Assembly (NCBI GenBank): GCA_047967505.1
Contig: CM106538.1
DNA length: 64,000 nt
Origin: Dipteris shenzhenensis
Taxonomy: Eukaryota
Direction: 5' to 3' (one strand)
Shown here: one piece after another, positions 1 through 64,000 of the stretch
Position numbering within the stretch: position 1 is the stretch's first letter
How the letters are laid out: every line of letters starts with the position of its first letter
Notes under the pieces: model-generated
Databases searched by the model: none
What the model was told of the DNA's origin: nothing
The model's input: the letters and a program-made list of their open reading frames with translations, nothing else
Program-made: the position numbers and the translations under genes

Positions 1-130
1 ATATGAAATGCTTTGTATATTTTGCGGAAAATTTGCTATAATATTACTATATTAAAAGAAAAAGTATTAGCTTCTTGGGTTTAATCAAAATAAGCAAAGT
101 ATAAAGCCAAGGAAAAGGCTGCATCAAACC

Positions 131-3100
131 TGAGGATGATTGTAATGACTTTGACATTAACCTCTTTCTTAGGATTCAAGAGGATTGAAATCTCTTCTTC
201 ACCAAATTCAAAAAAATGAGGTTGTTGTCGAATTAACAACATAGCGGTGAATGAACTTCCAATCTGCTCCAATAGATTCATATTTTCATGACTCATCTTA
301 TTGAGAGAGTAGTCTACATCATATTCTTCTTCACTTGCTATGTCTTCTACATCCTCCTTCTGCTATAAAAATATAAAAAAGTTATGCGATGTACACATCC
401 CAAATAAAGGCTTAAACAAGCAGATAAGGTTTCATACATGCTTTCATTAGAGTGAGTCTCTCCTCCACTTGGAGCAAAAATTAAAAAAGTAAGGTTTCAT
501 ATATGCTTTCATTATAGTGAGTCTCTCCTCCTCTTGGAGGAAAAATTTAAAAAGTTATGAGATTTACACATCCCAAATAAAAATAAAGGTTTAAATAGTC
601 ATAGAAGTATTAAAATAGCATGCTTTCATTAGACTCAGTCTCTTCTCCTCTTAGAGGAAAATATAAAAAAGTTATGAGATTTACACATCCCAATTTAAGG
701 CTTGAACAAGCATACAAGTATAAAGATAAGGTTTTATACATGTTGCAATGTAGTCATATTTTTAGTTTGTTTCCCAATGGTAGCAATTAGACGCTGAATA
801 CTCTCAGCCCGAAATGCTAGCAGATCGGCTTGTGTATATGATTCCATTTTGACTGGTAACTCCAAATCAAAAATCTCTCTAAGAAACAACATGCAGTTGT
901 AGGCAACTCTCCACCCACAGCTGTGCCCATATTTTTGCTCCATTGGCAGATGTCTTTTGAATTCTACTTGGTCTTGTTGCTCCGTGGTTGTTCTGATAGC
1001 AGATACTAGCCGATATGCGGCACTGTCCATCATGACATATTAAATATATTAATATGTCATGATCATAAGATACAAAATAAGAAAGTATCAAAAATATTAA
1101 GAGAATAATTACCTTGGGGAGTTGGCATGATAGCCTTCCATTGAATTCACAAACCATAAACGGTTGAGTTCAAGGTCCCAAACGATCAGACTCCAATGTG
1201 ACCTACATGACCAAAATAAAAATGATTATTGTTTTACACAAACTTGCCAAAGAAATAGTAAAAATCAGGTTAGAGTTGATACTTACGCCTCATGATAACG
1301 CATAAAGATGACTCGCACCCCATCTAAATTCAAAGGGCTTAACCAGGTACAAACATCTTCTATAGTCTTTTGAGGTGAGCTAAGAATAGAAGAAAGGAGA
1401 GCATTGAGCATGTAGACACGATGCTGCACTGCACTAGGAAGCTAAGAAATAACTACACTGCACTAAGAAATAAACAAACATTAGCTCATAGAATTGATTT
1501 GCATTCTGCACTAGGAAACTGATATATAACTACACTGTAAATAAATAAACAAATGTTAGCTCATTGAAGTAGCAACAAATAAACAAACGTTACCTGAGAA
1601 TGGCCAAGATAACATTGTCATTAACCTCTTTTAAAGGATTGGAGAGAATTGAAACCTCCTCTCTACCAAAGCTCAAATACTGAGGTTCTCGTTTCAAAAC
1701 GATCCTAACTTCAAATGAGCTCTCCATTTTATCCAATGCAGCTAAATTTGCAGAATGGGTCTCTGTCATAGCTTGTATTCTATGTTTGGGGTCATTCTAC
1801 TTTTCCATGGTGTCTTTAAAGCTCTTGTGCTCATGGGATTCTTCAATCAAATTTAGAGGTGGTTGCATTGTTGAAGTAAAAGGGAGTGCCTCCATATTGA
1901 CTTCATCCATTTCTTCTCCCTCTATTGCATGTAAACAAATATGAGAGATTAGATTCATTATCTTTAAATTTAAATCTTATTTAAAAAATTGTATCTAGTT
2001 AAGAAATAGAGAGTACATACTGCTAAGTATTGTCGTAGTGGCTTTTTTTCATAACCTTGCGAGCCATAATTATCAAAGAAGGCATCATCATGTTTGTCTT
2101 CATCCACCAACCTCTCTCTGAACGGGTCATGTAAGTCCATCTTTTCATCATCATCAACTGGGACATTATGATCTTCAAGGTAATCATCCATGTCATCAGT
2201 GTCCTTGTGGTTTATCTCTTTTTTATAGCCTGTGGTTAGATTTGTTTGAAGCTGAAAATAAGCCATGAAATGCTTATTTTCAATAATATTTGTGGAGTTG
2301 CCTTTTCTAAGGAGATCCTTAAATAAATATCCCATCCTGCACAAGGTGACCTCCCAACCTACCGGTAGCAAATTCTCCATCATGGTAAGCAAGAGACTCC
2401 CACTTTTTGCAGGACTTCCATAGTTGTTTTTTTGATAATGTATGGACCTGGGAATATCTTGCTCTTCTAGCATCAATCTCAAATTATTTGAATTCCCTCT
2501 TATGTTCTTTTGTAAGGAGTGATTAGGGTTGGGACTCCGCATACACAAAAAAAAAAAAGATGAATATGCTCACTCTAGAGTAACCTGCATGGCTTCTTTG
2601 TCTTTTTTATCAACAAAAATGACAATGTTGCAAATTGCCACTTTGCTAATGGTGGTATATACTATTCTATCAATGAAGTTATGGATATCATCGCTAGAAA
2701 CTTCATTGATAAAGAGTAGTTGTGGCTTATCCCATGCTGAGTCATTCTTGAAGAAGTCATCTTCTGAGACTCCCTTGAAGTTCACAAGCTTTCCAGACTC
2801 TACCGTAACCTCTATATTGAATTGAAACTTTGGTGCATATCTGTCGGCATCCTTATCTCGCTGATTAATCTTTCCACATGTGCAACCACCTGTTGTGGGA
2901 TTTCTTTTCTCATATAAGAGGTTACTATTTGTAACCCATCTTCATCCTTTTTAATCCACATGTTTGTCCATAGCTTTACCTTGGGTGTTGACAAAGAAGC
3001 TATATGCTTCACCACATTATAGTCAATGTTACAATGAGTAAGTGGCATTTGTTTCTCTGATAGCAAATACTTAATGGCACTATGCACTGCATTCACGCCT

Positions 3101-5146
3101 CACCTGTACATTGATGCATTCTTCCATGCAGTGGTCTTTGTCTTTTTTTCCAAAAAACCATTCTTTCTTTAAAATTTTTTGTGCTGCCATGGATGCATAC
3201 TTGTCAGGTAAGTACTTTATAGGCCTCCACATCCTTGCCATCAACTCCTTCTTATCCATTACCTTTGACTTTCCAGAGATAAACAAAGGAGCTTCATAGG
3301 TCAACTGTCCACGCTCACAAGCAATGCACGTTTCAAGCATCTCATTGAACACTTCAACAGGACAAAATATAATAGAAGTGTAGTCGGCATATCTGTCCCT
3401 CACCACCTTGAGGCTTGTCATACTTTCTTCTTGCTCTTGAGTTCCCCTAGGCACAACTGCACTCAAAGAAGTATAGAAGTTCGTGAGTGTGTCGGCGTCT
3501 GCTTTTGTGACCTTTCGCTTCAAATCAGGATTTGGAGAACCAAATGTTGTCCATATAACCCTTGCCTTCTGTAAGACCTCTGATGTTGAGGATATCTTAT
3601 GCTTTCCATGGACATAATGATTAAGTCTTTTGGACTCAATCAAATACTTGATCTCATGCTTGAATATACAGATTGTTGCAGGATAATAATGGAATGAACT
3701 TCTCTTTCCAAATTGTTCTGAAGTGAGTCTTTTGTCCTCCTTTGCTTCCTTTGCGATCTGATTACAAGCATAAGCCCAATGTTGACCATCAATGGGCTGG
3801 AATCTGCAATGGAGGAGGAATTCCTTCTTTGCTTCCTTTAGCATATTCTCACCTTGTGCCTCTTCGCCTTGTTCATGTGGAATATTTTTAAGTGTCTTTA
3901 AAGAATCGACTGAAGGTTTCCTCAAAATGTGTAGGCCCTGTAAATGTTATTTGATCCAAAAAACTATTTTTGATTGGACAAAACATTATTGGGCGCAAGA
4001 CCACATTGCTTGCCATAGGTTTCTTACCATCTCTCAAAGCCTCGTATATTTGCAGTGCATAGGATATATCAAGGCTTCGGCTATTAGTAAAGATAGCTGC
4101 AGCTTCCACATCTTTGGCATTCATAAACCATGTCCTTTGACCCCAGATATATCCCGCATCATCATCTGTAATTGCTTCATTAAGACGCAGATTAAGATTT
4201 TTGATTGATGTGAGTTCATCCTGATCATCTTCAGGCTCACGTTCTGAGTCTTCTTCATCTTTCTCTTCTTTTAACGGTCTTTCATCCACATTATCTCTCT
4301 CTATAGTGGGACGATGTCTTTTTTTACTATGAACTGTCGCTCTTGCAGTACTAGCCTTTTGCATTTCACATCGTGGTTTGCTAGCAAGAGCTTCTAGCAT
4401 AACTGCAGTGGATCGACCTTCATCTTCTTCAATTTTTTTAATTCCCGTGCACTCAAGGCTTGTGTTTCATCATCCTTAGTTACATCTACCATTTCTTGCT
4501 CTAGAAGTTTACGCTCATGTTCTACACGTTTGTGACAGTGTGCCTGTTCTTCTTGTCCCTGCATCAAAGTCTGAGCTTTTTGATCTCCATCATGTGAAGA
4601 TCCTTGAATATGAGGAGCATATTGTGCATCCTGAAAGTACTCAAACATTATCTTTGCATGCATCCTTTTTGCCACCACACTAGGAAATTGCTCCCAAGTA
4701 TATGAAAGAGTCTCCAATGCACTTTGCAGCTTTGGAAACTTTGATGGTTGAGGAGGAGGCATCACAAAGGTCTTTGAGTCTCTCCTTGACACAACAATAT
4801 GAAGACCGCCAACTTCAGGATCTGAACTCTTTGTAAAAATATCCACAAAAGTCTCTTTTGGCTCTATCATTATGCCTACTATAAGGCTTGAAGTCATATC
4901 TTTTTTGAAGAAAGTAGCATCCCATGGATCTTCAACACCATTGAACTCCCTTTTTGACATAAGTAGAAAGAGTCTCTTTTTCTTTTGATGAAGAAACCAA
5001 GCTCTTCTGCCCATGTGATATCGAGTCCACCTATTAAAGCCATTGGGGCTATATTCCTTTCCTTTGAAATTCAAAGTGACATCAAAAACCCATTCTCTAA
5101 TCTCAGAGTCATTTAGGATAGCCACCACATTAGTTGATTGCTCCAT
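131..5146 (-). pseudogene. Multi-exon transposon-cargo pseudogene: large N-terminal exon with IDGQH (ParB/DGQHR-like) motif, acidic linker, Ulp1/C48-like protease domain, and the start of a second Ulp1-like domain; probably continues beyond the left window edge
   Basis: Acceptor TATAG (5155-5151) lies just upstream of ATG 5146. A chain of frameshifted ORFs follows (4394-5146, 3888-4400, 3080-3925, 2812-3096, 2570-2785, 1970-2548). GT-AG exons then read ~1921-1594 (FGREEVSILSNPLKEVNDNVILAILR), ~1440-1287 (RVIFMRYHE), ~1203-1113 (SHWSLIVWDLELNRLWFVNS), ~1022-740 (EQKYGHSCGWRV) and ~362-131 (FGEEEISILLNPKKEVNVKVITIILR). Frameshifts and an in-frame TAG (~1798) indicate decay. Confidence 0.75.
365..735. 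repeat. Short degenerate tandem repeats (about 3 copies) inside the cargo gene
   Basis: Recurring AAAAAGTTATG(C/A)GAT.TACACATCCCAA and ATGCTTTCATTA.A.T.AGTCTC...CTCC.CTT.GAG blocks. Confidence 0.8.
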
Positions 5147-5199
5147 AATCCTATAAGAAAAGATAATGAAGAATTTAGATACATACAAGTAAAGTACAA

Positions 5200-5810
5200 T
5201 ATACAACACTTGATACAATAAATGTGGGAAATTTCCCAAAAGGCTTTACAAGGCTTCATATGGCAATAAATGTGGGAAATAGCCTAGAAGGCTTTACAAG
5301 GCTTAAATATTTGTACAAATGTAAAAAATTTAGCGAATAAAGCTTTACAGTAATATAAAATGTCATCTAGTGATAAAGCTTCAATCTTCATGAAGACATG
5401 TAATCTGTCCATCCATTGATTTGCCCTCTAGTCATAAAGCTTCAATCTTCATGATGACATGTAATCTGTCCATCCATTGATATCTATGCACTGATACCCA
5501 ACTGATGCAATCTACCCACTAAAAACTATTCCACTGATATCCACTTATGCAGCCCACTGATACTCGTTAAATAGTGAATGGTCGGGTTTATTACAAGGCG
5601 CTTCATATGACAATAAATGTAAAAATTAGCATAGAAGGCTTTACAAGGTTTTTTATGACAATAAATGAGCTTAAATATTTATACAAATGCAATAAAAATA
5701 ACCAATAATCATCAAGCTCCAATATGTCCCATGACATGTAATCTGTCCACTGATATATGTAATCTGTCACTGATATCTGCTCATGCAATCTGCCCACTGA
5801 TAAACTTCTT
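5200..5810. repeat. Small direct repeats in the presumed 5' leader intron of the cargo gene
   Basis: AAGGCTTTACAAGG(C/T)T occurs 3 times and ATAAATGTGGGAAAT twice. There is a ~62-bp tandem (CTAGT.ATAAAGCTTCAATCTTCATGA.GACATGTAATCTGTCCATCCATTGA) at ~5367-5480 and several CCACTGATA copies. Confidence 0.75.
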
Positions 5811-6259
5811 GGTAAATGGTAAACGGTCTTATTTAATAGCATGTTATGAGTGTTAAACTGCATGTGAGTGAAGGGACTGACAACAATTAGGAACTAGTTA
5901 GAAAAATTTGAGCATGGCTTCAATTGGAAACTTGGAGAATTGTCTCTCCTCTAAGGCAATCTAATCTATGCTAAACCAACCATCGAAGCGAAGAAAAGCA
6001 ATAAATAATTTCTTTTTCTGTGTTCATTTTAATGTGCTGGGGTTTAAGAGGCTTAAATATGCAAAAGAAGGGGTTTTGATGTAGAGGCTAAACTTGCATG
6101 TGAGAGAAATGAAGAACAAGTATCTAAAGAAAAGTTAACATTTTTCAATTTAAAAGATGAATATATATAAAAATATTATCTCACCTTCAAAACAAACCAT
6201 AAATTCACTCTTTTATAATTTTTTAAAGGTATAATATAAAACATGTAAATATATAAAAC

Positions 6260-6548
6260 TCTCTTTACTTTCTCTCTCTCTCTCTCTCTCGACTCCTAAA
6301 TCTCTCTGTAGCCATAGTCAAGACACCTCATTCTCTCTCTTAATCTCTCTCTCTCTCTCTGACAACTCTTATGTGTTTCCCTCTCTGTCCTCATCCCACT
6401 CATTCTCTCTCTTAGTTTATCTCAACTCTCTCTTTCTCTCCCTCCCATGGCGGCTAAGATTTTTTATTCTCTCTCTTTATCTCTCTCTCTCTTCCTAGGA
6501 TTTGTAATTATTTCTCTCTCTCTCCATCTCTCTCCTCTCTCTCTCTCT

Positions 6549-6601
<53 letters not shown>

Positions 6602-6764
6602 CCTCTCTACCTCCCTACCTCTATCCTCTTGGCTGCTAGGATTTGTCATTCTTTCCCTCTCTATGTCTCTCTCTCTCTCTCTGAATTCTCTCTCTTAATC
6701 TCTCTCAGCCTTCCTCCCTCCCTCCCTCCCTCCCTCCCTTGGCGGCCACGGCCGCGAGAATCTC

Positions 6765-6797
<33 letters not shown>

Positions 6798-7356
6798 ACC
6801 TCCCTCTCTTGGCGGCCCTCCCTCCCTCCCTTGGCGGCCACGGCCCCGAAGAGCCCATCTTCTCTCTCTTAATTTCTCTCTTTCCCTCTCTCCTCTTGCC
6901 ACGTTTCATTCTCTTAAACTTCTCTCTCTCTCTCCTCTCTCTCCCTCTTAAACTTCTCTCTCTCTCCCTCTCTCTCCCTCTCTCTCTTTCTCCCTCTCTC
7001 TCTTTCTCTCTCTCTCCCTCTCTCTCCCTACTCTCTCCCTCCCTCAAGCAGCCACAGTCGCCAGGAGACCCTCTTCTCTCTCTTAATCTCTCTCTCTCTC
7101 TCCTCTCTCTTTCTTTCCCTCCCTACTCTTCTCTCTCATTTAAGGATCCCCTCTTCTCTTTGTGAATCTCTCTCTCCCTCTCTCCTCTCTCTCTTTCTCT
7201 CCCTCCCTACTCCTCTCATTTCTCATTCTCTCTCTCATTTCTGTTCTCTCTCCCTTTGGCGGCCACGGCCGCCAAGAGCCCCTCTTCTCTCTCTTAATTT
7301 CTCTCTTTCCCTCTCTCCTCTCTCTTTCTCTCCCTCCCTATTCTCTCTCATTTCTC
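6260..7356. repeat. CT-rich low-complexity/microsatellite tract with interspersed TTGGCGGCCACGGCC motifs
   Basis: (CT)n runs, with GGCGGCC motifs at ~6740, 6810, 6832 and 7258. Confidence 0.9.
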
Positions 7357-7627
7357 AAATTTACAAACTCAAATATAAATAAGAAACTAATTAAAATAGA
7401 ACTCAAAAACTCAAATAAGAAACTAATTTAAAAAGAATTGTAATGCCTTCTAAAAAACCCTTTTCCTCAAAAACTTTAACAATAAACTAATTGAAAAAGA
7501 ATTGTAAGTAAAGCAAAAGAATTACAAGACGAATTTTAAGAAATACAACTCAAAAACTTTAACAAGAAACTAATTGAAAAAGAATTGTAAGTAAAGAAAA
7601 AGAATTACAAGACGAATGAAAAAGAAA

Positions 7628-7756
7628 GCAAGTACCTGGAAAAAGTGAAAAAAGTAAGGCTTCGATTATCCTTTCTCTTCAGCTCTTGGTTGCTTCAATG
7701 AAATGAGGAGAGAATGAGAATGAATGAATGGAAAGAAGAGTATATATAAGAAAAAC
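7628..7756 (-). promoter_or_regulatory. Putative TATA box + non-coding leader exon (copy 1) for the minus-strand gene
   Basis: On the minus strand TTCTTATATATA is followed by ~100 nt and a donor-like TCCAG|GTACTT at 7636/7635. It is homologous to 10422-10567. Confidence 0.5.
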
Positions 7757-8399
7757 TAGCCCACTCCTCCCATGCATAAATTTGAATTTTCAAAAAAGAG
7801 AGGAAAATTTGAATTCATTATAAATTTGAATTCAAATTTGTGTTCAACATTCTTCTTATACTTTCTTCTCGTACGTTCCTTTTGAATTCAAATTTGTGGT
7901 CAACATTCTTCTTGATACTTTCTTCTCGTAAGTCCCTTTTATTCTTCTCGTAAGTCAAATCTTATTTGCCGCTCTTGCTTGTGATAGTAAGTCAAATCTT
8001 ATTTGAGCAAGAATCTTATTTGTCGCTCTTGCTCGTGATAGTTCTACTCTTAGTTGTAAGAATTCAAATTTGTGTTCAACATTCTTCTTGATACTTTCTT
8101 CTCGTAAGTCCCTTTCATTCTTTTCCTAAGTCAAATCTTATTTGTCTCTTGTAAGAATTTGACCTCTCTCCCTCTACTCCCTCGCTTCTCTCTCCTTCAC
8201 TCTCTCTCTCTGTCTCTCCCTCTACTCCCTCTACTCCCTTGCTTCTCTCTCCCTCACTCTCTCTCTCTCTCCCCTCTCCCCTCCCTCTCTCTCCCCTCCC
8301 TCCTCTCCCCTCTCTCTCCTTCTGCTCCCCTCCCCCCTTCCTCCCTCCCCTCCCCTCCCCCCCCTCCCTCGACCCCTCCATCCCCCCCACCCTTTCCCT

Positions 8400-9960
8400 C
8401 CCCTCCCCTCGTGGAGGGTCCTGACAGCCGCACTAGAACCCCCCCTCCCTACCCCCTGCCCCCACCCGCCCCCCTCCCTCCCTCGACCTTGCCCCTACTC
8501 CCCTCCCCCCTCCGCCCCCCCCCTCCCCTACCCGGCTCCCCTCCCCCCCCTCCCCTCCCCTCCCCCCTCCTTGGGGGTCTGGTGGCTGCGGCCGCCAAAA
8601 CCCCCCCCACCCCGTCCCTCCCCTCCCCCCTCCAGGGGGTCCTGGCGGCCGCGGCTGCCAGACCCCCCCGCCCCCTCCCTCCCTCGACCCCAACCCCCCC
8701 AACCCCTCCCTCCCCTCCCCCCTCCCCCTCCCTCCCCTCCCCCCTCCAGGGATCCTGGCGGCTGCGGCCGCCAGACCCCCCCGCCCCGTCCCTCCCTCGA
8801 CTGCAAACCCCCCCACCCCCCCACCCCCTCCCCCCTCCAGGGGGTCCAAGCGACCGCGGCCACTAGACCCCCCCGCCCCCCTCCCTCCCTCGACCCCAAC
8901 CCCCCCCACCCCCTCCCTCCCCTCCCCCCTCCAGGGGTCGTGGCGGTCGCGACCGCCAGACCCCCCGCCCCCTCCCTCCCTCAACCCCAACCCCCCCACC
9001 CCCTCCCCCCTCCAGGGGGTCCTAGCGGCCGTGGCCGCCAGACCCCCCGCCCCGCCCCCCCTCCCTCCCTCCCTCGACCCCAACGCCCCCGACCCCCTCC
9101 CTCCCCTCCCCTCCCCCCTCCCTCCAAGGGGTCCTAGCGACCATGGCTGCCAAACCCCCCCCGCCCCTCCCTCCCTCGACCCTGCCCCCGCTCCCCTCCC
9201 CCCCTTCCACCCCCCCCTTCCCTACCCAGCTCCCCTCCCCCCCCTTCGCCTCCCCTCCCCCCCTCCTTGGGGGTTTGGCAGCCATGGCCGCCAGAACCCC
9301 CCCACCCCGTCCCTCCCCTCCCCCCTCCAGGGGGTCCTGGCGGCTGTGGCCACCAGACCCCCTTCCCCCCTCCCTCCCTCGACCCCAACCCCCCCCACTC
9401 CCTCCCTCCCCTCCCCCCTCCAGGGGTCTTGGCAGCCACGGCCGCCAGACCCCCCCCCCTCCCTCCCTTGACCCCAACCCCCCCACCCCCCTTGGCGGCC
9501 GCGGTCGCCAAAACCCCCCCCTTCCCTCCCTCGACCCCAACCCCCCCCCACCCCCTCCCCTCCCCCCTCCAGGGGTCCTGGCGGCCGTGGCCACTAGACC
9601 CCCCCTCCCTCCCTCGACCCCAACCCCCCTCCAGGGGTCCTGGCAGCCGCAATCGCCAGACCCCCCCTCCCTCCCTCGACCCCAACCCCCCCCACCCCCT
9701 CCCTCCCCTCCCCCCTCCAGGGGTCCTTGTGGGCACGGCCGCCAGACCCCCCCCTCCCTCCCTCGATCCCAACCCCGCCCCACCCCCTCCCTCCCCTCCC
9801 CCCTCCAGGGGGTCCTGGCGGCCGCGGCTGCCAGACCCCCCCTCCCTCCCTCGACCCCAACCCCGCCCCACCCCCTCCCTCCCCTCCCCCCTCCAGGGGG
9901 TCCTCGTGGCGGCCGCAGCCGCCAGACCCCCCCTCCCTCCCTCCCTCGCCCCTGCCCCTA
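8400..9960. repeat. GC-rich minisatellite, ~17 units of ~60-140 bp, each with a near-palindromic core flanked by C-runs
   Basis: Core GGGGGTC(C)TGGCGGCCGCGGCCGCCAGACCCCC and variants at ~8572, 8635, 8748, 8839, 8934, 9015, 9128, 9268, 9329, 9422, 9571, 9633, 9720, 9807 and 9895, embedded in a C-rich tract 8160-10350. Confidence 0.9.
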
Positions 9961-10421
9961 CCATGCCCCTCCCTCCCTACCTACCACCGCCCTCGCCCCC
10001 ACCCGCCACCCCCTCCCTCCCCTCCCCCTCAGCCCCCGCCCCTCCCTCCCTACCCGGCACCCCCGCTCCTCTCGCTGTTGCCCTCGCCCCCACCCCCCCT
10101 CCCTCGATCCCGCCCCTGCCCCCGCCCCCGCCCCTCCCTCCCCCCCCTCCCTACCTCCCTCGACCCCGCTAGAACCCCCCCTCCCTCCCTCCCTCACTCC
10201 CGTCCCCGCCCCTCCCTCCCCCCGCTCCCTACCTGGCTCCCCTCCCCCCTTCCCCTCCCCCCCCCTCTCCCTCCCTCCACCTAGCCCCTTGCCCCTCCCT
10301 CCCCTCCCCCCTCTCCATCCTCTCCTTCTCCTCCCCTCCTCGTGAACCTCTCTCTCTCTAGTTCCTCTCTCTTCAAATTTAAAAAAAAAAAATCTAGATA
10401 AAGAATTAATCAAAAAAATTT

Positions 10422-10567
10422 GCAAGTACCTGGAAAAAGTTTGTAAGTTTGCTCTTTCTTGCTTTCTTGCTCTTCCTTCCTTGCTTTCTTGATCGTCCTT
10501 GCTTTCTTGCTTCAATGAATGAAATGAGGGGAGAATGAATGAAGAAGGAAGACTATATATAAGAAAA
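10422..10567 (-). promoter_or_regulatory. Putative TATA box + non-coding leader exon (copy 2)
   Basis: GCAAGTACCTGGAAAAAGT...TTGCTTCAATGAA...GAGAATGA...TATATATAAGAAAAA in the same order as 7628-7756, with a donor-like site at 10430/10429. Confidence 0.5.
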
Positions 10568-11179
10568 ATTAGGTTTTCCTCCTCCTCTCCTATTGGCTTT
10601 CCATTCCTCCCCTCTCTCCTATTGCTTTTCATTTATCCCCTCTCCCATTGGCTCCCATTACTCCCCTCTCCCATTGGACCCCCTTATTATCCTACTCCCC
10701 TATTACCTTCCCCTCTCCCATTCCATTCTTCCCTCCCCACTCTCATTTCCACTTCCCATTACTCACTTGCCATCATTTGAAAACTATTAATATATTATTA
10801 TACTATTTTTTATACTTATTATCATACACTCCTATTACTTCCCTCTCCCATTCCACTCCTCCCTCCTCACTCCCACTTCCACTTCCCATTACTCACTTGC
10901 TATACACATTTGCAAACTATTAATATATTATTATATGATTTTTTGTACTATTTGCAAACTTACATGTGGGCAAAATCACAGGTGTCAAAGCAATCCTATT
11001 GTGGTCATACAACAACTATGCTTTTATTCAAGGGCGTATTTATCCTCATCAACAAGCTTATTTACTCAAAGTATGAAGTGCATAATTTGTGCACTAGGTG
11101 TTTACTTTGTTGTATCAAAATTGTTTGCCACACACACACATATACACATACCAAGAATTTTCTAATATTATCGCATCTA

Positions 11180-14100
11180 CATTTCTCCGATGGGCACAAA
11201 ACTTTGTACATGCCTCAACCTAGGTCGTATTGACTTGCATACAAAGTGGTGCACCCATCCCATAAGTACTTGTTCGGATAACACACCTCCAAACATATTT
11301 TATGACGATTGTGCATAACACTAGGAACAAAATGGTGTATAATGTGCGATCGACTATGCAAAGCATATCCAATGGACACAAGACTTTGCACGTTCCTCAA
11401 CCTAGGCAGTATTGACTTGTGTGCAAAGTGGCATCCCCATTCGATAAGTACTTGTTTGAAAAAGACACTTAGGATCATGTTTGAAAAATACACCAAGGCC
11501 AAAAACGGTATTTGATACTCAATCTACCATGTAAAGCATATCCGATGGGCACAATACTTTGCACGTGCCTCAAAAGCGGTGGTATGGTATTCCATGCAAA
11601 GTGGAACGCCCATTCAATAAGTACTTGGTATGATAATATATCTATTAAGAGCATGTTCTCTGACGGATGTGCATAACACTAGGGGGAAAATGGTGTATAA
11701 TGTGTGATCCCCCATGCAAAGCATAACCGATAGACACAATAATGTGCATGCACATCAACCTAGTTGAAATTGACTTTCTTGCAAAGTGGCTCCCCCATTT
11801 GACAAGTACTTTTTAGAATATCACACCTAGGACCATGTTTTTTATTGGTTGTTGTCCATGACACTAAGGCAAAAATGCTGATTTATGCTTAATCGACGAT
11901 GCAATGCATATCCGATCATCACAATACTTTGCACACATCTCAACCTAGGTATTATTGACTTACATGCAAAGTGGCGTGCCCATCCCATAAGTACTTAGTC
12001 GAATAACACATCTAGGACCGCATTTTTTGATGGTTCTGCATGACACTAAGGCCAAAACAGTGTTTAATGCTTGTTCGACAATGCAAAGCATATCCGATGG
12101 GCACAATACTTTGCATGAGTCTCAACAATCGTGGTATTGCATTGCATGCAAAGTGGTACATCCATCTGATAAGCAGTTGGTCGGATAACACACCTAAAAG
12201 CGTGTTTTTTTATGGTTGTGCATGACATTGAGGCACAAACGGAGTTTAATACATGATATGTCATGCAAAGTACATCCGATGGGCACGATACTTTGCACCC
12301 ACCTCAACCTAGGTGTTATTGAGTTGCATGAAAAGTGGCGTGTCAGTTAGATAAGTACTTGATCCGATACCACACCTAGGATCGTGTTTTTTTTAAAATG
12401 TGCTTGACACTAAGGCAAAAACGGTGTTTTATGCTTAATCAACAATGCAAAGCATATCCGATGGGCACAATACTTTGCACACACCTTCAACTAGGTGGAA
12501 TTGACTTACATGCAAAGTGGCACGCCCATCCCATAAGTGCTTGATCGGATAATATACCTAGCAGCGTGTTTTTTTACGGATGTGCATGACACTAGAGCAA
12601 AAATAATATGTAATGCTCGATCGACCATGCAAAGGATATATGATGGGCACAACACTTTTCCTACACCACAACCTAGGTGGTATTGAAATTTTCTCAAAGA
12701 GGCACACCCATCCGATAAGTACTTGGTCAGATAACACACCTAAGGCGTGTTTCTTTGCGGATGTGCATATCACTAGGGAAAAAAAGGTGTATAATGTGTG
12801 ATCGACCATGCAAAGCATATCTGATGGTGACAATACTTTGCACACACCTCAATGTAGTTGAAACAGACTTGCGTCCAAAGTGGAGCCCCCATCCGATAAG
12901 TACTTGTTTCATTAACACACGTAGGACCGTGTTTTTTCATGGTTGTGCATGACACTAAGGCAAAAACGTTGTTTTATGCTTGATCGAGAATGCAAAGCAT
13001 ATCTGATGGGCACAATACTTTCAAATAGGTTGAATTGACTTACATGCAAAGTGGCACTCCCATGCCATAAGTGCTGGATCGGATAACATACCTAGCAACA
13101 TGTTTTTTTACGGATGTGCATGACACTAGAGCAAAAATTGTATTTAATGCTCGATCGACCATACAAAGGATATTAGATGGGCACAACACTTTTTGTACAC
13201 CTCAACCTAGGTGGTATTGAAATGTTCTCAAAGAGGCACACCCATCTGATAAGTACTTGGTCAGATAACACACCTAAGGGCGTGTTTTTTTGCGGATGTG
13301 CATATCACTAGAGAAAAAATGGTGTATAATGCGTGATCGACCATGCAAAGCATATCCGATGGTAACAATACTTGGCACGCACCTCAACGTAGTTGAAACG
13401 GACTTGCGTGCAAAGTGGAGCCCCCATTTGATAAGTATTTGTTTGAATAACACACCTGCGGCCGTGTTTTTATATGGTTGTGCATGACATTAAGGCAAAA
13501 ATGGAGTTTTATACTTTATCGACAATGCAAAGCATATCCGAGGGGCACAATACCTTCCACAAACCTTCAACTAGGTGGAATATACTTACATGCAAAGTGG
13601 CATTCCCATCGCATAAGTACTTGATCAGATAACACACCTAGCAGCGTGTTTTTTTACGGATGTGCATGACACTAAGGCAAAAATGGCATTTAATGCTCGA
13701 TCGACCATGCAAAGCATATCCGATGGGCATAATACTTTTCCTATGCCTCAACCTAGGTGGTATTAAAATGTTCTCAAAGATGCACACCCACCCAATAAGT
13801 ACTTGGTCAGATAACATACCTAAGGGCATGTTCTTCTACGGATGTGCATATCACTACGGGAAAAACATTGTATAATGCATAATCGACCATGCAGAGCATA
13901 TCCGATGGTGACAATACTTTGCATGCATCTCAACCTAGTTGAAATGGACTTGCGTGCAAAGTGGATCCCCCGTCTGATAAGTACTTGTTTGATTAACACA
14001 CTTAGGACCGTGTTTTTTCATGGTTGTGCATGACACTAAACCAAAAAAGGTATTTTATGCTTGATCAACAATGCAAAGCATATCCAATGGGCACAATACT

Positions 14101-17100
14101 TTGCACACACCTTCAAATAGGTGGAATTGACTTACATTCAAAGTGGCACGCCCATCCCATAAGTGCTTGATCGGATAACATACCTAGCAGCGTGTTTTTT
14201 TACGGATGTGCATGAAGCTAGAGCAAAAATAGTATTTAATGCTCGATCGACCATGCAAAGGATATCCGATGGGCACAATACTTTTCCTACACTACAACCT
14301 AGGTGGTATTGAAATGTTCTCAAAGAGGCACACCCATCCGATAAGTACTTGGTCAGAAAACACACCTAAGGGCATGTTTTTTTGCGGATGTGCATATCAC
14401 TAGGGAAAAAACGGTGTATAATGCGCGATCAACCATGCAAAGCATATCCGATGGTGAAAATACTTTGCACGCACCTCAACATAGTTGAAACGGACTTGTG
14501 TGCAAAGTGGAGCCCCTATCCGATTAGTACTTGTTTGATTAACACACCTAGGACCGTGTTTTTTCATGGTTGTGCATGACACTAAGGTAGAAACGTTGTT
14601 TTATGCTTGATTGACAATGCAAAGCTTATCTGATGGGCACAATACTTTGCACACACCTTCAACTAGGTGGAATTGACTTACATGCAAAGTGGCACTCCCA
14701 TGCCATAAGTGCTTGATCGGATAACATACCTAGCAGCATGTTTTTTTACGGATGTGCATGACATTAGAGAAAAAATAGTATTTAATGCTCGATCGACCAT
14801 GCAAAGGATATCCGATGCGCACAAGACTTTTTGTATGCCTCAACCTAGGTGGTATTGAAATGTTCTCAAATGCAAAGGATATCCGATGGGCACAACACTT
14901 TTCGTACGCCTCAACCTAAGTGGTATTGGAATGTTCTCAAAGAGGCACACCCATCTGATAAGTACTTGGTCAGATAACACACCTAAGGGCGTGTTTTTTT
15001 GCGGATGTGGATATCACTCGGGAAAAAATGGTGTATAATGCGTGATTGACCATGCAGAGCATATCCGATGGTGACAATACTTTGCACGCACCTCAACATT
15101 GATGAAACGGACTTGCATGCAAAGTGGAGCCCCCATCCGATAAGTACTTGTTTGAATAACACACCTACGGTCGTGTCTTTATATGGTTGTGCATGACACT
15201 AAGGCAAAAACGTTGTTTTATGCTTGATCGATGTTTGATCGACAATGCAAAGCATATCCGATGGGCACAACACCTTGCACACACCTTCAACTAGGTGGAA
15301 TTGACTTACATGCAAAGTGGCATTCCTATCGCATAAGTACTTAATCGGATAACACACCTAGCAGCGTGTTAACCAGACTTGCGTGCAAACTGGAGACCCC
15401 ATCTGATAAGTACTTATTTGATTAACACACTTAGGACCGTGTTTTTTCATGGTTCTGCATGACACAGGCAAAAATGGTGTTTTATGCTTGATAAACAATG
15501 CAAAGCATATCCGATGGGCACAATACTTTGCACACACCTTCCACTAGGTGGAATTGAATTACATGCAAAGTGGTACACCCATCCCATAAGTGCTTGATCG
15601 GATAACATACCTAGCAGCGTGTTTTTTTTACGGATGTGCATGACACTATAGCAAAAATAGTATTTAATGCTTGATTGACCATGCAAAGGATATCCGATGG
15701 GCACAATAATTTTCCTACACTGCAACCTAGGTGGTATTGCAATGTTCTCAAAGAGGCACACCCATCCGATAAGTACTTGGTCAGATAATAGACCTAAGGG
15801 CGTGTTTTTTTGTGGATGTGCATATCACTCAGGAAAAAATGGTGTATAATGTGTGATCGACCATGCAAAGCATACCCGATGGAGACAATACTTTGCACGC
15901 ATCTCAATGTAGTTGAAACGGACTTGCTTGCAAAGTGGAGCCCCCATCCGATAAGTACTTGTTTGAATAACACACCTACGGCCGTGTTTTTTCATGGTTG
16001 TGCATGACACTAAGGCAAAAACGGTGTTTTATGCTTGATCGACAATGCAAAGCATATCGGATGGGCACAATACTTTGCACACACCTTCAACTAGGTGGAA
16101 TTGATTTACATGCAAAGTGGCATTCCCATCGCATAAGTACTTGATTGGATAACACACCTAGCAGCGTGTTTTTTATGGATGTGCATGACACTAAGGCAAA
16201 AATGGTATTTAATGCTCGATCGACCATGCAAAGCATATCCGATGGGCACAATACTTTTCCTATGCCTTAACCTAGGTGGTATTGAAATGTTCTTAAAGAG
16301 GCACACCCATCCGAAAAGTACTTGGTTAGATAACATACCTAAGGGTGTGTTTTTTTGCGGATGTGCATATCACTACGGGAAAAACGTTGTATAATGTGTA
16401 ATCGACCATGCAGAGCATATCCAATGCTGACAATACTTTGCATGCATCTCAACCTAGTTGAAACAGACTTGCGTGCAAACTGGAGCCCCCATCCCATAAT
16501 TACTTGTTTGATTAACACACTTAGGACCGTGTTTTTTCATGGTTGTGCATGACACTAAGCCAAAAACAGTGTTTTATGCTTGATCGACAATGCAAAGCAT
16601 ATCCGATGGGCACAATACTTTGCACACACCTTCAAATAGGTGGAATTAACTTACATGCAAAGTGGCACACCCATCCCATAAGTGCTCGATCGGATAACAT
16701 ACCGAGCAGACTGTTTTTTTTACAGATGTGCATGACACTAGAGCAAAAATAGTATTTAATGCTCGACCGACCATGCAAAGGATATCCGATGGGCACATTA
16801 CTTTTCCTACACTGTAATCTAGGTGGTATTGAAATGTTCTCAAAGAGGCACACCCATCCAATAAGTACTTGGTCAGATAACACACCTAAGGGTGTGTTTT
16901 TTTTGCAGATGTGCATATCACTAGGGAATAAACGGTGTATAATGCGTGATCGACCATGCAAAGCATATCCAATGGTGACAATATTTTGCATGCACCTCAA
17001 CGTAGTTGAAATGGACTTGCATGCAAAGTGGAGCCCCCATCCGATAAGTACTTGTTTGATTAACACAGCTAGGACCGTGTTTTTTCATGGTTGTGCATGA

Positions 17101-20100
17101 CACTAAAGCAAAAACGGTGTTTTATGCTTGATCGACAATACAAAGCATATCCGATGGGCACAATACTTTGCACACACCTTCAACTAGGTGGAATTGACTT
17201 ACATGCAAAGTAGCACTCCCATCCCATAAGTGCTTGATCGGATAACATACATAGCAGCGTGTTTTTTTACGGATGTGCATGACACTGGAGCAGAAATAGT
17301 ATTTAATGCTCGATCGACCATGCAAAGGATATCCGATGGGCACAACACTTTTCGTACACCTCAACCTAGGTGGTATTGAAATGTTCTCAAAGAAGCACAC
17401 CCATCCGATAAGTACTTGGTCAGATAACACAGCTAAGGGCGTGTTTTTATGCGGATGTGCATATCACTAGAGAATAAACGGTGTATAATTCGTGATCGAC
17501 TATGCAAAGCATATCCGATGGTGACAATACTTTGCATGCACCTCAAAGTATTTGAAACAGACTTGCGTTCAAAGTGGAGCCCCCATCCGATAAGTACTTG
17601 TTTGAATAACACACCTAGGACTGTGTTTTTTCATGGTTGTGCATGACACTAAGGCAAAAACGGCGTTTTATGCTTGATCGACAATGCAAAGCATATCCGA
17701 TGGGCACAATACTTTGCACACACCTTCAACTAGGTGGAATTGACTTACATGCAAAGTGGCACACCCATCCCATAAGTGCTTGATCGGATAACATACCTAG
17801 CAATGTGTTTTTTACAGATGTGCATGACACTAGAGCAAAAATTGTATTTAATGCTCGATCGACAATGCAAAGGATATCCGATGGGCACAACACTTTTCCT
17901 ACACCGCAATCTAGGTGGTATTGAAATGTTCTCAAAGAGGCACACCCATCCAATAAGTACTTGGTCAGATAACACACCTAAGGGTGTGTTTTTTTGTGGA
18001 TGTGCATATCAGTAGAGAAAAATGATGTATAAAGCGTGATCGACCATGCAAAGCATATCCGATGGTGACAATACTTTGCACGCACCTCAATGTAGTTGAA
18101 ACGGACTTGCGTGCAAAGTGGAGGCCCCATCCGATAAGTACTTGTTTGAATAACACACCTAGGACCGTGTTTTTTAATGGTTGTGCATGACACTAAGGCA
18201 AAAACGGTGTTTTATGCTTGATCGACAATGCAAAGCATATCCGGTGGGCACAATACTTTGTACACACCTTCAAATAGGTGGAATTGATTACATGCAAAGT
18301 GGCACACCCATCCCATAAGTGCTTGATCAGATAACAGACCTAGCAACGTGTTTTTTTTACAGATGTGCATGACACTAGAGCAAAAATAGTATATTTAATG
18401 CTCGATTGACCATGCAAAGGATATCCGATGGGCACAATACTTTTCCTACACCGCAACCTAGGTGGTATTTAAATGTTCTCAAAGAGGCACACACATCCGA
18501 TAAGTACTTGGTTAGATAACACACCTAAGGGCATGTTTTTTTGCGGATGTGCATATCACTAGGGAAGAAATGGTGTATAATGCATGATCAACCATGCAAA
18601 GCATATCCGATGGTGACAATACTTTGCATGCACCTGAAAGTAGTTGAAACAGACTTGCGTGCAAAGTGGAGCCCCCATCCGATAAGTACTTGTTTGATTA
18701 ACACACTTAGGACCGTGTTTTTTCATGGTTGTGCATGACACTAAGGCAAAAACGGTGTTTTATGCTTGATCGACAATGCAAAGCATATCCAATGGGCACA
18801 ATACTTTGCACACACCTTCAACTAGGTGGAATTGACTTACATGCAAAGTGGCACACCCATATCATAAGTGCTTGATCAGATATTATACCTAGCAACATGT
18901 TTTTTTATGGATGTGCATGACACTAGAGCAAAAATTGTATTTAATGCTCGATCGACAATGCAAAGGATATCCGATGGGCACAACACTTTTCCTACACCGC
19001 AGCATAGGTGGTATTGAAATGTTCTCAAAGAGGCACACCCATCTGATAAGTACTTGGTCAGATAACACACCTAAGGGAGTATTTTTTTGCAGATGTGCAT
19101 ATCACTAGGGAATAAACGGTGTATAATGCGTGATCGACCATGCAAAGCATATACGATGGTGACAATACTTTTCACGCACCTCAACGTAGTTGAAATGGAC
19201 CTGCGTGCAAAGTGGAGCCCCCATCCGATAAGTACTTGTTTGATTAACACACCTAGGACCGTGTTTTTTCATGGTTGTGCATGACACTCAGGCAAAAACG
19301 GAGTTTTATGCTTGATCGACAATACAAAGCATATCCGATGGGCACAATACCTTGCACACACCTTCAAATAGGTGGAATTAACTTACATGCAAAGTAGCAC
19401 TTCCATCCCATAAGTGCTTGATCGGATAACTTACCTAGCAACGTGTTTTTTTACGGATGTGCATGACACTAGAGCAAAAATTGTATTTAATGCTCGATCG
19501 ACCATGCAAAGGAAATCCGATTGGCACAACACTTTTCATACACCTCAACCTAGGTGGTATTGAGATATTCTCAAAGAGGCACACCCATCCGACAAGTACT
19601 TGGTCAGATAACACACCTAAGGGCGTGTTTTTTTATGGATGTGCATATCAGTAGAGGAAAAATGGTGTATAATGTGTGATTGACCATGCAAAGCATATCC
19701 GATGGTGATACTACTTTGCATGCACCTCAATGTAGTTGAAACGGACTTGCGTGCAAAGTGGAGCCCCCATCCGATAAGTACTTGTTTGAATAACACACCT
19801 AGGACCGTGTTTCTTCATGGTTGTGCATGACACTAAGGCGAAAAAGGTGTTTTATTCTTGATCGACAATGCAAAGCATATCCGATGGGCACAATACTTTG
19901 CACACACCTTCAATTAGGTAAAATTGACTTACATGCAAAGTGGCACGCCCATCCCATAAGTGCTTGATTAGATAACATACCTAGCAGCATCTTTTTCTAC
20001 GGATGTGCATGACACTAGATCAAAAATGGTATTTAATGCTCGATCGACCATGCAAAGGATATCCGATGGGCACAACACTTTTTGTATGCCTCAACCTAGG

Positions 20101-22820
20101 TGGTATTGAAATGTTCTCAAAGAGGCACACCCGTCCGATAATTACTTGGTCAGATAACACACCTAAGAGGGTGTTTTTTTGCAGATGTCCACATCACTAG
20201 GGAAAAAATGGTGTATAATGCGTGATCGACCATGAAAAGCTGGTAACAATACTTTGCACGCACCTCAACGCTGTTGAAACGGACTTGGGTGCAAAGTGGA
20301 GCCCCCATTCAATAAGTAGTTGTTTGAATAACACACCTACGGCCGTGTTTTTATATGGTTGTGCATGACACTAAGGCAGAAACGGTGTTTTATGCTTGAT
20401 CGACAATGCGAAGCATATTCGATGGGAACAATACTTTGCACACACATTCAACTAGGTAGAACTGACTTACGTGCAAAGTGGCATTCCCATCGCATAAGTA
20501 CTTGATCGGATAACACACCTAGCAGCGTGTTTTTTTACGAATGTGCATGACACCAAGGCAAAAATGGTATTTAATGCTTGATTGACCATCCAAAGCATAT
20601 CCGATGGGCACAATACTTTTCCTACACCGCAACCTAGGTGGTATCAAAATGTTCTCAAAGAGACACACCCATCCGATAAGTACTTGGTCAGATAACACAC
20701 CTAAGGGCATGTTCTTTTGCAGATGTGCATATCACTAAGGAAAAAACGGTGTATAATGCATGATCAACCATGCAAAGCATATCCGATGGTGACAATACTT
20801 TGCACGCACCTGAAAGTAGTTGAAACGGACTTGCGTGCAAAGTGGAGCCCCCATCCGATAAGTACTTCTTTGATTAACACACCTAGGACCGTGTTTTTTC
20901 ATGGTTGTGCATGACACTAAGCCAAAAACGGTGTTTTATGCTTGATCGACAATGCAAAGCATATCCGATGGGCACAATACTTTGCACACACCTTCAACTA
21001 GGTGGAATTGACTTACATGCAATGTGGCACACCCATCCCATAAGTGCTTGATCGGATAACATACCTAGCAGTGTGTTTTTTTTACGGATGTGCATGACAC
21101 TAGAGCAAAAATAGTATTTAATGCTCGATCGACTATGCAAAGGATATCCGATGGGCACAATACTTTTCCTACATTGCAACCTAGGTGGTATTGAAATGTT
21201 CTGAAAGAGGCACACCCATCCGATAAGTACTTGGTCAGTTAACACACCTAAGGGCATGTTGTTTTGCGGATGTGCATATCACTAGGAAAAAAATGGTGTA
21301 TAATGGGTGATCGACCATGAAAATCATATCCGATGGTGACAATACTTTGCACGCACCTCAACCTAGTTGAAACGGACTTGCATGCAAAGTGGAGCCCCCA
21401 TCCAATAAGTACTTGTTTGATGAACACACCTAGGACCGTGTTTTTTCATGGTTGTGCATGACACTAAGGCAAAAACGTTGTTTTATGCTTGATCGACAAT
21501 GTAAAGCATATCCGTTGGGCACAATACTTTGCACACAACTTCAACAAGGTGGAATTGACTTACATGGAAAGTGGCACACCCATCCCATAAGTGCTTGATC
21601 GCATAACATACCTAGCAGCGTGTTTTTTTTACGGATGTGCATGACACTAGAGCAAAAATAGTATTTAATGCTTGATTGACAATGCAAAGGATATCCGATG
21701 GGCACAATACTTTTCCTAAACTGCAACCTAGGTGGTATTGAAATGTTCGCAAAGAGGCACACCCATCCGATACGTACTTGGTTAGATAACACACCTAAGG
21801 GCGTGTTTTCTTGCGGATGTGCATATCTGTAGGGAAAAAATGGTGTATAATGCGTGATCGACCATGCAAAGCATATACGATGGTGACAATACTTTGCACA
21901 CACCTCAAAATAGGTGAAACAGACTTGCATGCAAAGTGGAGCCCCCATCCGATAAGTACTTGTTTGAATAACACACCTAGGACCGTGTTTTTTCATGGTT
22001 GTGCATGACACTAAGGGAAAAACGGTGTTTTATGCTTGATCGACAATACAAAGCATATCCGATGGGCACAATACTTTGCACACACCTTCAACAAGGTGGA
22101 ATTGACTTACATGCAAAGTAGCACTCCCATCCCATAAGTGCTTGATCAGATAACATACCTAGCAGCATGTTTTTTTACGGATGTGCATGACACTGGAGCA
22201 AAAATAGTATTTAATGCTCGATCGACCATGCAAAGGATATCCGATGGGCACAATACTTTTCCTACACCGCAACCTAGGTGCTATTGAAATGTTCTCAAAG
22301 AGGCACACCCATTCGATAAGTACTTGGTCAGATAACATACCTAAGGGTGTGTTTTTTTGTGGATGTGCATATCACTACGGGAAAAACGTTGTATAATGTG
22401 TGATCGACCATGCAAAGCATATCGGATGGTTACAATACTTTGCACGCACCTCAAGGTAGTTGAAACGGACTTGCATGCAAAGTGGAGCCCCCATCCGATA
22501 AGTACTTGTTTGATTAACACACTTAGGACCGTGTTTTTTAATGGCTGTGCATGACACTAAGGCAAAAACGGTGTTTTATGCTTGATCGACAATGCAAAGC
22601 ATATCGGATGGGCACAATACTTTGCACACACCTTCAGCTAGGTGGAATTGACTTACATGCAAAGTGGCACTCCCATCCCATAAGTGCTTGATCGGATAAC
22701 ATGCCTAGCAGCGTGTTTTTTTTACAGATGCATGACACTAGAGCAAAAATAGTATTTAATGCTCGATCGACCATGCAAAGGATAACTTGGCGTGTCCATC
22801 TGATGAGTACTTGATCGGAT
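11180..22820. repeat. Tandem satellite of ~64 monomers of ~182 bp, organised as a 3-monomer ~546-bp higher-order repeat (~19-20 HOR copies); left ~1.2 kb more divergent
   Basis: Marker GGATGTGCATATCACT recurs at ~12759, 13294, 13840, 14386 ... 21815 and 22361, mostly 545-547 bp apart. TGCAAAG(C/G)ATATCCGATGG and ATAAGT(A/G)CTTG recur about every 182 bp. Confidence 0.97.
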
Positions 22821-22948
22821 AACTTCTCCCACCAATAAATTAAGTACTAATTAAAAATTATAATAAATGAGTAGATTATTAAAAAGAGACTAATATTTAT
22901 GTAATTGTTGCTACTACAGCTTGCTTGCGAAGGACTCTCACAGAGGAG

Positions 22949-25900
22949 ATGGCTATAGATTTTGTTCCAGGGATGGATGTGATTTCATGTAGCAAAAGAG
23001 AAGTAGTTGCATTTGCTACAATCCATGATAGTGATCCCAATTCAGTTTGCCACTTTCGAAGACTTGGCGAAGATAAGGTGGCAGTTACTGTATCAAAGAT
23101 TCTTAGCACACATGTTGAGCTAAAGTATAAATGTGGAGATATGGAAACACTTGGAGATGTTATGCCCTACAATACATCCAACAAATCATTTATAGCATGG
23201 GACAAAGATGAGACTTATGCAGCAGACATTATCAAGAATACAAAGTGCACCACCTTGGATTTTACTATAGGGGACATTTTACAAATGAGATCATTTCCAA
23301 ATAAGACTGTAGCAGAAGGTGAAGTATTGGGGGGTTGAACAAGTGGAGCAATGGTCATTTGCACAGATGAGGATTCGAAAAGTCACTGATGATGGTATGG
23401 TCGATAACATAACATCCTTATGTGATCCCTACTATGAGGTAGGCAAGAATATGAGATGGAGCATGCAATTTTTAAACATGAGAAAGAGGCACATGGTTTT
23501 CAATGATAAAGACAAAGTATACTACAATATCAAAGGACCTAAAAAGCGTGCCCATGTGCCAGGCTCTATCACTTCAAATGTGGATGATTTCAATATACTC
23601 AATTATAGAAGTGACATCTGGAGTGGATGAGTTCATTGGTTCCGAGAAACAAAATGATTTTAGAAGTGAAGCCTTATCTGGGGTGGATGAATTCTTGCAC
23701 AGTGAGAAGGGCAAAGGTTTCAATAGCGATGTCTTGTCAAGTGTGGATGAGTTCATGCATATTAACAAACCTGGTGTCAATCAAGCTTGTGGATTTGTGA
23801 AAGCCATGCAAGATGTCCCAATGAGTGATGTTCTCTCAGGAGTGGAAGAGTTTCAAGGTTCTCAATACTCTTGTAGAATATTGAATTCATTGAATGGTCC
23901 TAAGAGTATGTTAAAAACGAGGATGAGATCAACAGAGGATTATTCAATATTTAACTTTGATTGTGATATGGCCAAGGATGCAACGACCAATCATGGATGC
24001 TTGGTTACAAACAAATGTGAGAAGAAGAAGTGCATAAATACAGATAACAACATGCACGAGGAACGAAAACGGTCATACATATGCATGAAGAGAAAGCGAA
24101 TCCAGGCAGATCCACAAAAGCAACCAAAGAGGAAGAGAGTAATGAAGGAGGAGAACATGTTAAATGCATTGGGATATCTATGTTGCAAGCGAAGATATAT
24201 GCGCTTCATTGATCTTGCAGGCATCAGGGAATGTAGAGGGCACGTGTGGCAAAGAAGAGGAAGCAAAAGAAATGAATACCTTCTCACAAGTCTCTCTTGC
24301 TTTCTTCAGAATGGCAATAAAAGGCTAAGTTCAAGACAAAAGGTAAAACCTCTCGTAAATGGAAAAAGGATTTGCAATAAGGCATATCGCAATATTACTA
24401 GATTATCCCATTGTACATATTGGGATTTAGTCACCAAGGCAAAGGGCGGCAACAAATTTAGCATTCACGATAATAGAGGAAGGTCCAAATCAAGAATCTC
24501 AATTGTCAGGGCAGCAGCAATTTTGCAAGACTTCATACATGAAAATGCTTTATCTCAACCCCATATATCTACCAAACTCCCTAATAGTGACGCGATCACT
24601 GAAATGCACCTTGCAATGGGCTTGACAAAGCTTGAAGTATTTGACTCTATTGCAAAAAAGCAAAGGCAAAGAGGGGATGCCATAGCGTCTTCTCATACTT
24701 TGTATACTCTTTGGAAGAAGAACTTTGGATATGTTAAAATCCCAAGGAGGCAAAAAATATCAAAGTGCAATGTATGTGATGATTTAAAGCGAGCGATTGA
24801 GAGTGCAACATGTCCAAATCAAAGGGAATTATACAAAAAAAACTGAAAATCTCATCATGACCTTATTCGACATTCCAGACAAAAATATGCATTTTGGAAG
24901 GAGCAAGCTATTTCGCATCCCGAAGACTACATGTGCCTTATTGCAGATGGCATGGATCAGAATACGACAACATTACCTCATCTTGTTGCCACTCCACCTA
25001 AATTACAAGGAAAGCACTTTCTAAAGACACATCTATGTGGAGTGTTAGTGCATGGAATTAAGTTCTTTGTAGATATATGGATTGATTCCTTACATGATAG
25101 CAATCAAGTTGTAACATCTATTATGAAGGCAATTCGCAATGTACATGCAGAAAAAGGTCGCCTACCACCAACTTTGAGAATACAAGCTGATAATTGCTAG
25201 CGAGAAAATAAGAATGTACTCATGTTTGCATTCTGCTCCATGCTAGTTGCTCATCGAATCTTCAATGAGGTCGAATGTGGATTTTTGTATGTTGGGCATA
25301 CACATGAGGATATCGATCAGGTTTTTAGCACAGTCTCAAGGGAGCTTAAATGCAAGGATGTGGAGACAATAGATGACTTGGTAAGAAGATGTGGCAGGCA
25401 AGTTGGTGGTCGTAAGGAAAGTACAGTATGTGAGAGGCTCGAAAGAATGTATGATTGGAAGAGCTTCATTCTACCTTTCATACAAATGGGTGGTGATGCA
25501 TTGATAGGTCATACCAATCCACACTACTTTCGTTTTTTTTTGAAAGATGAAAAACCTGTAATGCAATGGCAACAGTATTCTCATGATACAAAATGGGAAC
25601 CTGAAGAACCTTACAGTCTCTTAACTTCAATTCCCAGCAAGGAAAGGTATCCAACATGGGCTCCTATACAAGAATTCAATGAGAGGTCTAACTGTGAAAT
25701 AGAAGGATTAAAAGCATTTATTACATACAAAGAGGAAATGTTCCAGAGATATCCTGATTCGAAGCCTACTTGGAGAGAACACACTACCACTATAATTAAC
25801 AAGACATGAAAGAAATTTAATAAAGGACCTTGAGAGAATGAGAGGCTCAAAGGATGTCAAGGAAGAATGCAATATGTTTTGGCCAAATGTTCATAACGAT

Positions 25901-26413
25901 TTGCACCCAGCTCCAGTCTTTGAAAATGAATTTGTATCATTACTCCCACGTCCATATTGTGGACCGAAGAAGAGAGAGTTTATGCCACAAGTAGATATAA
26001 AGGTCGATTGTTTTGTTGTGGTTCGGCCATCAGATGATGAATATGAGAATGTGAAGTTTTGGGTTGCAAAAGTAGTTGATGCGCAAAGAGATGACCAAGG
26101 GAGAGCTACAACATTTACAGTGGTATGGTATGAGCCAAAGGGCAGGAAGGAGAATATGGATAACAACACATTGTATACTAATTGTATAATGAAAGAGTGG
26201 GTCCCAAATGATGAAGCGGTCTCTCAAGTTTCGACGGAGACAATCATAGTGTCTTGGCATTCAAGGGCAAAGAAATCAAAGAAGCGCATGGGATATGAGG
26301 TAGAAGGAAAAATAAAAATACCATAGCAAACTATTTTGCATATACACGAATTTTTAAGGATGCTCGCCATGGAGGAAGTAGAAGGAGACAGCGCAAATGA
26401 AGAATGTCCATGA
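22949..26413 (+). pseudogene. Decayed DUF7869/Sola1-like transposase with N-terminal Tnp1/En/Spm-like domain(s) and a C-terminal SH3/Tudor-like segment
   Basis: Motifs ISKCNVC, CLIADGMDQNTTTLPH, THLCGVLVHG, PPTLRIQADNC*RENKN, FLYVGHTHEDIDQVFS, PHYFRF and FWVAKVV...VVWYEP. Frameshifts occur at ~23335, ~23625 and ~24840, and stops at 25198, 25807 and 26324. Acceptor CTACAG at 22919 precedes ATG 22949. Confidence 0.8.
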
Positions 26414-26530
26414 TTAAAGCTTTGTATTGAAGTCCATTGAAGGATTTTATTTGGGTACTAGGGAAGAAGCCAATCCAAGACAATTATAATCAGAGTCATC
26501 ACTTCCTATGTCAAATGAGAGTCAAAATAT

Positions 26531-26940
26531 GCACTGGATGTCACCCAAGGGTCAAGGCTTTTGCCAAGACAATAGGGAGTTAATGCAGATGGCACCTGGC
26601 AAGGGACTATCACATTGAGCAATAAGACAATGGGGAGTCAATGCACCCAAGGGGCAAGGCTTGGCAAGACAACTTGTGGGAGTTAATGCAGATGGCACTT
26701 GTATTTTGCACTGGATGTCACCCAAGGGTCAAGGATTGGCAAGACAATAGGGAGTTAATGCAGATGGCACCTGGCAAGGGACTATCGCATTCAGCAATAA
26801 GACAATGGGGAGTCAATGCACCCAAGGGGCAAGGCTTGGCAAGACAAATGGGAGTCAAATTATGCAGATGGCACCTGGCAAGGGACTGTCGTGACATTGA
26901 GCAATAAGACAATGGGGAGTCAAATTATGTAGATGGCATG
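26531..26940. repeat. ~178-bp tandem duplication built from shorter AAGACAA.GGGAGT.AATGCA subunits
   Basis: GCACTGGATGTCACCCAAGGGTCAAGG at ~26531 and ~26708; GCAGATGGCAC occurs 4 times. Confidence 0.85.
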
Positions 26941-27389
26941 AATTGAGGCTCTTTAAGAGCAACAATTTAAATTGTAAACATATGTTCAATCTATATCATT
27001 TTGGATATAAAGACTCTAGCTGAGAGCAATGTCTCTCAATGTAATCATATAATAATAGCTATAATTGCTATTATACCTCTTTGGTTCAATACAAACTTGG
27101 GTCTTATGGCATCATGTCTTTTTTCTATTTATTAAAAGTTTTAAAAATTTTGTGCATATTGCGAGTGACAATGTTATTTTCATGAAATATTTAAGTCTCC
27201 TTTCACGGACTTATAAATTTATCACGTCAAGGAAAAACATCAAGGAAAAATATTGAAAATAATTAAATTAACAAATAACTTAGATATAGCTAGAATTTCT
27301 AATATAGGATTATTTCAAATTCTTGCATGTTGTTGCAAAAGTATAGATTGAAAAAACAATATTTTTATGTGAATATGATAGTGCCACAA

Positions 27390-27542
27390 AGTGAACTTTT
27401 GATTTGGGAAGAATATTTTCAGAATGTAAAATTTTGATTTGGGAAGGATATTTTCACAAAGTAAAGTTTTCATTTGGGAAGGATTTTTGGGCTTCGTCCA
27501 AAAACAATAGAAAAAGTCCAAAATTAATGAAATAGGTGTTAA
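27390..27542. mobile_element. Putative right subterminal repeats/terminus of the large DUF7869-type element
   Basis: Three ~35-bp repeats TTTT(G/C)ATTTGGGAAG(G/A)AT(A)TTTT, then AAAATTAATGAAATAGGTGTTA, abutting CACTA coding sequence. The same repeat and end motif occur at 51730-52080. Confidence 0.55.
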
Positions 27543-30058
27543 CGTGGATCCTCTCTACGAGGGAGGAGGCAGTGATTAAGGTAGACATTGCCTCTTTTCA
27601 AACACCGACAGGTACATGCGTTGCATGAAAGGAGCATTTTCAAAGGACAATAAGCTTAGTGGGCTCAAGTCCCATGATTGGCAGAAGGTCTTACAGGTAT
27701 TCTAAGCTATAGAATTAGTGTACCGATAATCATGATGCGTTAGCATCATTATGATTATGTTATATTGTTGACATGACTTCTTTGTTGCTTTGATAGTTCA
27801 TCCTCCCAATTACAATAAAAGGTTGCTTACAAGAAGATGTTAGAAATGCTATATTCAAGATCAATGGTATTGTGAGGTATTCTTACTATCAAATCACATT
27901 GATTGCATTTTCTTCAATTTAACCTGAATAATCTATAGATTGATTATGAATATATCTTACATGGACATGTGAAATAGGTGGATATCTCAAAAAGAGATCT
28001 CCATATCGAGCATCGAGAAGGCTAGGGTGGAATCCATCGAAGCCATATGCTTGCTTGAGAAGCACTTTCCCTCGAGCATTATGACAACTCAAGTCCACTT
28101 GCTTGTGCACATAGTTGATGAGGTGGCTATTGTGGGTACCGTTCATAGTCGATGGATGCTTTTTCTCGAGTGGTTTATGAAAACTTTGAAGGGATTTGTA
28201 AGACAAAGAGCAAGACCAGAAGCAAGCATGGTAGAGGGATGGCTTGTGCAAGAGTCATTAGTATATATCATGGAGTTTCTTGCATCCATAGATTCTAATA
28301 TGCCGCAAGCTTGGCATAACAAGGATGATGATCGCATCGTTGGCGAGGTTCCCCAAGGAAAAGGGGTTGAAAGAAAGATGAGCGAAAAGCAGAAATTCAA
28401 TAAGTTTTGTATCCTCAATAGCCCTGAGATGCAAAAGTGGTTTGAGAGATATGAAGTGGCCAAAGCAGAAAGAATAAATGCAAGGACGAGATTAAGAGTA
28501 ATGTACAGGCGATCGCAACCATGTCCACGGGATCTGGCTCTTCTCCCCACTCACATGTCACTTGATTGGCTACAACTGGCTCTACGTAAAGCTGAACGCG
28601 ATGGAGAGACAATAAACAAGTGCGAGCGAGAGTTATCATCTGGATGTATGATGTATGTAATTTTCTTACCTCTTGACGTAATTAACTAATTATTTGTGGC
28701 AATATACGCTATAAAATAGATGCATCTTCATTGTTTTAATGATGCTCTTTTATAGTACAAAAAGTATAGTGCATTATGGTCATATGGATGACATTTTTGC
28801 GTGGAATGCATCGATTCAAAGAGAGTCACATATGATTGTGGAGTCATGGCTATCTTCACACAGGGTAGCCAAGAAAGTGCTTTGGATACCAATCTTCTCT
28901 CCTCACAGTTGGATTATTGTGGAACCATACGCGAAATCTATGAAGTTGATTTCAGACGATTTAGTATTTTCATTCTTGATGTAAAATGGTTTAGAACTAT
29001 TTACAACGGTCCCCCTGCGACAGTGAGAATAGATAGTAGCGGTTTCTTTGCAATAGACTCCACCAAACATTGGACCGATGAAAGTGATACTTTTGTTCTT
29101 CCCGAGCACTGTGAGTAGGTGCATACTAATGATTTAATTAATCGAAGCTTTTGTTTTTAAAGATCCATTGATACATGTACTTAAGCATAATTTCATATAT
29201 ATAATTGACGACATCTAGCACCCATCTTCAATATAGGTGGTTTTTCATCCAGATCGTTCTAATCCAAGATGGTGGTACGTGATCCAAGTTGCACCATGAA
29301 GTAAGCAAATTTTTGAAGATAGAGATGTGGATATGGGGATGCCACTACCAATGCTGGATCCAATTGATCCCGATGAATCTAGAAAAGAAGATGAAGATCA
29401 CAATATGAGCCAAGAGGAAGATGCACATAATGACATCACATAGAAGGAAGATGGAGATCACGATATTGAGGAAGAAGACAACGATCATCAAGAATCACCA
29501 CACTTTATTGAAGAAGATGATCAAGTACTTTTAGGTGAACGTACGATGCTAGAGTACGATGATGATATAGGATATCAACTCGGTATAGAGTTAGAGATAG
29601 ACTTGTTTGGTGCATTAGACTTGGCTCAAAATGAAACAGTTGATGTAAATGCTCTTCATTGATTTTTTTCATCTCAAACTTGGACATGAATATATGAGCT
29701 TCAAAGGCTTGATGTACATGCTCTCATACTTTTAGTCTCTCAAAAGATCAAACATGTATGAAAATTTAAAAAAATTTACCATTGGAAAAAACTAACTTTT
29801 AAGGCCTATATGAGTAAAAAAGCTCTCTGGAAAAGTCGCTATAAAATAGTATCTCAATGTCACTATATAGTGACACTTACATTTTTGACAAATGTTGCAA
29901 TATAGTGACTTTAGAAATCGTCACTGTATAGTGACATTTGCTTAAAGTCGCTATATAGTGATGCTTTACGGGATGCGCTTCCCATACCGATGATTAGCAC
30001 CCCACGCATGCTAAACGTCGGTACTTAAACATCGCAATAGCATCCGTGTGTAGTAGTG
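27543..30058 (+). mobile_element. CACTA/En-Spm transposon, 3' half (TnpD-like pseudogene with DUF4218- and DUF4216-like exons, subterminal repeats, right TIR)
   Basis: Exons read LSGLKSHDWQKVLQ|, EKHFPSSIMTTQVHLLVH...RWM...KGFVRQRARPEASMVEG and YCGTIREIYEVDF...DVKWF...FVLPEHCE, followed by an acidic tail. GTC(G/A)CTATATAGTGA repeats lie at 29835-29962, and the element ends TGTGTAGTAGTG at 30058 (reverse complement CACTACTACACA). Confidence 0.9.
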
Positions 30059-30126
30059 TCTCCAGTTTGTTGTGTACTCTCTATTCTTTGTTCAGTTTCT
30101 GTTCCACTGCACCGTGTAATTTAACA
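30059..30126 (+). mobile_element. 3' terminal fragment of an LTR (same family as 32678-33323), apparently interrupted by the CACTA element
   Basis: AGTTTG.TGTGTACTCTCTATTCTTTGTTCAGTTT...TGTAATTTAACA matches ~33257-33323. Confidence 0.8.
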
Positions 30127-30129
30127 ATA

Positions 30130-31215
30130 CATACCTCTTCTTTATCATCTCTACAACTTGCCTTATAGCATATCCCACTCCATTGATCACCTACACCACC
30201 TATCATGACATACGTTTTAATCACAATCTTTCACCTATATACTCAGCCCACCTTTACACACTTCTCACGTATATTTACTTCATACCCTTACTAGTGGACT
30301 GTGTTGCCTTGATCACCCACTCATAACATGAGGTTGCCCTTCACGCTTTGTCTCACGCCACTCGCTCCACTCGTACACCACCACCTACATGAGGCTGCCC
30401 TTCACGCTTTGTCTCATGCCACTTGCTCCACTCATACACCACCACCTTGGACCGTACCTTGTAATAGCTGGTACAATGATGAGTGCAAGGCTTTACACCA
30501 TCAGCTCAGATTCAAAACCAAAAACAACCTTCCAAATAAACTGGAGATGATACGCCAATATCATCAATTGGTACATAGGAAGAAGCTAGATTTCATTAGC
30601 CAGAACGAGAAGGAACTATTGGGCATTTTGTTAAGTAACAAATCTAAGTACTTTTTGCAGAGATTTCTAGAGGGGCGGTCCCTCTCACCACTGATAGACA
30701 CTCAAATCTAGTATAACTATGCACGCACGCTCTACAATATCCCAAATCAGCCAATTCCTAACTTTCACATAACCCCTTTAGGGGATACACTTCATTGGTC
30801 AGATTCAAAAGGCAATGCTTCTGCTCACACTTTCAGGATCTGTGGACCAAGGGATTGTTGTTTGAATCCTGGGTCCACGTAAGCCCTCACCACATCAAAC
30901 TAGGTTTAGGTCATCTCCACTATAGCTAGATGCAGCATTTTAGGTTATCACCTACCTATACTGGGTCAGAGGGTATGGGGATTGCACTTTTGGGCACATA
31001 GCAAATTACCATGGCTAGCATTGTCCTCTTCTATGGCACTATCAGCGTCCGTGACCAAATATGTTGATATGCATGCAGAGAGAGATGGTTTGAGAAACTA
31101 GGGCTACACATGGATATACTCCCTCCCTTCTAGTATAGCATTGACCTGTCCTTTTCTCCTCCCCTATCACACGAGGTCAACCAGGTCATCCACAAGGATT
31201 GTTTTACAGCTACAC
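30130..31215 (+). mobile_element. Degenerate non-LTR retrotransposon (LINE) ORF2 remnant
   Basis: ORF 30328-30711 PCNSWYNDECKAL...YHQLVHRKKLDF resembles the W-x-x-x-x-C linker between the LINE endonuclease and RT; the RT core is missing. Confidence 0.55.
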
Positions 31216-32665
31216 ACATTGTGGACCTATGTCAACCAATTGGTTAACAATATGCCACCACTGGTTAGTGTTGTCATTTGATGGATAGTGACAAGTCCAT
31301 AGAGATAGGATTGTGCCTTGGATCCAAATAGACCCAAGATGGTTGTAAAATAATGAGTAAAGAGAGTGGTATAAAGGTAATATGGTTGGCCCTCCCTTTA
31401 AAAGGTAACATGTATAAAAGCCCAGGTGGTTGAGTTTGGTCTTCATTGTTGGATGCTCAATTTTGGAATACAAGCTCCCTCTTCTCTTCCAAGAGTGTTT
31501 CTAGGTGTTCTCTTGTTTCCTTTGTAGTGCCTTTGTGTTTGACACTCCATTCCCATTCATTCTCTTCTTCTCCTCCTCTTCTCCCTATCATCTCCCATCT
31601 GCCCTTTCCCTCTTTCTCTCGTGGAAACACATTGTAACAGTCCAAGAGCAAGGAAAAAATTAGGGGCGAATTTTAGCCCAAGGGCTAATTTGGAGGCTTT
31701 CCCAAGTTGGTTGGGCTAATATTTTGAGCTTTAATTTTGATAAATTAGCCCAAAAACAAAGGTGGGCTAATTTTTAGAGCCTCAAATTTGATAAATTCAT
31801 CATAAAATCGATAGCAGGGCTAATATTTATAACTCTATATGGGGAAAGATTCACCCATTGACCTATATGTCATAATCTTGTTCCCTCCTTATATTTTACC
31901 CTGTCCAAGAGCCGCTTGAGTGACACTTGCAGATGGATCGTGCTTTGCATCATTTCTCTCACAAGGAGTAGCTTGGAGTGGAGGATCCATTGGCATTCCT
32001 TCAAGATCTCCATGACACTTGAGTCACCATCGAGACAACACAACCTGGTTGGGACCAAGCCTCTTTACCATTCTCCATGTTGCAAAGATGTTTTACTAGA
32101 CTAAGCAAACCCCCCTCTAAAAGATAGCATGCTTGGTGTGACACACCACTGCTTGCCATTGGTTGGACCGCCTGTAATCACTTGAACCTCAATTGCAAGT
32201 GTTGCTTGATCCAGAGTTGCACTGCAGGTATCACTTGATGTTATCTAGAATTGTGCTCCTATATCACCTCCTTGACTGCACTCCTATTGGCCTTAACTTG
32301 AGGACCGATATGTTTCCTTAGATATCTTTTCACTGGGTCCTCATGATAATGGATTAGGTGCTAGTATCAGCTGTTTCTCAAACGTTGAAGCTTGGGGGTT
32401 GACTCCATGGGGATACCATGCAGGATGTCAGTGTCATTGCAGTGATGGAGCGAAGTGGGCTCCTGGAGTAGAGGATCCAGCTTCATCTGTGGGTGGAGAT
32501 TGGGGATACCGTCATGGGGGGAAAAAAATTTCATGGGTGATGAGGAGTCCATGGATACAACAAACTAAAATCTAGGGGTGGCCTCTCCGGGTGGTGAGCC
32601 AGTCTAGCATTCAAATCTTGTCACAAAGTATTCATGCGGATTGGAAATACCAAGTCTCGATTCAA

Positions 32666-33323
32666 ATTGAGGGGGGGTGTTAGATATGCTCAATGCCCCA
32701 CCCTCCTGGTAACCACAAGTGGTCCAAGGTGCTCAAGTTGTAAGGGCCCCATATGAGGAGAAGCCATGTGTGAGCCCAAGACACTGGATGGATCTTGACT
32801 TGCATGTCAGATGAGGTCTATCAATGAGACTGTTCATGGTAGAAAGGTGATTGTGTGGGAGCCCCTTATTCTTGCTAGGGCCTGGGGGGTCCCAGGGGGG
32901 CCAGCAGCCCCTTGGTGGGGGTTCAAGTGCAAGAGCCCCTGAGGCGATGGTATAGGAAATATTCCCTAAATATTCCATGGACAACTAGTCAGTTCCACCA
33001 ACTAGGTCGATTCGTTGGCTTCATCAACTAGGTCGATTCCACCGACTACGTTGATTTGAATACCACCCTCATAGCTATAAAGAGGTGACCTCCCTAGTAC
33101 ATTGCACCAGATCAGATCTTCCAGTAGAGATCTTCTAGCTAGTAGCTCTTCACCTAGTATCTGTCTAGATCACCATCTAAGCTCCACTATGGGAGTGCAT
33201 GGGTGGACAGAGCCATCATCTGTACTACATCAGTATTGAAGGAAAATTTTGTTCATCTCTAGTTTGCTGTGTACTCTCTATTCTTTGTTCAGTTTTTATT
33301 CCGCTGTGCCTTGTAATTTAACA
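32666..33323 (+). mobile_element. PPT + 3' LTR (32678-33323) of a copia-like element whose internal region is lost
   Basis: ATTGAGGGGGGG is followed by TGTTAGATATG ... TTTAACA, with TATAAAG inside. It shares TTGTAAG..CCCCATATGAGGAGAAG with the LTR at 44684. Confidence 0.8.
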
Positions 33324-34985
33324 TCACGTACTTGCAAAAACAAGTGTGACTCACTCCTGCCATTTAGTCAGAGGTTCCTTGCACAAATCTTGGATATTGT
33401 TGTGCTTTGTTGATGCCTCAAAAACATGGCTACTCAATAACTTCTTCAATTCCCTAAAAGTATACACGAAGTAGGATGGCATCTCGAGCATAAAAGACTT
33501 GGGGAGTTGACCGATGCAGGCAACAATCACCGTTCCTTAGTCTTGAAAATTTGTGCGGGTGCATTGCTCGCTTCTCAACAAGATGATTGAAGGCCTTTAT
33601 GGATCAATCATAAATAGATATGATGGGTTGTACCATCCCCAAGATGCCCTAATGTAAAGATTGTGGGAGAATAGGGTTAAATTCTATCTCATGAATTTCC
33701 TGCCATGCTTGATTTGAAATAGGAAAAAATTCTAGACCGGGTACTCAATGAACCTTCTTTAGATAGTGGCGTGTCATTGGGAAGATCTTGTATTGGCAAA
33801 ATTGTCTCTGCATAAAAAATGCGCTCGGATGTTTAAATCCCCATTCACAATTGTTGTCTCCCAAAAATGATACTTGCACTGTTGCCTTTGCAAAATTGCT
33901 GCAAGTCTAATTTCTCACATCCTTTGATTCAAATCAGTCCACTAGATCAAGCAACAGTAGTGCTGCGGCCATTGCTTCCTCTACTTCTTTGGTGCGATAG
34001 GTGCCTCCACTTTCTATAGGCTTTGGCTCCAAGGTACCTATTTGAATATTGTCCTGAGACAATTGTGGCACATACCAACTTGTCCTATTGTTGAGTCATC
34101 ATTACTTGGTGGTTGTCTACTGGCAAATATATGGGAAGCTTGTTAGGTGCTTGGAGGAGCTAGATAAGAGATTGACATTGAGCATACTGTTCAATTTGGC
34201 TTGCAACCAATCATTCTCCTCCCTTAGGTTGTTAGTGTCTGTAGCTACCTAATCAAGCTCAGTGTTCTCTATCTACACTGCTTCCATCTGATTTTGGGCC
34301 GCTTGGAGTGACTTTGGGTCAACCGTTGTCTATTGCATTCTTGTCGACCTATCTTGGGTATTTATGGTGGTTGCTATAGTATAAATACCAACTTATTTTG
34401 GGATTTGGTAGTAATTCTTCGTAGTCTTTCCACGTCACACTTGAGGTTGACAGTTCATTTGTAGATCGGTATGATTTTGACTCAACAAGGAATTGTTCTA
34501 GAGCAATTCATCATGCATTGCCATTTTGCGATCAAGATGCTCCTGTAAACTCTTGCACTCGGCTTTGAGATCCATGTTCGCTCGCCTTAGTTTTGTTGTT
34601 TGGGACCATGCCAACTCCTTGTTGCACTACACTTAAAGACAAATTATGGTCTAGAACTTGGGGAAGGAACTAGCAGTTGGCTAAGTAATTAAGGGCTTGA
34701 GTTACATGGACCATGTTCTCCCTTAGAATCTACCATTGTGACATGGTGGCATTCCAATCTTGGTGATTGTACTCTGTCAGCAAGGGGTCCAGGGAGAATG
34801 GCTCAAGGATAGATAAGCCTCATAAATCAAAAGGAGTCGAGGGAAGTGAGATGGCACTCACCAGCGTGTCCATTACTACACCGCCAGTCTTCTACTTGGG
34901 TTGCTGATACTACTTGGCAGGTGTCTCCTATGGCTACTTAGTGTCTCCCTCATCTATCCCATTTGTAGAATTTTCAACTACCAAT

Positions 34986-37854
34986 TGTAGAAGAGTGTGG
35001 GATAGAAGAGATGCATCATGGCACAAAGAGTGAGAGCATAAGTGAGGCAAGATCCATTGTATTAGAATGAGGGAATGACCTCCATTTTATAGAAAGAGAG
35101 GATGGTGTAGGCACCTCCCCTATATCAATGGCAATAAGCCCCTACATTAGTGGGATTGGCCTAAATCAAAGGAACCTCCCATGTGGGGACCTTTGGCTTA
35201 CATAATCACTTAGGTCACACACTAGACACATCATAGCACTAGATGTGCCTCTACAGCACACACACACACACACATGTGACTCTCGTAGATGCACGCATGC
35301 ACCATAGAGCAATCCCTTGACCATAATTATCCCAACATACCCCCCCTCAAAGGTTTGCCTCTTGGAATGTCAAGGATACATCTAGTCTCATAGTTTCTCA
35401 TGCCATCTCATAGTGGTCACACATGGCCATCTCATGGTGGTCAAGGATAAATCTATGTCTAGGTTCTCATGCTAGCAAAGGAGCCCAAGGTTCAAGGTTT
35501 ACAAAACTGGGATAGAACAAACACATATCACATGGCCTACATCATATGGTGACCAAAGAAGATTTACAAAAGACAAAACATATGACATTATTTTTGGAGT
35601 ACTACTCCAGGCAGAGAACCTCAAAATTCGACCAAGTGATGAAAAACAAAAATTCAAAGACAAGTTGCTCAAAAGGCAAAGTCCTTGTCTTCTACTACAA
35701 AGTTGGATGCTTCTTTTGATGATGGAGTTCTCTCTTCAACCATATTTCACATAGTCCTCCTCTTCTCATTGCAAAACTTTTCAGAGTGATTATTATTTCC
35801 ACAATATGAGTAAGGGTTGATTCTATAACAATCCTTCTCAAGGTGATTGTTTTTTCCACACTGTTTACAAGCCTTGTACTTGCTCTTTGAAAACCTCATT
35901 GCAAGTGCCTCTGTATGCATTTTGCCCACTTTTGAAGTCTTCTTCCTTTCCTCTTCTTGTAAGGCACTAATGATGCCTTTTAATGAGGGTTGAGGAAGAT
36001 TCTTCAAAGTAGTAACTACATAGTCAAAATCCTAAGGCATGCTCTTTAAAAGCACTACCATAGCATCATCCTCAGTCACAGGGGAATTAATTGAAGCTAG
36101 TTGTGTCATAATACTTCTCATAGTGTTGACATGAGTAGCAACATTATCTCCTTCCATTTTAAGCTCAAAGAACTTAATTTCATTTGGAAGTATGAGAGCT
36201 AGCACCAAACAATATGTCTGAAGTATGAGAGCTAGCACCAAACAATATGTCTAACTTGTGCCATGCTTCCAAAGGGGATTACAAATCTGAAATGTGGTGT
36301 ACATAATCATCACCAAAACCTAATGCAATGATGGCATAGGCTTTCTCAATTCTGTTTGCATCTATAGGTGTAGAAGTGGATTCAGTGGCTTTTCCTTTAC
36401 CTTTTGTTGTAGTTGATTCACCTTCCTGAGAGGTTTGAGTTCCTTCTTTGACTAAGTCCCATAGATTCTCCTTCATAAGCATAAAGTTTATCTTCATTTG
36501 CCAAGTATGGAATCCTTGGCCATTGAACTTGTCAATTTTATAAGTAGCCATGAGAGGGTCTTATCTTTGTCAGGTAGTGTCTACTCTCTTAAAAAATGAC
36601 TGACTTGTGGAACAAAGAAATCTCCCTCACCATACAAATGTAGATTGCTAGAGATATATTCAAAGAATCCTAATTGTTTAGCATACTTATACCCTGTTGG
36701 CTTCTCCCAAAGTTTCTTGGCTGGGGTCTTCTTCACTTTGAATTTTGTCCTTCTTGTAGTCTTCTTCAAGTGATTAGCATTTGAAGATCCCTCAAAGCTT
36801 GGCATTTTGACAAAAGATCAGTCCTAATTGAATTTCAAACTGAAAATACATTCTCTAAACTATACTTTGGCATTACTTCAATCCTCAAGCATCAACATAG
36901 CATTTACTCTAGCATCAAATTTTCAAAAACTATAAAAAATGCTTGCAAGGAAATAGAGTAACTTGGAGGCTTGGATTCTCACTCCACATTTCTTCAAATT
37001 TGGGGCTTTGTAAGCTAGAACGAAGGCTTTATATTAGAGAGTAAGTACGGTAGAGGAGGGGCGAAATAATGTGCCACATTGCTTATGAGAGTCTCTCCAA
37101 AGTTGACTGTTCTTTTGCTAGTTTCTCTGCAACCAGTGGACCATATAGGCTCAAATTTCACTAGCAACAAGCTCTAGACATTGCCTAACTTGTTCTTGAA
37201 GGGCAAGTCGCCATTTTCTTTATAGGCATAGAATTTTGCTAATAGTCGACGCACTCTTTTTGGATCAGTATGTGCAACAGAGACCAAATATAGAGCAATG
37301 CTTTGAGCCAAAGGTGCGCCCCAGGGGGTAGAATTGTTAGTTAAGAGGGTTTGGAAAAAGGCGTAGGGAATGAAGAGAATGGAGCTTAGACATTTCTGAA
37401 GAGGAAGGGAGAGAGAGCTTCAAAATGGAGGTGATGGGGAAGATGATGAGGTGGCACTACCAAAGTGGATTCTCTAGAGCCTACCACTTCTGATAGCAAA
37501 TGTAGAAGAGTGTGGGATAGAAGAGATGCATCATGGCACAAAGAGTGAGAGCGTAAGTGAGGCAAAATCCATTGTATTAGAATTAAGGAATGACCTCCAT
37601 TTTATAGAAAGAGAGGATGATGTAGGCACCTCCCCTATATCAATGGCAATTAGCCCCTACATTAGTGGGACTGGCCTAAATTAAAGGAACGTCCCATGTG
37701 GGGGCCTTTGCCTTACATCATCACTTAGGTCACACACTAGACACATCATAGCACTAGATGTGCCTCTACAACACACACACACACACACACATGTGACTCC
37801 CCTAGATGCACACATGCACCATAGAGCAATCCCTTGACCATAGTTATCCCAACA
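34986..37854 (-). mobile_element. Non-autonomous gag-only LTR retrotransposon (TR-GAG-like), LTRs 34986-35337 and 37501-37854
   Basis: Two ~350-bp TG...CA direct repeats, a minus-strand PPT (TACCCCCCCTCAA on +, from 35338) and a degenerate PBS (TTCTGATAGCAAA) at 37488-37500. The only internal coding is gag. No clear TSD. Confidence 0.85.
35747..36551 (-). pseudogene. gag: Copia-type gag (disrupted) with tandem CCHC zinc knuckles
   Basis: MATYKIDKFNGQGFHTWQMKINFMLMKENLWDLV; FFELKMEGDNVATHV...VLLKSMP; CKQCGKNNHLEKDC and YSYCGNNNHSEKFC. A ~33-bp duplication at ~36188-36252 and stops break the frame. Confidence 0.85.
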
Positions 37855-39320
37855 ATTACTCCTTGGAGGTGACCTTGCCATCATTGTTCCCCTCGGAGTC
37901 CAAATTCAGTTTCTTCTCCTCATTCCCTTGGCTTGCATGGTTCTACTACTATCATCCCTATTTCCCCGAGTGCTACTCCTCATCTTTGGCTCGCAACAAG
38001 ACCACTCCACTAGGTTCTCGAATTGCATTTGGCCACTTTACCTACCTAGTCGTGAGTCTATGATGTAACATGCAAAGATGGGGATGGAACTTGGAGTGGA
38101 TATGTCCATTACTAACTGCCTTCAACTGGGACTCAAATGCCTTCTCAACATTTGTGAACCAATCCAATACAAGGTTGTCTTGTGAAGCTGCCACCAGTTG
38201 AGACAATATTGTTGTGGGACATAGCGTGCTCTTTTGTTTAGGCCAATGAACTTGGATAGAAATTTTCATAGCGCCCATAGTCCAGCCACTATTAATCAAG
38301 TAGCGTTGTGAGCTTGAGTAGCTATCTTTGTCAAAGTAAGCATTGCGCTATTGAGAAGAGGCTAACTATAAGGTGAGGATGATGGAAAAGACAAGAAATA
38401 AAAGGAATCTATCAGGAAAGATAGAAGTGATAGGGCCGTTGTAAGCGACAAATGCTAGAAAGCTACATAAAATAGAAATAACAAATGACTAAGATGACGG
38501 AAACCCAAAACTAAACTGTGTACCCACATAGGATGTCCCATAACTTGAATGGTTGCATGATTAAGTGGAGCCCATTTCTTGGATATGAGCAACCTAAATT
38601 ACTACCCCCTTAACGTTCAAACTGTCATGTGTTGCCATGTTGTGTATCATGTTAGATATCAATGCTCCACTCTCGTGTAACTATATGCGGGAACCAGCTC
38701 TGCCAACTAGGCTACATGCAAGTGCAGGAAGGCATCCCATGACTGACCACACTGAGGGTAGATGGAGCATTTACTGGGGCAGCCCACTCTCGGGTTGCAG
38801 GGCCTGTTTGGAGCGCCAGATGATCTCGAATGGCTCTGGGCCAAACAACAACTGTAGGTCAGTTGCTCTATTTTGTGCACTGATTCTATCGTGTGGTCAA
38901 TGGCCTATTTTGGGACCGACCCCTAGTCGGCTGTTTTGGGCGGACTGGGTTGGTCACCCAATTGGGTCTAACCGAGTACAACTGGTGGCTATATAAGAGC
39001 AAGCCCGTGAAGCCCATTTCATCACTGGCTATAGCAACCCTGATTCCTTAGCATCCAGCCTCCGTGTTCTACTATTTCCAGCTCGCCATCGAAGCTTCTT
39101 TCACAGGAGTGCACGGCTGGGAGGCAGTGCCATCTATTGTATCAGTTTTATAGTAATCAAATTTTTTATTCTCCATACTATATGTTTTCTCTCTCTTGCG
39201 TATGAGATCCTGTTATCTATTGAAAATAGACGCTGTATTGTTTTCTTACATGGTATTAGAGCCTGGACTCTAGCAAGAAGATTTGGTAGTGTGTTTCTAT
39301 TTGCGAGCAGATTATGAGAG

Positions 39321-42300
39321 ATGGCCCAGCCCACAAGACTACGAATCCCACCGTTTGGCGAAAGCGGAAAGTTGGACAGCACTAACTATCCACTCTAGAA
39401 GTTCAAGATGAAGACCATCCTAAGTGCATACGAGCTTTGGGATACTACTACTAGGGTGGAGATGAAGCCGGTCCAATCCAACCAATGCAGCACAATAGAT
39501 AGTACCAACTGTGGATGAGATTCTCGCATGGACAAGAAGAAACGCAGATGCGCTATGTTCTATTGTCTGCAGTGTAAGTGATTCTATCATGGCATTAATT
39601 CAACATGTCACCACAACAGAGGAGGTATGGACGGTCTTGAAAAATCAATACGAGACCACGAATCAGATGCGTATTCAGAATTTGGAGACTCAACTCGCAA
39701 ACGAGAAACTGTCTAAGTCTAAAGCGACAGAGAAGTTCATCACCAGGGTGAAGAATCTGGGCGATTAGATGACATCGATTGGCATCACCATCACCAGCAA
39801 GAATCTAGCATGAAGGTGCATACAGATTCTCCCACCAAAGTACGATGGTCTTGTTACGGTGCTCAATATGTAGAACAAAAAACCGCCCCTCAACTTTGAG
39901 GATTTTAGCACGATGCTTCTAGAGGAGGAGATGTGTCAAAAGACGAGGACTGGAGAAGATTCGGCTTTCTACGCTGGATCAAAGAAAGGTAAGGGTAAGG
40001 ACTCTGGTAACCCATCTTCTTCTGATGATAAAAAGAGAAAGAAGAAGATCAAGTGCTTCTATTGCAACAAGGCAGGGCACAAGTAGAATGAGTGCTGGAA
40101 GAAGATTGTAGATGAGAAGAACGGAGTAAAGAAAGAGTCTAGCAATAGCGCTTAGGCAGTACCAGTAGAGCTATTTGTAGCAATTGAGGAGATTTGCACA
40201 GAGGCAGTTCATGTACCTGCGGATGGTCCTTGGATTATTGACAGTGGTGCATCGCGCCACATGACCAGCCAAATGGATTGGTATACCTCTCTACATCTGG
40301 TAGGGAATGACATCCTGGTAGCAGTCGGCAATGATGCAAAATGTCCAGCAAAGGAAAGGTACAATTGCTCTCAAGTCATATGGAGTTGTAAAATAGTTGT
40401 ACGATGTTCTTTATGTGCTAGATATCAAGAGGAACTTGTTGTCCGTTTTTGTGATCACGGATCGGGACCTCAAAGTTCACTTTAATAAGAATGGTGCACA
40501 AATTTTGGATCTTCAAGGGAAGGTCGTTGGTAAAGGTACACAGCACAACAACATCTACAAATTCTTAGCCTTCAGTGCTCGAGCTAATGTGAAGAACACT
40601 AAGCTATGGCATGAGAGGTTTAGTCATCTAAACCTTCTTTAAAGGAGATGCATAAAAGTGGAATGATTGCAGACCTACCAGAAATTACAAATCTACTCGA
40701 TGTATGTGAAGCTTGCATGATGGGCAAACAACATTGGTAGACCTTTCCTAAAGAGGCTAGCAGGGCAAAGGCTCCTCTAGAGCTCGTTCACACGGACCTC
40801 TGCAGAAAGATGGAGATGGAAGCTTTGGGTGGTTCCTACTACTTCATGATGCTGATCGATGACTATAGTAGAAGGATATGGATATACTTCCTGAAGACTA
40901 AAGACGAGGCTTTTAGTAAGTTCAAGGAATGGCATGTAATGGTCGAGAAAGAAACGGGGACGAAGGTGAAGAAGTTGAGATCAGACAGAGGTGGAGAGTT
41001 CACATCAAGTGAATTCGGAAGTTATTGCAAAAGTCACAGGATCAAGAGGCAGAAACCCCCGCCACATACATCACAGCAAAATGGAGTAGTAGAATGCACG
41101 ATGCGCGTCATCTACGAAATGGGCAGGAGTATGATGAAAGGGAAAGATTTGCCAAAGACTTTTTGGGCTGAAGCATGTAACATGGCAGTTTACATTCTGA
41201 ATCATAGCTACACGAAGGCTGTGAACGGGATGACTCCACTACACGCCTTTTCTAGTAAGAAACCTTCAGCTGCACATTTCAGAGTTTTTGGATGTGACTG
41301 TTTTGTGCATGTCCCTGATGCTAATAGGACCAAATGGGAACCGAAGAGCCGGAAGTGTATTTTCTTGGGCTACAGTGAAGAGGAAAAGGGTTACCGTCTC
41401 TATAACCCTGTTACTAAGAAGGTAATAGTAAGTCACGATGTGGTCTTCTTAGAACAGCCGCATCAATTGGAGGAGGATGCTTCCTTCCCAGACAACTAGG
41501 ACTAGAATATCCATCCAGTACAACCACCAACAGCAGACCGAACCCCCCCAACGGTGCTTGGGAGGATTCAAGATAAAGAAGAGGAAGAAGAGCCTGCAGA
41601 ACCACGATGGCAACGGCCATTCCCAAAGTGGGTAAAGCAACTTTTGGACAGCAGAGAACCTCTAGCCATTGAGGAGAAACCATCCAAACACTGCCGGTCC
41701 AAGAGATTAGAGGAGCAAAGAAGGGCGCAGGAACAAGTCTTGGTCAACTATGCTTTGATGACAGAGGTGATCCATGCTGATGAACCCAAGTGTCTTGAAG
41801 AGGCACAAGGTGATGACAGGTGGATGGAGGCTATGCAATCAGAGTATGGCTCCATAATGAAGAACAACACTTGGGACCTTGTGGATCATCCACCAAAACA
41901 CAAGGTAATTGGAACCAAGTGGGTGTACAAGACCAAGTACAAGTCCGACAACACGTTGGATAAGTACAGGTACATGGTTTTGATTATCAAGATACTTTTT
42001 CTCCCATAGCTTGACTCGTGGCAAAAGGATTTGCACAGGTACATGGTTTTGATTATCAAGATACTTTTTCTCCCATAGCTCGACTAACCACAATTCACAG
42101 TGTATTGGCTTTAGCTGCCAAGGGAAGTTGGCCCGTGTTTCAGATGGATGTAAAATTCACCTTTCTGAATGGAGATCTCAAGGAGGAGGTATACGTGGAA
42201 CAACCACCAGGTTTTGTGATCCCCGGTTCCGGTTAAGAAGGTAAAGTCTATAAACTAAAGAAGGCACTTTATGGGCTGAAACAAGCCCCACGAGTGTGGT

Positions 42301-44653
42301 ACCAGTGAATTGATGCCTACTTTCTGCAAAACGGGTTCAGGAGGAGCCCATCTGATGCAAATTTGTATATCTTCGGAGAAGGTGGCAGGTGTATGATCGT
42401 GGTCCTTTATGTGGATGATCTTGTCATAACAGGGAACCATGAAGAGAAGATCTTGCAGAGAAGATCTTGCAGACAAAGCATTTGCTAGGAAGAGAGTTTG
42501 ATATGACAGACCTCGGACTGATGCATTTCTGTTTGGGGATTGAAGTTTGGCAAGAGCCAAAACAGATGTTCATCTCACAGCTGAAGTATGCTAGGTAGAT
42601 ACTGAAGGCATTTGGCATGGCTGAGTGCAAGACAGTTGGTACCCCTATGGAGGTTGACGTGAAGCTCTCAAACGAGGATTCATCACCACTGGTGGACAAA
42701 GTGAAGTATAGAAGGCTTGTGGGTAGTTTGATTTACTTGTGCAACATGCGGCCAGACATCAGCTTTGCGACTGGTGTACTAAGGAGGTTTTCCAATAAGC
42801 CCCGGGAGAACCATTGGAGGGCAGGGATGCAGGTGCTGAAATACATCAAAGGCACACTTGATTATGGCATCACCTATACCAAGGGCAACATCTTGACCAG
42901 ATTCTATGACTCGGATTGGGGGCAGGAGACGTGGACAGCAGGAGATCAGTGACAGGTTAATGTTTCTCACTTGGTGTGAAGATAGTGGGAGAGAAGGAAG
43001 GAGTCTCACTCGCGGCTTTCTCACATACACAGTAGGGGAATACACACAAAGGTGGAGGCTGAAAATAGTTTTCCTCTTCTTAGTTGTGAAAGCCAAAAGA
43101 ACTCTAGTACAAAGAAATAGAAGAACCCTATATGTGGGTCTCAAACCAAACTCAGCTAACTAAGGTGGCATACTAGCTGAGCCACGAACTAGAGTACATA
43201 AGGTAGCTGTCATCGAGCTATTATTCATGGGTGGTGTACCAACCGCATCTGCAGCTAACAAGTCGGTGACATAAATGCACAACGGTCACCCTGGCATATC
43301 ATGAGTGGAGCTCGATATCTCAACACTTCCCCTTGAGCTCAATCCCAATTCTTGCACGGCAAGCAGGTCTCTGAACTTGCGCTGCTTCTCTGCATTCAAT
43401 GCCTTTGTGAATATGTTAGCTATCTGATCCTTTGTGCTGACATAAACTAGATCAATAAGACCTAGTAAAACCTTCTCTCGCACATAGTGATAATGTACCT
43501 CAATGTGCTTTGTTCTAGCATGATAGACTGGGTTAGGCATACAATGCAATTTCTGCGGCACCTTTCCACCGACCTGCAGAACAGTGGTTGCACAGCAAAA
43601 ACATGGCCTTTTTCTCAGTGCTTGCAGAGAAATTCCGCATCTAAAATGGGCACTGAAATGGCCTCGAATTAGAAAAACAAAGTCACTAAGGGCTTCGCCT
43701 TATCTCGTAGCATATACTACCCTCTCGCCACACCACGAAGGGCGTCTCAATCTGAGACAGTGCACTCTTACACTTTCAGCTGTGCTCCCTGTAGAGATTT
43801 GCTCCCAAACTCGAAAAAGGAAAGCAACACTGGTCCTCTTACCAGGACACCGCGAAATTGGTTTGCTTTCTTGCACTCCTTACCACGAACCAGGCTCTGA
43901 TACCATGTGAAGATAGTGGGAGAGAAGGAAGGAATCTCAGTTGCAGCTTTCTCACATACACAATGGGGGAATACACACAAAGGTGGAGGCTGAAAATAGT
44001 TTTCCTCTTCTTAGTTGTGAAAGCCAAAAGAACTCTAGTACAAAGAAATAGAAGAACCCTATATGTGGGTCTCAAACCAAACTCAGCTAACTAAGGTGGC
44101 ATACTAACTGAGCCACGAACTAGAGTACATAAGGATAGCTGTCATCTAGCTATTATTCATGGGTGGTGTACCAACCACATCTGTAGCTAACAAGTCGGTG
44201 ACATAAATGCACAATGGTCACCCTGGCATATCACAAGTGGAGCTCGATATCTCAACACTTGGATCTGGAGTTGTGTCATGGGTCAACAAGAAGCAACCCA
44301 TAGTTGCTCTTTCTTCTACCGAGGCTGAGTACAAATCAGCATGCTTTGCTTCTTGTGAGGCAGTGTGGTTGAGGAGGATTTCAGGGGACATGGGTGCAGT
44401 GTAGAACAAGCCTACGCAATTATCATGTGACAATCAGAGTTGCATGGCGATTTCAAAGAACTCTGTGTTCCACACTCGCAAAAAACACATTGAGATTCAA
44501 TATCACTTTGTATGTGAGCTCATCATGGATGGAGAGGTCGACTTGGTGTACTGTTCGACTACAGAGAATGCTATGGACATCTTCATGAAGGCTCTTGGAA
44601 GAAACTTACTAGAGAGGCATCTTCATCGACTTGGCATTGGCCTGAAAAAGTAA
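39321..44653 (+). pseudogene. Copia gag-pol (gag, protease, integrase, RT, RNase H) with many stops/frameshifts and a nested insertion
   Basis: CFYCNKAGH zinc knuckle; WIIDSGASRHM protease; LWHERFSH and LRSDRGGEF integrase; IGTKWVYKTK, FQMDVK and LYVDDL RT; VALSSTEAEY and KHIEIQYHFV RNase H. Confidence 0.93.
42975..44257 (-). mobile_element. 1.28-kb TRIM-like/deletion-derived copia element nested in the host copia RNase H region
   Basis: LTRs 42975-43325 and 43906-44257; perfect TSD CTTGG (42970-42974, 44258-44262); PBS TGGTATCAGAGCC on the minus strand at 43905; PPT at ~43326-43338; internal RNase H tail NPVYHARTKHIEVHYHYVREK. Confidence 0.95.
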
Positions 44654-45529
44654 GTTCATTTGCGGGTGGACATTGAGGGGGGGTGTTAGATATTAATGCT
44701 CCACTCTCGTGTAACTATGCGGGAACCAGCTAACTCTACTTGTAAGCCCCCCATATGAGGAGAAGGCATTTGAGTAGCTCGGTTATCCGGTAGGTCTTGG
44801 TTTGGACACCAGATGGGGGCCATGTGTGGCCTGATGGTTGGATGGAGTTGGCACACTACCAACTAGGCTACATGCAAGTGCGGGAAGGCATCCCATGACT
44901 GACCGCACTGAGGGTAGATGGAGCATTTCTTGGGGCAGCCCACTCTCGAGTTGCAGGGCCCGTTTTGAGCCCAGATGATCCCGGATGGCTCTGGGCCGAA
45001 CGGCGACCGTAGGTCAATTGCTCTATTTTGTGCATCGGTTCCATTGTGTGGTCAGTGGCCTATTTTGGGACCGACCCCTAGTCGGCTCTTTGAGGGCTCT
45101 TTTGGGCAGACTGGGTCAGTCACCCAATTGGGTCTAACCGACTATAACTGGTGGCTATATAAGAGAAAGCCCGTGAAGCCCATTTCATCACTGGCTATAG
45201 CAACCCTGATTCCTTAGCATCCAGCGTCCGTCTTCTACTGTTTCCAGCTCACCATCGAAGCTTCTTTCACAGGAGCGCACGGTTGGGAGGCAGCGCCATC
45301 TATTGTATCAGTTTTATAGTAATCAAATTTTTGATTCTCCATACTATCTATTTTCTCTCTCTTGCATACGAGATCCTATTATCTGTTGAGCACAGACGTT
45401 GTATTGTTTTCTTACATATCGCATCCATTGTCACTAAATAGCTAAGTGGCACTCATGTTGGCATAAATTTCACCAAGGCATTATCAATTGAGTAACCTCC
45501 ATCCAAGTTCTGCATGATTGAGGAACCCA

Positions 45530-45950
45530 TTACTCAGTAGGGTTTCAGTTTACACCCATAATACAACTTCAGAATACATTCCCTTGCACAACGTTGAGTT
45601 GCTCTATCCCATTGGAGATGATGTTAGTTAGCCGATAGGGATCATTCCAACCAAGCTTTCAAAATTTGTTATATCATGCCATGCCTTTCTCCTATGATGT
45701 ATCACTTACTGCGACCAAGCTGCTCGAAGGCGTACATCATCCATGTGGCTTAACTTATGCAATCGCCCCTTGATTTCTTCTGATTCATCCAAGTGATTCT
45801 CGATTGTGATGTGGAGACTAGGAGCATAAATTCTATAGGTACCACTACTTCTAAATCAAACGCCATATAGAAAGGAGTTAGATTTGTAGCAACCTGATAA
45901 GTAGTTTGGTATGCCCAACAATGCTGAATGAAGCTTAGTATCAGGTCAAC
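45530..45950 (-). mobile_element. Ty3/gypsy integrase C-terminal remnant
   Basis: The minus strand reads WAYQTTYQVATNLTPFYMAFDLEVVVPIEF, later RRKAWHD and WNDPYRL (GPY/F-like). Confidence 0.75.
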
Positions 45951-46379
45951 GCTAGCTTGGGTGTAGCCAATTGTGAAACTATTTTTGGAGCCATTTTGGG
46001 ACCGCGAAGCGATGCGCTTCTGGGCTTGGGGGGGTCACTATGTATAAACTCTCAATATCACGTGTGTTCAAGGCCTATTTGTAAAATCCCTTACCTGTAA
46101 TTTTTCCATTCATAAAATGAAACCTTTTTCTATACAAATCTGTAAAATTTTCCCAGAATCATTTTTAAAACTCCCTTATGTAAATTAATTCTTGTGAAAT
46201 TTAGATATTAAAAATATCCTTATGTTGAACTCAGGTGATAGGGTTACATATGATGACTGCCCAATAGAGCTTCTTGGTAAATATTGAATTTTGTGTGGAC
46301 CTACACTCTTGCCAAAAATTTTCTAAACATCATGAAGGCGCACTGGCGTAATAATGAGACACAATCTATTTGCTCAGAA

Positions 46380-46900
46380 AACCGCATAGCTCGACACATG
46401 GCATCTTTGCATTGCTTCGCACAGCAAAGTCTCTGGCCTACATTGCCTGATCACTTATCATTGTGCAGCATTTTGCTGTAGCTTTGTCACCTGTCACTAG
46501 GCATGCACTCATGCAGATCATTAAAATTGAAGGTTGGCTTAGAGAGACCACCGCGATAGTTCTTGCTGTAATAATTCGACACAATCTATCATTCTAAACA
46601 CTACCGCAGCACAATCTCTAGCCTGACCACTTGTCATCATGCAACCTTTTGCTACTTTTTTACCCACATAAAATCATAGGTTGGCTTAGAGAGACCACCG
46701 CATTGGTTTTTGGCATAATAATGAGATGCAATCTATCATTCTGAGCATCGCATTAGCACAAGACCACCTGTCATTGCCCAAAATTCAAGGTTGTCTTAGA
46801 GAGACCACTGTGCTGGTTCTTGGAGTTATAGCTCTGCTACCTATTTTTACGTATTACAGGAGGAGATCTATGAAAACCACCATGCTAGTTCTTGGACTTA
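46380..46900. repeat. Degenerate ~110-150-bp tandem repeats
   Basis: GGTTG(G/T)CTTAGAGAGACCAC at ~46532, 46679 and 46789; ACAATCTAT and CCTGA.CACTT.TCAT blocks are also repeated. Confidence 0.7.
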
Positions 46901-46945
46901 TATATTTGTGTACCAAGTAAAATGTATTCCATTGTGCAACCAAGC

Positions 46946-47111
46946 AAAATGCAATTGAGGATATGGCCCTTGAGGGGTCCCCTTTAGGAGCCAGGGCCAT
47001 ATCTACGTGCATTATACAATATCCAGGATGCCACTAGATAGAAATGGCATGTCAATAGGGCCCTTGTCCCTAAAGGGGATCCCTCAAGGGCCATATGGTC
47101 AATTGCATTTT
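46946..47111. repeat. 166-bp fold-back inverted repeat (MITE- or hairpin-like)
   Basis: AAAATGCAATTGAGGATATGGCCCTTGAGGGGTCCCCTTTAGG ... CCTAAAGGGGATCCCTCAAGGGCCATATGGTCAATTGCATTTT. Confidence 0.9.
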
Positions 47112-47699
47112 CTGAAAGTTTAATTATATTTTTCTAGATGTATCTCCATGCAACCACAACGGTGGGGTCGTTGGAGATATTTTAGCACTATTTTGGTCAT
47201 AAACCAAGGAAATTGTAGTCCTTATTTCTTGGTATTTTATTCCTTGTTGTAGTAAATATAAATGATGGAAAAAGTATAATTTATCGAGTGAAAATTAAGC
47301 AAAAGAGATTACAATGTACATTTACGTCCAATAACAGGTTTTATAAAAATTATAAACTTATACCGAGCAAAAATTGACTAGAGGATCTTACATTTATTAA
47401 AACTTGGCAATTACTGAGAGCCTTAAACAAAATATTACAACTAGTGGCCATAACCATTCGAATACATATATAGAAGGTAACAATAGTGCATATCGAGAGC
47501 CTCAAATTGAAAAAAAAGAGATTACATAAATGCCTTAGACACCAAAACATTACATCTAGTGAGCCAAAAGATCATTGAGAGCCCAAAAGATTACATCCAG
47601 CCATTGTTGAGAGCCTCATCTGAGCAAGAGGGAATTTGTACAACTCAGTTTTTCACCAGTCTAGTTTGTTGCATTAAAAGTTTTTAGGGAGCCAAAGGA

Positions 47700-50013
47700 G
47701 GATAAGATGGAGAGGCTGAAGACCATGCACATTTCCAGGACTCAGATTATGGCCCCCCCAGCTAGTTAAGAGTACTGTGCTCTAAAAATATTGAGGCCTT
47801 TGTCGCGACATCTAGGGGGAACCCATACAACACATCCATAAAGAGGCCCTCTGTGAGCATGTTATCTAAGGTGATGACATTAGATGTGTGGGGAGTCGCC
47901 TACGGGAATGAAGGGTCTCCACTAGTGCTACCATTTCTACTCCAGGTGAGTGCAATGCAATCACCTTATATGAGAAGGCAGATAGCAGATGTAGTGATGA
48001 GAGTTGGAGGAGGGAGCATGGAGCAAAGTAGAGTAGGGGCAAAAAACAGCTAGAGGAGGGGTGTGGAGCAAAGTAGTAGAGCATGGGCGGATCAGCATGG
48101 GCGGATCATAGCAACGTAGTAAAATGCCAAATGCCACAGATCTTCTATATATTGTGGGGCACTGTGGTGGCTGGTAATTATCAGACAGCTCAGTGAATCT
48201 TAGCCGCCACCACAAACATGGCTGGGAATCTTAGATGCCACCATCTCTAATCATTCATTACCATGCACAATTTGGATGCTCTCTAGAACTTCACCAAGAT
48301 GGTGCAGGAGGTGAACGTGAAGGAGGGGCAACTAGTCTGTCAAGGTTAGAAGATTATCATAATTGAAAGCGTGATTGAAAAGGCTCTAGGAATTTTTGGA
48401 GGTAGTTTGCAAGCACACATTTTCGAGAAGCAGTGGAAGAGACATGATATTCTAGACGTATACCCCAACACTTAGATTAGTAAAGATGGTGAAGTCAAGA
48501 TTTTAAGCTTGCCAACAGAGCTCCAAGATGTGCTGAAGAAGACCATTCACTTCTTTCCTAATACAAGAGGAACATGCAAGTTCTAGTAGGTTCAACCATC
48601 AGTAGAGCAACTAAAAGGACGTGATGTATCTTTCTCAAGGGCGATCTCCAAGAGCATGTTCTACAAGAGAAAGCCACCAATGTAGCAAAAGGAGCACAAC
48701 TTGAGAAACGTCTCAGGGAAGGTGCAGAAGCAAAGGTAGAGGAGGCACAAGCGAGGGCCTTGCAGGCACAAGAGCAAGCTAAGGCCTCTACAAAAGTGGT
48801 CGACATGGAAAAGCATAGAAGAGAAGAAGCAGAGAAGTGCATGAAGGAGCTCCGAGATAGGCTCGAACAAGTGAGAAATGATGGGGACATGGCGAACAAG
48901 GAGCTATAAAATATGTGAAAGGACCTCGAAGATCAGAGAGCTAAAAGGAGGGTCTTTACAAACGGCTCTGCAACATGTAGAACACATTGAACATTGACAA
49001 AGACTAGATGATGGAGGAGCTAAAAAGGGAGAATGTAAAAACCAGAAAGGTGATGCAGGAAGTGTGAATGAGCTTCAAGGCTAGGAAGGATGGGGCAAAG
49101 AGTAGCCGAGGTGGCGAAGACAACGAGGCAGCTGCCCAGGCCAGGAAGGATGCAGAGAGTAGCCACGGTGGAGTAAGTTCTAGCCACCATGGTGGAGCAA
49201 GTTCTAGGCACCACAGTGGAGCAATTTGCAGTAGCCACCATGGTGAGGGTTGTTTTTTTGACACTGTTGGAAGTCCAAAGAGCAAGCTACAATACCCTAC
49301 AAGAAGATCATGATAGATGTTTCCACAAGCTTGCCATGGCTTTTGACAGTTATGAAAAGTAGTTCATCGTATTGCGAGATTTCCAAACTAGAGTGGAAGT
49401 CTTGGAAGCCGCCCATAAAGATGTTTTTCAGCAATTTATACAAGTTCAATGGATGCTGAGGGATTTAGATGAAGCTGCTGCACAGAGTGAGAAAAAAGTG
49501 AAGGAGATGAAGGATAACATCCGTAGCCTTAGGATGAGAGAGGAAGGAATCATGAAGCAACTTCGCCATGTGTAGAGTAAGAATGTGGTATTGATGGCCA
49601 CAATATAAAAATTGTATGCATATCCTGCTATGCAACAGGGTCCAAAATGCATGGTCTGCCATACCCCCATCATAGATGACTGCTATATCCAATGCCTTAC
49701 ATGCTACCACCCTGTGCATGTTTTTTGCTTTGGAGTGTTTGTGCATACAAAATCTCTATGTAGAGAATGCCATTTGCCATTGCCCAGATCAAATGTGCCT
49801 TCCTGTATAGTTCTCTACGATGCAAAATTAGATGCTGCAGCTCAATTTGCCATTTGGGAAAAAGATCTTAAAGACAAGGAGCTCAAATTGAAGAAGGCCA
49901 AGAACAAACCTGATTGCGACCAATGCGTAATAATGGTATTAAAAAACACCTTTCAAAGTTTTGGATCTCTAAAATTTCCAAGACTTCATAACTGTGCAAA
50001 TAAACACCTTTAA
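47700..50013 (+). pseudogene. Decayed ORF: coiled-coil region, Ser/His/Gly repeats, C-terminal RING-H2-like (or PHD-like) zinc finger
   Basis: E/K/A-rich fragments at 48560-49575, SSHHGGAS repeats, and CMVC-x14-CYHPVHVFC-x10-CREC at ~49648-49770. The start coordinate is approximate. Confidence 0.6.
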
Positions 50014-50149
50014 AATTTTGAGAAAGTAACACCAGTAAAATCTCAAAGAACAATATAATCCTCCCAGTAAACACCTTGCAATAGTTACAAAGGTTTTTAA
50101 AGATGTGTTTGCACTGAATGCATCACACACCTTGAAATAATGCTTTTTG

Positions 50150-50339
50150 TTGAAGGTAAAGGGAGGGGAAGGGGCCGAGGGATGGAATGGAGGGGGAAAG
50201 AGAGGAAAAGAGAGAGGGAAGGCTTGCAGAATGAAATCAGGGAAGGGGAAGAGCGAGGGGAGGAGGGGCGGGAGAGAGAGAGAAGGGGGGGGAGGGGAAG
50301 GGAAAGAGAGAGAGGGAGAGGAGGAGAGACGGAAGGCCA

Positions 50340-50384
<45 letters not shown>

Positions 50385-50835
50385 GGGAGGGGGGGAGGGG
50401 GGAGGGGGGAGAGGGGGGGGAGGTCTCTTGCATTGTCATAGTAGCAGCAAGAATTCTAACACAAAAAAGGGGAAGGGGGAGGGTCGAGAGGATTTTTTGA
50501 AAAGAAATGTAAAAGTATAGGAGGAGAGGGATGGGATGGAGGGGGAGGGGGTCATGCTATCATAGCAACCAAAAAAAAAAAGGCTTAGCCCCTTACACTG
50601 TTGTTGCTAGCATAGCGAGTGTGGGGAGGGGTGGGAGAGGATGGGAAAGGGTGGGGAAGGAAGGGAGGGAGAGTGGAGATGATAAGGGAAAGAGAGAGAG
50701 AGGGGGAGAGGGGAGGAGATAAGAGAGCAGAGGATAAGGCGAGGAGAGAGGGAGAGAAGGGAGGAGAATGAGAAATGAGAAGGAGGAGAAAGAAGAGGAA
50801 GATAGAAGGGACGAGAGGAGACAAGGGATGGGGGG

Positions 50836-50880
<45 letters not shown>

Positions 50881-51544
50881 AGGGGGGGAAGGGGAAGGGG
50901 AAGAGAGAGGGGATAGGGGAGGGGAGGGGAGGGGAGGGGAGGGAAGGGGCTCTCTTGCATTGTTGTGGTGGCAAGACTTTTAACACAAAAAGAGGAAAGG
51001 GAGATGGGAAAGGGAAGGGGGATGGGAGAGGGGAGAGATGATGTTTTGGAAAACAATTTAAAAAGGTAGGGGGTGGGTGGGGGAGGGAGTCGTGCCGCCG
51101 CAGTAGAGGGAAAAACCTTTCTTCTTCTTTTTTTTTCTGTGCAGCCCCTTAGACTACCATGGCATCACAATGAGCATGAGGAGGGGTGGGAGAGGAGTGA
51201 GAAAGGGTTGGGACGGAATAGAGAGAGAGAGGAGAGGAGAAGGGGAAGGGGAAGAAAGAGAGAGAGGGAGGGGCAGAGAGAGGGGCAAAGAATGAAAAGA
51301 TAGAGGGAGAGAAGGGAGGAGAATGGGAAGGGAGAGCGAAAGGGAGAGAGGAAGGGGGCACAACGAGGAAGAAGGAGAGAGGAAGGGAGGGGAGCACAAT
51401 GGGGCAGGAGTAGAAGGGAGGTAGTGATAAAAAATGAGTTATAGGAGAGAGATGAGAGTCAATTTTTAGCCTTGAAGGAATTGAAACCCTAGAATTCAAA
51501 TTTCCCACTCTAGAATTCAAAGTTCCCGCTCCCTCTTCCTCCCC

Positions 51545-51629
<85 letters not shown>

Positions 51630-51650
51630 ACCGTTTCTTCCTCCCCCCCC
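50150..51650. repeat. GA-rich low-complexity tract with (GA)n and (CT)n microsatellites and a degenerate ~530-bp duplication
   Basis: TCTCTTGCATTGT...GCAAGA.TT.TAACACAAAAA at ~50424 and ~50951, each preceded by (GA)n; (CT)n at 51548-51627. Confidence 0.85.
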
Positions 51651-53097
51651 TTTAGATTTTGCATTATTAGTGCAAAATGATGTGTACATAAGTAAATTTT
51701 TTATTCCAAAAGGGTAGTGCCCGCCGGTCGAAGTAAAATTTTGGTTTGGAAGGATATTTTCATAAAGTTGATTTTTCAGTTTGGAAGGATATTTTCATAA
51801 AGTAAAATTTTGGTTTGGAAGGATATTTTGATAAAGTTGATTTTTTGAATGGAAATTTAAGTACAAAAATGAATTGGGACCGTCCACCAATCTATATAAA
51901 ATTTATATTAAATTTTATAATTTTAATTTTATTTGGTTAAAAAAACTCTCAAATTTGACTTACTTTTTTTGTTTTAATTTGTTTTTTCAATAGTTGTTTT
52001 CTTATAATTTTTTTTCCAAAAGTACTTATGAAATGAATTTGGACATTGTGGAGGTTAAAATTAATGAAATGTATGCCTTATCCTCTCCATTGACAAGCAC
52101 AATGACATTTTATGCCTTCGCAAAAATTTCCCATTGACCTATTGGATCTCCCAACACTTGAGGGAAAATTTTCACAGCTATGAATTTTACCTTTGACCTT
52201 AAAATTTGGCCATGTCCTTGCCATTTCATGTAGAGATAGTCAAATACTCAGGTTTGCATTTGATCTCGTAAATATTTTGATGTTATAATGGCTTGAATAT
52301 ATTCATCACTCAATCCTACCAAGTGTTGAATTGTTAACTGACGGACAAGCATCTCAACCTTAGCCTTCAACTGGGTTACCTCATTCTCTTGTGTTGCCAA
52401 GAAGGATGGGTATGTAGTGATCTAATGCATGCAACAATAGTTTTTTAAGCACTAAAAATACTAAAAAATAAAGAAATATAGGAGTTACACATGCAATCTA
52501 ATGTAAATTCAGCCATTCACAAACGATGTTCAACACGATTGACTGCGATGATGCAAAATAACTTTCATAGAACTGAGATAGAACTTCTGTAGAATAACAA
52601 AATACTAAATGTGTTTTGCTTTCTAAAACAATGGAGGATTGTGTCAAGTAATAGGCAGCCCACTACACAATCCACTATCATAATGCAAAGTGTTTGTTTA
52701 AATGTATTAGAAATCTTTGTGAAGTCACTATCTAGTATCAACCTATTAGGTGGTAGAGGCTAGAACAGGAAACATGTAACATCATCACATAACCAAGATG
52801 ATATAGATTAGCTTTGTTATTCACACATCTAGTTGGGACATGTTATTACCAGAATGAACCAACCGAAGAAAGCGGGCCATCATCCAAAGTAAAACCGAGC
52901 TCTATCTACACCTAGGTATAAAAATAATACATAAATAAATATGGCATATAACTAGATCAAAGCGGGGGGAACTGACTCAAAAACATGAGACATCTCTTAG
53001 CTTTGGTCTTTATTATCACAGGAGCACACATCAATAAAGGTGAGGTGATTCTGACTAGCTCAAGTGGGCCCTCTCCTAGCCTACTAACACATAAAGA

Positions 53098-53134
<37 letters not shown>

Positions 53135-54281
53135 TTCTATAGTCAGCTAGGACGAGATGATTTTGAATGATTAAAGTCACTTGGCTCGATTGACCCACAT
53201 AAAGAGAGAAAAAAAAGCAAAAAAACTCACCAAAATATCAAGAAAGTGGAAAACGTGCAACTCCAAAAATGACAATGTGAGTGGTGTTTTTGCAAATAAT
53301 GTAGGGGACGGCCTTTTTATAACCTATCGGAGACATATCACGTGCTACCTTGAGCTACCACAAGAGCCCTTGTTTGTTTCCCTAAAATATCAACAAAGCT
53401 CATTGGGATGTGTGGTATCCTAAAATATACCATGTGGTATATTAACATACCGTGCAGTGTACCTAATACTGCACCATATTTGTTTATAGCGAGCAATAAG
53501 TCAATAAACATACCGCATGGTATTTGTGTATATGACATTAAGTCGGTGATATACCAGAGGGTATTTGTGTATACCATGTAGTATTTGTTCGGTAAATAGG
53601 TCACCTTTAACCGGTTGAAAAAAAAAAATTTGTTGCATTTAGAACATGAAGATGCGATCTTTTAAATAAAAAAGTACATATATATATATATATTTTTTAA
53701 AGGTACCTTTTACATCCCTACATTCACACAAAAATTGCAACGGCCTATAAGTTTGCAACTAATAAGAATACAACACATCCAAACGTAATTATCATACACA
53801 AAACATAAATTCTTGAAAAACACATGGATGAAACATATGGTTGTAATATATATTGGAACACACATGGATAGAACATATAGGTGTAATATAGAATACTGAA
53901 ATAATCTTGGCTTGAAGTATTAGATCTAAGAGACCTAGACATAGGCTATGGTTCCAACTAGCCCCTTGTTTTGTACATAATACAAAGCCAAGTTGTAGTC
54001 ATAAGATGGGGCCCTAGGCTAGGGATTAGAGAGTAGAGGAGGAGTTTTATACATGAAAAAAAACCAACCAAGTATCAAAAGGGACCTTCACTATGGACAG
54101 TAGAGGAGTAGTTAACTATCCTCCTCAATCCACAATGTGTGAAAATGAAGATTGTCTACTACTACCTCTAGTATTATTTCAATCATTAGGGAAATTTTGG
54201 ACTTAAAAAGTTCATCATATGCAGTGGATTAGAAAAAAAGATTAAGAACTAACAAGGTCTATAGAGGGTTCACCCCCATAT

Positions 54282-55030
54282 TGTTGGGGAGTGGGAGAGA
54301 AGAAGGACATCATGGAAGAGAGTGTGACAACCAAAGACTAAAGTGTTCCATTGATTTGAGATGGAAGGCTCTCATTTATAGAATGGGAGACAGGGTCGCT
54401 TAGATCATAGGCACCTTTCCTACATCAAAGGAAGTCAATCCCTACATCATAGGGACTTCTACATGAAAGGAACCTCTCCAAGTGGGAGCCTCGCATTACA
54501 TCATCACCTGTGTCATGGTCTAGACACCTCATAGTAGTAAGTGTGCTTCACACGATCAAACAAACACACACATGATCATATGACTACTAGAGCAAGACCT
54601 TGATCACACAATTCCCAACATACTTCCCCTCAAGGGTGTGCTTGTTGCTATGTCAAGGATACATCTAGTCCCATAGTTTCACATGCCATGTCATGGTGGT
54701 CAAGGATAAATCTATGGCTAGGATCTCATGCTAGCAAAGGTGCCCAAGGATCAAGGTTTATAAAATCGGATACACATGCCAAAATGGTTATCTCCATTGC
54801 GTGTACAAGGACTAATATTAGGCCTTTGTGTGGACCTATTTTCTCATGTCAGTAAGAGGTACCATGGAGGCAAACACATATCACATGGCCTACATCATAT
54901 GGTGACTAAAGGTGATTTACAAAGACTATAAGGAAAAAACACATAAAATTATTTTTGGAGTTCTACTCTAGGTAGAGAACCTCAAATTGACTACATGACC
55001 AAGTGATGATAAAAGTTCAAAGCAAGGAGA
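54282..55030 (-). mobile_element. Truncated relative of the gag-only LTR element: LTR (~54282-54620), PPT and 3' internal region
   Basis: ATTCCCAACA|TACTTCCCCTCAA, then TGTCAAGGATACATCTAGTC...GGTCAAGGATAAATCTATG.CTAGG.TCTCATGCTAGCAAAGG, homologous to 35338-35680. Confidence 0.75.
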
Positions 55031-58000
55031 CACGTAGAATAGAGAATGCACACCCCTCAAATACTGTTGTCGATGTTGCAGTAAAAAGATGATCCTACTC
55101 CATGCTATCATCCCTCCCTAAGGACTCATGGGCAAATAAATCTTGCACCCTATCATTGAACACCCCCTCCTCCAGGGCTACTATCACCATCACTCCATGC
55201 ATCCATAATGGTCCCCCCCGAAGATCCCACCTCATATCACTGATGCTTTGCCTCCTGACATGACGAGCATAGAGCAACATATGTGGGTGTGGCACTGCAT
55301 CCTATGTCAAATAGAAAAGGAGCACATATCAAACAATTGAACACCCATAGGTATCTCAATTAACCTCAAAGTTTTAACACTTTCCATGGATGTGGTCACA
55401 TCCCATTCTCTATACTTTAAGATGTGACTGAGTGTAATTTTATGTGCACGACACATGTTCCCTCAACATCGCTCCAACCACATTTCTTGATTGTGGAGAT
55501 GGAGGGATTCATCCTCACTGGAGGTGCTTGTTGAAGATGAGGACATCCTATAAATAATCACAACTCAAAAATTTAGTCCAAAATGTTAGTCAAGCCCTTC
55601 AAATTTGTACCCAAATTATGTGTAGCACTCTTACCGCATCTGTACTGTGAAAATGCATCTATAGGTACGTCTATTACACAATACAAATGCATCTATAGAT
55701 GCATGTTTAGACGTGCTTCTTGGTTTAAAACCTACATCAACAAAAGCTTTTCCTCACTACGCCATGCTTGCTTTCCTCTCACCTTGTTTTTCCATCCCTA
55801 AGATTAGCTCATCTTCAAGCATATATACCTCATCTCCAAGCATACAAGAGAAGAGGGTGAAGAAGGAGGCCACAAGTGAAGAGGGAAAATAAGGTATTGA
55901 GAATAAGGAGAAGAAGCTTTTCATACCTCTATTGAAGATAAGTCTCTTGTCGGTTGCTCTTCTCTCTCAATCTATGATGCTTCTTGTACTTGTGGAAAGA
56001 TGTTTTCTTCAGATTCATCCTCTTTGGCACAAGAAAGAATGTTTTTGGGCACTTTTTTTTAATCTAGAGGTCGTTTAGTCTGTTGTTGTCAGATTTTTAT
56101 CGAGTTTTGGGTGCCAAAGCACATGTAACAGTGCGTCTAACAAAGCATCAAGCTATTTTTGAACTATGTACCTGTGCCTATAGATGTGTTGGTAGCTGTG
56201 GTGACAGTTTGATAAAAAATTTCCCCGTCTCCTATTTCCCTTTTTCTTCTCCTTCTCCTTCCCAATCCATTTTCCCTTCTTCTTTTTTCCCTTTTCCTTC
56301 TCCTTCTCCTTCTCATTCCCTTTTCCTTCTCCTTCTCTCTCATCCCCCTTCTCATTTTTTAATTTTCCTATACTCATTCCGTCTTCTCCTCCTTCTCTTT
56401 CTCTTCTCTTTCTTGATCCTTTCTTCTCCTTTCCCTCGGGAGGTGCACTACTAAGAAATCCTAGGTATCATGTGCATTCAAGGTGTCTTTGAAACATCCC
56501 TCAACTAAAATTTTTGCTCCAATAAAACTACCCCTCTTTAGTTATGAACTAAGGGATTTTTTTCTAAAGTTGAAATTTAAAACCCCTCTTGTTATTTTAA
56601 TCGTATTAAAATTTTCTCAAAAGTGGGATTAAAATACCCCTCTTTTTTAATGTGTGTGGTACACTAAAATCTTTGGAGGTGAAGCCCCCGTGTCCTTTCC
56701 CTTGCATGCATAATTAATGCATGTATAAGTTGAATTTTCAATGCATTGAGATGGGGTAGGTTGTATGCATTGTTCTTTCCTTCTAATTGATGGTCATGAA
56801 TATGCATATGCATGTGTATTGGGGTAGAGCATGCTTTTTTATGCTTTTGGAAAGAGGTATGCATGATGGAAATAAGGGATTGCATGAGGGAAATAGGGGA
56901 AGCATGAAGGAAATTGGGATAAAGCATGCTTCTTCCTCTTATTCTCTTCCTCCCTTTATTTCTTCTCTTCTTTCTTTCTTCTCTTTTCTTCTATGCTCTT
57001 CTTCTCTTCTTGTCTTTTCTCTCTTCTTCTCCTAATCCCTTCCTTTATTTTCTTCTTTCTCCTCTTCTATTCTTTTCTGTTCTTCTTTTTTCTCTTATTA
57101 CTCTGATTCTCTTCTCTTTTCTCTTCTTTTATATCTTCTTCTTTCTCTTATTACTCCTAGTTTGTATGCTCTACTCATTACTTGCCTTATTCTATGTGTC
57201 TGTGTATTTCTAGTTCATCATGTGGCGAGGAAGCTCTTCAAGAGGTTTTCCTGATCCTCAAGATGCATTTTCACAGCAATTATATAATATATTGGGGCAC
57301 ACTCCCACTCCATAGGAGTTATATACATACACACCCATACAACTTGAGGTCACCCAAGGGGTCACTCCTTTAGAGTAGAGACAACCCAATAGAAGTCAGA
57401 GCCGCCAACCCTTTCTCGTGCAGTTAGGATCCCCTTCTAGGTCACAGAGCCGCCAACCTACTCTTGTGCAGCCAGGAGCCTTTTACAAATTGCAGAGCTA
57501 TGTGCCTACTCTTGTGTAGTCGGGAGCCCCTTTTGCAGAGGTGAGTGTCCATCACAGTAGCTCATCACAATGTAGCAGCAGGCGTAGTAGCAAGGAGAGT
57601 AGCCACACAAGATGCATGGCATAGTGCTTTGGGGGTGGGGATGATTCAGATGCAGATGTGGGAGAGGGTGATGGTATGATATACTATGATATCACTAAGA
57701 TGGGTAGCATCTTGCAAGATTCATGAAGGAAGGAAGTCATGTCATTCATGCACTCTATAGTTCATAAGCACTACTACACACAGGCCTTATTTTGATGGTT
57801 AAGTGTCGACGTTTAGTGTGTGTGGTGTGCTAATCATCGGTACATAAGGTGGGCTTAAAACGGTTGGTATATAGCGACTAAAGGTCACTATACACCAAAT
57901 TTTTACAAAGGTCGCTATATAATGACCTTTATAAAATGTTGGTATATAGCAATGTTTCTAAGACTTGTAAATGTTGGGTATATAGTGACATTTTTAGACT

Positions 58001-58939
58001 TGTAAAATGTCGTTATATTATGACTCGGAGACACTTTCCTATAGCGACGTTTTACAGAGAGTATTTTTTCCCATATCGACCTTTAAAGATAGTTTTTGCC
58101 AATGACAAAAAAAGATCTTTTCATACATTTTTGATCCTTTGAATGAATAAAAGTACAAGAGCATGTACATCAAGTTTAAAGCTGAACATATATTCATCGT
58201 GTCCAATTTTGAGATGAAAAAAATCAATGAAGAGCATTTACATCAACGGCTTCATCCTGAGCCAACTCTAGCATGCCAAACAAATCTATCTCCAACTCTA
58301 TACCAAGTTGATCTCCTATATCATCATCATACATCCACCTAAGACTTGGTGTTCTTCAATAAAGTCGAGTGATTCTTGATGATCATCATCTTCTTCCTCA
58401 ATATCATGATCTCCATCTTCCTCTCGTATGATGTCATTATGTGCATCTTCCCCTTGGCTCATATTGTGATCTTCATCTTCTTTGCTAGATCAATTTGGAT
58501 CAAGTGGATTTGGCATTGGTAGTGGCATCTCCATATCTACATCTCTATCTTCAAAAATTTGCTTACTTCGTGGTGCAACTTGGATCACATACCACCATCT
58601 TAGATCAAAAACGATCCGAATGAAAAACCACCTATATTGAAGATGGTGCCAAATGCCATCAATTATATGAATTTATGCTTAAGTACATGTACCAATTGAT
58701 CTTTAAAAATGAAAGCTTTGATTAATTAAATCATTAGTATGCACTGCTCACAATGGTTAGGAAGAACAAAAGTATCACTTTCATTGGTCCAAAGTTTGGT
58801 GGTCTATTGCAAACAAACCACTACTGTCTTTCCTCACTGTCACATGGGGACCGTTGTAAATAGTTCTAAACCATTTTACATCAAGATTGAAATTACTAAA
58901 TCTTATGAAATAAATTTCATAGATTCCATACCCACCATT

Positions 58940-59795
58940 GTCAGCATCTTCTCTTCGCTTCTTTTTCCCTCTCTTTTCCCCTCTCTTTCATCCTTGTTTC
59001 TCTCTTTTCATAAGCATATGCTAAAGTAGATGCGTATGCTTATGCATGAGCATATTCTCATATGCTTATGCTTATGCATGCACATATGCTCATATGCTCA
59101 TGCATAAGCATAAGCATATGCTTTCTCTCTTTTTCGCTTTTTCCCCTCTCTTTTTTTCTCTCTTTTCTTCTTTTCCCCTCTCTTTTCTCCTTCTCTTTTT
59201 CTCTCTTTCAATCTCTTCCTTCTCTTCTTTTTCCCTCTCTTTTCCCCTCTCTTTCATCCTCTTTTCTCTCTTTTCATAAGCATATGCATTTGCGTATGCT
59301 TATGCTCATATGCTTTCTCTGTTTTTCTGCTTTTTTCTTCTCTCTTCCTCTCTTTCAATCACTTCCTTCTCTTCTTTTTCCCTCTTTTTTCCCCTCTCTT
59401 TCATCCTCTTTTCTCTCTTTTCATAAGCATATGCATTTGCATATGCTTATGCTCATATGCTTATTCTTATGCATTAGCATATGCTCATACGCTCATGCAT
59501 AAGCATAAGCATATGCTTTCTTTTTCTCTTTTTCCCCTCTCTTTTTTCCTCTCTTCTCTTCTTTTTCCCTTTTTTTTTTTCCTTCTCTTTTCCCCCCTTC
59601 ATTCCTCTTCTTTTTCCCTCTCTTTTCCCCTCTCTTTCATCCTCGTTTCTCTCTTTTCATAAGCATATGCATTTGCGTATGCTTATGCTTATGCTATGCT
59701 CATGCATAAGCATAAGCATATGCTTTCTCTCTTTTTCTGCTCTTTTCTTCTTTTCCCCTCTCTTTTTTCTTCTCTCTTCCTTCTCTTCTTGTTCC
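58940..59795. repeat. Compound repeat of alternating CT-rich blocks and GCATATGC/GCTTATGC/GCATAAGC blocks
   Basis: CCCTCTCTTTCATCCT..TT.CTCTCTTTTCATAAGCATATGC occurs 4 times (~58980, 59245, 59392, 59628). Confidence 0.85.
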
Positions 59796-59797
59796 CA

Positions 59798-60517
59798 TGC
59801 TCCACTCTCGTGTAACTACGTGGGAACCGGCTAACTCTACTTGTAAGCCCCCCATATGAGGAGAAGGCATTTGAGTAGCTCAGTTATCCGGTAGGTCCTG
59901 GTTTGGACACCAAATGGGGGCCATGTGTGGTCTGATGGCTAGATGGATTTAGATAGAGTTGGCACACTGCCAACTAGGCTACATGCAAGTGTGGGAAGGC
60001 ATCCCATGACTGACCGCACTGGGGGTAGACGGAGCATTTCTCAAGGCAGCCCACTCTGGGGTTGCGGGGCTTGTTTGGAGCCCCAGATGATCTCGGATGG
60101 CTTCGGGCCAAATGGCGAGCGTAGGTTAGTTGCTCTATTCTACGCCACAATTCTATGGTGTGGTCAGTGGCCTATTTCAAGACTGACCTCTAGTCGGCCA
60201 TTTTGGGCCGACTGGGTCAGTCTCCCAATTGCGTCTAATCGACTACGACTGGTGGCTATATAAGAGCAAGCTCATGAAGCCCATCATCATCACTGGCTAT
60301 AGCAACCATGATTCCTTAGAATCTAGCCTCCGTCCTCCACTGTTTCCAGCACACCATCGAAGCTTTTGACATAGGAGTGCACAGCTAGGAGGCAGCGCCA
60401 TCTATTGTATCAGTTTTATAGTAATCAAATTTTCGATTCTCCATACTATCTGTTTCTCTCTCGTGCATACAAGATCTTGTTATCTGTTGAGCACAGATGT
60501 TGTATTGTTTTCTTACA
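59798..60517 (+). mobile_element. 5'-clipped solo LTR of the 38650-45416 copia family
   Basis: ATGCTCCACTCTCGTGTAACTA ... GTATTGTTTTCTTACA is collinear with 44684-45416. It lacks the first ~12 bp and no PBS follows. Confidence 0.92.
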
Positions 60518-61020
60518 CCTAGAGGATCAAAAGGAAAGTACCTTGAATAGTAATGCAGAGTAGTAGACCTCCTCCACTATTTTGGCACGGTTGGAGAATG
60601 TCTCTTTTGGACACAGATTTTGCTTAAGCATACTTTTGGAGACATATTTTGCGCTCTCTTTTTGTACATGAGAACTCTTGTTTAACAATAGTATTTTTTG
60701 TAATATTTTTTATATTTGAAAACCTTCTTGGATTCCACTTGTCTTTCATGAATATTTTTCCTTCCAAAATTGGCTTTTCATAATTTTCTTAAGTAAATAA
60801 TTGTCCTTTCATAATTTTCCTTTTTGCTTGATGTCCTTTCATAATTTTGTTAAGTAATCAATTGTCATTTCATAGTTTTATTAAATTGAATTTGATTTTG
60901 AATTTCATAATTGTCTTTCTGCTTCTTACCCACTCTTGTGTTTGTTTTTATTTTCCTATTTGTGTTTGCATTTGTCCAATCCCCCCAAATTAGACAAAGC
61001 ATGATCCCATGTCTAATTAG

Positions 61021-61684
61021 ACAAAGCATGATCCCTATGGAGACTAGATGGGCAGACAAAGCTGAGTGGAATTTTTTGAAGAAGGAGTATACAGACCAAC
61101 CCCAAAATTTTGATAGTCAGAGGAGGGCTAGGAGGGGATGGCTGGACACCATAGGTGCTTCGCACTTTGGTGCAAGAAGACAGTTGGCGTTCAAGGCATG
61201 GGTGGTAAGTCTACTTCTTCTCATTTAATTTATTGTTCTATTTGTTTTATTACATATTGCATGCACTTTATCTAGCTCTCATAAATTGGGCCCATGGCAA
61301 GCTGCGATGGGTTGCCTTCCCAGACACAAAGAGATGAGATGCGTATTTCACATAGAAGCGAAGCCGTGGTTTATTGAGATGGAGGCACTGGGAGTGACAA
61401 TCGATTGGGCTAAGGTGGCTGCTCGTTGGTATAAGTCTACTCCTACTTGTAATCTTACCTTTTAAATTATTTTATTCTTTAAGTTCCAATCTAATTTCCA
61501 ATTAATATGGTTTCATTAATAGGGTGCAAGCTCGAACGTCCCATCAGCAGAGGTGAGTGGTGATGATGAGGAGGCAACTCTTGAGGGATTTGGCTTACAT
61601 GGCTTTGATGAGGGCCAGGGATCAAGCCAACACGACCACAATGACGATGATGATGATGACGATTCAGATGAGCAGCAGCAGTAG
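61021..61684 (+). pseudogene. Three exon-like segments of an unknown, probably CACTA-associated accessory gene with an acidic C-terminus
   Basis: AG/GT-bounded blocks at ~61021-61204 (METRWADKAEWNFLKKEY...FKAWV|GTAAGT), ~61275-61428 and ~61521-61684 (GDDEEATLEG...DDDDDDDSDEQQQ*). Confidence 0.4.
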
Positions 61685-62234
61685 TAGTAGTATTAGTAGT
61701 AGTTTGTATATACTTTGGCATGTATATGCTTTTGGATGTTGGCTCATTTGAGTGATTTTGTATCACCCTTTTCAAAAGGAAATTTATTAACAAACAAGGT
61801 TGTATATACTTTGGCATGTATATGCTTCTGTCTCTTGGCTCATTTGAGCAATTTTTTATCACCCCTTTCACAAGGGAAATTTTGTAACAAACAAGGTTTG
61901 ACAATTTTATCTTGCCTGTGTGCTTGTAAACATTCTTTCGTAATGTAAAAACAAAAAATATTAGTGGGGCAAAACAGGGCTTGATGTGGTCCTGTTTAGC
62001 CCCACTAATGTTTTTTTTAAAGTTCTATTAAGGGTTGCTATATAGCGATGCTTTACTAGTGTCGCTATATAGCGACGTTTACCAGAGTCGCTATATAGCA
62101 ATGCTTATACAGCGACATTTCTTCTTTGATGTTAATAGTGATGTAAATAGTGACTATTGCACCTGTTTCAAAAAAAACTTTTTAGTGTAAAAAAGGTCGG
62201 TATTCTCATCGAAAATGACCTGTGCCTTGTAGTG

Positions 62235-64000
62235 AATATCTAAAGAGATTGGCTATAGATACCATCAAGAGTCTCCGCACAAGGTATCCCAATCCAAATC
62301 ACCTTGAGTTCACTAATGAGAGTGCTCTCAACGGAAGCAAGAACGGAAGAAGGAGAGAGAGAGACAGAGAGCCACACAAGTTTTGGTGGGTGCAGAACAC
62401 CCTAATCTTCTTTTTCATTCATTTATATATGTGTTTGAGTATTGTACATAACCGGGGTAAAGGCACAGTGACCTTTAACCCCCACAACCTCCCACTTAAA
62501 GGAAAATGTGCCTTTAAGGGAGAACAACCAGTGAGCATACTATCCAATGCCCATCAATACACGACAATACTCAAATCGCTGACTAGGTAGACTCTTTGTC
62601 AGCATATCTGCAGGGTTATCATCTGTATGAACCTTGACAAGCTCTATGCACTTGTCCTCAAGTACCTCCCTGATGAAATGGTACCTGACCTCAATGTGTT
62701 TGGTCTTTGCATGAAAGACTGGATTTCGTGCTAGCTGAATAGCACTCATGGAATCACTATGCAATGTCGGTACACCTGTATGAATCCCCAAATCTCCCAC
62801 TAGCCAATCAAGCCATATAGCCTCCTTGCAACCCTCTGTGGCTGCAACATACTCAGCCTCTGTGGTAGACACACCACCCTAATCTTCTTTTTCATTCATT
62901 TATATATGTGTTTGAGTATTGTACATAACCGGGGTAAAGGCACAGTGACCTTTAACCCCCACAACCTCCCACTTAAAGGACAATGTGCCTTTAAGGGAGA
63001 ACAACCAGTGAGCATACTATCCAATGCCCATCAATACACGACAATACTCAAACCGCTGACTAGGTAGACTCTTCGTCAGCATATCTACAGGGTTATCATC
63101 TGTATGAACCTTGACAAGCTCTATGCACTTGTCCTCAAGTACCTCCCTGATGAAATGGTACCTGACCTCAATGTGTTTGGTCTTTGCATGAAAGACCGGA
63201 TTTCATGCTAGCTGAATAGCACTCATGGAATCACTATGCAATGTCGGTACACCTGTATGAATCCCCAAATCTCCCACTAGCCGATCAAGCCATATAGCCT
63301 CCTTGCAACCCTCTGTGGCTGCAACATACTCAGCCTCTGTGGTAGACAAAGCAACGCACTTCTGTGTGTGAGACATCCACGACACTGCACCACCTGCAAA
63401 GGTGAACACATAACCAGAAGTGGATCTCCTACTATCCACATGCCCTGCATAGTCTGAATTTGTGTACCCAAGTACACGCATGTCTCCTTTACCAAAGCAA
63501 ATGCACATCTCCTTGGTACCCTTCATGTACCTCATGATGCACTTAACTGCCTCCCAATGCCTCTTTCCTGGATTAGCCATATACCGGCTAACAACTCCCA
63601 CTACAAATGCAATGTCTGGTCTAGTAGCTATCATAGCATACATAAGACTCCCAACTGCTGATGCATAAGGAGCCTTGGCCATCATGGCCCTCTCCTCCTC
63701 TGATTTGGGACTATCTGTATGACTCAGTTTCACATATGGAGGCAATGGAGTACTCACTGCCTTCTCCCCCTCCATATTGAAATGCTGTAATACTTTTGTA
63801 ACATACTCTTTTTGTGAAAGCCAAAGGAGTTTCCTACTCCGATCACGCGTGATGCGCATACCAAGAATATGACCTGCAAATCCCAAATCCTTCATATCAA
63901 AGGCCTCATGCAACTTGGCCTTTAATGCATCTAGCTCATAAGTATTCTTGCTAGCCAATAGCATATCATCCACATATAGTGCCAGGATTATCAGGCTACT
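62235..64000 (-). mobile_element. 3' end of a Ty1/copia element (Tnt1/Tork-like RT-RNase H, PPT, 3' LTR ~62228/62235-62486); continues beyond the window
   Basis: LALYVDDMLLAS, FDMKDLG, PYASAVGSLMYAM, SRRSTSGYVFTF, VALSTTEAEY and KTKHIEVRYHFIRE. PPT AAGTGGGAGGT precedes TGTGGGGG on the minus strand. Confidence 0.95.
62398..63348. repeat. 477-bp near-identical tandem duplication covering RNase H tail, PPT and first ~89 bp of the LTR
   Basis: CACCCTAATCTTCTTTTTC at 62398 and 62875; TGTGGTAGAC ending at 62870 and 63347. Confidence 0.97.

Follow-up and report, generated by a model that had tools for sequence, protein, structure and literature searches.

Is the block that occupies positions 1-27540 of this stretch of Dipteris shenzhenensis DNA (64,000 nucleotides of contig CM106538.1, assembly GCA_047967505.1; hereafter, "the window") a single giant mobile element, or have separate repeats come to lie side by side? 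The initial annotation took the former view. In that reading, a DUF7869 transposon that reaches from 27540 to beyond the left edge was inserted into the exon of a CACTA element, and its transposase gene (gene 2) and a divergent companion with DGQH-motif and Ulp1-like parts (gene 1) surround a shared upstream region swollen by tandem arrays. The two genes are indeed divergent and decayed, gene 1 on the minus and gene 2 on the plus strand, with stops and frameshifts in each. Nevertheless, we consider the giant element unlikely, and we see a somewhat better than even chance that the block, which lies in a repeat-rich region, is a mosaic made of distinct pieces derived from repeats. The features on which the argument draws are collected in Table 1.

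Table 1. Features of the block and of the adjoining CACTA element, in window coordinates.
Feature	Position	Strand	Evidence
Gene 1, decayed gene or gene string	81-5146	-	ORFs; runs off left window edge
Gene 1 parts: N-terminal (ATG 5146), DGQH-motif core, Ulp1-like protease part		-	
Second Ulp1-type first exon, paralogue of 1590-1796	81-362	-	Translations and DNA identity
Ulp1-like (peptidase C48) domain	734-1796	-	ORFs 1590-1796, 1283-1441, 1109-1225, 734-1039
Gene 1 core, split over two frames	3080-4466	-	HMMER family, colinear matches
Duplicated upstream leader modules, 61-bp and 21-bp tandem units	5215-5800		TRF 5366-5481, 5736-5776; sequence
CT-rich low-complexity tracts	6240-8410		TRF; GC skew -0.5
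C-rich minisatellite, 88-93 bp, palindromic GC core	8439-10335		TRF periods 88, 92, 93, 175, 184
182-bp satellite, ~60 monomers, ~11.6 kb	11186-22838		TRF, lag analysis
Gene 2, DUF7869 transposase pseudogene, ~1,127 codons	22949-26326	+	Pfam, stops, homologues, model
175-bp tandem repeat downstream of gene 2	26530-26923		TRF 1.8 copies, 95%; self-BLAST
Three 35-bp repeats	27385-27488	+	TRF, BLAST, alignment, motif search
Breakpoint between block and CACTA exon	27540-27541		Loose contig ends before 27541 in X1, X2, X3
CACTA element, 3' part	27541-30058	+	DUF4218 ORF 27973-28689, Pfam 7e-24

Gene 2 is a gene for a transposase-type protein of the DUF7869 family, as had been proposed from its DNCxxxNKN...GHT motifs. 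Between the ATG at 22949 and the plus-strand stop at 26324-26326, two ORFs match DUF7869 in Pfam (24847-25200, E 2.5e-13; 25201-25809, E 5.1e-33; cutoff 26 bits), and both motifs are present, as ADNC-stop-RENKN and VGHTHEDID. PF25273 was found in 57 of 60 homologues; the seven homologues from named species are all bivalve. The C-terminal piece (25796-26326) resembles the region directly downstream of DUF7869 in 5 of the 80 distant loci described below. An AF2 model (pLDDT 87.6) has a beta1-3/alpha/beta4/alpha/beta5/alpha core, for which the best fold match in VIA-align is the Mos1 catalytic domain (Z 10.5, rmsd 3.1, 166 aligned), alongside Metnase (Z 10.1) and retroviral integrases (Z up to 10.0). 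D263 and D384 show no variation across 26 sequences and D344 hardly any; the window copy retains all three. Together, these observations identify the gene as one for a transposase.

The family of gene 2 is many-copy, and the copy in the window is dead. Its reading frame is broken by an in-frame TGA (24844), a TAG (25198) and three frame changes, which spread it over four frames. Sister copies were sought in contigs of three public sequencing runs (X1, X2 and X3). X1 comprises just 1.95 Mb of contigs, yet these cover all 30 bins of 22600-30000 and hold at least two variants across 22999-23487, with the reservation that contig depth is not copy number and that X1 or X2 may be the source sample. 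Relative to gene 2, the indels listed for sister contigs are one base lost at 23332, five gained after 23615 and four lost at ~25808, and the listed substitution is A>G at 25199. When these differences are applied by script, the four frames become one of 1,127 codons, in which the TGA at 24844, a position absent from the listed differences, is the sole stop left.

The frame-restoring states in sister copies fit a family whose element was functional when it spread. They count against an explanation that dispenses with transposition, in which segmental or tandem duplication of heterochromatin multiplied the satellite and the dead transposase gene as one unit, with gene 1 a bystander. The window is dense with diverse repeats, as such duplication would have it, and the junction between the degenerate last monomer and gene 2 recurs in contigs of two runs (X1, ~22733-23029; X2, ~22768-23022). 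One sister contig, on the other hand, departs from the window sequence as early as 27089 and continues into a different flank, which speaks against duplication and against the giant element alike. We regard duplication as improbable. The bridged junction favors the giant element too: X1 assembles hardly anything except repeats, and none of its listed contigs bridges 27540/27541; from this combination the repeated unit may extend leftwards through the satellite.

Gene 1 begins at the minus-strand ATG that the initial annotation gave (5146) but does not end at 131, since a second Ulp1-type first exon lies past that point and heads off the left edge; the remainder of this second copy would be left of the window. 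At the DNA level, 145-223 and 1609-1687 are 77.5% alike over 80 bases. A frameshift falls inside 3888-3946, as shown by the colinearity of both frames with family members, and further stops at 2570-2572 and 1797-1799 separate ORFs of the same frame; the latter two positions could be introns. Pfam reported no family above its cutoff for the nine pieces of gene 1. The core, with the motif (E/K)P(V/I)DGQH..AC.E(I/L)A and LRPI upstream, had 11 matches at E<=1e-3 (best 9e-17) in a HMMER search of 1.84 billion proteins, and by sequence it is a member of a small eukaryotic family without a name, whose sole named relative is a hypothetical protein of Diphasiastrum complanatum. Pfam found no transposon, ParB or protease domain in the 11 matches, one of which has two weak unrelated matches. 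The label "ParB-like", attached to this gene before, is not supported, with no match in Pfam (E up to 10), NCBIfam (10) or PADLOC (1); the fold model (pLDDT 47.5) was too poor for use.

The Ulp1-like label has held up better. An atlas search with 734-1039 scored 0.96 (200 of 256 features common), and 26 of its 30 matches lie in the PF02902 (Peptidase_C48) set. A phmmer search of the PDB returned SENP7 only, at a weak E of 0.63, with the alignment at the Q..CG site, and the single Ulp1-like exons had no match in Pfam. By eye, we take the His to be that in SHWSL and the Cys that in HSCGW, with Asn at the Asp position.

The space between the two genes consists, as originally described, of leader modules and three arrays; the ORFs scanned there contain no Pfam transposon domain, and no CACTA end motif occurs in it. 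Once the tandem arrays are removed, ~3 kb of unique sequence remains, a spacing compatible with one giant element. GC reaches 0.725 in 8001-10000, and CT-rich tracts recur elsewhere in the window (50283-51650, 56228-57156, 58948-59800). The satellite does have the higher-order structure claimed for it: from about 12460 its unit is three monomers (546 bp), and over 40 monomers the identity rises from 0.76 at lags 1-2 to 0.91 at lags 3, 6 and 9. The window has no monomers outside the array. Similarity to the higher-order unit is 73-83% at the left edge and stays at 90-94% on the right until the cut. With a diverged left edge and an abrupt, homogeneous right end, the latter looks more like a breakpoint than like the end of an array grown in place, which tells against the giant element.

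Long satellites are often mis-joined in assembly, and reads were checked at the right-hand satellite junction only, so that the gene-1 side might have been joined to the gene-2 side artificially across 11.6 kb. The array is ordered, however, its left edge is naturally diverged and passes into regular units, and contigs bridge the right junction; we consider such an artefact very improbable.

The right boundary of the block is sharp, a point for the giant element. At 27540/27541 it abuts a CACTA coding exon, and this cut, already noted in the initial annotation, is upheld by CACTA contigs of X1, X2 and X3, which carry other sequence upstream of 27541; the 30-mer upstream of that position in these contigs is absent from the window. 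The CACTA terminus at 30058 reads GTAGTAGTG; its end motif has two matches only in the window (30044-30058 and 57769-57783), and an inverted sister fragment, 84% identical, lies at 58028-58925. The 35-bp repeats, in which the block had been thought to end as subterminal repeats, are not subterminal to CACTA, and a second copy occurs in the same orientation at 51731-51837 (five motif matches in the window, all on the plus strand, versus 0.1 expected). The other end of a giant element would have to lie further left, and no left end was found within the window, which favors that reading. Against it, no terminal inverted repeat or target duplication for the block was seen in the window, nor an inverted copy of its last 20 bases or of the 35-bp repeats. 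A compact element, for its part, has no convincing left end near 22838-22949, where 14 of 500 shuffles do at least as well as the best inverted pair, an AT-rich one of 18 nt.

Do DUF7869 genes elsewhere keep such company? In 80 distant DUF7869 loci (384 kb, 4,702 ORFs), tblastn with 11 pieces and two profiles run over the ORFs found no relative of gene 1, for which copy-level evidence is likewise missing. Of the 28 loci that measure at least 5 kb, 4 carry a second large gene: beside DUF7869 stand divergent genes for an OTU protease at L014 and for a DNA methylase, N6_N4_Mtase, at L055, and methylase plus SET genes at L067 and L053. One bivalve protein (P0040) has OTU fused to DUF7869. These arrangements favor the giant element, although the companion proteins proved unrelated to gene 1 by hhalign.

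Known systems allow similar comparisons. Sola transposases are of the DDD type. Compared by description, gene 2 resembles Sola1 in its RNase-H-like fold, in three conserved Asp whose positions fit a DDD triad, and in belonging to a many-copy family in which the homologues with species names are all from bivalves, a group from which Sola1 is reported, with consensus elements averaging 5,445 bp (PMC10294476); as of 2017, Pfam had no family for Sola (PMC5751038). Differences are the claimed unit of >27 kb, an ORF of ~1,127 codons versus 630 aa reported for insect Sola1, and the lack in the block of terminal inverted repeats and of the 4-bp AWWT target duplication given as a Sola1 hallmark (PMC3845634). 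In Ginger1, also cut-and-paste, OTU and Ulp1 domains replace one another (PMC2836005), a parallel to the OTU of DUF7869 relatives, fused or neighboring, and a point for the giant element. In Ginger1, however, the protease is a C-terminal fusion to an integrase-type transposase and the elements measure 2.6-7 kb, while here the Ulp1 part lies 17.8 kb away in a gene of its own with the opposite orientation.

We favor the mosaic on the grounds that gene 1 has no relatives at the 80 loci and is unrelated to their companion proteins, that the right end has no inverted copy in the window, that the satellite stops abruptly, that similar CT-rich tracts lie elsewhere in the window, and that bivalve Sola1 elements are far shorter than the block. 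The bridged satellite/gene-2 junction, the unconvincing left end of a compact element, the second genes and OTU fusion of distant loci, the Ginger1 exchange, and the lack of another transposase adjoining gene 1 in the window count against it.

In the mosaic, the first piece would be a defunct copy of a cut-and-paste transposon present in many copies, which encodes a DUF7869 protein of ~1,127 codons whose catalytic core is RNase-H-like and of the DDD type. The proteins of intact sisters would bind the element ends, excise the element and insert it at a new place, a mechanism suggested by the modeled fold and the conserved acidic residues. Its repeated unit would extend at most to 27540, where it meets the truncated CACTA exon, and on the left would take in at least part of the degenerate monomer that closes the satellite. 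The satellite and the C-rich and CT-rich arrays would form the second piece, probably grown by unequal exchange, and the third would be the decayed gene 1, a DGQH-motif domain joined to Ulp1-like cysteine-protease domains.

Genes of the Ulp1-like protease kind are frequent passengers of plant transposons, and those of plant Mutator-like elements are often decayed and duplicated, as is gene 1, whose own transposon may lie left of the window. We know of no DGQH-motif domain in such elements with Ulp1-like genes, Kaonashi and CUMULE (cited within PMC2836005), and unlike them the window has no MULE transposase domain among the ORFs scanned. With tens of kilobases and accessory genes, the block also recalls Teratorn and Starships; their mobilising enzymes (piggyBac, or a tyrosine recombinase) differ from the DUF7869 transposase. 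DUF3723, an accessory gene of Starships, gave no match in Pfam at E up to 10 and is the top atlas neighbor of the DGQH family (0.94, 153 of 256 features), a weak lead.

The plus-strand gene at the right side of the block (gene 2) runs from a start ATG at 22949 to a stop at 26324-26326 and is spread over four frames, with in-frame stops at 24844 (TGA) and 25198 (TAG). Its assignment to DUF7869 (PF25273) in the initial annotation is borne out by Pfam, which matches the ORFs 24847-25200 (2.5e-13, 50.5 bits) and 25201-25809 (5.1e-33, 114.7 bits), both above the gathering score of 26; the two ORFs, with the in-frame TAG between them, jointly span profile positions 3-191/192. For the homologue search, the query was a read-through of gene 2 with X at both stops (P0001). 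PF25273 is present in 57 of the 60 homologues, all seven homologues with species names are from bivalves, and one homologue (P0040) has an OTU domain besides DUF7869. The C-terminal piece at 25796-26326 also belongs to the gene 2 protein, since in 5 of 80 related loci its match lies directly after the DUF7869 domain. A literature search found no paper naming DUF7869, which is still a Pfam family without a functional name, and no RNA run was among the sequencing runs listed as sharing gene 2 words.

An alignment of 26 sequences shows no variation at D263 (DGMDQ) or D384 (GHTHEDID) and almost none at D344 (QADNC.RENKN); the decayed copy in the window retains all three. An AF2 model of gene 2, built from an alignment of 70 sequences (pLDDT 87.6), has its strands and helices in the order of an RNase-H-like core. 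When compared with 48,161 chains by VIA-align, the model is close to the catalytic domain of Mos1 (Z 10.5, rmsd 3.1, 166 residues aligned), to Metnase (Z 10.1) and to the PFV, SIV and RSV integrases (Z 9.8-10.0). Foldseek ranks TnsB, IstA, integrase and Mos1 first, with no row at E<=1e-3, and a PDB profile search with the DUF7869 alignment gave 0 matches. Gene 2 thus combines, as in DDE/DDD enzymes, an RNase-H-like fold with three conserved acidic residues, located on beta1, on beta4 and in the following helix. We infer a catalytic role for D263, D344 and D384 and conclude that gene 2 codes for a DDD-type cut-and-paste transposase, with its chemistry predicted. The fold and the conserved residues mark DUF7869 as a transposase family.

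Sister copies of this gene were sought in contigs of three coded public sequencing runs (X1-X3), compared with the window over 22600-30000. Roughly half of the gene 2 words sampled are present in X1 ("organism A", contigs totalling only 1.95 Mb) and in X2 ("algae metagenome"); a run with such words may be the source sample itself. Contigs of these two runs together span 30 of 30 bins of the compared interval. Relative to the window, the sister contigs lack one base at 23332, have five bases added after 23615, lack four bases at ~25808 and carry A>G at 25199, which alters the TAG. Applied by script, these changes merge the four frames into one of 1,127 codons, an outcome that depends on the exact position of the 4-base gap; the TGA at 24844 alone remains, and its sister state is absent among the sister-contig rows listed. 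Because the sister changes restore one frame, the window holds a dead copy of a gene whose family has, or recently had, open copies. A satellite/gene-2 depth ratio was dropped as a co-occurrence measure, as the collapse of monomers deprives the ratio of meaning and contig depth is not copy number.

The components described in the initial annotation are all present, namely the DUF7869 pseudogene, a divergent minus-strand gene string with a DGQH motif and an Ulp1-like part (gene 1, 5146 to 81), three arrays and a truncated CACTA element. The annotation combined them into a single DNA transposon of >27 kb, with a DUF7869 DDD transposase, possibly of Sola1 type, the divergent DGQH/Ulp1 gene, and between them an array that became a higher-order satellite. 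If true, a plant-like genome would contain a cut-and-paste element of unusual size, which would also be a concrete case of a transposon-borne higher-order satellite, the satellite travelling with the transposon around the genome. We regard this single-element reading as rather unlikely, on evidence from the arrays, from related loci and from the ends of the block.

The arrays between the two genes comprise CT-rich tracts, a C-rich minisatellite with 88-93-bp units and a 182-bp satellite. The minisatellite (8439-10335) has 72% GC versus ~40% in the surrounding region (GC 0.725 over 8001-10000), and its units have C runs on either side of a palindromic GC core. In the satellite, a lag analysis of 40 monomers gives a mean identity of 0.76 at lags 1 and 2 versus 0.91 at lags 3, 6, 9, 12 and 15, a three-monomer unit that confirms the higher-order organization proposed earlier. 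The satellite is diverged at its left edge (11186-12460, 73-83%); on the right, identity holds at 90-94% until the array breaks off abruptly, only 110 bases short of the gene 2 ATG. The 182-bp monomer has no copy in the rest of the window. In favor of a single element, the junction between satellite and gene 2 is bridged by one X1 contig (~22733-23029) and one X2 contig (~22768-23022). As X1 consists mostly of repeats, this bridging hints that the junction is itself repeated, with a unit running into the satellite.

Distant DUF7869 loci bear on the two-gene architecture in both directions. A companion-gene scan, which covered 60 of 132 ORFs of >=150 aa in 28 loci of >=5 kb, found a large second gene with an OTU, N6_N4_Mtase or SET domain in at least 4 of the 28, two of them divergent as in the block (L014 and L055; see table). 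DUF7869 genes thus recurrently neighbor OTU-protease, DNA-methylase or SET-domain genes, and OTU and Ulp1 are interchangeable in Ginger1 transposons (PMC2836005). However, the companion proteins are unrelated to gene 1, relatives of gene 1 occur in 0 of 80 distant DUF7869 loci (384 kb), and scans for them in metagenome contigs and viral contigs returned zero loci. Three of the companion-bearing loci have inverted repeats of 62-87 nt lying exactly between the companion and the DUF7869 gene. At three other loci (L002, L013 and L064), neither a terminal repeat nor a target duplication could be read at the element ends, which are blurred by tandem duplications and by a gradual loss of similarity. 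The 3' region of the DUF7869 copy in L002 occurs three times within 4001-5708 (4001-4255, 4510-4746 and 5569-5708), so tandem duplication next to a transposase gene is not peculiar to the window.

Coordinates of DUF7869 genes with their companion genes at distant loci (L numbers) and of CACTA and Copia-type features in the window
Feature	Position	Orientation or arrangement	Setting
DUF7869 gene and second gene with OTU	L014:711-6764	divergent from DUF7869 gene	metagenome contig
DUF7869 gene and second gene with N6_N4 DNA methylase	L055:1095-8339	divergent from DUF7869 gene	metagenome contig
DUF7869 gene and second gene with methylase + SET	L067:2360-9463	tandem to DUF7869 gene	metagenome contig
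DUF7869 gene and second gene with methylase + SET	L053:1321-5970	convergent to DUF7869 gene	metagenome contig
Inverted repeats	L055:5049-5310	between companion and DUF7869 genes	
Inverted repeats	L067:5873-6119	between companion and DUF7869 genes	
Inverted repeats	L053:4131-4410	between companion and DUF7869 genes	
CACTA terminus CACTACTACACAC	30044-30058		flanking CACTA piece
Second CACTA end CACTACTACACAC	57769-57783	with inverted fragment	
Copia-type ORF, rve + SH3_retrovirus	40741-41496		
Copia-type ORF, RVT_2	41506-42006		
Copia-type ORF, RVT_2	63206-64000		
Third LTR-like copy of Copia-type repeat	59967-60517		

Gene 1 itself belongs to a small family. Nine pieces of it have no family match in Pfam, and its frame 3080-3946 (288 residues) has 11 matching proteins among 1.84 billion (best 9e-17), the sole named one coming from the lycophyte Diphasiastrum complanatum and annotated as hypothetical. 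Frame 3888-4466, immediately upstream, is colinear with members of this family as well, which places a frameshift within 3888-3946. Pfam assigns no domain of transposon, ParB or protease type to the members, which share the motif (E/K)P(V/I)DGQH..AC.E(I/L)A. A further profile search for the family yielded 11 proteins, all unnamed and with no Pfam domain, a word-index search for the core among longer proteins gave nothing, and a PDB profile search with the family alignment gave one irrelevant match. The earlier label "ParB-like" gained no support: DndB/ParB-type profiles match none of the 11 members in Pfam (E<=10), NCBIfam (E<=10) or PADLOC (E<=1). The sole basis of the label was a resemblance of DGQH to the DGQHR motif of DndB, which is grouped with the ParB/sulfiredoxin-like nucleases. 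The AF2 model of the core (pLDDT 47.5) is too poor for fold comparison. A feature-based protein similarity search (the atlas) puts DUF3723 on top (0.94, 153 of 256 features), which we set aside as a weak lead without Pfam backing.

The 3' part of gene 1 reads, from its sequence, as an Ulp1-like domain in four exon-like ORFs. In the atlas, it scores 0.96, with 26 of 30 matches in the Peptidase_C48 (PF02902) set; against the PDB it matches SENP7 only (two sequences, E 0.63 and 0.79), with Q..CG as the site of alignment. PF02902 has no match at E up to 1 to the single exon-like ORFs, a comparison weakened by the splitting of the domain over four of them. By eye, His and Cys can be spotted, with Asn at the Asp position. 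Another first exon of Ulp1 type lies at 81-362, so the gene string extends past the window edge.

At the ends of the block, most of the evidence opposes a single element. The last 20 bases of the block do not recur in inverted form in the window; for a compact element, no terminal inverted repeat rises above chance, the best pair being 18 nt long, AT-rich and equalled in 14 of 500 shuffles; and one sister contig departs from the window sequence already at 27089. Reported Sola1 elements are ~5 kb (PMC10294476), versus the >27 kb proposed here.

The break on the right is real. A CACTA piece occupies 27541-30058, with its terminus at the right end, and contains a TnpD-type ORF (DUF4218, 7e-24), and CACTA contigs of X1, X2 and X3 carry different sequence upstream of 27541, in agreement with the annotation's placement of the block against the middle of a CACTA exon at ~27542. 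Two loose-end 30-mers of sister contigs, including sequence upstream of 27541, are absent from the window. Among the contigs listed, none crosses 27540/27541, and at 27577 X1 has one only, a CACTA contig with a loose end, an observation that counts, like the bridged satellite junction, in favor of a single element. The bases immediately right of the break are AACG; the hallmark of Sola1 is a 4-bp AWWT target-site duplication (PMC3845634).

Left of the break lies a ~135-bp module (TAGTGCC, then three 34-35-bp repeats) at 27355-27490, found again in the same orientation 24 kb away at 51690-51837, where no DUF7869 or CACTA sequence adjoins. Its 35-bp repeats, which have a same-orientation copy at 51731-51837 and no inverted one, do not belong to the CACTA subterminal repeats. 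We rejected the TAGTG before both modules as a CACTA end, since the actual CACTA ends are CACTACTACACAC with other subterminal repeats. The fragment at the second CACTA end (57769-58925) is 84% like 28935-29855 and continues into CT-rich and CATATG-type repeats.

The window as a whole is eukaryotic and packed with repeats, including Copia-type ORFs, two CACTA ends and many CT-rich tracts. The interval 38700-45417 is likely a full-length Copia-type element, in which 550-bp direct repeats (38700-39251/44856-45417, 89.7% alike) enclose ORFs for integrase and RT. At 62398-63348, adjoining the last Copia RT ORF of the window, a 477-bp unit occurs twice with 98% identity. Finally, a pair of 360-bp direct repeats (34979-35337/37494-37854), 2.5 kb apart and with 94% identity, could represent LTRs belonging to a small non-autonomous element.

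Follow-up and report, generated by a model that had tools for sequence, protein, structure and literature searches.

We conclude, with a probability of roughly 60%, that the window, a stretch of 64,000 nucleotides of Dipteris shenzhenensis DNA (contig CM106538.1), contains a degraded copy of a repeated gene whose product belongs to a rare eukaryotic protein family and carries a ParB/Srx-type domain marked by the motif DGQH. The gene, located at positions 5146-1970 of the minus strand, is probably borne on a transposon, and the bacterial ParB/DndB fold is the most likely ancestor of its conserved DGQH domain. An earlier note on this DNA had proposed here a ParB/DGQHR-like domain and a possible dead DNA methyltransferase, fused upstream of Ulp1 domains on a plant transposon.

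A decayed gene in six reading-frame pieces

The four peptides on which that proposal was built are all present in the minus-strand translation, with IDGQH at 3793-3779, exactly as it had been placed, and the region ends at 5146 on the A of an ATG codon (MEQSTNVV, 5146-5123). The peptides are spread over different reading frames, and the 3.2-kb region consists of six stop-to-stop pieces, designated A to F (Table 1). The frameshifts assumed in the earlier note are therefore real. Pieces E and F share the same frame and are separated by a TGA codon at 2572-2570.

Contigs from four public DNA runs (X1, X2, X3 and X5), representing other copies, were compared with the window. At the first frame break, these copies carry either an additional T behind 4432 (X1 and X5) or an additional C behind 4438 (X2 and X3), and the frames of the flanking pieces (5245 mod 3 = 1, 4466 mod 3 = 2) fit the gain of one base. 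At the second break, where the frame changes from 2 to 1 (mod 3), the additional AG unites ...FFKDT and LKNIPHEQ... in a single frame. The third and fourth breaks involve frame changes from 1 to 0 and from 0 to 1, respectively. Because indels of the size required by the frame were found in other copies at 4432/4438, 3890, 3092 and 2827, pieces A to E represent one gene. With the four breaks closed as in the other copies, A to E would form one long frame and, if the stop at 2572-2570 were also private to the window copy, this frame would continue through piece F to ~1,050 codons, after which the spliced Ulp1-like protease modules would follow.

At the site of this stop, the net difference between the copies is 78 bases, a multiple of 3; X2 shows a joint 2551/2559, while X1 and X5 have loose contig ends there. 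In addition, 87 bases at 1750-1836, a span that includes the window stop at 1799-1797, are absent from the other copies. Compared with these, the window copy thus carries four frameshifting indels, a stop within the frame, a deletion of 78 bases and an insertion of 87 bases. From the X1 run, 120 contigs could be placed on the window, 19 of which were similar to it at 99% or more, 64 at 95-99%, 29 at 90-95% and 8 below 90%. Up to five distinct X1 contigs were found at one place, and the element is therefore multi-copy.

Table 1. Features of the DGQH gene and its surroundings in the window
Feature	Position	Strand	Remarks
Second, tandem Ulp1-like module (start)	81..362	-	Runs off the window
Ulp1-like module	734..1925	-	Four exons, GT..AG introns
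Ulp1-like exons	1670-1593; 1441-1286; 1201-1112; 1039-737	-	FGREEVSIL...AILR (first); SHWSLIVWD... (third); ...EQKYGHSCGW... (fourth)
Piece F	1973..2569	-	Stop-to-stop 2569-1970; 'MTase-like' peptide, acidic tail
PAKSGSLLL...NSTNIIE	2413-2279	-	Piece F; 'MTase-like' peptide of the earlier note
In-frame TGA (2572-2570) and adjoining site	2551..2572	-	Other copies: 85 letters for the window's 7
Piece E	2573..2827	-	Stop-to-stop 2941-2570; ICNIVIFVDKK 2635-2603
KPQLLFINE	2728-2702	-	Piece E
Frame break 4 (D to E)	2827..2828	-	+G behind 2827 in X1, X2, X3
Piece D	2828..3091	-	Stop-to-stop 3099-2812; AVHSAIKYL 3090-3064; KEIPQQVVAHVERLI 2907-2863
Frame break 3 (C to D)	3092	-	One extra base in the window, absent in 4/4 runs
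Piece C	3093..3890	-	Stop-to-stop 3946-3080; conserved-domain core and middle region; YLIESKRLN 3646-3620; MWRPIKYL 3232-3209
Candidate ParB/Srx-superfamily (DGQHR-type) domain	3620..4154	-	Split by break 2
FQPIDGQHWAYAC	3802-3764	-	Piece C; contains IDGQH
IDGQH	3779..3793	-	Next residue W instead of R
Frame break 2 (B to C)	3888..3892	-	+AG behind 3890 in X1, X3, X5 and part of X2
Piece B	3891..4431	-	Stop-to-stop 4466-3888; acidic linker, then conserved-domain start; GYIWGQ 4154-4137; FTNSR 4091-; VVLRPIMF 4004-3981
FTNSRSLDISYALQIYEAL	4091-4035	-	Minus-strand translation
Frame break 1 (A to B)	4432..4438	-	Within or adjoining an A-run
Piece A	4439..5146	-	Stop-to-stop 5245-4394; N-terminal ~235 codons from ATG 5146-5144 (MEQSTNVV...)
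Direct repeats just upstream of ATG	5215..5803		58-, 60-, 40- and 20-24-nt families

A rare eukaryotic family with a DGQH hallmark

A search with piece C among 1.84 billion representatives returned 11 proteins at E ≤ 1e-3, three of them at E ≤ 1e-10 (best E 9.1e-17). The sole named relative is a hypothetical protein of a clubmoss, and the relatives were found as fragments on short contigs. The most conserved motif of the family is EP[VI]DGQH, in which P, Q and H vary little or not at all. When a profile from three long members was run against 1600 ORFs of the window, only B (E 8.6e-6) and C (E 6.8e-24) were matched, and piece B is paired in the alignment with GYVWG...TNHR...LTLRPI of family member P0012. 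Judged by sequence similarity, B and C are members of a rare family of eukaryotic proteins with EP[VI]DGQH as its hallmark. Furthermore, the X-bridged read-through of the window is colinear in global alignment with the long members of 1199 and 1097 aa over the N-terminal domain and the middle region, and the xR...LRPI...DGQH pattern recognised in the earlier note is conserved across the family.

The other pieces behaved differently. No relative was found for piece A, local BLAST against the family members giving no significant match, and piece E showed no significant similarity in Pfam, in the NCBIfam/PADLOC profiles, in BLAST to the family or with the family profile. Only in the global MAFFT alignment do pieces D and F come to lie opposite the family's KRYAVRNALRWL and EHLIPQRIVVWMRQKI (piece D) and its PSDW..GLT..RVVxxE block (piece F, without statistical support). 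A comparison of window pieces D-F with the C-terminal domain of the family by hhalign was not significant (P 0.29), and homology of the two C-terminal halves is not demonstrable at the sequence level. Among curated profiles, no ParB, DndB/DGQHR or methylase matched the window pieces or six homologues at E ≤ 1, and no Pfam, NCBIfam or PADLOC match was obtained for the family. A search of PDB sequences returned nothing for piece C and one unrelated match (E 0.88) for the family profile.

Probable relationship of the N-terminal domain to ParB/Srx proteins

The N-terminal domain is likely to belong to the ParB/Srx superfamily as a divergent member whose nearest relatives are the bacterial DGQHR (DndB-type) proteins. 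It would have retained the helix with N-x-R, the hydrophobic strand with LRPI and a DGQH placed where a strand passes into a helix, while the arginine behind the histidine was lost in every member. Comparison of the family with 20 bacterial DGQHR-domain proteins by hhalign placed DGQH in register with DGQHR at a score of 23.9 (P 0.012), over a stretch of 17 columns and with three template families tried. This score was reached by none of 115 valid column shuffles and, likewise, by none in an earlier run of 300 shuffles, some values of which are stale; the reversed query scored 12.6. The match was as strong as the positive control, DGQHR proteins against canonical ParB (score 23.6, P 0.029). 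A looser extension also aligned TN-x-R..vY..L with QR..Ri..I..Yi of the bacterial DGQHR proteins. Direct comparison with 27 canonical ParB proteins gave P 0.24, in the wrong region.

In an AF2 model of residues 1-193 of the relative P0004 (mean pLDDT 63), DGQH lies at the junction of a strand (104-108) and a helix (111-127); in the full-length model, residues 305-395 had a pLDDT of 84-94. ParB-family chains topped the Foldseek list for the PDB, at E 0.55-1.3 only, with PadC and Spo0J at ranks 1-4, 6, 9 and 10, and KorB and ParB at ranks 22, 29 and 47. In BFVD, proteins named ParB-, DUF262- or Srx-like occupied ranks 4, 13, 24, 25 and 41. All Foldseek E-values were at least 0.38.

The order of motifs in the family is that of the bacterial DGQHR/DndB-type proteins (TIGR03187): (Q/N)-x-R, a helix ending in Y, a hydrophobic strand and [VI]DGQH opening a helix. 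The distance from the start of the domain to the motif is also similar, being 110 residues in P0004 and 99-157 in 19 bacterial proteins. In contrast, an insertion of ~45 residues (two helices) precedes the motif, the family protein is far larger, and its context is a eukaryotic repeat or transposon instead of a phosphorothioation or defence locus. TIGR03187 itself gave no match at E ≤ 1. W, F, I or V takes the place of the DGQHR arginine in all ten sequences, which answers in the negative the question of the earlier note as to whether intact copies restore DGQHR. Thus, hhalign supports a remote superfamily relationship, whereas membership of the ParB/DGQHR family as such found no match among the curated profiles. 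We infer that the domain probably binds DNA or nucleotides poorly or differently, and that it would serve as a targeting or regulatory module and not as an enzyme.

The C-terminal domain and DNA methylases

It is possible, if somewhat improbable, that the C-terminal alpha/beta domain of the family derives from a beta-class N6/N4 DNA methylase and survives as a catalytically dead remnant, and the dead module of the earlier note is reduced to a lead. Profile tests were at chance level: the C-terminal domain scored 16.8 in hhalign against 43 N6_N4 methylases, a score reached by 27 of 120 shuffles, the P-values of the hhalign comparisons with methylases ranged from 0.19 to 0.52, hmmsearch with the 43-sequence methylase profile reported nothing, and Pfam PF01555 gave no match. 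PSSM ranks at the predicted methylase sites were unremarkable (1 to 201 of ~1,100, with negative scores). FxGxG was restored in none of three sequences; the glutamate that closes the putative beta-2 strand was kept in all three. The sole positive signal came from the language-model neighbours, among which PF01555 stood first (score 0.81).

A broader reading extends our preferred explanation and does not exclude it. The whole protein would derive from a ParB-methylase fusion, with a C-terminal half that is a beta-class (N6_N4) methylase without DPPY and FxGxG, and with piece F as a degenerate motif I. The named language-model neighbours listed for residues 415-710 of P0004 are nearly all PF01555 clusters, and the best ten neighbours with a family all share family or clan; however, a third of shuffled proteins also obtain a first match of at least 0.8 and ten concordant neighbours. 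In the motif-I register, a single local hhalign match sets IISASAPSDWMI-ALVGLT..RVVFFE against ILASSNPGDIVLDPFAGSFTT..RKFIGIE. A PSSM scan for the DPPY block ranked NAVF[LM]LPP 4th of 1187 and 2nd of 1085, and strands alternate with helices at 719-930 in a low-confidence model (AF2 pLDDT of the C-terminal domain < 50). Since window pieces D-F show no significant similarity to the C-terminal domain of the family, the link from piece F to methylases requires two unproven steps. We regard the fusion origin as a tentative idea, possible but less likely than not. If the domain were indeed a methylase remnant, its ancestor would be a ParB-methylase fusion resembling the ones in phages and in accessory genes of algal transposons.

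Among phage and bacterial proteins that join an N-terminal extension to an N6_N4 methylase (for example, L039, L040, L042, L046 and L058), the domain order is the same and an N-terminal [IV]LDG[RH][HN]R..AC aligns with PVDGQH..AC. With ten phage proteins of this type, hhalign aligned the family over 15 columns only (P 0.14). PF01555 matches their methylase domains at 128-175 bits, whereas the DGQH family has no such match. The N-extensions matched no ParB family in Pfam at E ≤ 0.001, and ParB_N was not found there in the five records searched.

ParB-plus-methylase accessory proteins of algal transposons have already been reported (PMC12477816). According to that report, the Ectocarpus transposon Sola1-1_Ec32 encodes a 1104-aa accessory protein with ParB-like and DNA-methyltransferase parts, and 'similar proteins' occur in transposons of green and red algae. 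Like this protein as described there, the family is large (~1,100 aa), resides on a repeated element and has a likely N-terminal ParB-type domain, and the C-terminal alpha/beta domain of its 1097- and 1199-aa members has N6_N4 methylases as language-model neighbours. Compared by description, the ParB and methylase parts of the Ectocarpus protein are recognisable according to its authors, whereas the family is without a curated profile match or catalytic motifs. Unlike the Ectocarpus protein as described, the window protein runs on into Ulp1-like modules.

Ancestry, mobility and proposed role

Alternatively, the protein might be a repeat or transposon protein specific to its lineage and without ParB/Srx ancestry, in which case the domain would be a generic helical bundle or have a new fold, and the N-x-R and DGQH likeness would be due to convergence or chance. 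The silence of curated profiles, the Foldseek E-values, the missing arginine and the brevity of the significant hhalign stretch would all fit such an origin. We consider it unlikely, as the ParB family had been named in advance and ranked first of 350,542 PDB chains in Foldseek, DGQHR was the only nominally significant profile match and equalled the DGQHR-ParB control, and the looser extension brings out colinearity with DGQHR proteins for both the N-terminal motif and its spacing.

The Ulp1 domains seen downstream in the earlier note were confirmed by no profile. Peptidase_C48 matched none of the Ulp1-like exon pieces scanned (as single exons), and of the four exons searched against PDB sequences, one, the last, had SENP7 on top, at E 0.63 only. 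By eye, an H..Q..C pattern is visible (HWSL from 1198, EQKYGHSCGW 943-911) that may be read as the Ulp1 motif. Over 52 aa, the second module is 46% identical to exon 1 of the first (E 1.3e-12), and in X1, X2 and X3 position 1636 is joined back to 179, the signature of a tandem duplication. Ulp1-like domains are common on plant transposons, and Ulp1 proteases are carried by KI-MULE/Kaonashi and CACTA elements. The element in the window resembles these as a repeated plant element with Ulp1-like exons, the Ulp1 identity here being without a profile match; they are not known to have a DGQH/ParB-type domain in the same gene.

A location on a plant transposon is plausible because the gene is multi-copy, decaying and situated in a transposon-rich region; however, no element ends, transposase, terminal repeats or target duplication could be tied to the gene. 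That it is instead an immobile pseudogene from an ordinary, multi-copy family of host genes, lying among transposons by chance, would agree with this lack of linked transposase, terminal inverted repeats and target duplication, with the absence of inverted repeats in a search of 5150-6300 and with the normal GT..AG introns of the 3' part, but is highly improbable in view of the numerous copies at 90-99% similarity that show private indels across the four runs (with as many as five different contigs per place), the tandem duplication of the protease module, the repeats directly upstream, the wealth of transposons in the region, the fragmentary relatives on short contigs and the frequency of Ulp1-like domains on plant transposons.

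Within the upstream repeats, AAGCCTTGTAAAGCCTT occurs three times; matches to the repeat motif in the window numbered 4 against 0.26 expected, and 4 was reached by none of 100 shuffles. Speculatively, the DGQH domain would tether the protein to repeats belonging to the element itself, for instance those at 5215-5803, and could thereby bring a Ulp1-like deSUMOylase to the chromatin of the element, blunting silencing by the host. A related arrangement is described for PAG3 from Plavaka elements of the red alga Bostrychia, which combines a ParB N-domain with a 2OG oxygenase, lies beside tandem inverted repeats and is proposed by its authors to bind its own element (10.1101/2025.02.11.637652). PAG3 and the window gene would share a ParB-type domain joined to another effector on a DNA transposon, with repeat arrays adjoining the gene. 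The effector is an oxygenase in PAG3 and Ulp1-like in the window (possibly with a dead methylase too), and the upstream repeats are direct in the window whereas those of PAG3 are described as inverted.

One gene with many copies, broken in the window

On the minus strand, translation of 5146-1970 gave six stop-to-stop pieces, A to F, whose coordinates are collected in the table. The peptides that the earlier note had quoted from this gene were all recovered in place, with IDGQH encoded at 3793-3779. Five public sequencing runs, which come from three studies, contain part of the stretch; the best shares are 0.38 and 0.29, and no run is recorded as RNA. Contigs from four DNA runs (X1, X2, X3 and X5) were aligned to positions 1-5400 of the window at a likeness of at least 80%; X3 and X5 cover small shares of the stretch only, and the parts they leave uncovered were not interpreted. 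The 120 contigs from X1 comprised 19 at 99% or more, 64 at 95-99%, 29 at 90-95% and 8 below 90%. At most five of them lay over any one place. Across the four runs, many distinct contigs were 90-99% alike.

At the breaks between pieces A and E, the other copies differed from the window by small indels. The frame offset changes by +1, +2, -1 and +1 between successive pieces, which equals the indel sizes exactly, and pieces A to E therefore form one reading frame in the other copies. An intron origin of the breaks was dropped, since the sole GT..AG pair near the second break (about 4026-3940) leaves frame B unchanged, with its stop at 3890-3888 still in place, and since the other copies show simple indels. 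What stands here is one copy, now broken, of a gene that is present in many copies and belongs to an unnamed family.

Coordinates of the gene pieces, of differences from other copies and of neighbouring features (X1, X2, X3 and X5, public DNA sequencing runs)
Feature	Position	Strand	First base mod 3	Remarks
Piece A	5245-4394	minus	1	ATG 5146-5144
Piece B	4466-3888	minus	2	
Piece C	3946-3080	minus	1	
Piece D	3099-2812	minus	0	
Piece E	2941-2570	minus	1	
Piece F	2569-1970	minus	1	frame shared with E, behind TGA
Break A/B	4432 or 4438			other copies +T (X1, X5) or +C (X2, X3)
Break B/C	3890			other copies +AG (X1, X3, X5, part of X2)
Break C/D	3092			other copies one base fewer (all four runs)
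Break D/E	2827			other copies +G (X1, X2, X3)
Difference from other copies	4329-4330			three extra bases in X2 and X3
Difference from other copies	2551-2559			85 letters in other copies, 7 in window; net 78, a multiple of three
Difference from other copies	1750-1836			87 bases, a multiple of three, missing from other copies; window bases include a stop
Ulp1-like exons	1925-734			four short exons, GT..AG borders
Second Ulp1-like module, start	362-81			
65-nt unit	425-555 and 400-720			repeated two to three times
Direct-repeat families	5215-5803			
Repeat AAGCCTTGTAAAGCCTT	5240, 5288, 5635			
CT/GA microsatellites	6200-7400			
G+C-rich block	8000-10400			72% G+C
Large-ORF run	22883-28689			
DUF7869	25201-25809	plus		E 5e-33; in large-ORF run
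DUF4218	27973-28689	plus		E 7e-24; in large-ORF run
Copia-type piece	40741-42009	plus		rve and SH3-like integrase domain
Copia-type piece	63203-64000	minus		RVT_2

The DGQH protein family

When piece C was run through a full HMMER pass against 1.84 billion representatives, 11 proteins scored E <= 1e-3, and three of these reached E <= 1e-10. One relative alone carries a name, a hypothetical protein (177 aa) from the clubmoss Diphasiastrum complanatum; the others are ENA or Logan records without a name, most of them fragmentary, together with proteins of 542, 589, 1097 and 1199 aa, the last of which is P0012. Local BLAST placed residues 103-189 of piece B on residues 250-339 of P0012 and piece C on residues 340-523, showing that the two pieces abut in this intact relative. 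When a profile of three long members was run against 1600 ORFs of the window, it matched only B (E 8.6e-6) and C (E 6.8e-24).

The alignments revealed a conserved series that starts with GY[VI]WG, a T-N-x-R followed by a helix ending in ..Y..L, and LTLRPI. It continues with F-x-G-x-GG and [WF]-[EQK]-P-[VI]-DGQH-..-AC, and ends with F...F..RPA..V.Y, Y..ES.R.N and K.R..W..[FY]G.P. The T-N-x-R is present in the window and in the relatives P0004, P0012 and P0005, while P0010 has Q for R. Directly behind DGQH the window has W, P0001 and P0002 have F, and the remaining seven members carry I or V.

Pfam assigned a family to none of the six tested relatives and returned nothing relevant for nine window pieces. 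No relatives were found by word-indexed protein searches with piece C (among longer proteins) or with P0012 residues 255-1000; ESM Atlas gave no usable match to piece C, and tblastn of P0004 found none in 50,697 phage records. WEPVDGQH and a second motif, used as patterns, matched 44 times in JGI metagenome contigs and 12 times in prokaryote genomes, and no match was confirmed as a relative. No curated library searched matched the family, and EP[VI]DGQH offers a clear and testable signature for it.

The N-domain is probably a remote relative of ParB

The conserved N-domain, for which the earlier note had claimed a ParB/DGQHR-like motif, was compared by hhalign with three template families, all without secondary-structure terms. 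Against 20 bacterial DGQHR-domain proteins it scored 23.9 (P 0.012) with DGQH falling on DGQHR, a nominal significance over 17 columns at default stringency with three template families tried. As a positive control, the DGQHR proteins scored 23.6 (P 0.029) against canonical ParB, so that the likeness of the family to DGQHR equals that of DGQHR to ParB in the same set-up. Column-shuffled queries, a lenient null, scored 10.7 on average (sd 1.9, maximum 17.6), and the real score lay above all 115 valid shuffles, as it did above all 300 of an earlier set, some values of which were stale. The reversed query scored 12.6. Only in a looser extension did TN-x-R...vY..L fall on QR..Ri..I..Yi of the DGQHR proteins. 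The comparison with 27 chromosomal ParB proteins gave P 0.24 in the wrong region (the HTH), and that with 10 phage proteins combining an N-terminal extension with an N6_N4 methylase gave 15 columns, PVDGQHILWACQEIA on LVDGHNRFEICGRLG, at P 0.14.

Structure models pointed in a similar direction at scores short of significance. The AF2 model of full-length P0012 had a mean pLDDT of 39 and was confident at residues 305-395 only (pLDDT 84-94); Foldseek and VIA returned only noise for it. The model of P0004 residues 1-193, built from 13 aligned sequences, reached a mean pLDDT of 63 and showed a helix (27-38), a strand (49-55, LTLRPI), two inserted helices, a strand (104-108, WEPV), a helix running from QH (111-127) and two further strands (145-151 and 154-160). 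Against 350,542 PDB chains, Foldseek found no match to this model at E <= 0.001; ranks 1-4, 6, 9 and 10 were the ParB-like PadC and Spo0J (E 0.55-1.3), and ranks 22, 29 and 47 were KorB and two ParB entries. BFVD likewise gave none at E <= 0.001, with ParB-, DUF262- or Srx-like names at ranks 4, 13, 24, 25 and 41.

Curated sequence profiles were silent. At E <= 1, Pfam gave no match to ParB_N (PF02195) or DndB for nine pieces and six homologues, and NCBIfam, including the DGQHR model TIGR03187, and PADLOC returned nothing relevant for four pieces and six homologues. The family profile found one unrelated match among PDB sequences (E 0.88), and a PDB sequence search with window piece C found nothing. 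We conclude that the N-domain is probably, at about 0.7, a remote member of the ParB/Srx superfamily. The ParB/DGQHR reading of the earlier note is probably right for a remote relationship, as the in-register hhalign match suggests, and wrong for membership, because the arginine is missing and no profile scores.

Phage N6_N4 methylases at six loci of viral contigs (L039, L040, L042, L046, L058 and L059) carry N-terminal extensions of 200-300 residues with an ILDG[RH][HN]R block. No Pfam ParB family matched these extensions at E <= 0.001, and ParB_N was not found in those of five viral records, where one sub-threshold match lay elsewhere. The extensions look like a divergent ParB-type domain missed by curated models.

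A possible methylase remnant in the C-domain

The C-terminal 300 residues are conserved between P0012 (719-930) and P0004. In the low-confidence model (C-domain pLDDT below 50), P0012 719-930 consists of alternating strands and helices. Among the named language-model neighbours listed for P0004 415-710, nearly all were PF01555 N6_N4_Mtase clusters, at 0.81, and all ten best hits with a family shared a family or clan; a score under 0.9 counts as a lead only.

Profile tests of this idea came out at chance. Pfam gave no PF01555 match (cut-off 26.7 bits) in the window pieces or homologues, and hmmsearch --max with a 43-sequence methylase profile found nothing in P0012, P0004 or the window read-through. 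When the C-domain was aligned by hhalign with 43 diverse methylases, a single local match in motif-I register was obtained at P 0.19, or 0.35 with the window added; P ranged from 0.19 to 0.52 across comparisons, and a score at least as high was obtained with 27 of 120 shuffles. The methylase blocks X, I and IV, sought by PSSM scan, lent no support, the predicted sites ranking 1-201 of about 1,100 with negative scores. Motif IV, (D/N/S)PP(Y/F), is missing: at its candidate sites P0012 and P0004 have DCRT/DCRR or LPPG/LPPS, and the window has FINE or FVDK. The motif I sites (ALVGLT, IVQGLT and LCRMGY) retain one glycine, and the glutamate downstream of them is conserved. Window pieces D-F were colinear with the family in a global MAFFT alignment only, and hhalign against the family C-domain retrieved just the E-x-IPQ..V block (P 0.29). 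Neither of the motifs that intact copies might restore is present: R follows DGQH in 0 of 10 sequences, and FxGxG occurs in 0 of 3, the window counted in both. The dead methylase module suggested in the earlier note remains a lead: a methylase origin of the family C-domain is tentative and less probable than its absence, and the same origin for the piece F peptide is more doubtful still.

Ulp1-like modules downstream of the long gene

Four short exons lie downstream of the long gene. By eye, they show a His..Gln..Cys pattern like that of Ulp1 proteases, with H in HWSL and Q and C in EQKYGHSCGW. N (FVNSM), again by eye, stands at the position of the catalytic Asp. Pfam Peptidase_C48 matched none of the exon pieces scanned, and SENP7 was the top PDB match for one of the four exons (E 0.63). 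Over 52 residues, the start of a second module shares 46% identity with the first. In contigs of three runs (X1, X2 and X3), position 1636 is joined back to 179 with six extra letters, which indicates that the protease module is repeated in tandem. Contigs that instead lack 93-1592 or 1207-1592 also occur, and the number of protease modules thus varies between copies. The 65-nt unit repeated between the modules is probably intron or spacer.

Comparison with algal ParB-effector genes

Only lately have giant algal transposons been noticed to carry accessory genes in which a ParB-type domain is fused to an enzyme that modifies DNA or chromatin; the roles given for them in the sources cited here are proposals. 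PMC12477816 describes the 21.5 kb Ectocarpus element Sola1-1_Ec32, in which an accessory gene, oriented against the transposase, encodes a product of 1104 aa that combines a ParB-like domain with an N4C/N6A methylase domain. For the Bostrychia Plavaka elements, 10.1101/2025.02.11.637652 gives PAG2 as N6A methylase plus SET and PAG3 as a ParB N-domain plus a 2OG oxygenase, with tandem inverted repeats adjoining PAG3. According to PMC4738411, chlorophytes and chytrids have Dam-type enzymes fused to ParB-HTH, and DIRS1 elements contain methylase domains that are inactive. The literature searched contained no description of the DGQH family or of a ParB-Ulp1 fusion.

The DGQH gene is best regarded as an apparently catalytically silent variant of these algal ParB-effector accessory proteins that is joined to Ulp1-like modules. 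Its function is inferred. In a reading that we consider unlikely, a land-plant-type repeated element would carry a ParB/DndB-type module of bacterial origin that has been domesticated, whether or not a dead methylase accompanies it, and that is no longer an enzyme. Such a module might act as a sequence-specific anchor that brings tandem SUMO proteases to the chromatin of its own element; the anchored proteases would then form a self-targeted anti-silencing device, a land-plant counterpart of the algal ParB-effector genes. Should the DGQH family prove to be another branch of this kind, silent as an enzyme, the DNA-anchoring half would be the part kept by selection. This branch, in a plant-type genome, with a clubmoss relative and joined to SUMO-protease-like modules, would mean that the anchor is re-used with different effectors. 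If the ParB link is wrong, the gene simply adds to the orphan open reading frames found in decaying plant repeats.

P0012 begins with MARTKQTAR (residues 1-9), which is present in no other family member and no window frame, and which matches the start of the N-terminal tail of histone H3 letter for letter. The segment could mimic a histone tail, and as such would add chromatin mimicry to an anti-silencing strategy.

Neighbouring sequence

The window is eukaryotic and plant-like, with copia-type integrase and RT ORFs, DUF4218 and DUF7869 ORFs, and spliced exons. The DGQH gene runs off the window start, and no transposon element ends were found around it in the window. The transposase-type DUF7869/DUF4218 ORFs, part of the plus-strand run of large ORFs, lie 17.7 kb away on the opposite strand. 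Just upstream of the ATG of the gene are direct-repeat families, including AAGCCTTGTAAAGCCTT, which consists of two AAGNCTT half-palindromes and whose pattern has four matches in the window compared with 0.26 expected by chance. These repeats are candidate protein-binding sites. The G+C-rich block, flanked by the CT/GA microsatellites, contains long open frames in several phases with proline-rich or glycine/arginine-rich repeats, and two copia-type pieces lie further along the window.

What the first reader, a model, noticed from the sequence alone, without database searches (positions are those of the whole stretch)
11180..22820. 182-bp x 3 higher-order satellite inside a putative transposon
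Seen: three monomer types alternate regularly (A: CACACCTTCAACTAGGTGGAATTGAC; B: CAACCTAGGTGGTATTGAAATGTTCTCAAAGAGG; C: CCTCAACGTAGTTGAAACGGACTTGC), giving a ~546-bp period, with divergent monomers at the left edge (11180-12400). Known: ~180-bp monomers, HOR organisation and divergent edge monomers are typical of centromeric satellites. Inference: this is a TE-borne satellite seed or nucleosome-phasing array.
Basis: partly seen in the sequence, partly recalled or inferred. Interest (0 to 1): 0.7.

Follow-up and report, generated by a model that had tools for sequence, protein, structure and literature searches.

The report
Three-monomer satellite array beside transposon genes
An 11.6-kb tandem array of 182-bp units, organised as a regular three-unit (546-bp) higher-order repeat, sits just upstream of a transposon gene in a transposon-rich stretch of a plant-like genome, which is a known kind of transposon-associated satellite and shows no sign of being a centromere.

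Summary
From 11186 to 22823 (+) there are 67 head-to-tail hits of a 182-bp unit. Monomers three apart are 88% identical, against 74% for neighbours. Seven divergent monomers form the left edge, followed by about 19 regular ABC units.

The array is non-coding, has no Rfam or tRNA match, and shows no 10-bp nucleosome-positioning signal. Its copies are star-like, about 6% from consensus, with four-fold excess decay at CpG sites. That pattern fits an old, methylated, non-homogenised array.

It ends 127 bp before the ATG of a roughly 1,120-codon DUF7869 gene, broken in this copy. A TNP2-type (DUF4218) transposase remnant follows, then a canonical CACTA terminus at 30058. Public contigs cover the array and these genes in several sequence variants.

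The left transposon end was not found, so "inside a transposon" is only partly shown. Satellite arrays inside CACTA elements are already described (PMC8978399). Verdict: real, ordinary, a new member of a known kind.

The parts
11186..12393 (+). Left edge of the array: 7 divergent 182-bp monomers. The first is partial and starts at model position 57.
   Evidence: 78-84% identity to the best class consensus; they branch basally on long branches.
12401..22784 (+). Regular trimeric higher-order array: A-B-C, 3 x 182 = 546 bp, about 19 units.
   Evidence: lag-3 identity 0.877 against 0.74, three clades at 100% support, monomers 90-98% identical to their class consensus.
14755..15007 (+). B monomer with an internal duplication of about 72 bp (model 1-116 followed by 45-182).
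   Evidence: and the TRF 71-bp x 2 row at 14799-14941.
15190..15454 (+). Deletion junction inside the array: A (model 1-170) joined to C (model 102-181).
22788..22823 (+). Degenerate terminal monomer fragment (model 118-153). It follows a B monomer that stops at model position 56.
22824..22949 (+). AT-rich 126-bp spacer between the array and the first ATG of the downstream ORF. It may hold that gene's promoter (inferred).
   Evidence: Sequence read.
22950..26323 (+). DUF7869-family gene of about 1,120 codons. In this copy it is broken by two frameshifts and two in-frame stops (TGA at 24844, TAG at 25198).
   Evidence: Pfam DUF7869 at E 2.5e-13 and 5.1e-33. Colinear with a 1055-aa relative. Contig indels at 23332, 23615 and 25808 join the frames, and 25199 A>G turns TAG into TGG in other copies.
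27973..28686 (+). C-terminal (DUF4218) part of a TNP2-type CACTA transposase. The Transposase_21 part is missing.
   Evidence: Pfam DUF4218 at E 7e-24. 5 of 15 relatives carry PF02992 plus PF13960. No Transposase_21 in 16 short upstream ORFs.
28935..30058 (+). 3' subterminal region with short GTCRCTATA-type repeats. The CACTA terminus ...GTGTGTAGTAGTG ends at 30058.
57769..58925 (-). Homologous terminal region of a second, inverted copy of the same CACTA family. Its terminus CACTACTACACAC starts at 57769.
   Evidence: 84% identity over 932 bp, and similarity stops exactly at the terminus.

Best explanation
The array is a transposon-associated tandem-repeat module. It is a non-coding 182-bp repeat lying directly upstream of a DUF7869-family mobile-element gene, within a repeated block that ends in a CACTA (En/Spm-type) terminus.

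Most likely history (inferred):
1. A 182-bp segment was duplicated in place by slippage, unequal exchange or faulty gap repair.
2. Early monomers diverged to about 25%.
3. Three adjacent monomers were then amplified together, in one burst, to about 19-20 copies. This created the 546-bp higher-order period.
4. Since then the copies have decayed independently under cytosine methylation, with no homogenisation.
5. The array spreads, if at all, by being copied along with its host element.

It most probably has no cellular function. At most it serves as a methylation or small-RNA target, or as promoter-proximal spacer for the element's gene.

Shown here: the repeat architecture, its decay pattern, its position next to the gene, the CACTA terminus, and the existence of several contig variants. 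Inferred: the mode of origin, co-mobility with the element, and lack of function.
For: Architecture.

Burst followed by decay:
- Identity between same-class monomers is flat at 0.875-0.880 for distances of 1 to 8 higher-order units.
- Within-class forks are mostly unresolved, and sister monomers are not neighbours.
- Monomers differ from their class consensus at 652 of 10,671 sites. At CpG sites this is 169/858 (19.7%); elsewhere it is 483/9,813 (4.9%). C>T plus G>A make up 271 of the 652 changes.

Not a gene or a known RNA:
- The consensus 546-mer has 4-11 stops per unit in all six frames.
- There are 0 Rfam and 0 tRNA hits.

Neighbourhood:
- The array ends at 22823 and the ATG is at 22950.
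- DUF7869 hits lie at 24847-25806.
- The ORFs are colinear with a 1055-aa relative.
- 180 proteins match at E<=1e-5. All 120 listed carry PF25273, and many come from repeated loci.
- DUF4218 is found at 27973-28686, with Transposase_21-bearing relatives.
- The terminus CACTACTACACAC is shared with a second inverted copy, and similarity ends exactly at the last base.

Repeated family:
- Contigs laid on 20000-31000 number 427 (X1), 321 (X2) and 43 (X3), at 85-100% identity.
- Up to 7 different contigs cover one place in the DUF4218 part.
- 2-3 contigs cover places in the DUF7869 gene, and 3-4 cover places in the array.
- Contigs carry TGG where the window has TAG (25199), and carry indels at 23332, 23615 and 25808 that fuse the window's ORFs. 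The window therefore holds a decayed copy of a family with an open frame.
- Table-3 rows at 22792 and 22916 share one contig's depth value in X1 and in X2. I read this as one contig crossing the array/gene junction.
- A 30-nt loose end in X1 equals window 11156-11185, the array's left junction.

Phase: the array starts at model position 57, and the last regular monomer stops at position 56. That is what in-place duplication of one segment predicts.

Precedent:
- A 5.5-kb array of 32.5 x 171-bp monomers lies inside CACTA element Jozin (PMC8978399, passages read).
- Many wheat satellites show 100% CACTA homology (PMC13525055, passages read).
Against: - No left CACTA terminus was found anywhere in 1-29000, allowing up to 3 mismatches in the 19-mer and up to 2 in the 13-mer. 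The subterminal motif is also absent there. The array is therefore not shown to lie between two ends of one element.
- The Transposase_21 half of the CACTA transposase is absent.
- Contigs break away at 27089 and 27541. The DUF7869 part and the CACTA part may thus be two different repeats joined in this copy.
- DUF7869 shows no profile similarity to TNP2 transposases (hhalign probability 0.2%) and none to any solved transposase. Its role as a transposase rests only on conserved acidic motifs and on its repeated occurrence.
- Contigs in X2 and X3 start matching only at 22842 with unrelated sequence before it, and one in X2 leaves at 22878. Some copies therefore do not share this array/gene junction.
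- No progenitor of the monomer was found elsewhere in the window.
- The second CACTA copy shows no monomers in its visible 6 kb.
Confidence: 0.6

Rival explanations
1. This is a host-genome satellite array unrelated to any transposon. The DUF7869 element and the CACTA fragment merely landed beside it, or were joined to it by rearrangement.
For: - No left terminus was found.
- Loose ends at 22842 and 22878 show other junctions in other copies.
- No monomer-like progenitor occurs in the transposon sequences.
- The surrounding region is a mosaic of nested repeats.
Against: - No monomers lie to the right of the transposon genes or anywhere else in the window, so the elements did not insert into a larger array.
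- The array stops 127 bp before the gene's ATG.
- A contig in each of X1 and X2, with letters different from the window, appears to bridge the junction.
- The array's start and end are in matching monomer phase.
Confidence: 0.2
2. The array works as a cis-acting module of the element. It could be a phased-nucleosome, methylation or small-RNA platform, or a repeated protein-binding region controlling the promoter of the adjacent gene. From memory, this would be comparable to the repetitive control regions at the 5' end of maize En/Spm.
For: - It lies immediately upstream of the gene start.
- The monomer length is nucleosome-sized.
- Each monomer carries an imperfect dyad. There are 34 weak minus-strand self-hits, and the single-strand fold has z = -3.2, with 1 of 100 shuffles folding as well.
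- The motif ATCCGAT recurs in both orientations within a monomer (seen directly in the consensus).
- CpG decay implies methylation.
- A distant DUF7869 locus (L001) has blocks of ~147-bp tandem repeats around its gene.
Against: - There is no 10-bp WW periodicity above shuffles: 62 of 100 shuffles reach the array's value, 17 of 100 reach the consensus value, and monomers A/B/C give 0.63/0.18/0.32.
- Monomer classes differ by 24-30% and copies decay freely, with no conserved block beyond about 30 bp.
- Only 3 of 37 related loci show tandem repeats of period >=50 with >=2.5 copies.
Confidence: 0.12
3. This is a functional centromeric or pericentromeric satellite, or a fragment of one.
For: The ~180-bp monomer, the higher-order organisation and the divergent edge monomers resemble centromeric satellites (general knowledge).
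Against: - The array is only 11.6 kb.
- Higher-order copies are about 88% alike with no distance dependence. From memory, active centromeric higher-order repeats are usually well above 95% alike and locally homogenised.
- It is flanked by transposon genes.
- The motif was not found in any paper's text.
Confidence: 0.05

Closest known systems
SatDNA array inside the CACTA-like element Jozin of Chenopodium quinoa (PMC8978399; passages read)
   Same: A kilobase-scale array of nucleosome-sized monomers (171 bp x 32.5 = 5.5 kb) lies within or next to a CACTA element that carries a TNP2-type transposase. It recurs in several element copies and is dispersed on chromosomes.
   Different: Here the array is twice as long and has a regular three-monomer higher-order period. 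It lies upstream of the genes, not near the 3' end. It is adjacent to a DUF7869 gene. Only one CACTA end is seen.
CACTA-derived satellites: CficCl-61-40 in Chenopodium (PMC7320549, abstract) and many TaeSat families in wheat (PMC13525055, passages)
   Same: Tandem arrays whose monomers are linked to CACTA elements.
   Different: In those cases the monomer is homologous to a part of the element, for example a tnp2 fragment. Here no progenitor sequence was found in the element.
Central tandem repeats of non-autonomous Helentrons (Cg_HINE) in the Pacific oyster (PMC7492417, abstract)
   Same: Satellite-like repeats carried and spread by a DNA transposon.
   Different: Those belong to a different superfamily, form short arrays and sit in non-autonomous elements. 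The abstract mentions no higher-order structure.
Satellites born from tandem repeats inside LTR retrotransposons in Lathyrus sativus (PMC7004042, abstract)
   Same: Short arrays inside a mobile element that occasionally expand.
   Different: The host element there is a retrotransposon, and expansion occurs in primary constrictions. Here no expanded arrays are known.
Primate alpha-satellite higher-order repeats (general knowledge; PMC4431391 seen in the search listing only)
   Same: Monomers of about 171-182 bp. Distinct monomer classes occur in fixed order. Identity between higher-order copies exceeds identity between neighbouring monomers. Divergent monomers sit at array edges.
   Different: Alpha-satellite arrays are megabase-sized, highly homogenised and bound by centromeric histone. 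Here the array is 11.6 kb, its copies are 88% alike and star-like, and no centromere evidence exists.

Membership tests
Satellite-type tandem repeat with higher-order repeat (HOR) organisation | Head-to-tail monomers of constant length | tested here: met
   67 contiguous + strand hits; all three class consensuses are 182 bp.
Satellite-type tandem repeat with higher-order repeat (HOR) organisation | Distinct monomer classes in a fixed cyclic order, with higher identity at the HOR period than between neighbours | tested here: met
   Lag-3 identity 0.877 against 0.74. A, B and C clades each at 100%. ABC order holds from 12401 to 22784.
Satellite-type tandem repeat with higher-order repeat (HOR) organisation | High copy number in long arrays across the genome | tested here: inconclusive
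   No genome is held. Contigs of 3 runs hold monomers, but contig depth cannot give copy number. There were 0 matches in metagenome contigs.
Centromeric satellite | Association with the centromeric histone or the primary constriction | not testable with these tools
   Needs ChIP-seq or FISH.
Centromeric satellite | Long, locally homogenised arrays (near-identical HOR copies) | tested here: not met
   The array is 11.6 kb and its HOR copies are about 88% alike at all distances. The homogeneity expectation is recalled, not taken from a call.
CACTA / En-Spm (CMC) DNA transposon | Terminal inverted repeats beginning CACTA...TAGTG | tested here: inconclusive
   The right end is met...GTAGTAGTG ends at 30058 and is shared with a second copy at 57769. 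No matching left end exists in the window.
CACTA / En-Spm (CMC) DNA transposon | Subterminal short repeats in direct and inverted orientation | tested here: met
   GTCRCTATA / TATAGYGAC motifs cluster at 29835-29962 and 57870-58048. Seen at the 3' end only.
CACTA / En-Spm (CMC) DNA transposon | TNP2-type transposase (Transposase_21 plus DUF4218) | tested here: inconclusive
   DUF4218 is present at 84 bits, and 5 of 15 relatives carry PF02992 plus PF13960. Transposase_21 is absent from this copy.
CACTA / En-Spm (CMC) DNA transposon | 3-bp target-site duplication | not testable with these tools
   Only one end of each copy is visible. The flanking triplets are TCT (element 1) and, read outward, CTT (element 2).
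Transposon-borne satellite array (as in Jozin or Cg_HINE) | The same array flanked on both sides by the element's own sequence, between its ends, in several copies | tested here: inconclusive
   The right flank is transposon sequence, and one contig per run seems to bridge it. The left junction is present in X1 contigs. Other contigs show different junctions at 22842 and 22878. The left end was not found.
DUF7869 (PF25273) protein family | Pfam match above the gathering score and colinearity with full-length members | tested here: met
   50.5 and 114.7 bits against a cut-off of 26. Alignments to P0008 residues 209-461 and 899-994.

The most novel reading that the evidence does not exclude
DUF7869 elements may be an unclassified family of mobile elements that habitually carry nucleosome-sized tandem-repeat blocks next to their gene. 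They are found here in a plant-like genome, and their relatives occur in marine invertebrates and in many unnamed eukaryotic contigs. On this reading, the 546-bp higher-order array is a mobile satellite 'seed', able to found new satellite or centromere arrays wherever the element lands.
Probability: 0.08. Interest if true: 0.6.

Novelty: new member of a known kind. Interest (0 to 1): 0.3.

Why it matters
If the array travels with its host element, this locus is a clean example of how a higher-order satellite can form inside mobile DNA and be scattered through a genome. That is the proposed first step in the birth of new satellites. The principle is already documented for CACTA, Helentron and LTR elements.

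Two things could be added here:
- a well-resolved trimeric higher-order stage;
- a link to the uncharacterised DUF7869 gene family.

As it stands, this is an ordinary piece of decaying, methylated repeat DNA.

Tried and rejected
**Searches that found nothing or were not possible**
- Whole-genome search: no genome is held.
- Earlier notes of this scan: nothing by place, sequence or words.
- RNA evidence: no RNA holder listed.
- Satellite pattern in metagenome contigs: 0 matches.
- Monomer motifs in paper texts: 0 papers. 'DUF7869' in papers: 0 papers.
- Coding repeat (546 = 182 codons): rejected, with 4-11 stops per consensus unit in all frames.
- Origin from tRNA, 5S or another RNA: 0 Rfam hits at E<=1 and 0 tRNAs.
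- Progenitor of the monomer elsewhere in the window: only chance-level hits.
- Left CACTA end or subterminal motifs in 1-29000: none. A 15-bp AT-rich inverted match (27043-27057 against 10926-10940, E 0.03) was judged chance.
- 10-bp WW periodicity: not above shuffles.

**Read laying: what I did not use**
- Contig depth is no copy number, so I draw nothing from the higher summed depth over the array than over the genes.
- The stretch 29909-31000 has almost no cover.

**The DUF7869 protein**
- Against TNP2 profiles: no similarity.
- Against solved structures: only chance-level hits, including a weak BAH-domain hit at E 0.04.
- The N-terminal ORF 22883-23335 has no similarity to the family profile.
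- Structure prediction was not accepted by the tool on two tries, so the fold is untested.

**Other**
- Left ORFs 1973-5245 (-): no Pfam hit, no word-index relatives, and 11 weak HMMER relatives, of which the 8 scanned have no informative Pfam family. The Atlas gave no usable hit.
- The sigma-70 promoter scan is a bacterial model and was disregarded.
- Supplements of the papers were not opened.


Full report
**1.

TRF finds a 182-bp period over 11490-14858 and 15376-22784. A profile built from twelve monomers gives 101 hits in the window. Of these, 67 are on the + strand and form one uninterrupted series from 11186 to 22823. The other 34 are weak minus-strand hits inside the array, and nothing lies outside it.

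I analysed the 61 hits that cover at least 160 model positions and left out the six partial ones. Mean identity is 0.74 at monomer lags 1 and 2 and 0.877 at lag 3, and this pattern repeats up to lag 15.

Clustering gives three classes whose consensuses are each exactly 182 bp. Identity is 88-91% within classes and 71-76% between them. In a maximum-likelihood tree, A (20 monomers), B (17) and C (18) are each one clade at 100% bootstrap, and the six edge monomers branch basally on long branches.

**2. Anatomy of the array**

- Seven divergent monomers occupy 11186-12393, at 78-84% identity to any class consensus.
- From 12401 to 22784 the order is strictly A-B-C for about 19 units of 546 bp, with monomers 90-98% identical to their class consensus.
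- One B monomer carries a 72-bp internal duplication (14755-15007).
- One deletion joins A to the last 80 bp of C (15370/15375).
- The array begins at model position 57. The last regular monomer stops at position 56, followed by a 36-bp degenerate fragment (22788-22823).
- The matching phase of the two ends is what duplication of a single segment in place would leave. The trailing fragment makes this less clean.

**3. What the array is not**

- Although 546 is a multiple of three, the consensus unit has 4-11 stops in every frame.
- It has no Rfam or tRNA match.
- It shows no 10-bp WW periodicity above shuffled controls.
- Each monomer has an imperfect dyad. This accounts for the minus-strand self-hits and for a single-strand fold z-score of -3.2. 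That is common in satellites and proves little.

**4. History read from the copies**

Identity between same-class monomers does not fall with distance: it is 0.875-0.880 from 1 to 8 higher-order units apart. Within-class tree forks are mostly unresolved, and sister monomers are not neighbours.

Monomers differ from their class consensus at 6.1% of sites. CpG sites changed four times as often as other sites (19.7% against 4.9%), and C>T and G>A dominate. CpG observed/expected is 0.68 in the array, 0.47 in the adjacent genes, and 0.30-0.32 in the rest of the window.

I infer three steps:
- an early phase in which 182-bp monomers diverged to about 25%;
- one burst that amplified a trimer;
- independent decay afterwards under cytosine methylation, without homogenisation.

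This is unlike what I recall of active centromeric higher-order arrays.

**5. Surroundings**

The window is a mosaic of repeats.

*The gene next to the array*
- Directly right of the array lies a 126-bp AT-rich spacer, then an ATG at 22950.
- The ORFs from there to 26323 carry DUF7869. They are colinear with a 1055-aa relative, P0008.
- The family has 180 matches at E<=1e-5. Named matches come from echinoderms, hemichordates, amphioxus, molluscs, a sponge and a coral. Closer unnamed matches come from other sources.
- Twenty-six members share invariant DGMDQ, QADN and GHTHEDIDQ motifs. These look like a catalytic acidic triad (inference).
- The family shows no profile similarity to TNP2 transposases or to any solved structure.
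- In this copy the gene is broken by a TGA at 24844, a TAG at 25198 and two frameshifts.

*The CACTA part*
- Further right, 27973-28686 encodes the DUF4218 part of a TNP2-type CACTA transposase.
- Its relatives carry Transposase_21 plus DUF4218 in 5 of 15 cases. The nearest named relatives are from a fern.
- The Transposase_21 half is missing here.
- The block ends at 30058 in ...GTGTGTAGTAGTG, preceded by short subterminal repeats.
- A second, inverted copy of the last 1.1 kb lies at 57769-58925. The two copies stop being alike exactly at the terminal base.

This is a genuine CACTA end. No left end or subterminal motif is found anywhere to the left.

**6. Evidence from public runs**

Three runs hold parts of 20000-29000. 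One is labelled only as organism A; two are labelled algae metagenome. Their contigs were laid on 20000-31000 at 85% or more identity.

- They number 427, 321 and 43 pieces, spread over all identity bands.
- Several different contigs cover one place: up to 7 in the DUF4218 part, 2-3 in the DUF7869 gene, and 3-4 in the array.
- Every contig over 25199 reads TGG instead of the window's TAG.
- Contig indels at 23332, 23615 and 25808 are exactly those that fuse the window's ORFs into one frame (my frame arithmetic). The family therefore has copies with an open gene, and the window holds a decayed one.
- One contig in X1 and one in X2, each differing from the window, seem to cross the array/gene junction. 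Rows at 22792 and 22916 carry the same depth value.
- An X1 contig carries the array's exact left junction.

Against a fixed structure:
- contigs in X2 and X3 join 22842 to unrelated sequence, and one in X2 leaves at 22878;
- contigs break away at 27089 and 27541. The DUF7869 part and the CACTA part may therefore be separate repeats joined in this lineage.

Depth values and uncovered stretches are not used as evidence.

**7. Comparison with what is known**

- Satellite arrays inside CACTA elements are in print. A 5.5-kb array of 171-bp monomers lies inside Jozin in quinoa, recurs in several copies and is dispersed by FISH (PMC8978399, passages).
- A major Chenopodium satellite starts from a tnp2 fragment (PMC7320549, abstract).
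- Many wheat satellites are CACTA-derived (PMC13525055, passages).
- Helentrons in oyster and LTR elements in Lathyrus carry similar seeds (abstracts).

Compared with these, the present case adds three things: a clear trimeric higher-order stage, a position upstream of the genes, and the DUF7869 neighbour. Among 37 distant DUF7869 loci from metagenome contigs, 3 have tandem repeats of period 50 or more. One of these, L001, has ~147-bp blocks in both orientations around the gene. This is a weak hint only.

**8. Verdict**

The array is real and its description accurate. It is best read as a transposon-associated tandem-repeat module in decay (confidence 0.6). "Inside a transposon" is shown only on one side. 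There is no support for a centromeric or nucleosome-phasing role. It is a new member of a known kind, of modest interest.

Noticed in passing
window 8100-10350 (also 6513-7350 and 50244-51034): A very C-rich minisatellite lies 850 bp left of the 182-bp array. It has 72% G+C, GC skew -0.63, and units of about 62-93 bp. The unit contains a palindromic core, TCTGGCGGCCGCGGCCGCCAGA-like, with NotI-type sites. CT microsatellites precede it. A G-rich mirror-image low-complexity region lies at 50.2-51.0 kb. I could not tell whether it belongs to the same element.
   Followed up: partly
window 1973-5245 (-) and 5366-5800: A run of six nearly contiguous ORFs on the minus strand spans about 3.3 kb and is broken by frameshifts. 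It has no Pfam family and only 11 weak relatives among 1.8 billion representatives. Short repeats of the type ATCTGTCCACTGATA lie next to it. It may be an unclassified mobile element.
   Followed up: partly
window 57769-58925 and 30046-30058: Two copies of the same CACTA 3' end face each other tail to tail, 27.7 kb apart. Nested Copia elements lie between them.
   Followed up: yes
window 38700-45417, 59797-60517, 34979-37854, 63206-64000: - A degenerate Copia element has LTRs 89.7% alike (38700-39251 and 44856-45417).
- A third LTR copy lies at 59797-60517.
- A small LTR pair is 94% alike (34979-35337 and 37494-37854) around a gag fragment.
- A Copia RT fragment sits at the window's end.
   Followed up: partly
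window 62398-63348: A 477-bp segment is duplicated in tandem at 98% identity.
   Followed up: no
L001:103-553, 1697-2230, 3725-4160: A metagenome contig encoding a distant DUF7869 relative (34% identity) has three blocks of ~147-bp tandem repeats around the gene, one direct and two inverted.
   Followed up: partly
proteins P0008 and relatives (alignment A3): The DUF7869 family has invariant DGMDQ, QADN and GHTHEDIDQ motifs and a CxxC pair. Its C-terminal part gives a weak BAH-domain-like hit (E 0.04). No paper in the library mentions the family.
   Followed up: partly
window 26530-26847: A 175-bp unit is repeated 1.8 times at 95% identity, just downstream of the DUF7869 gene.
   Followed up: no
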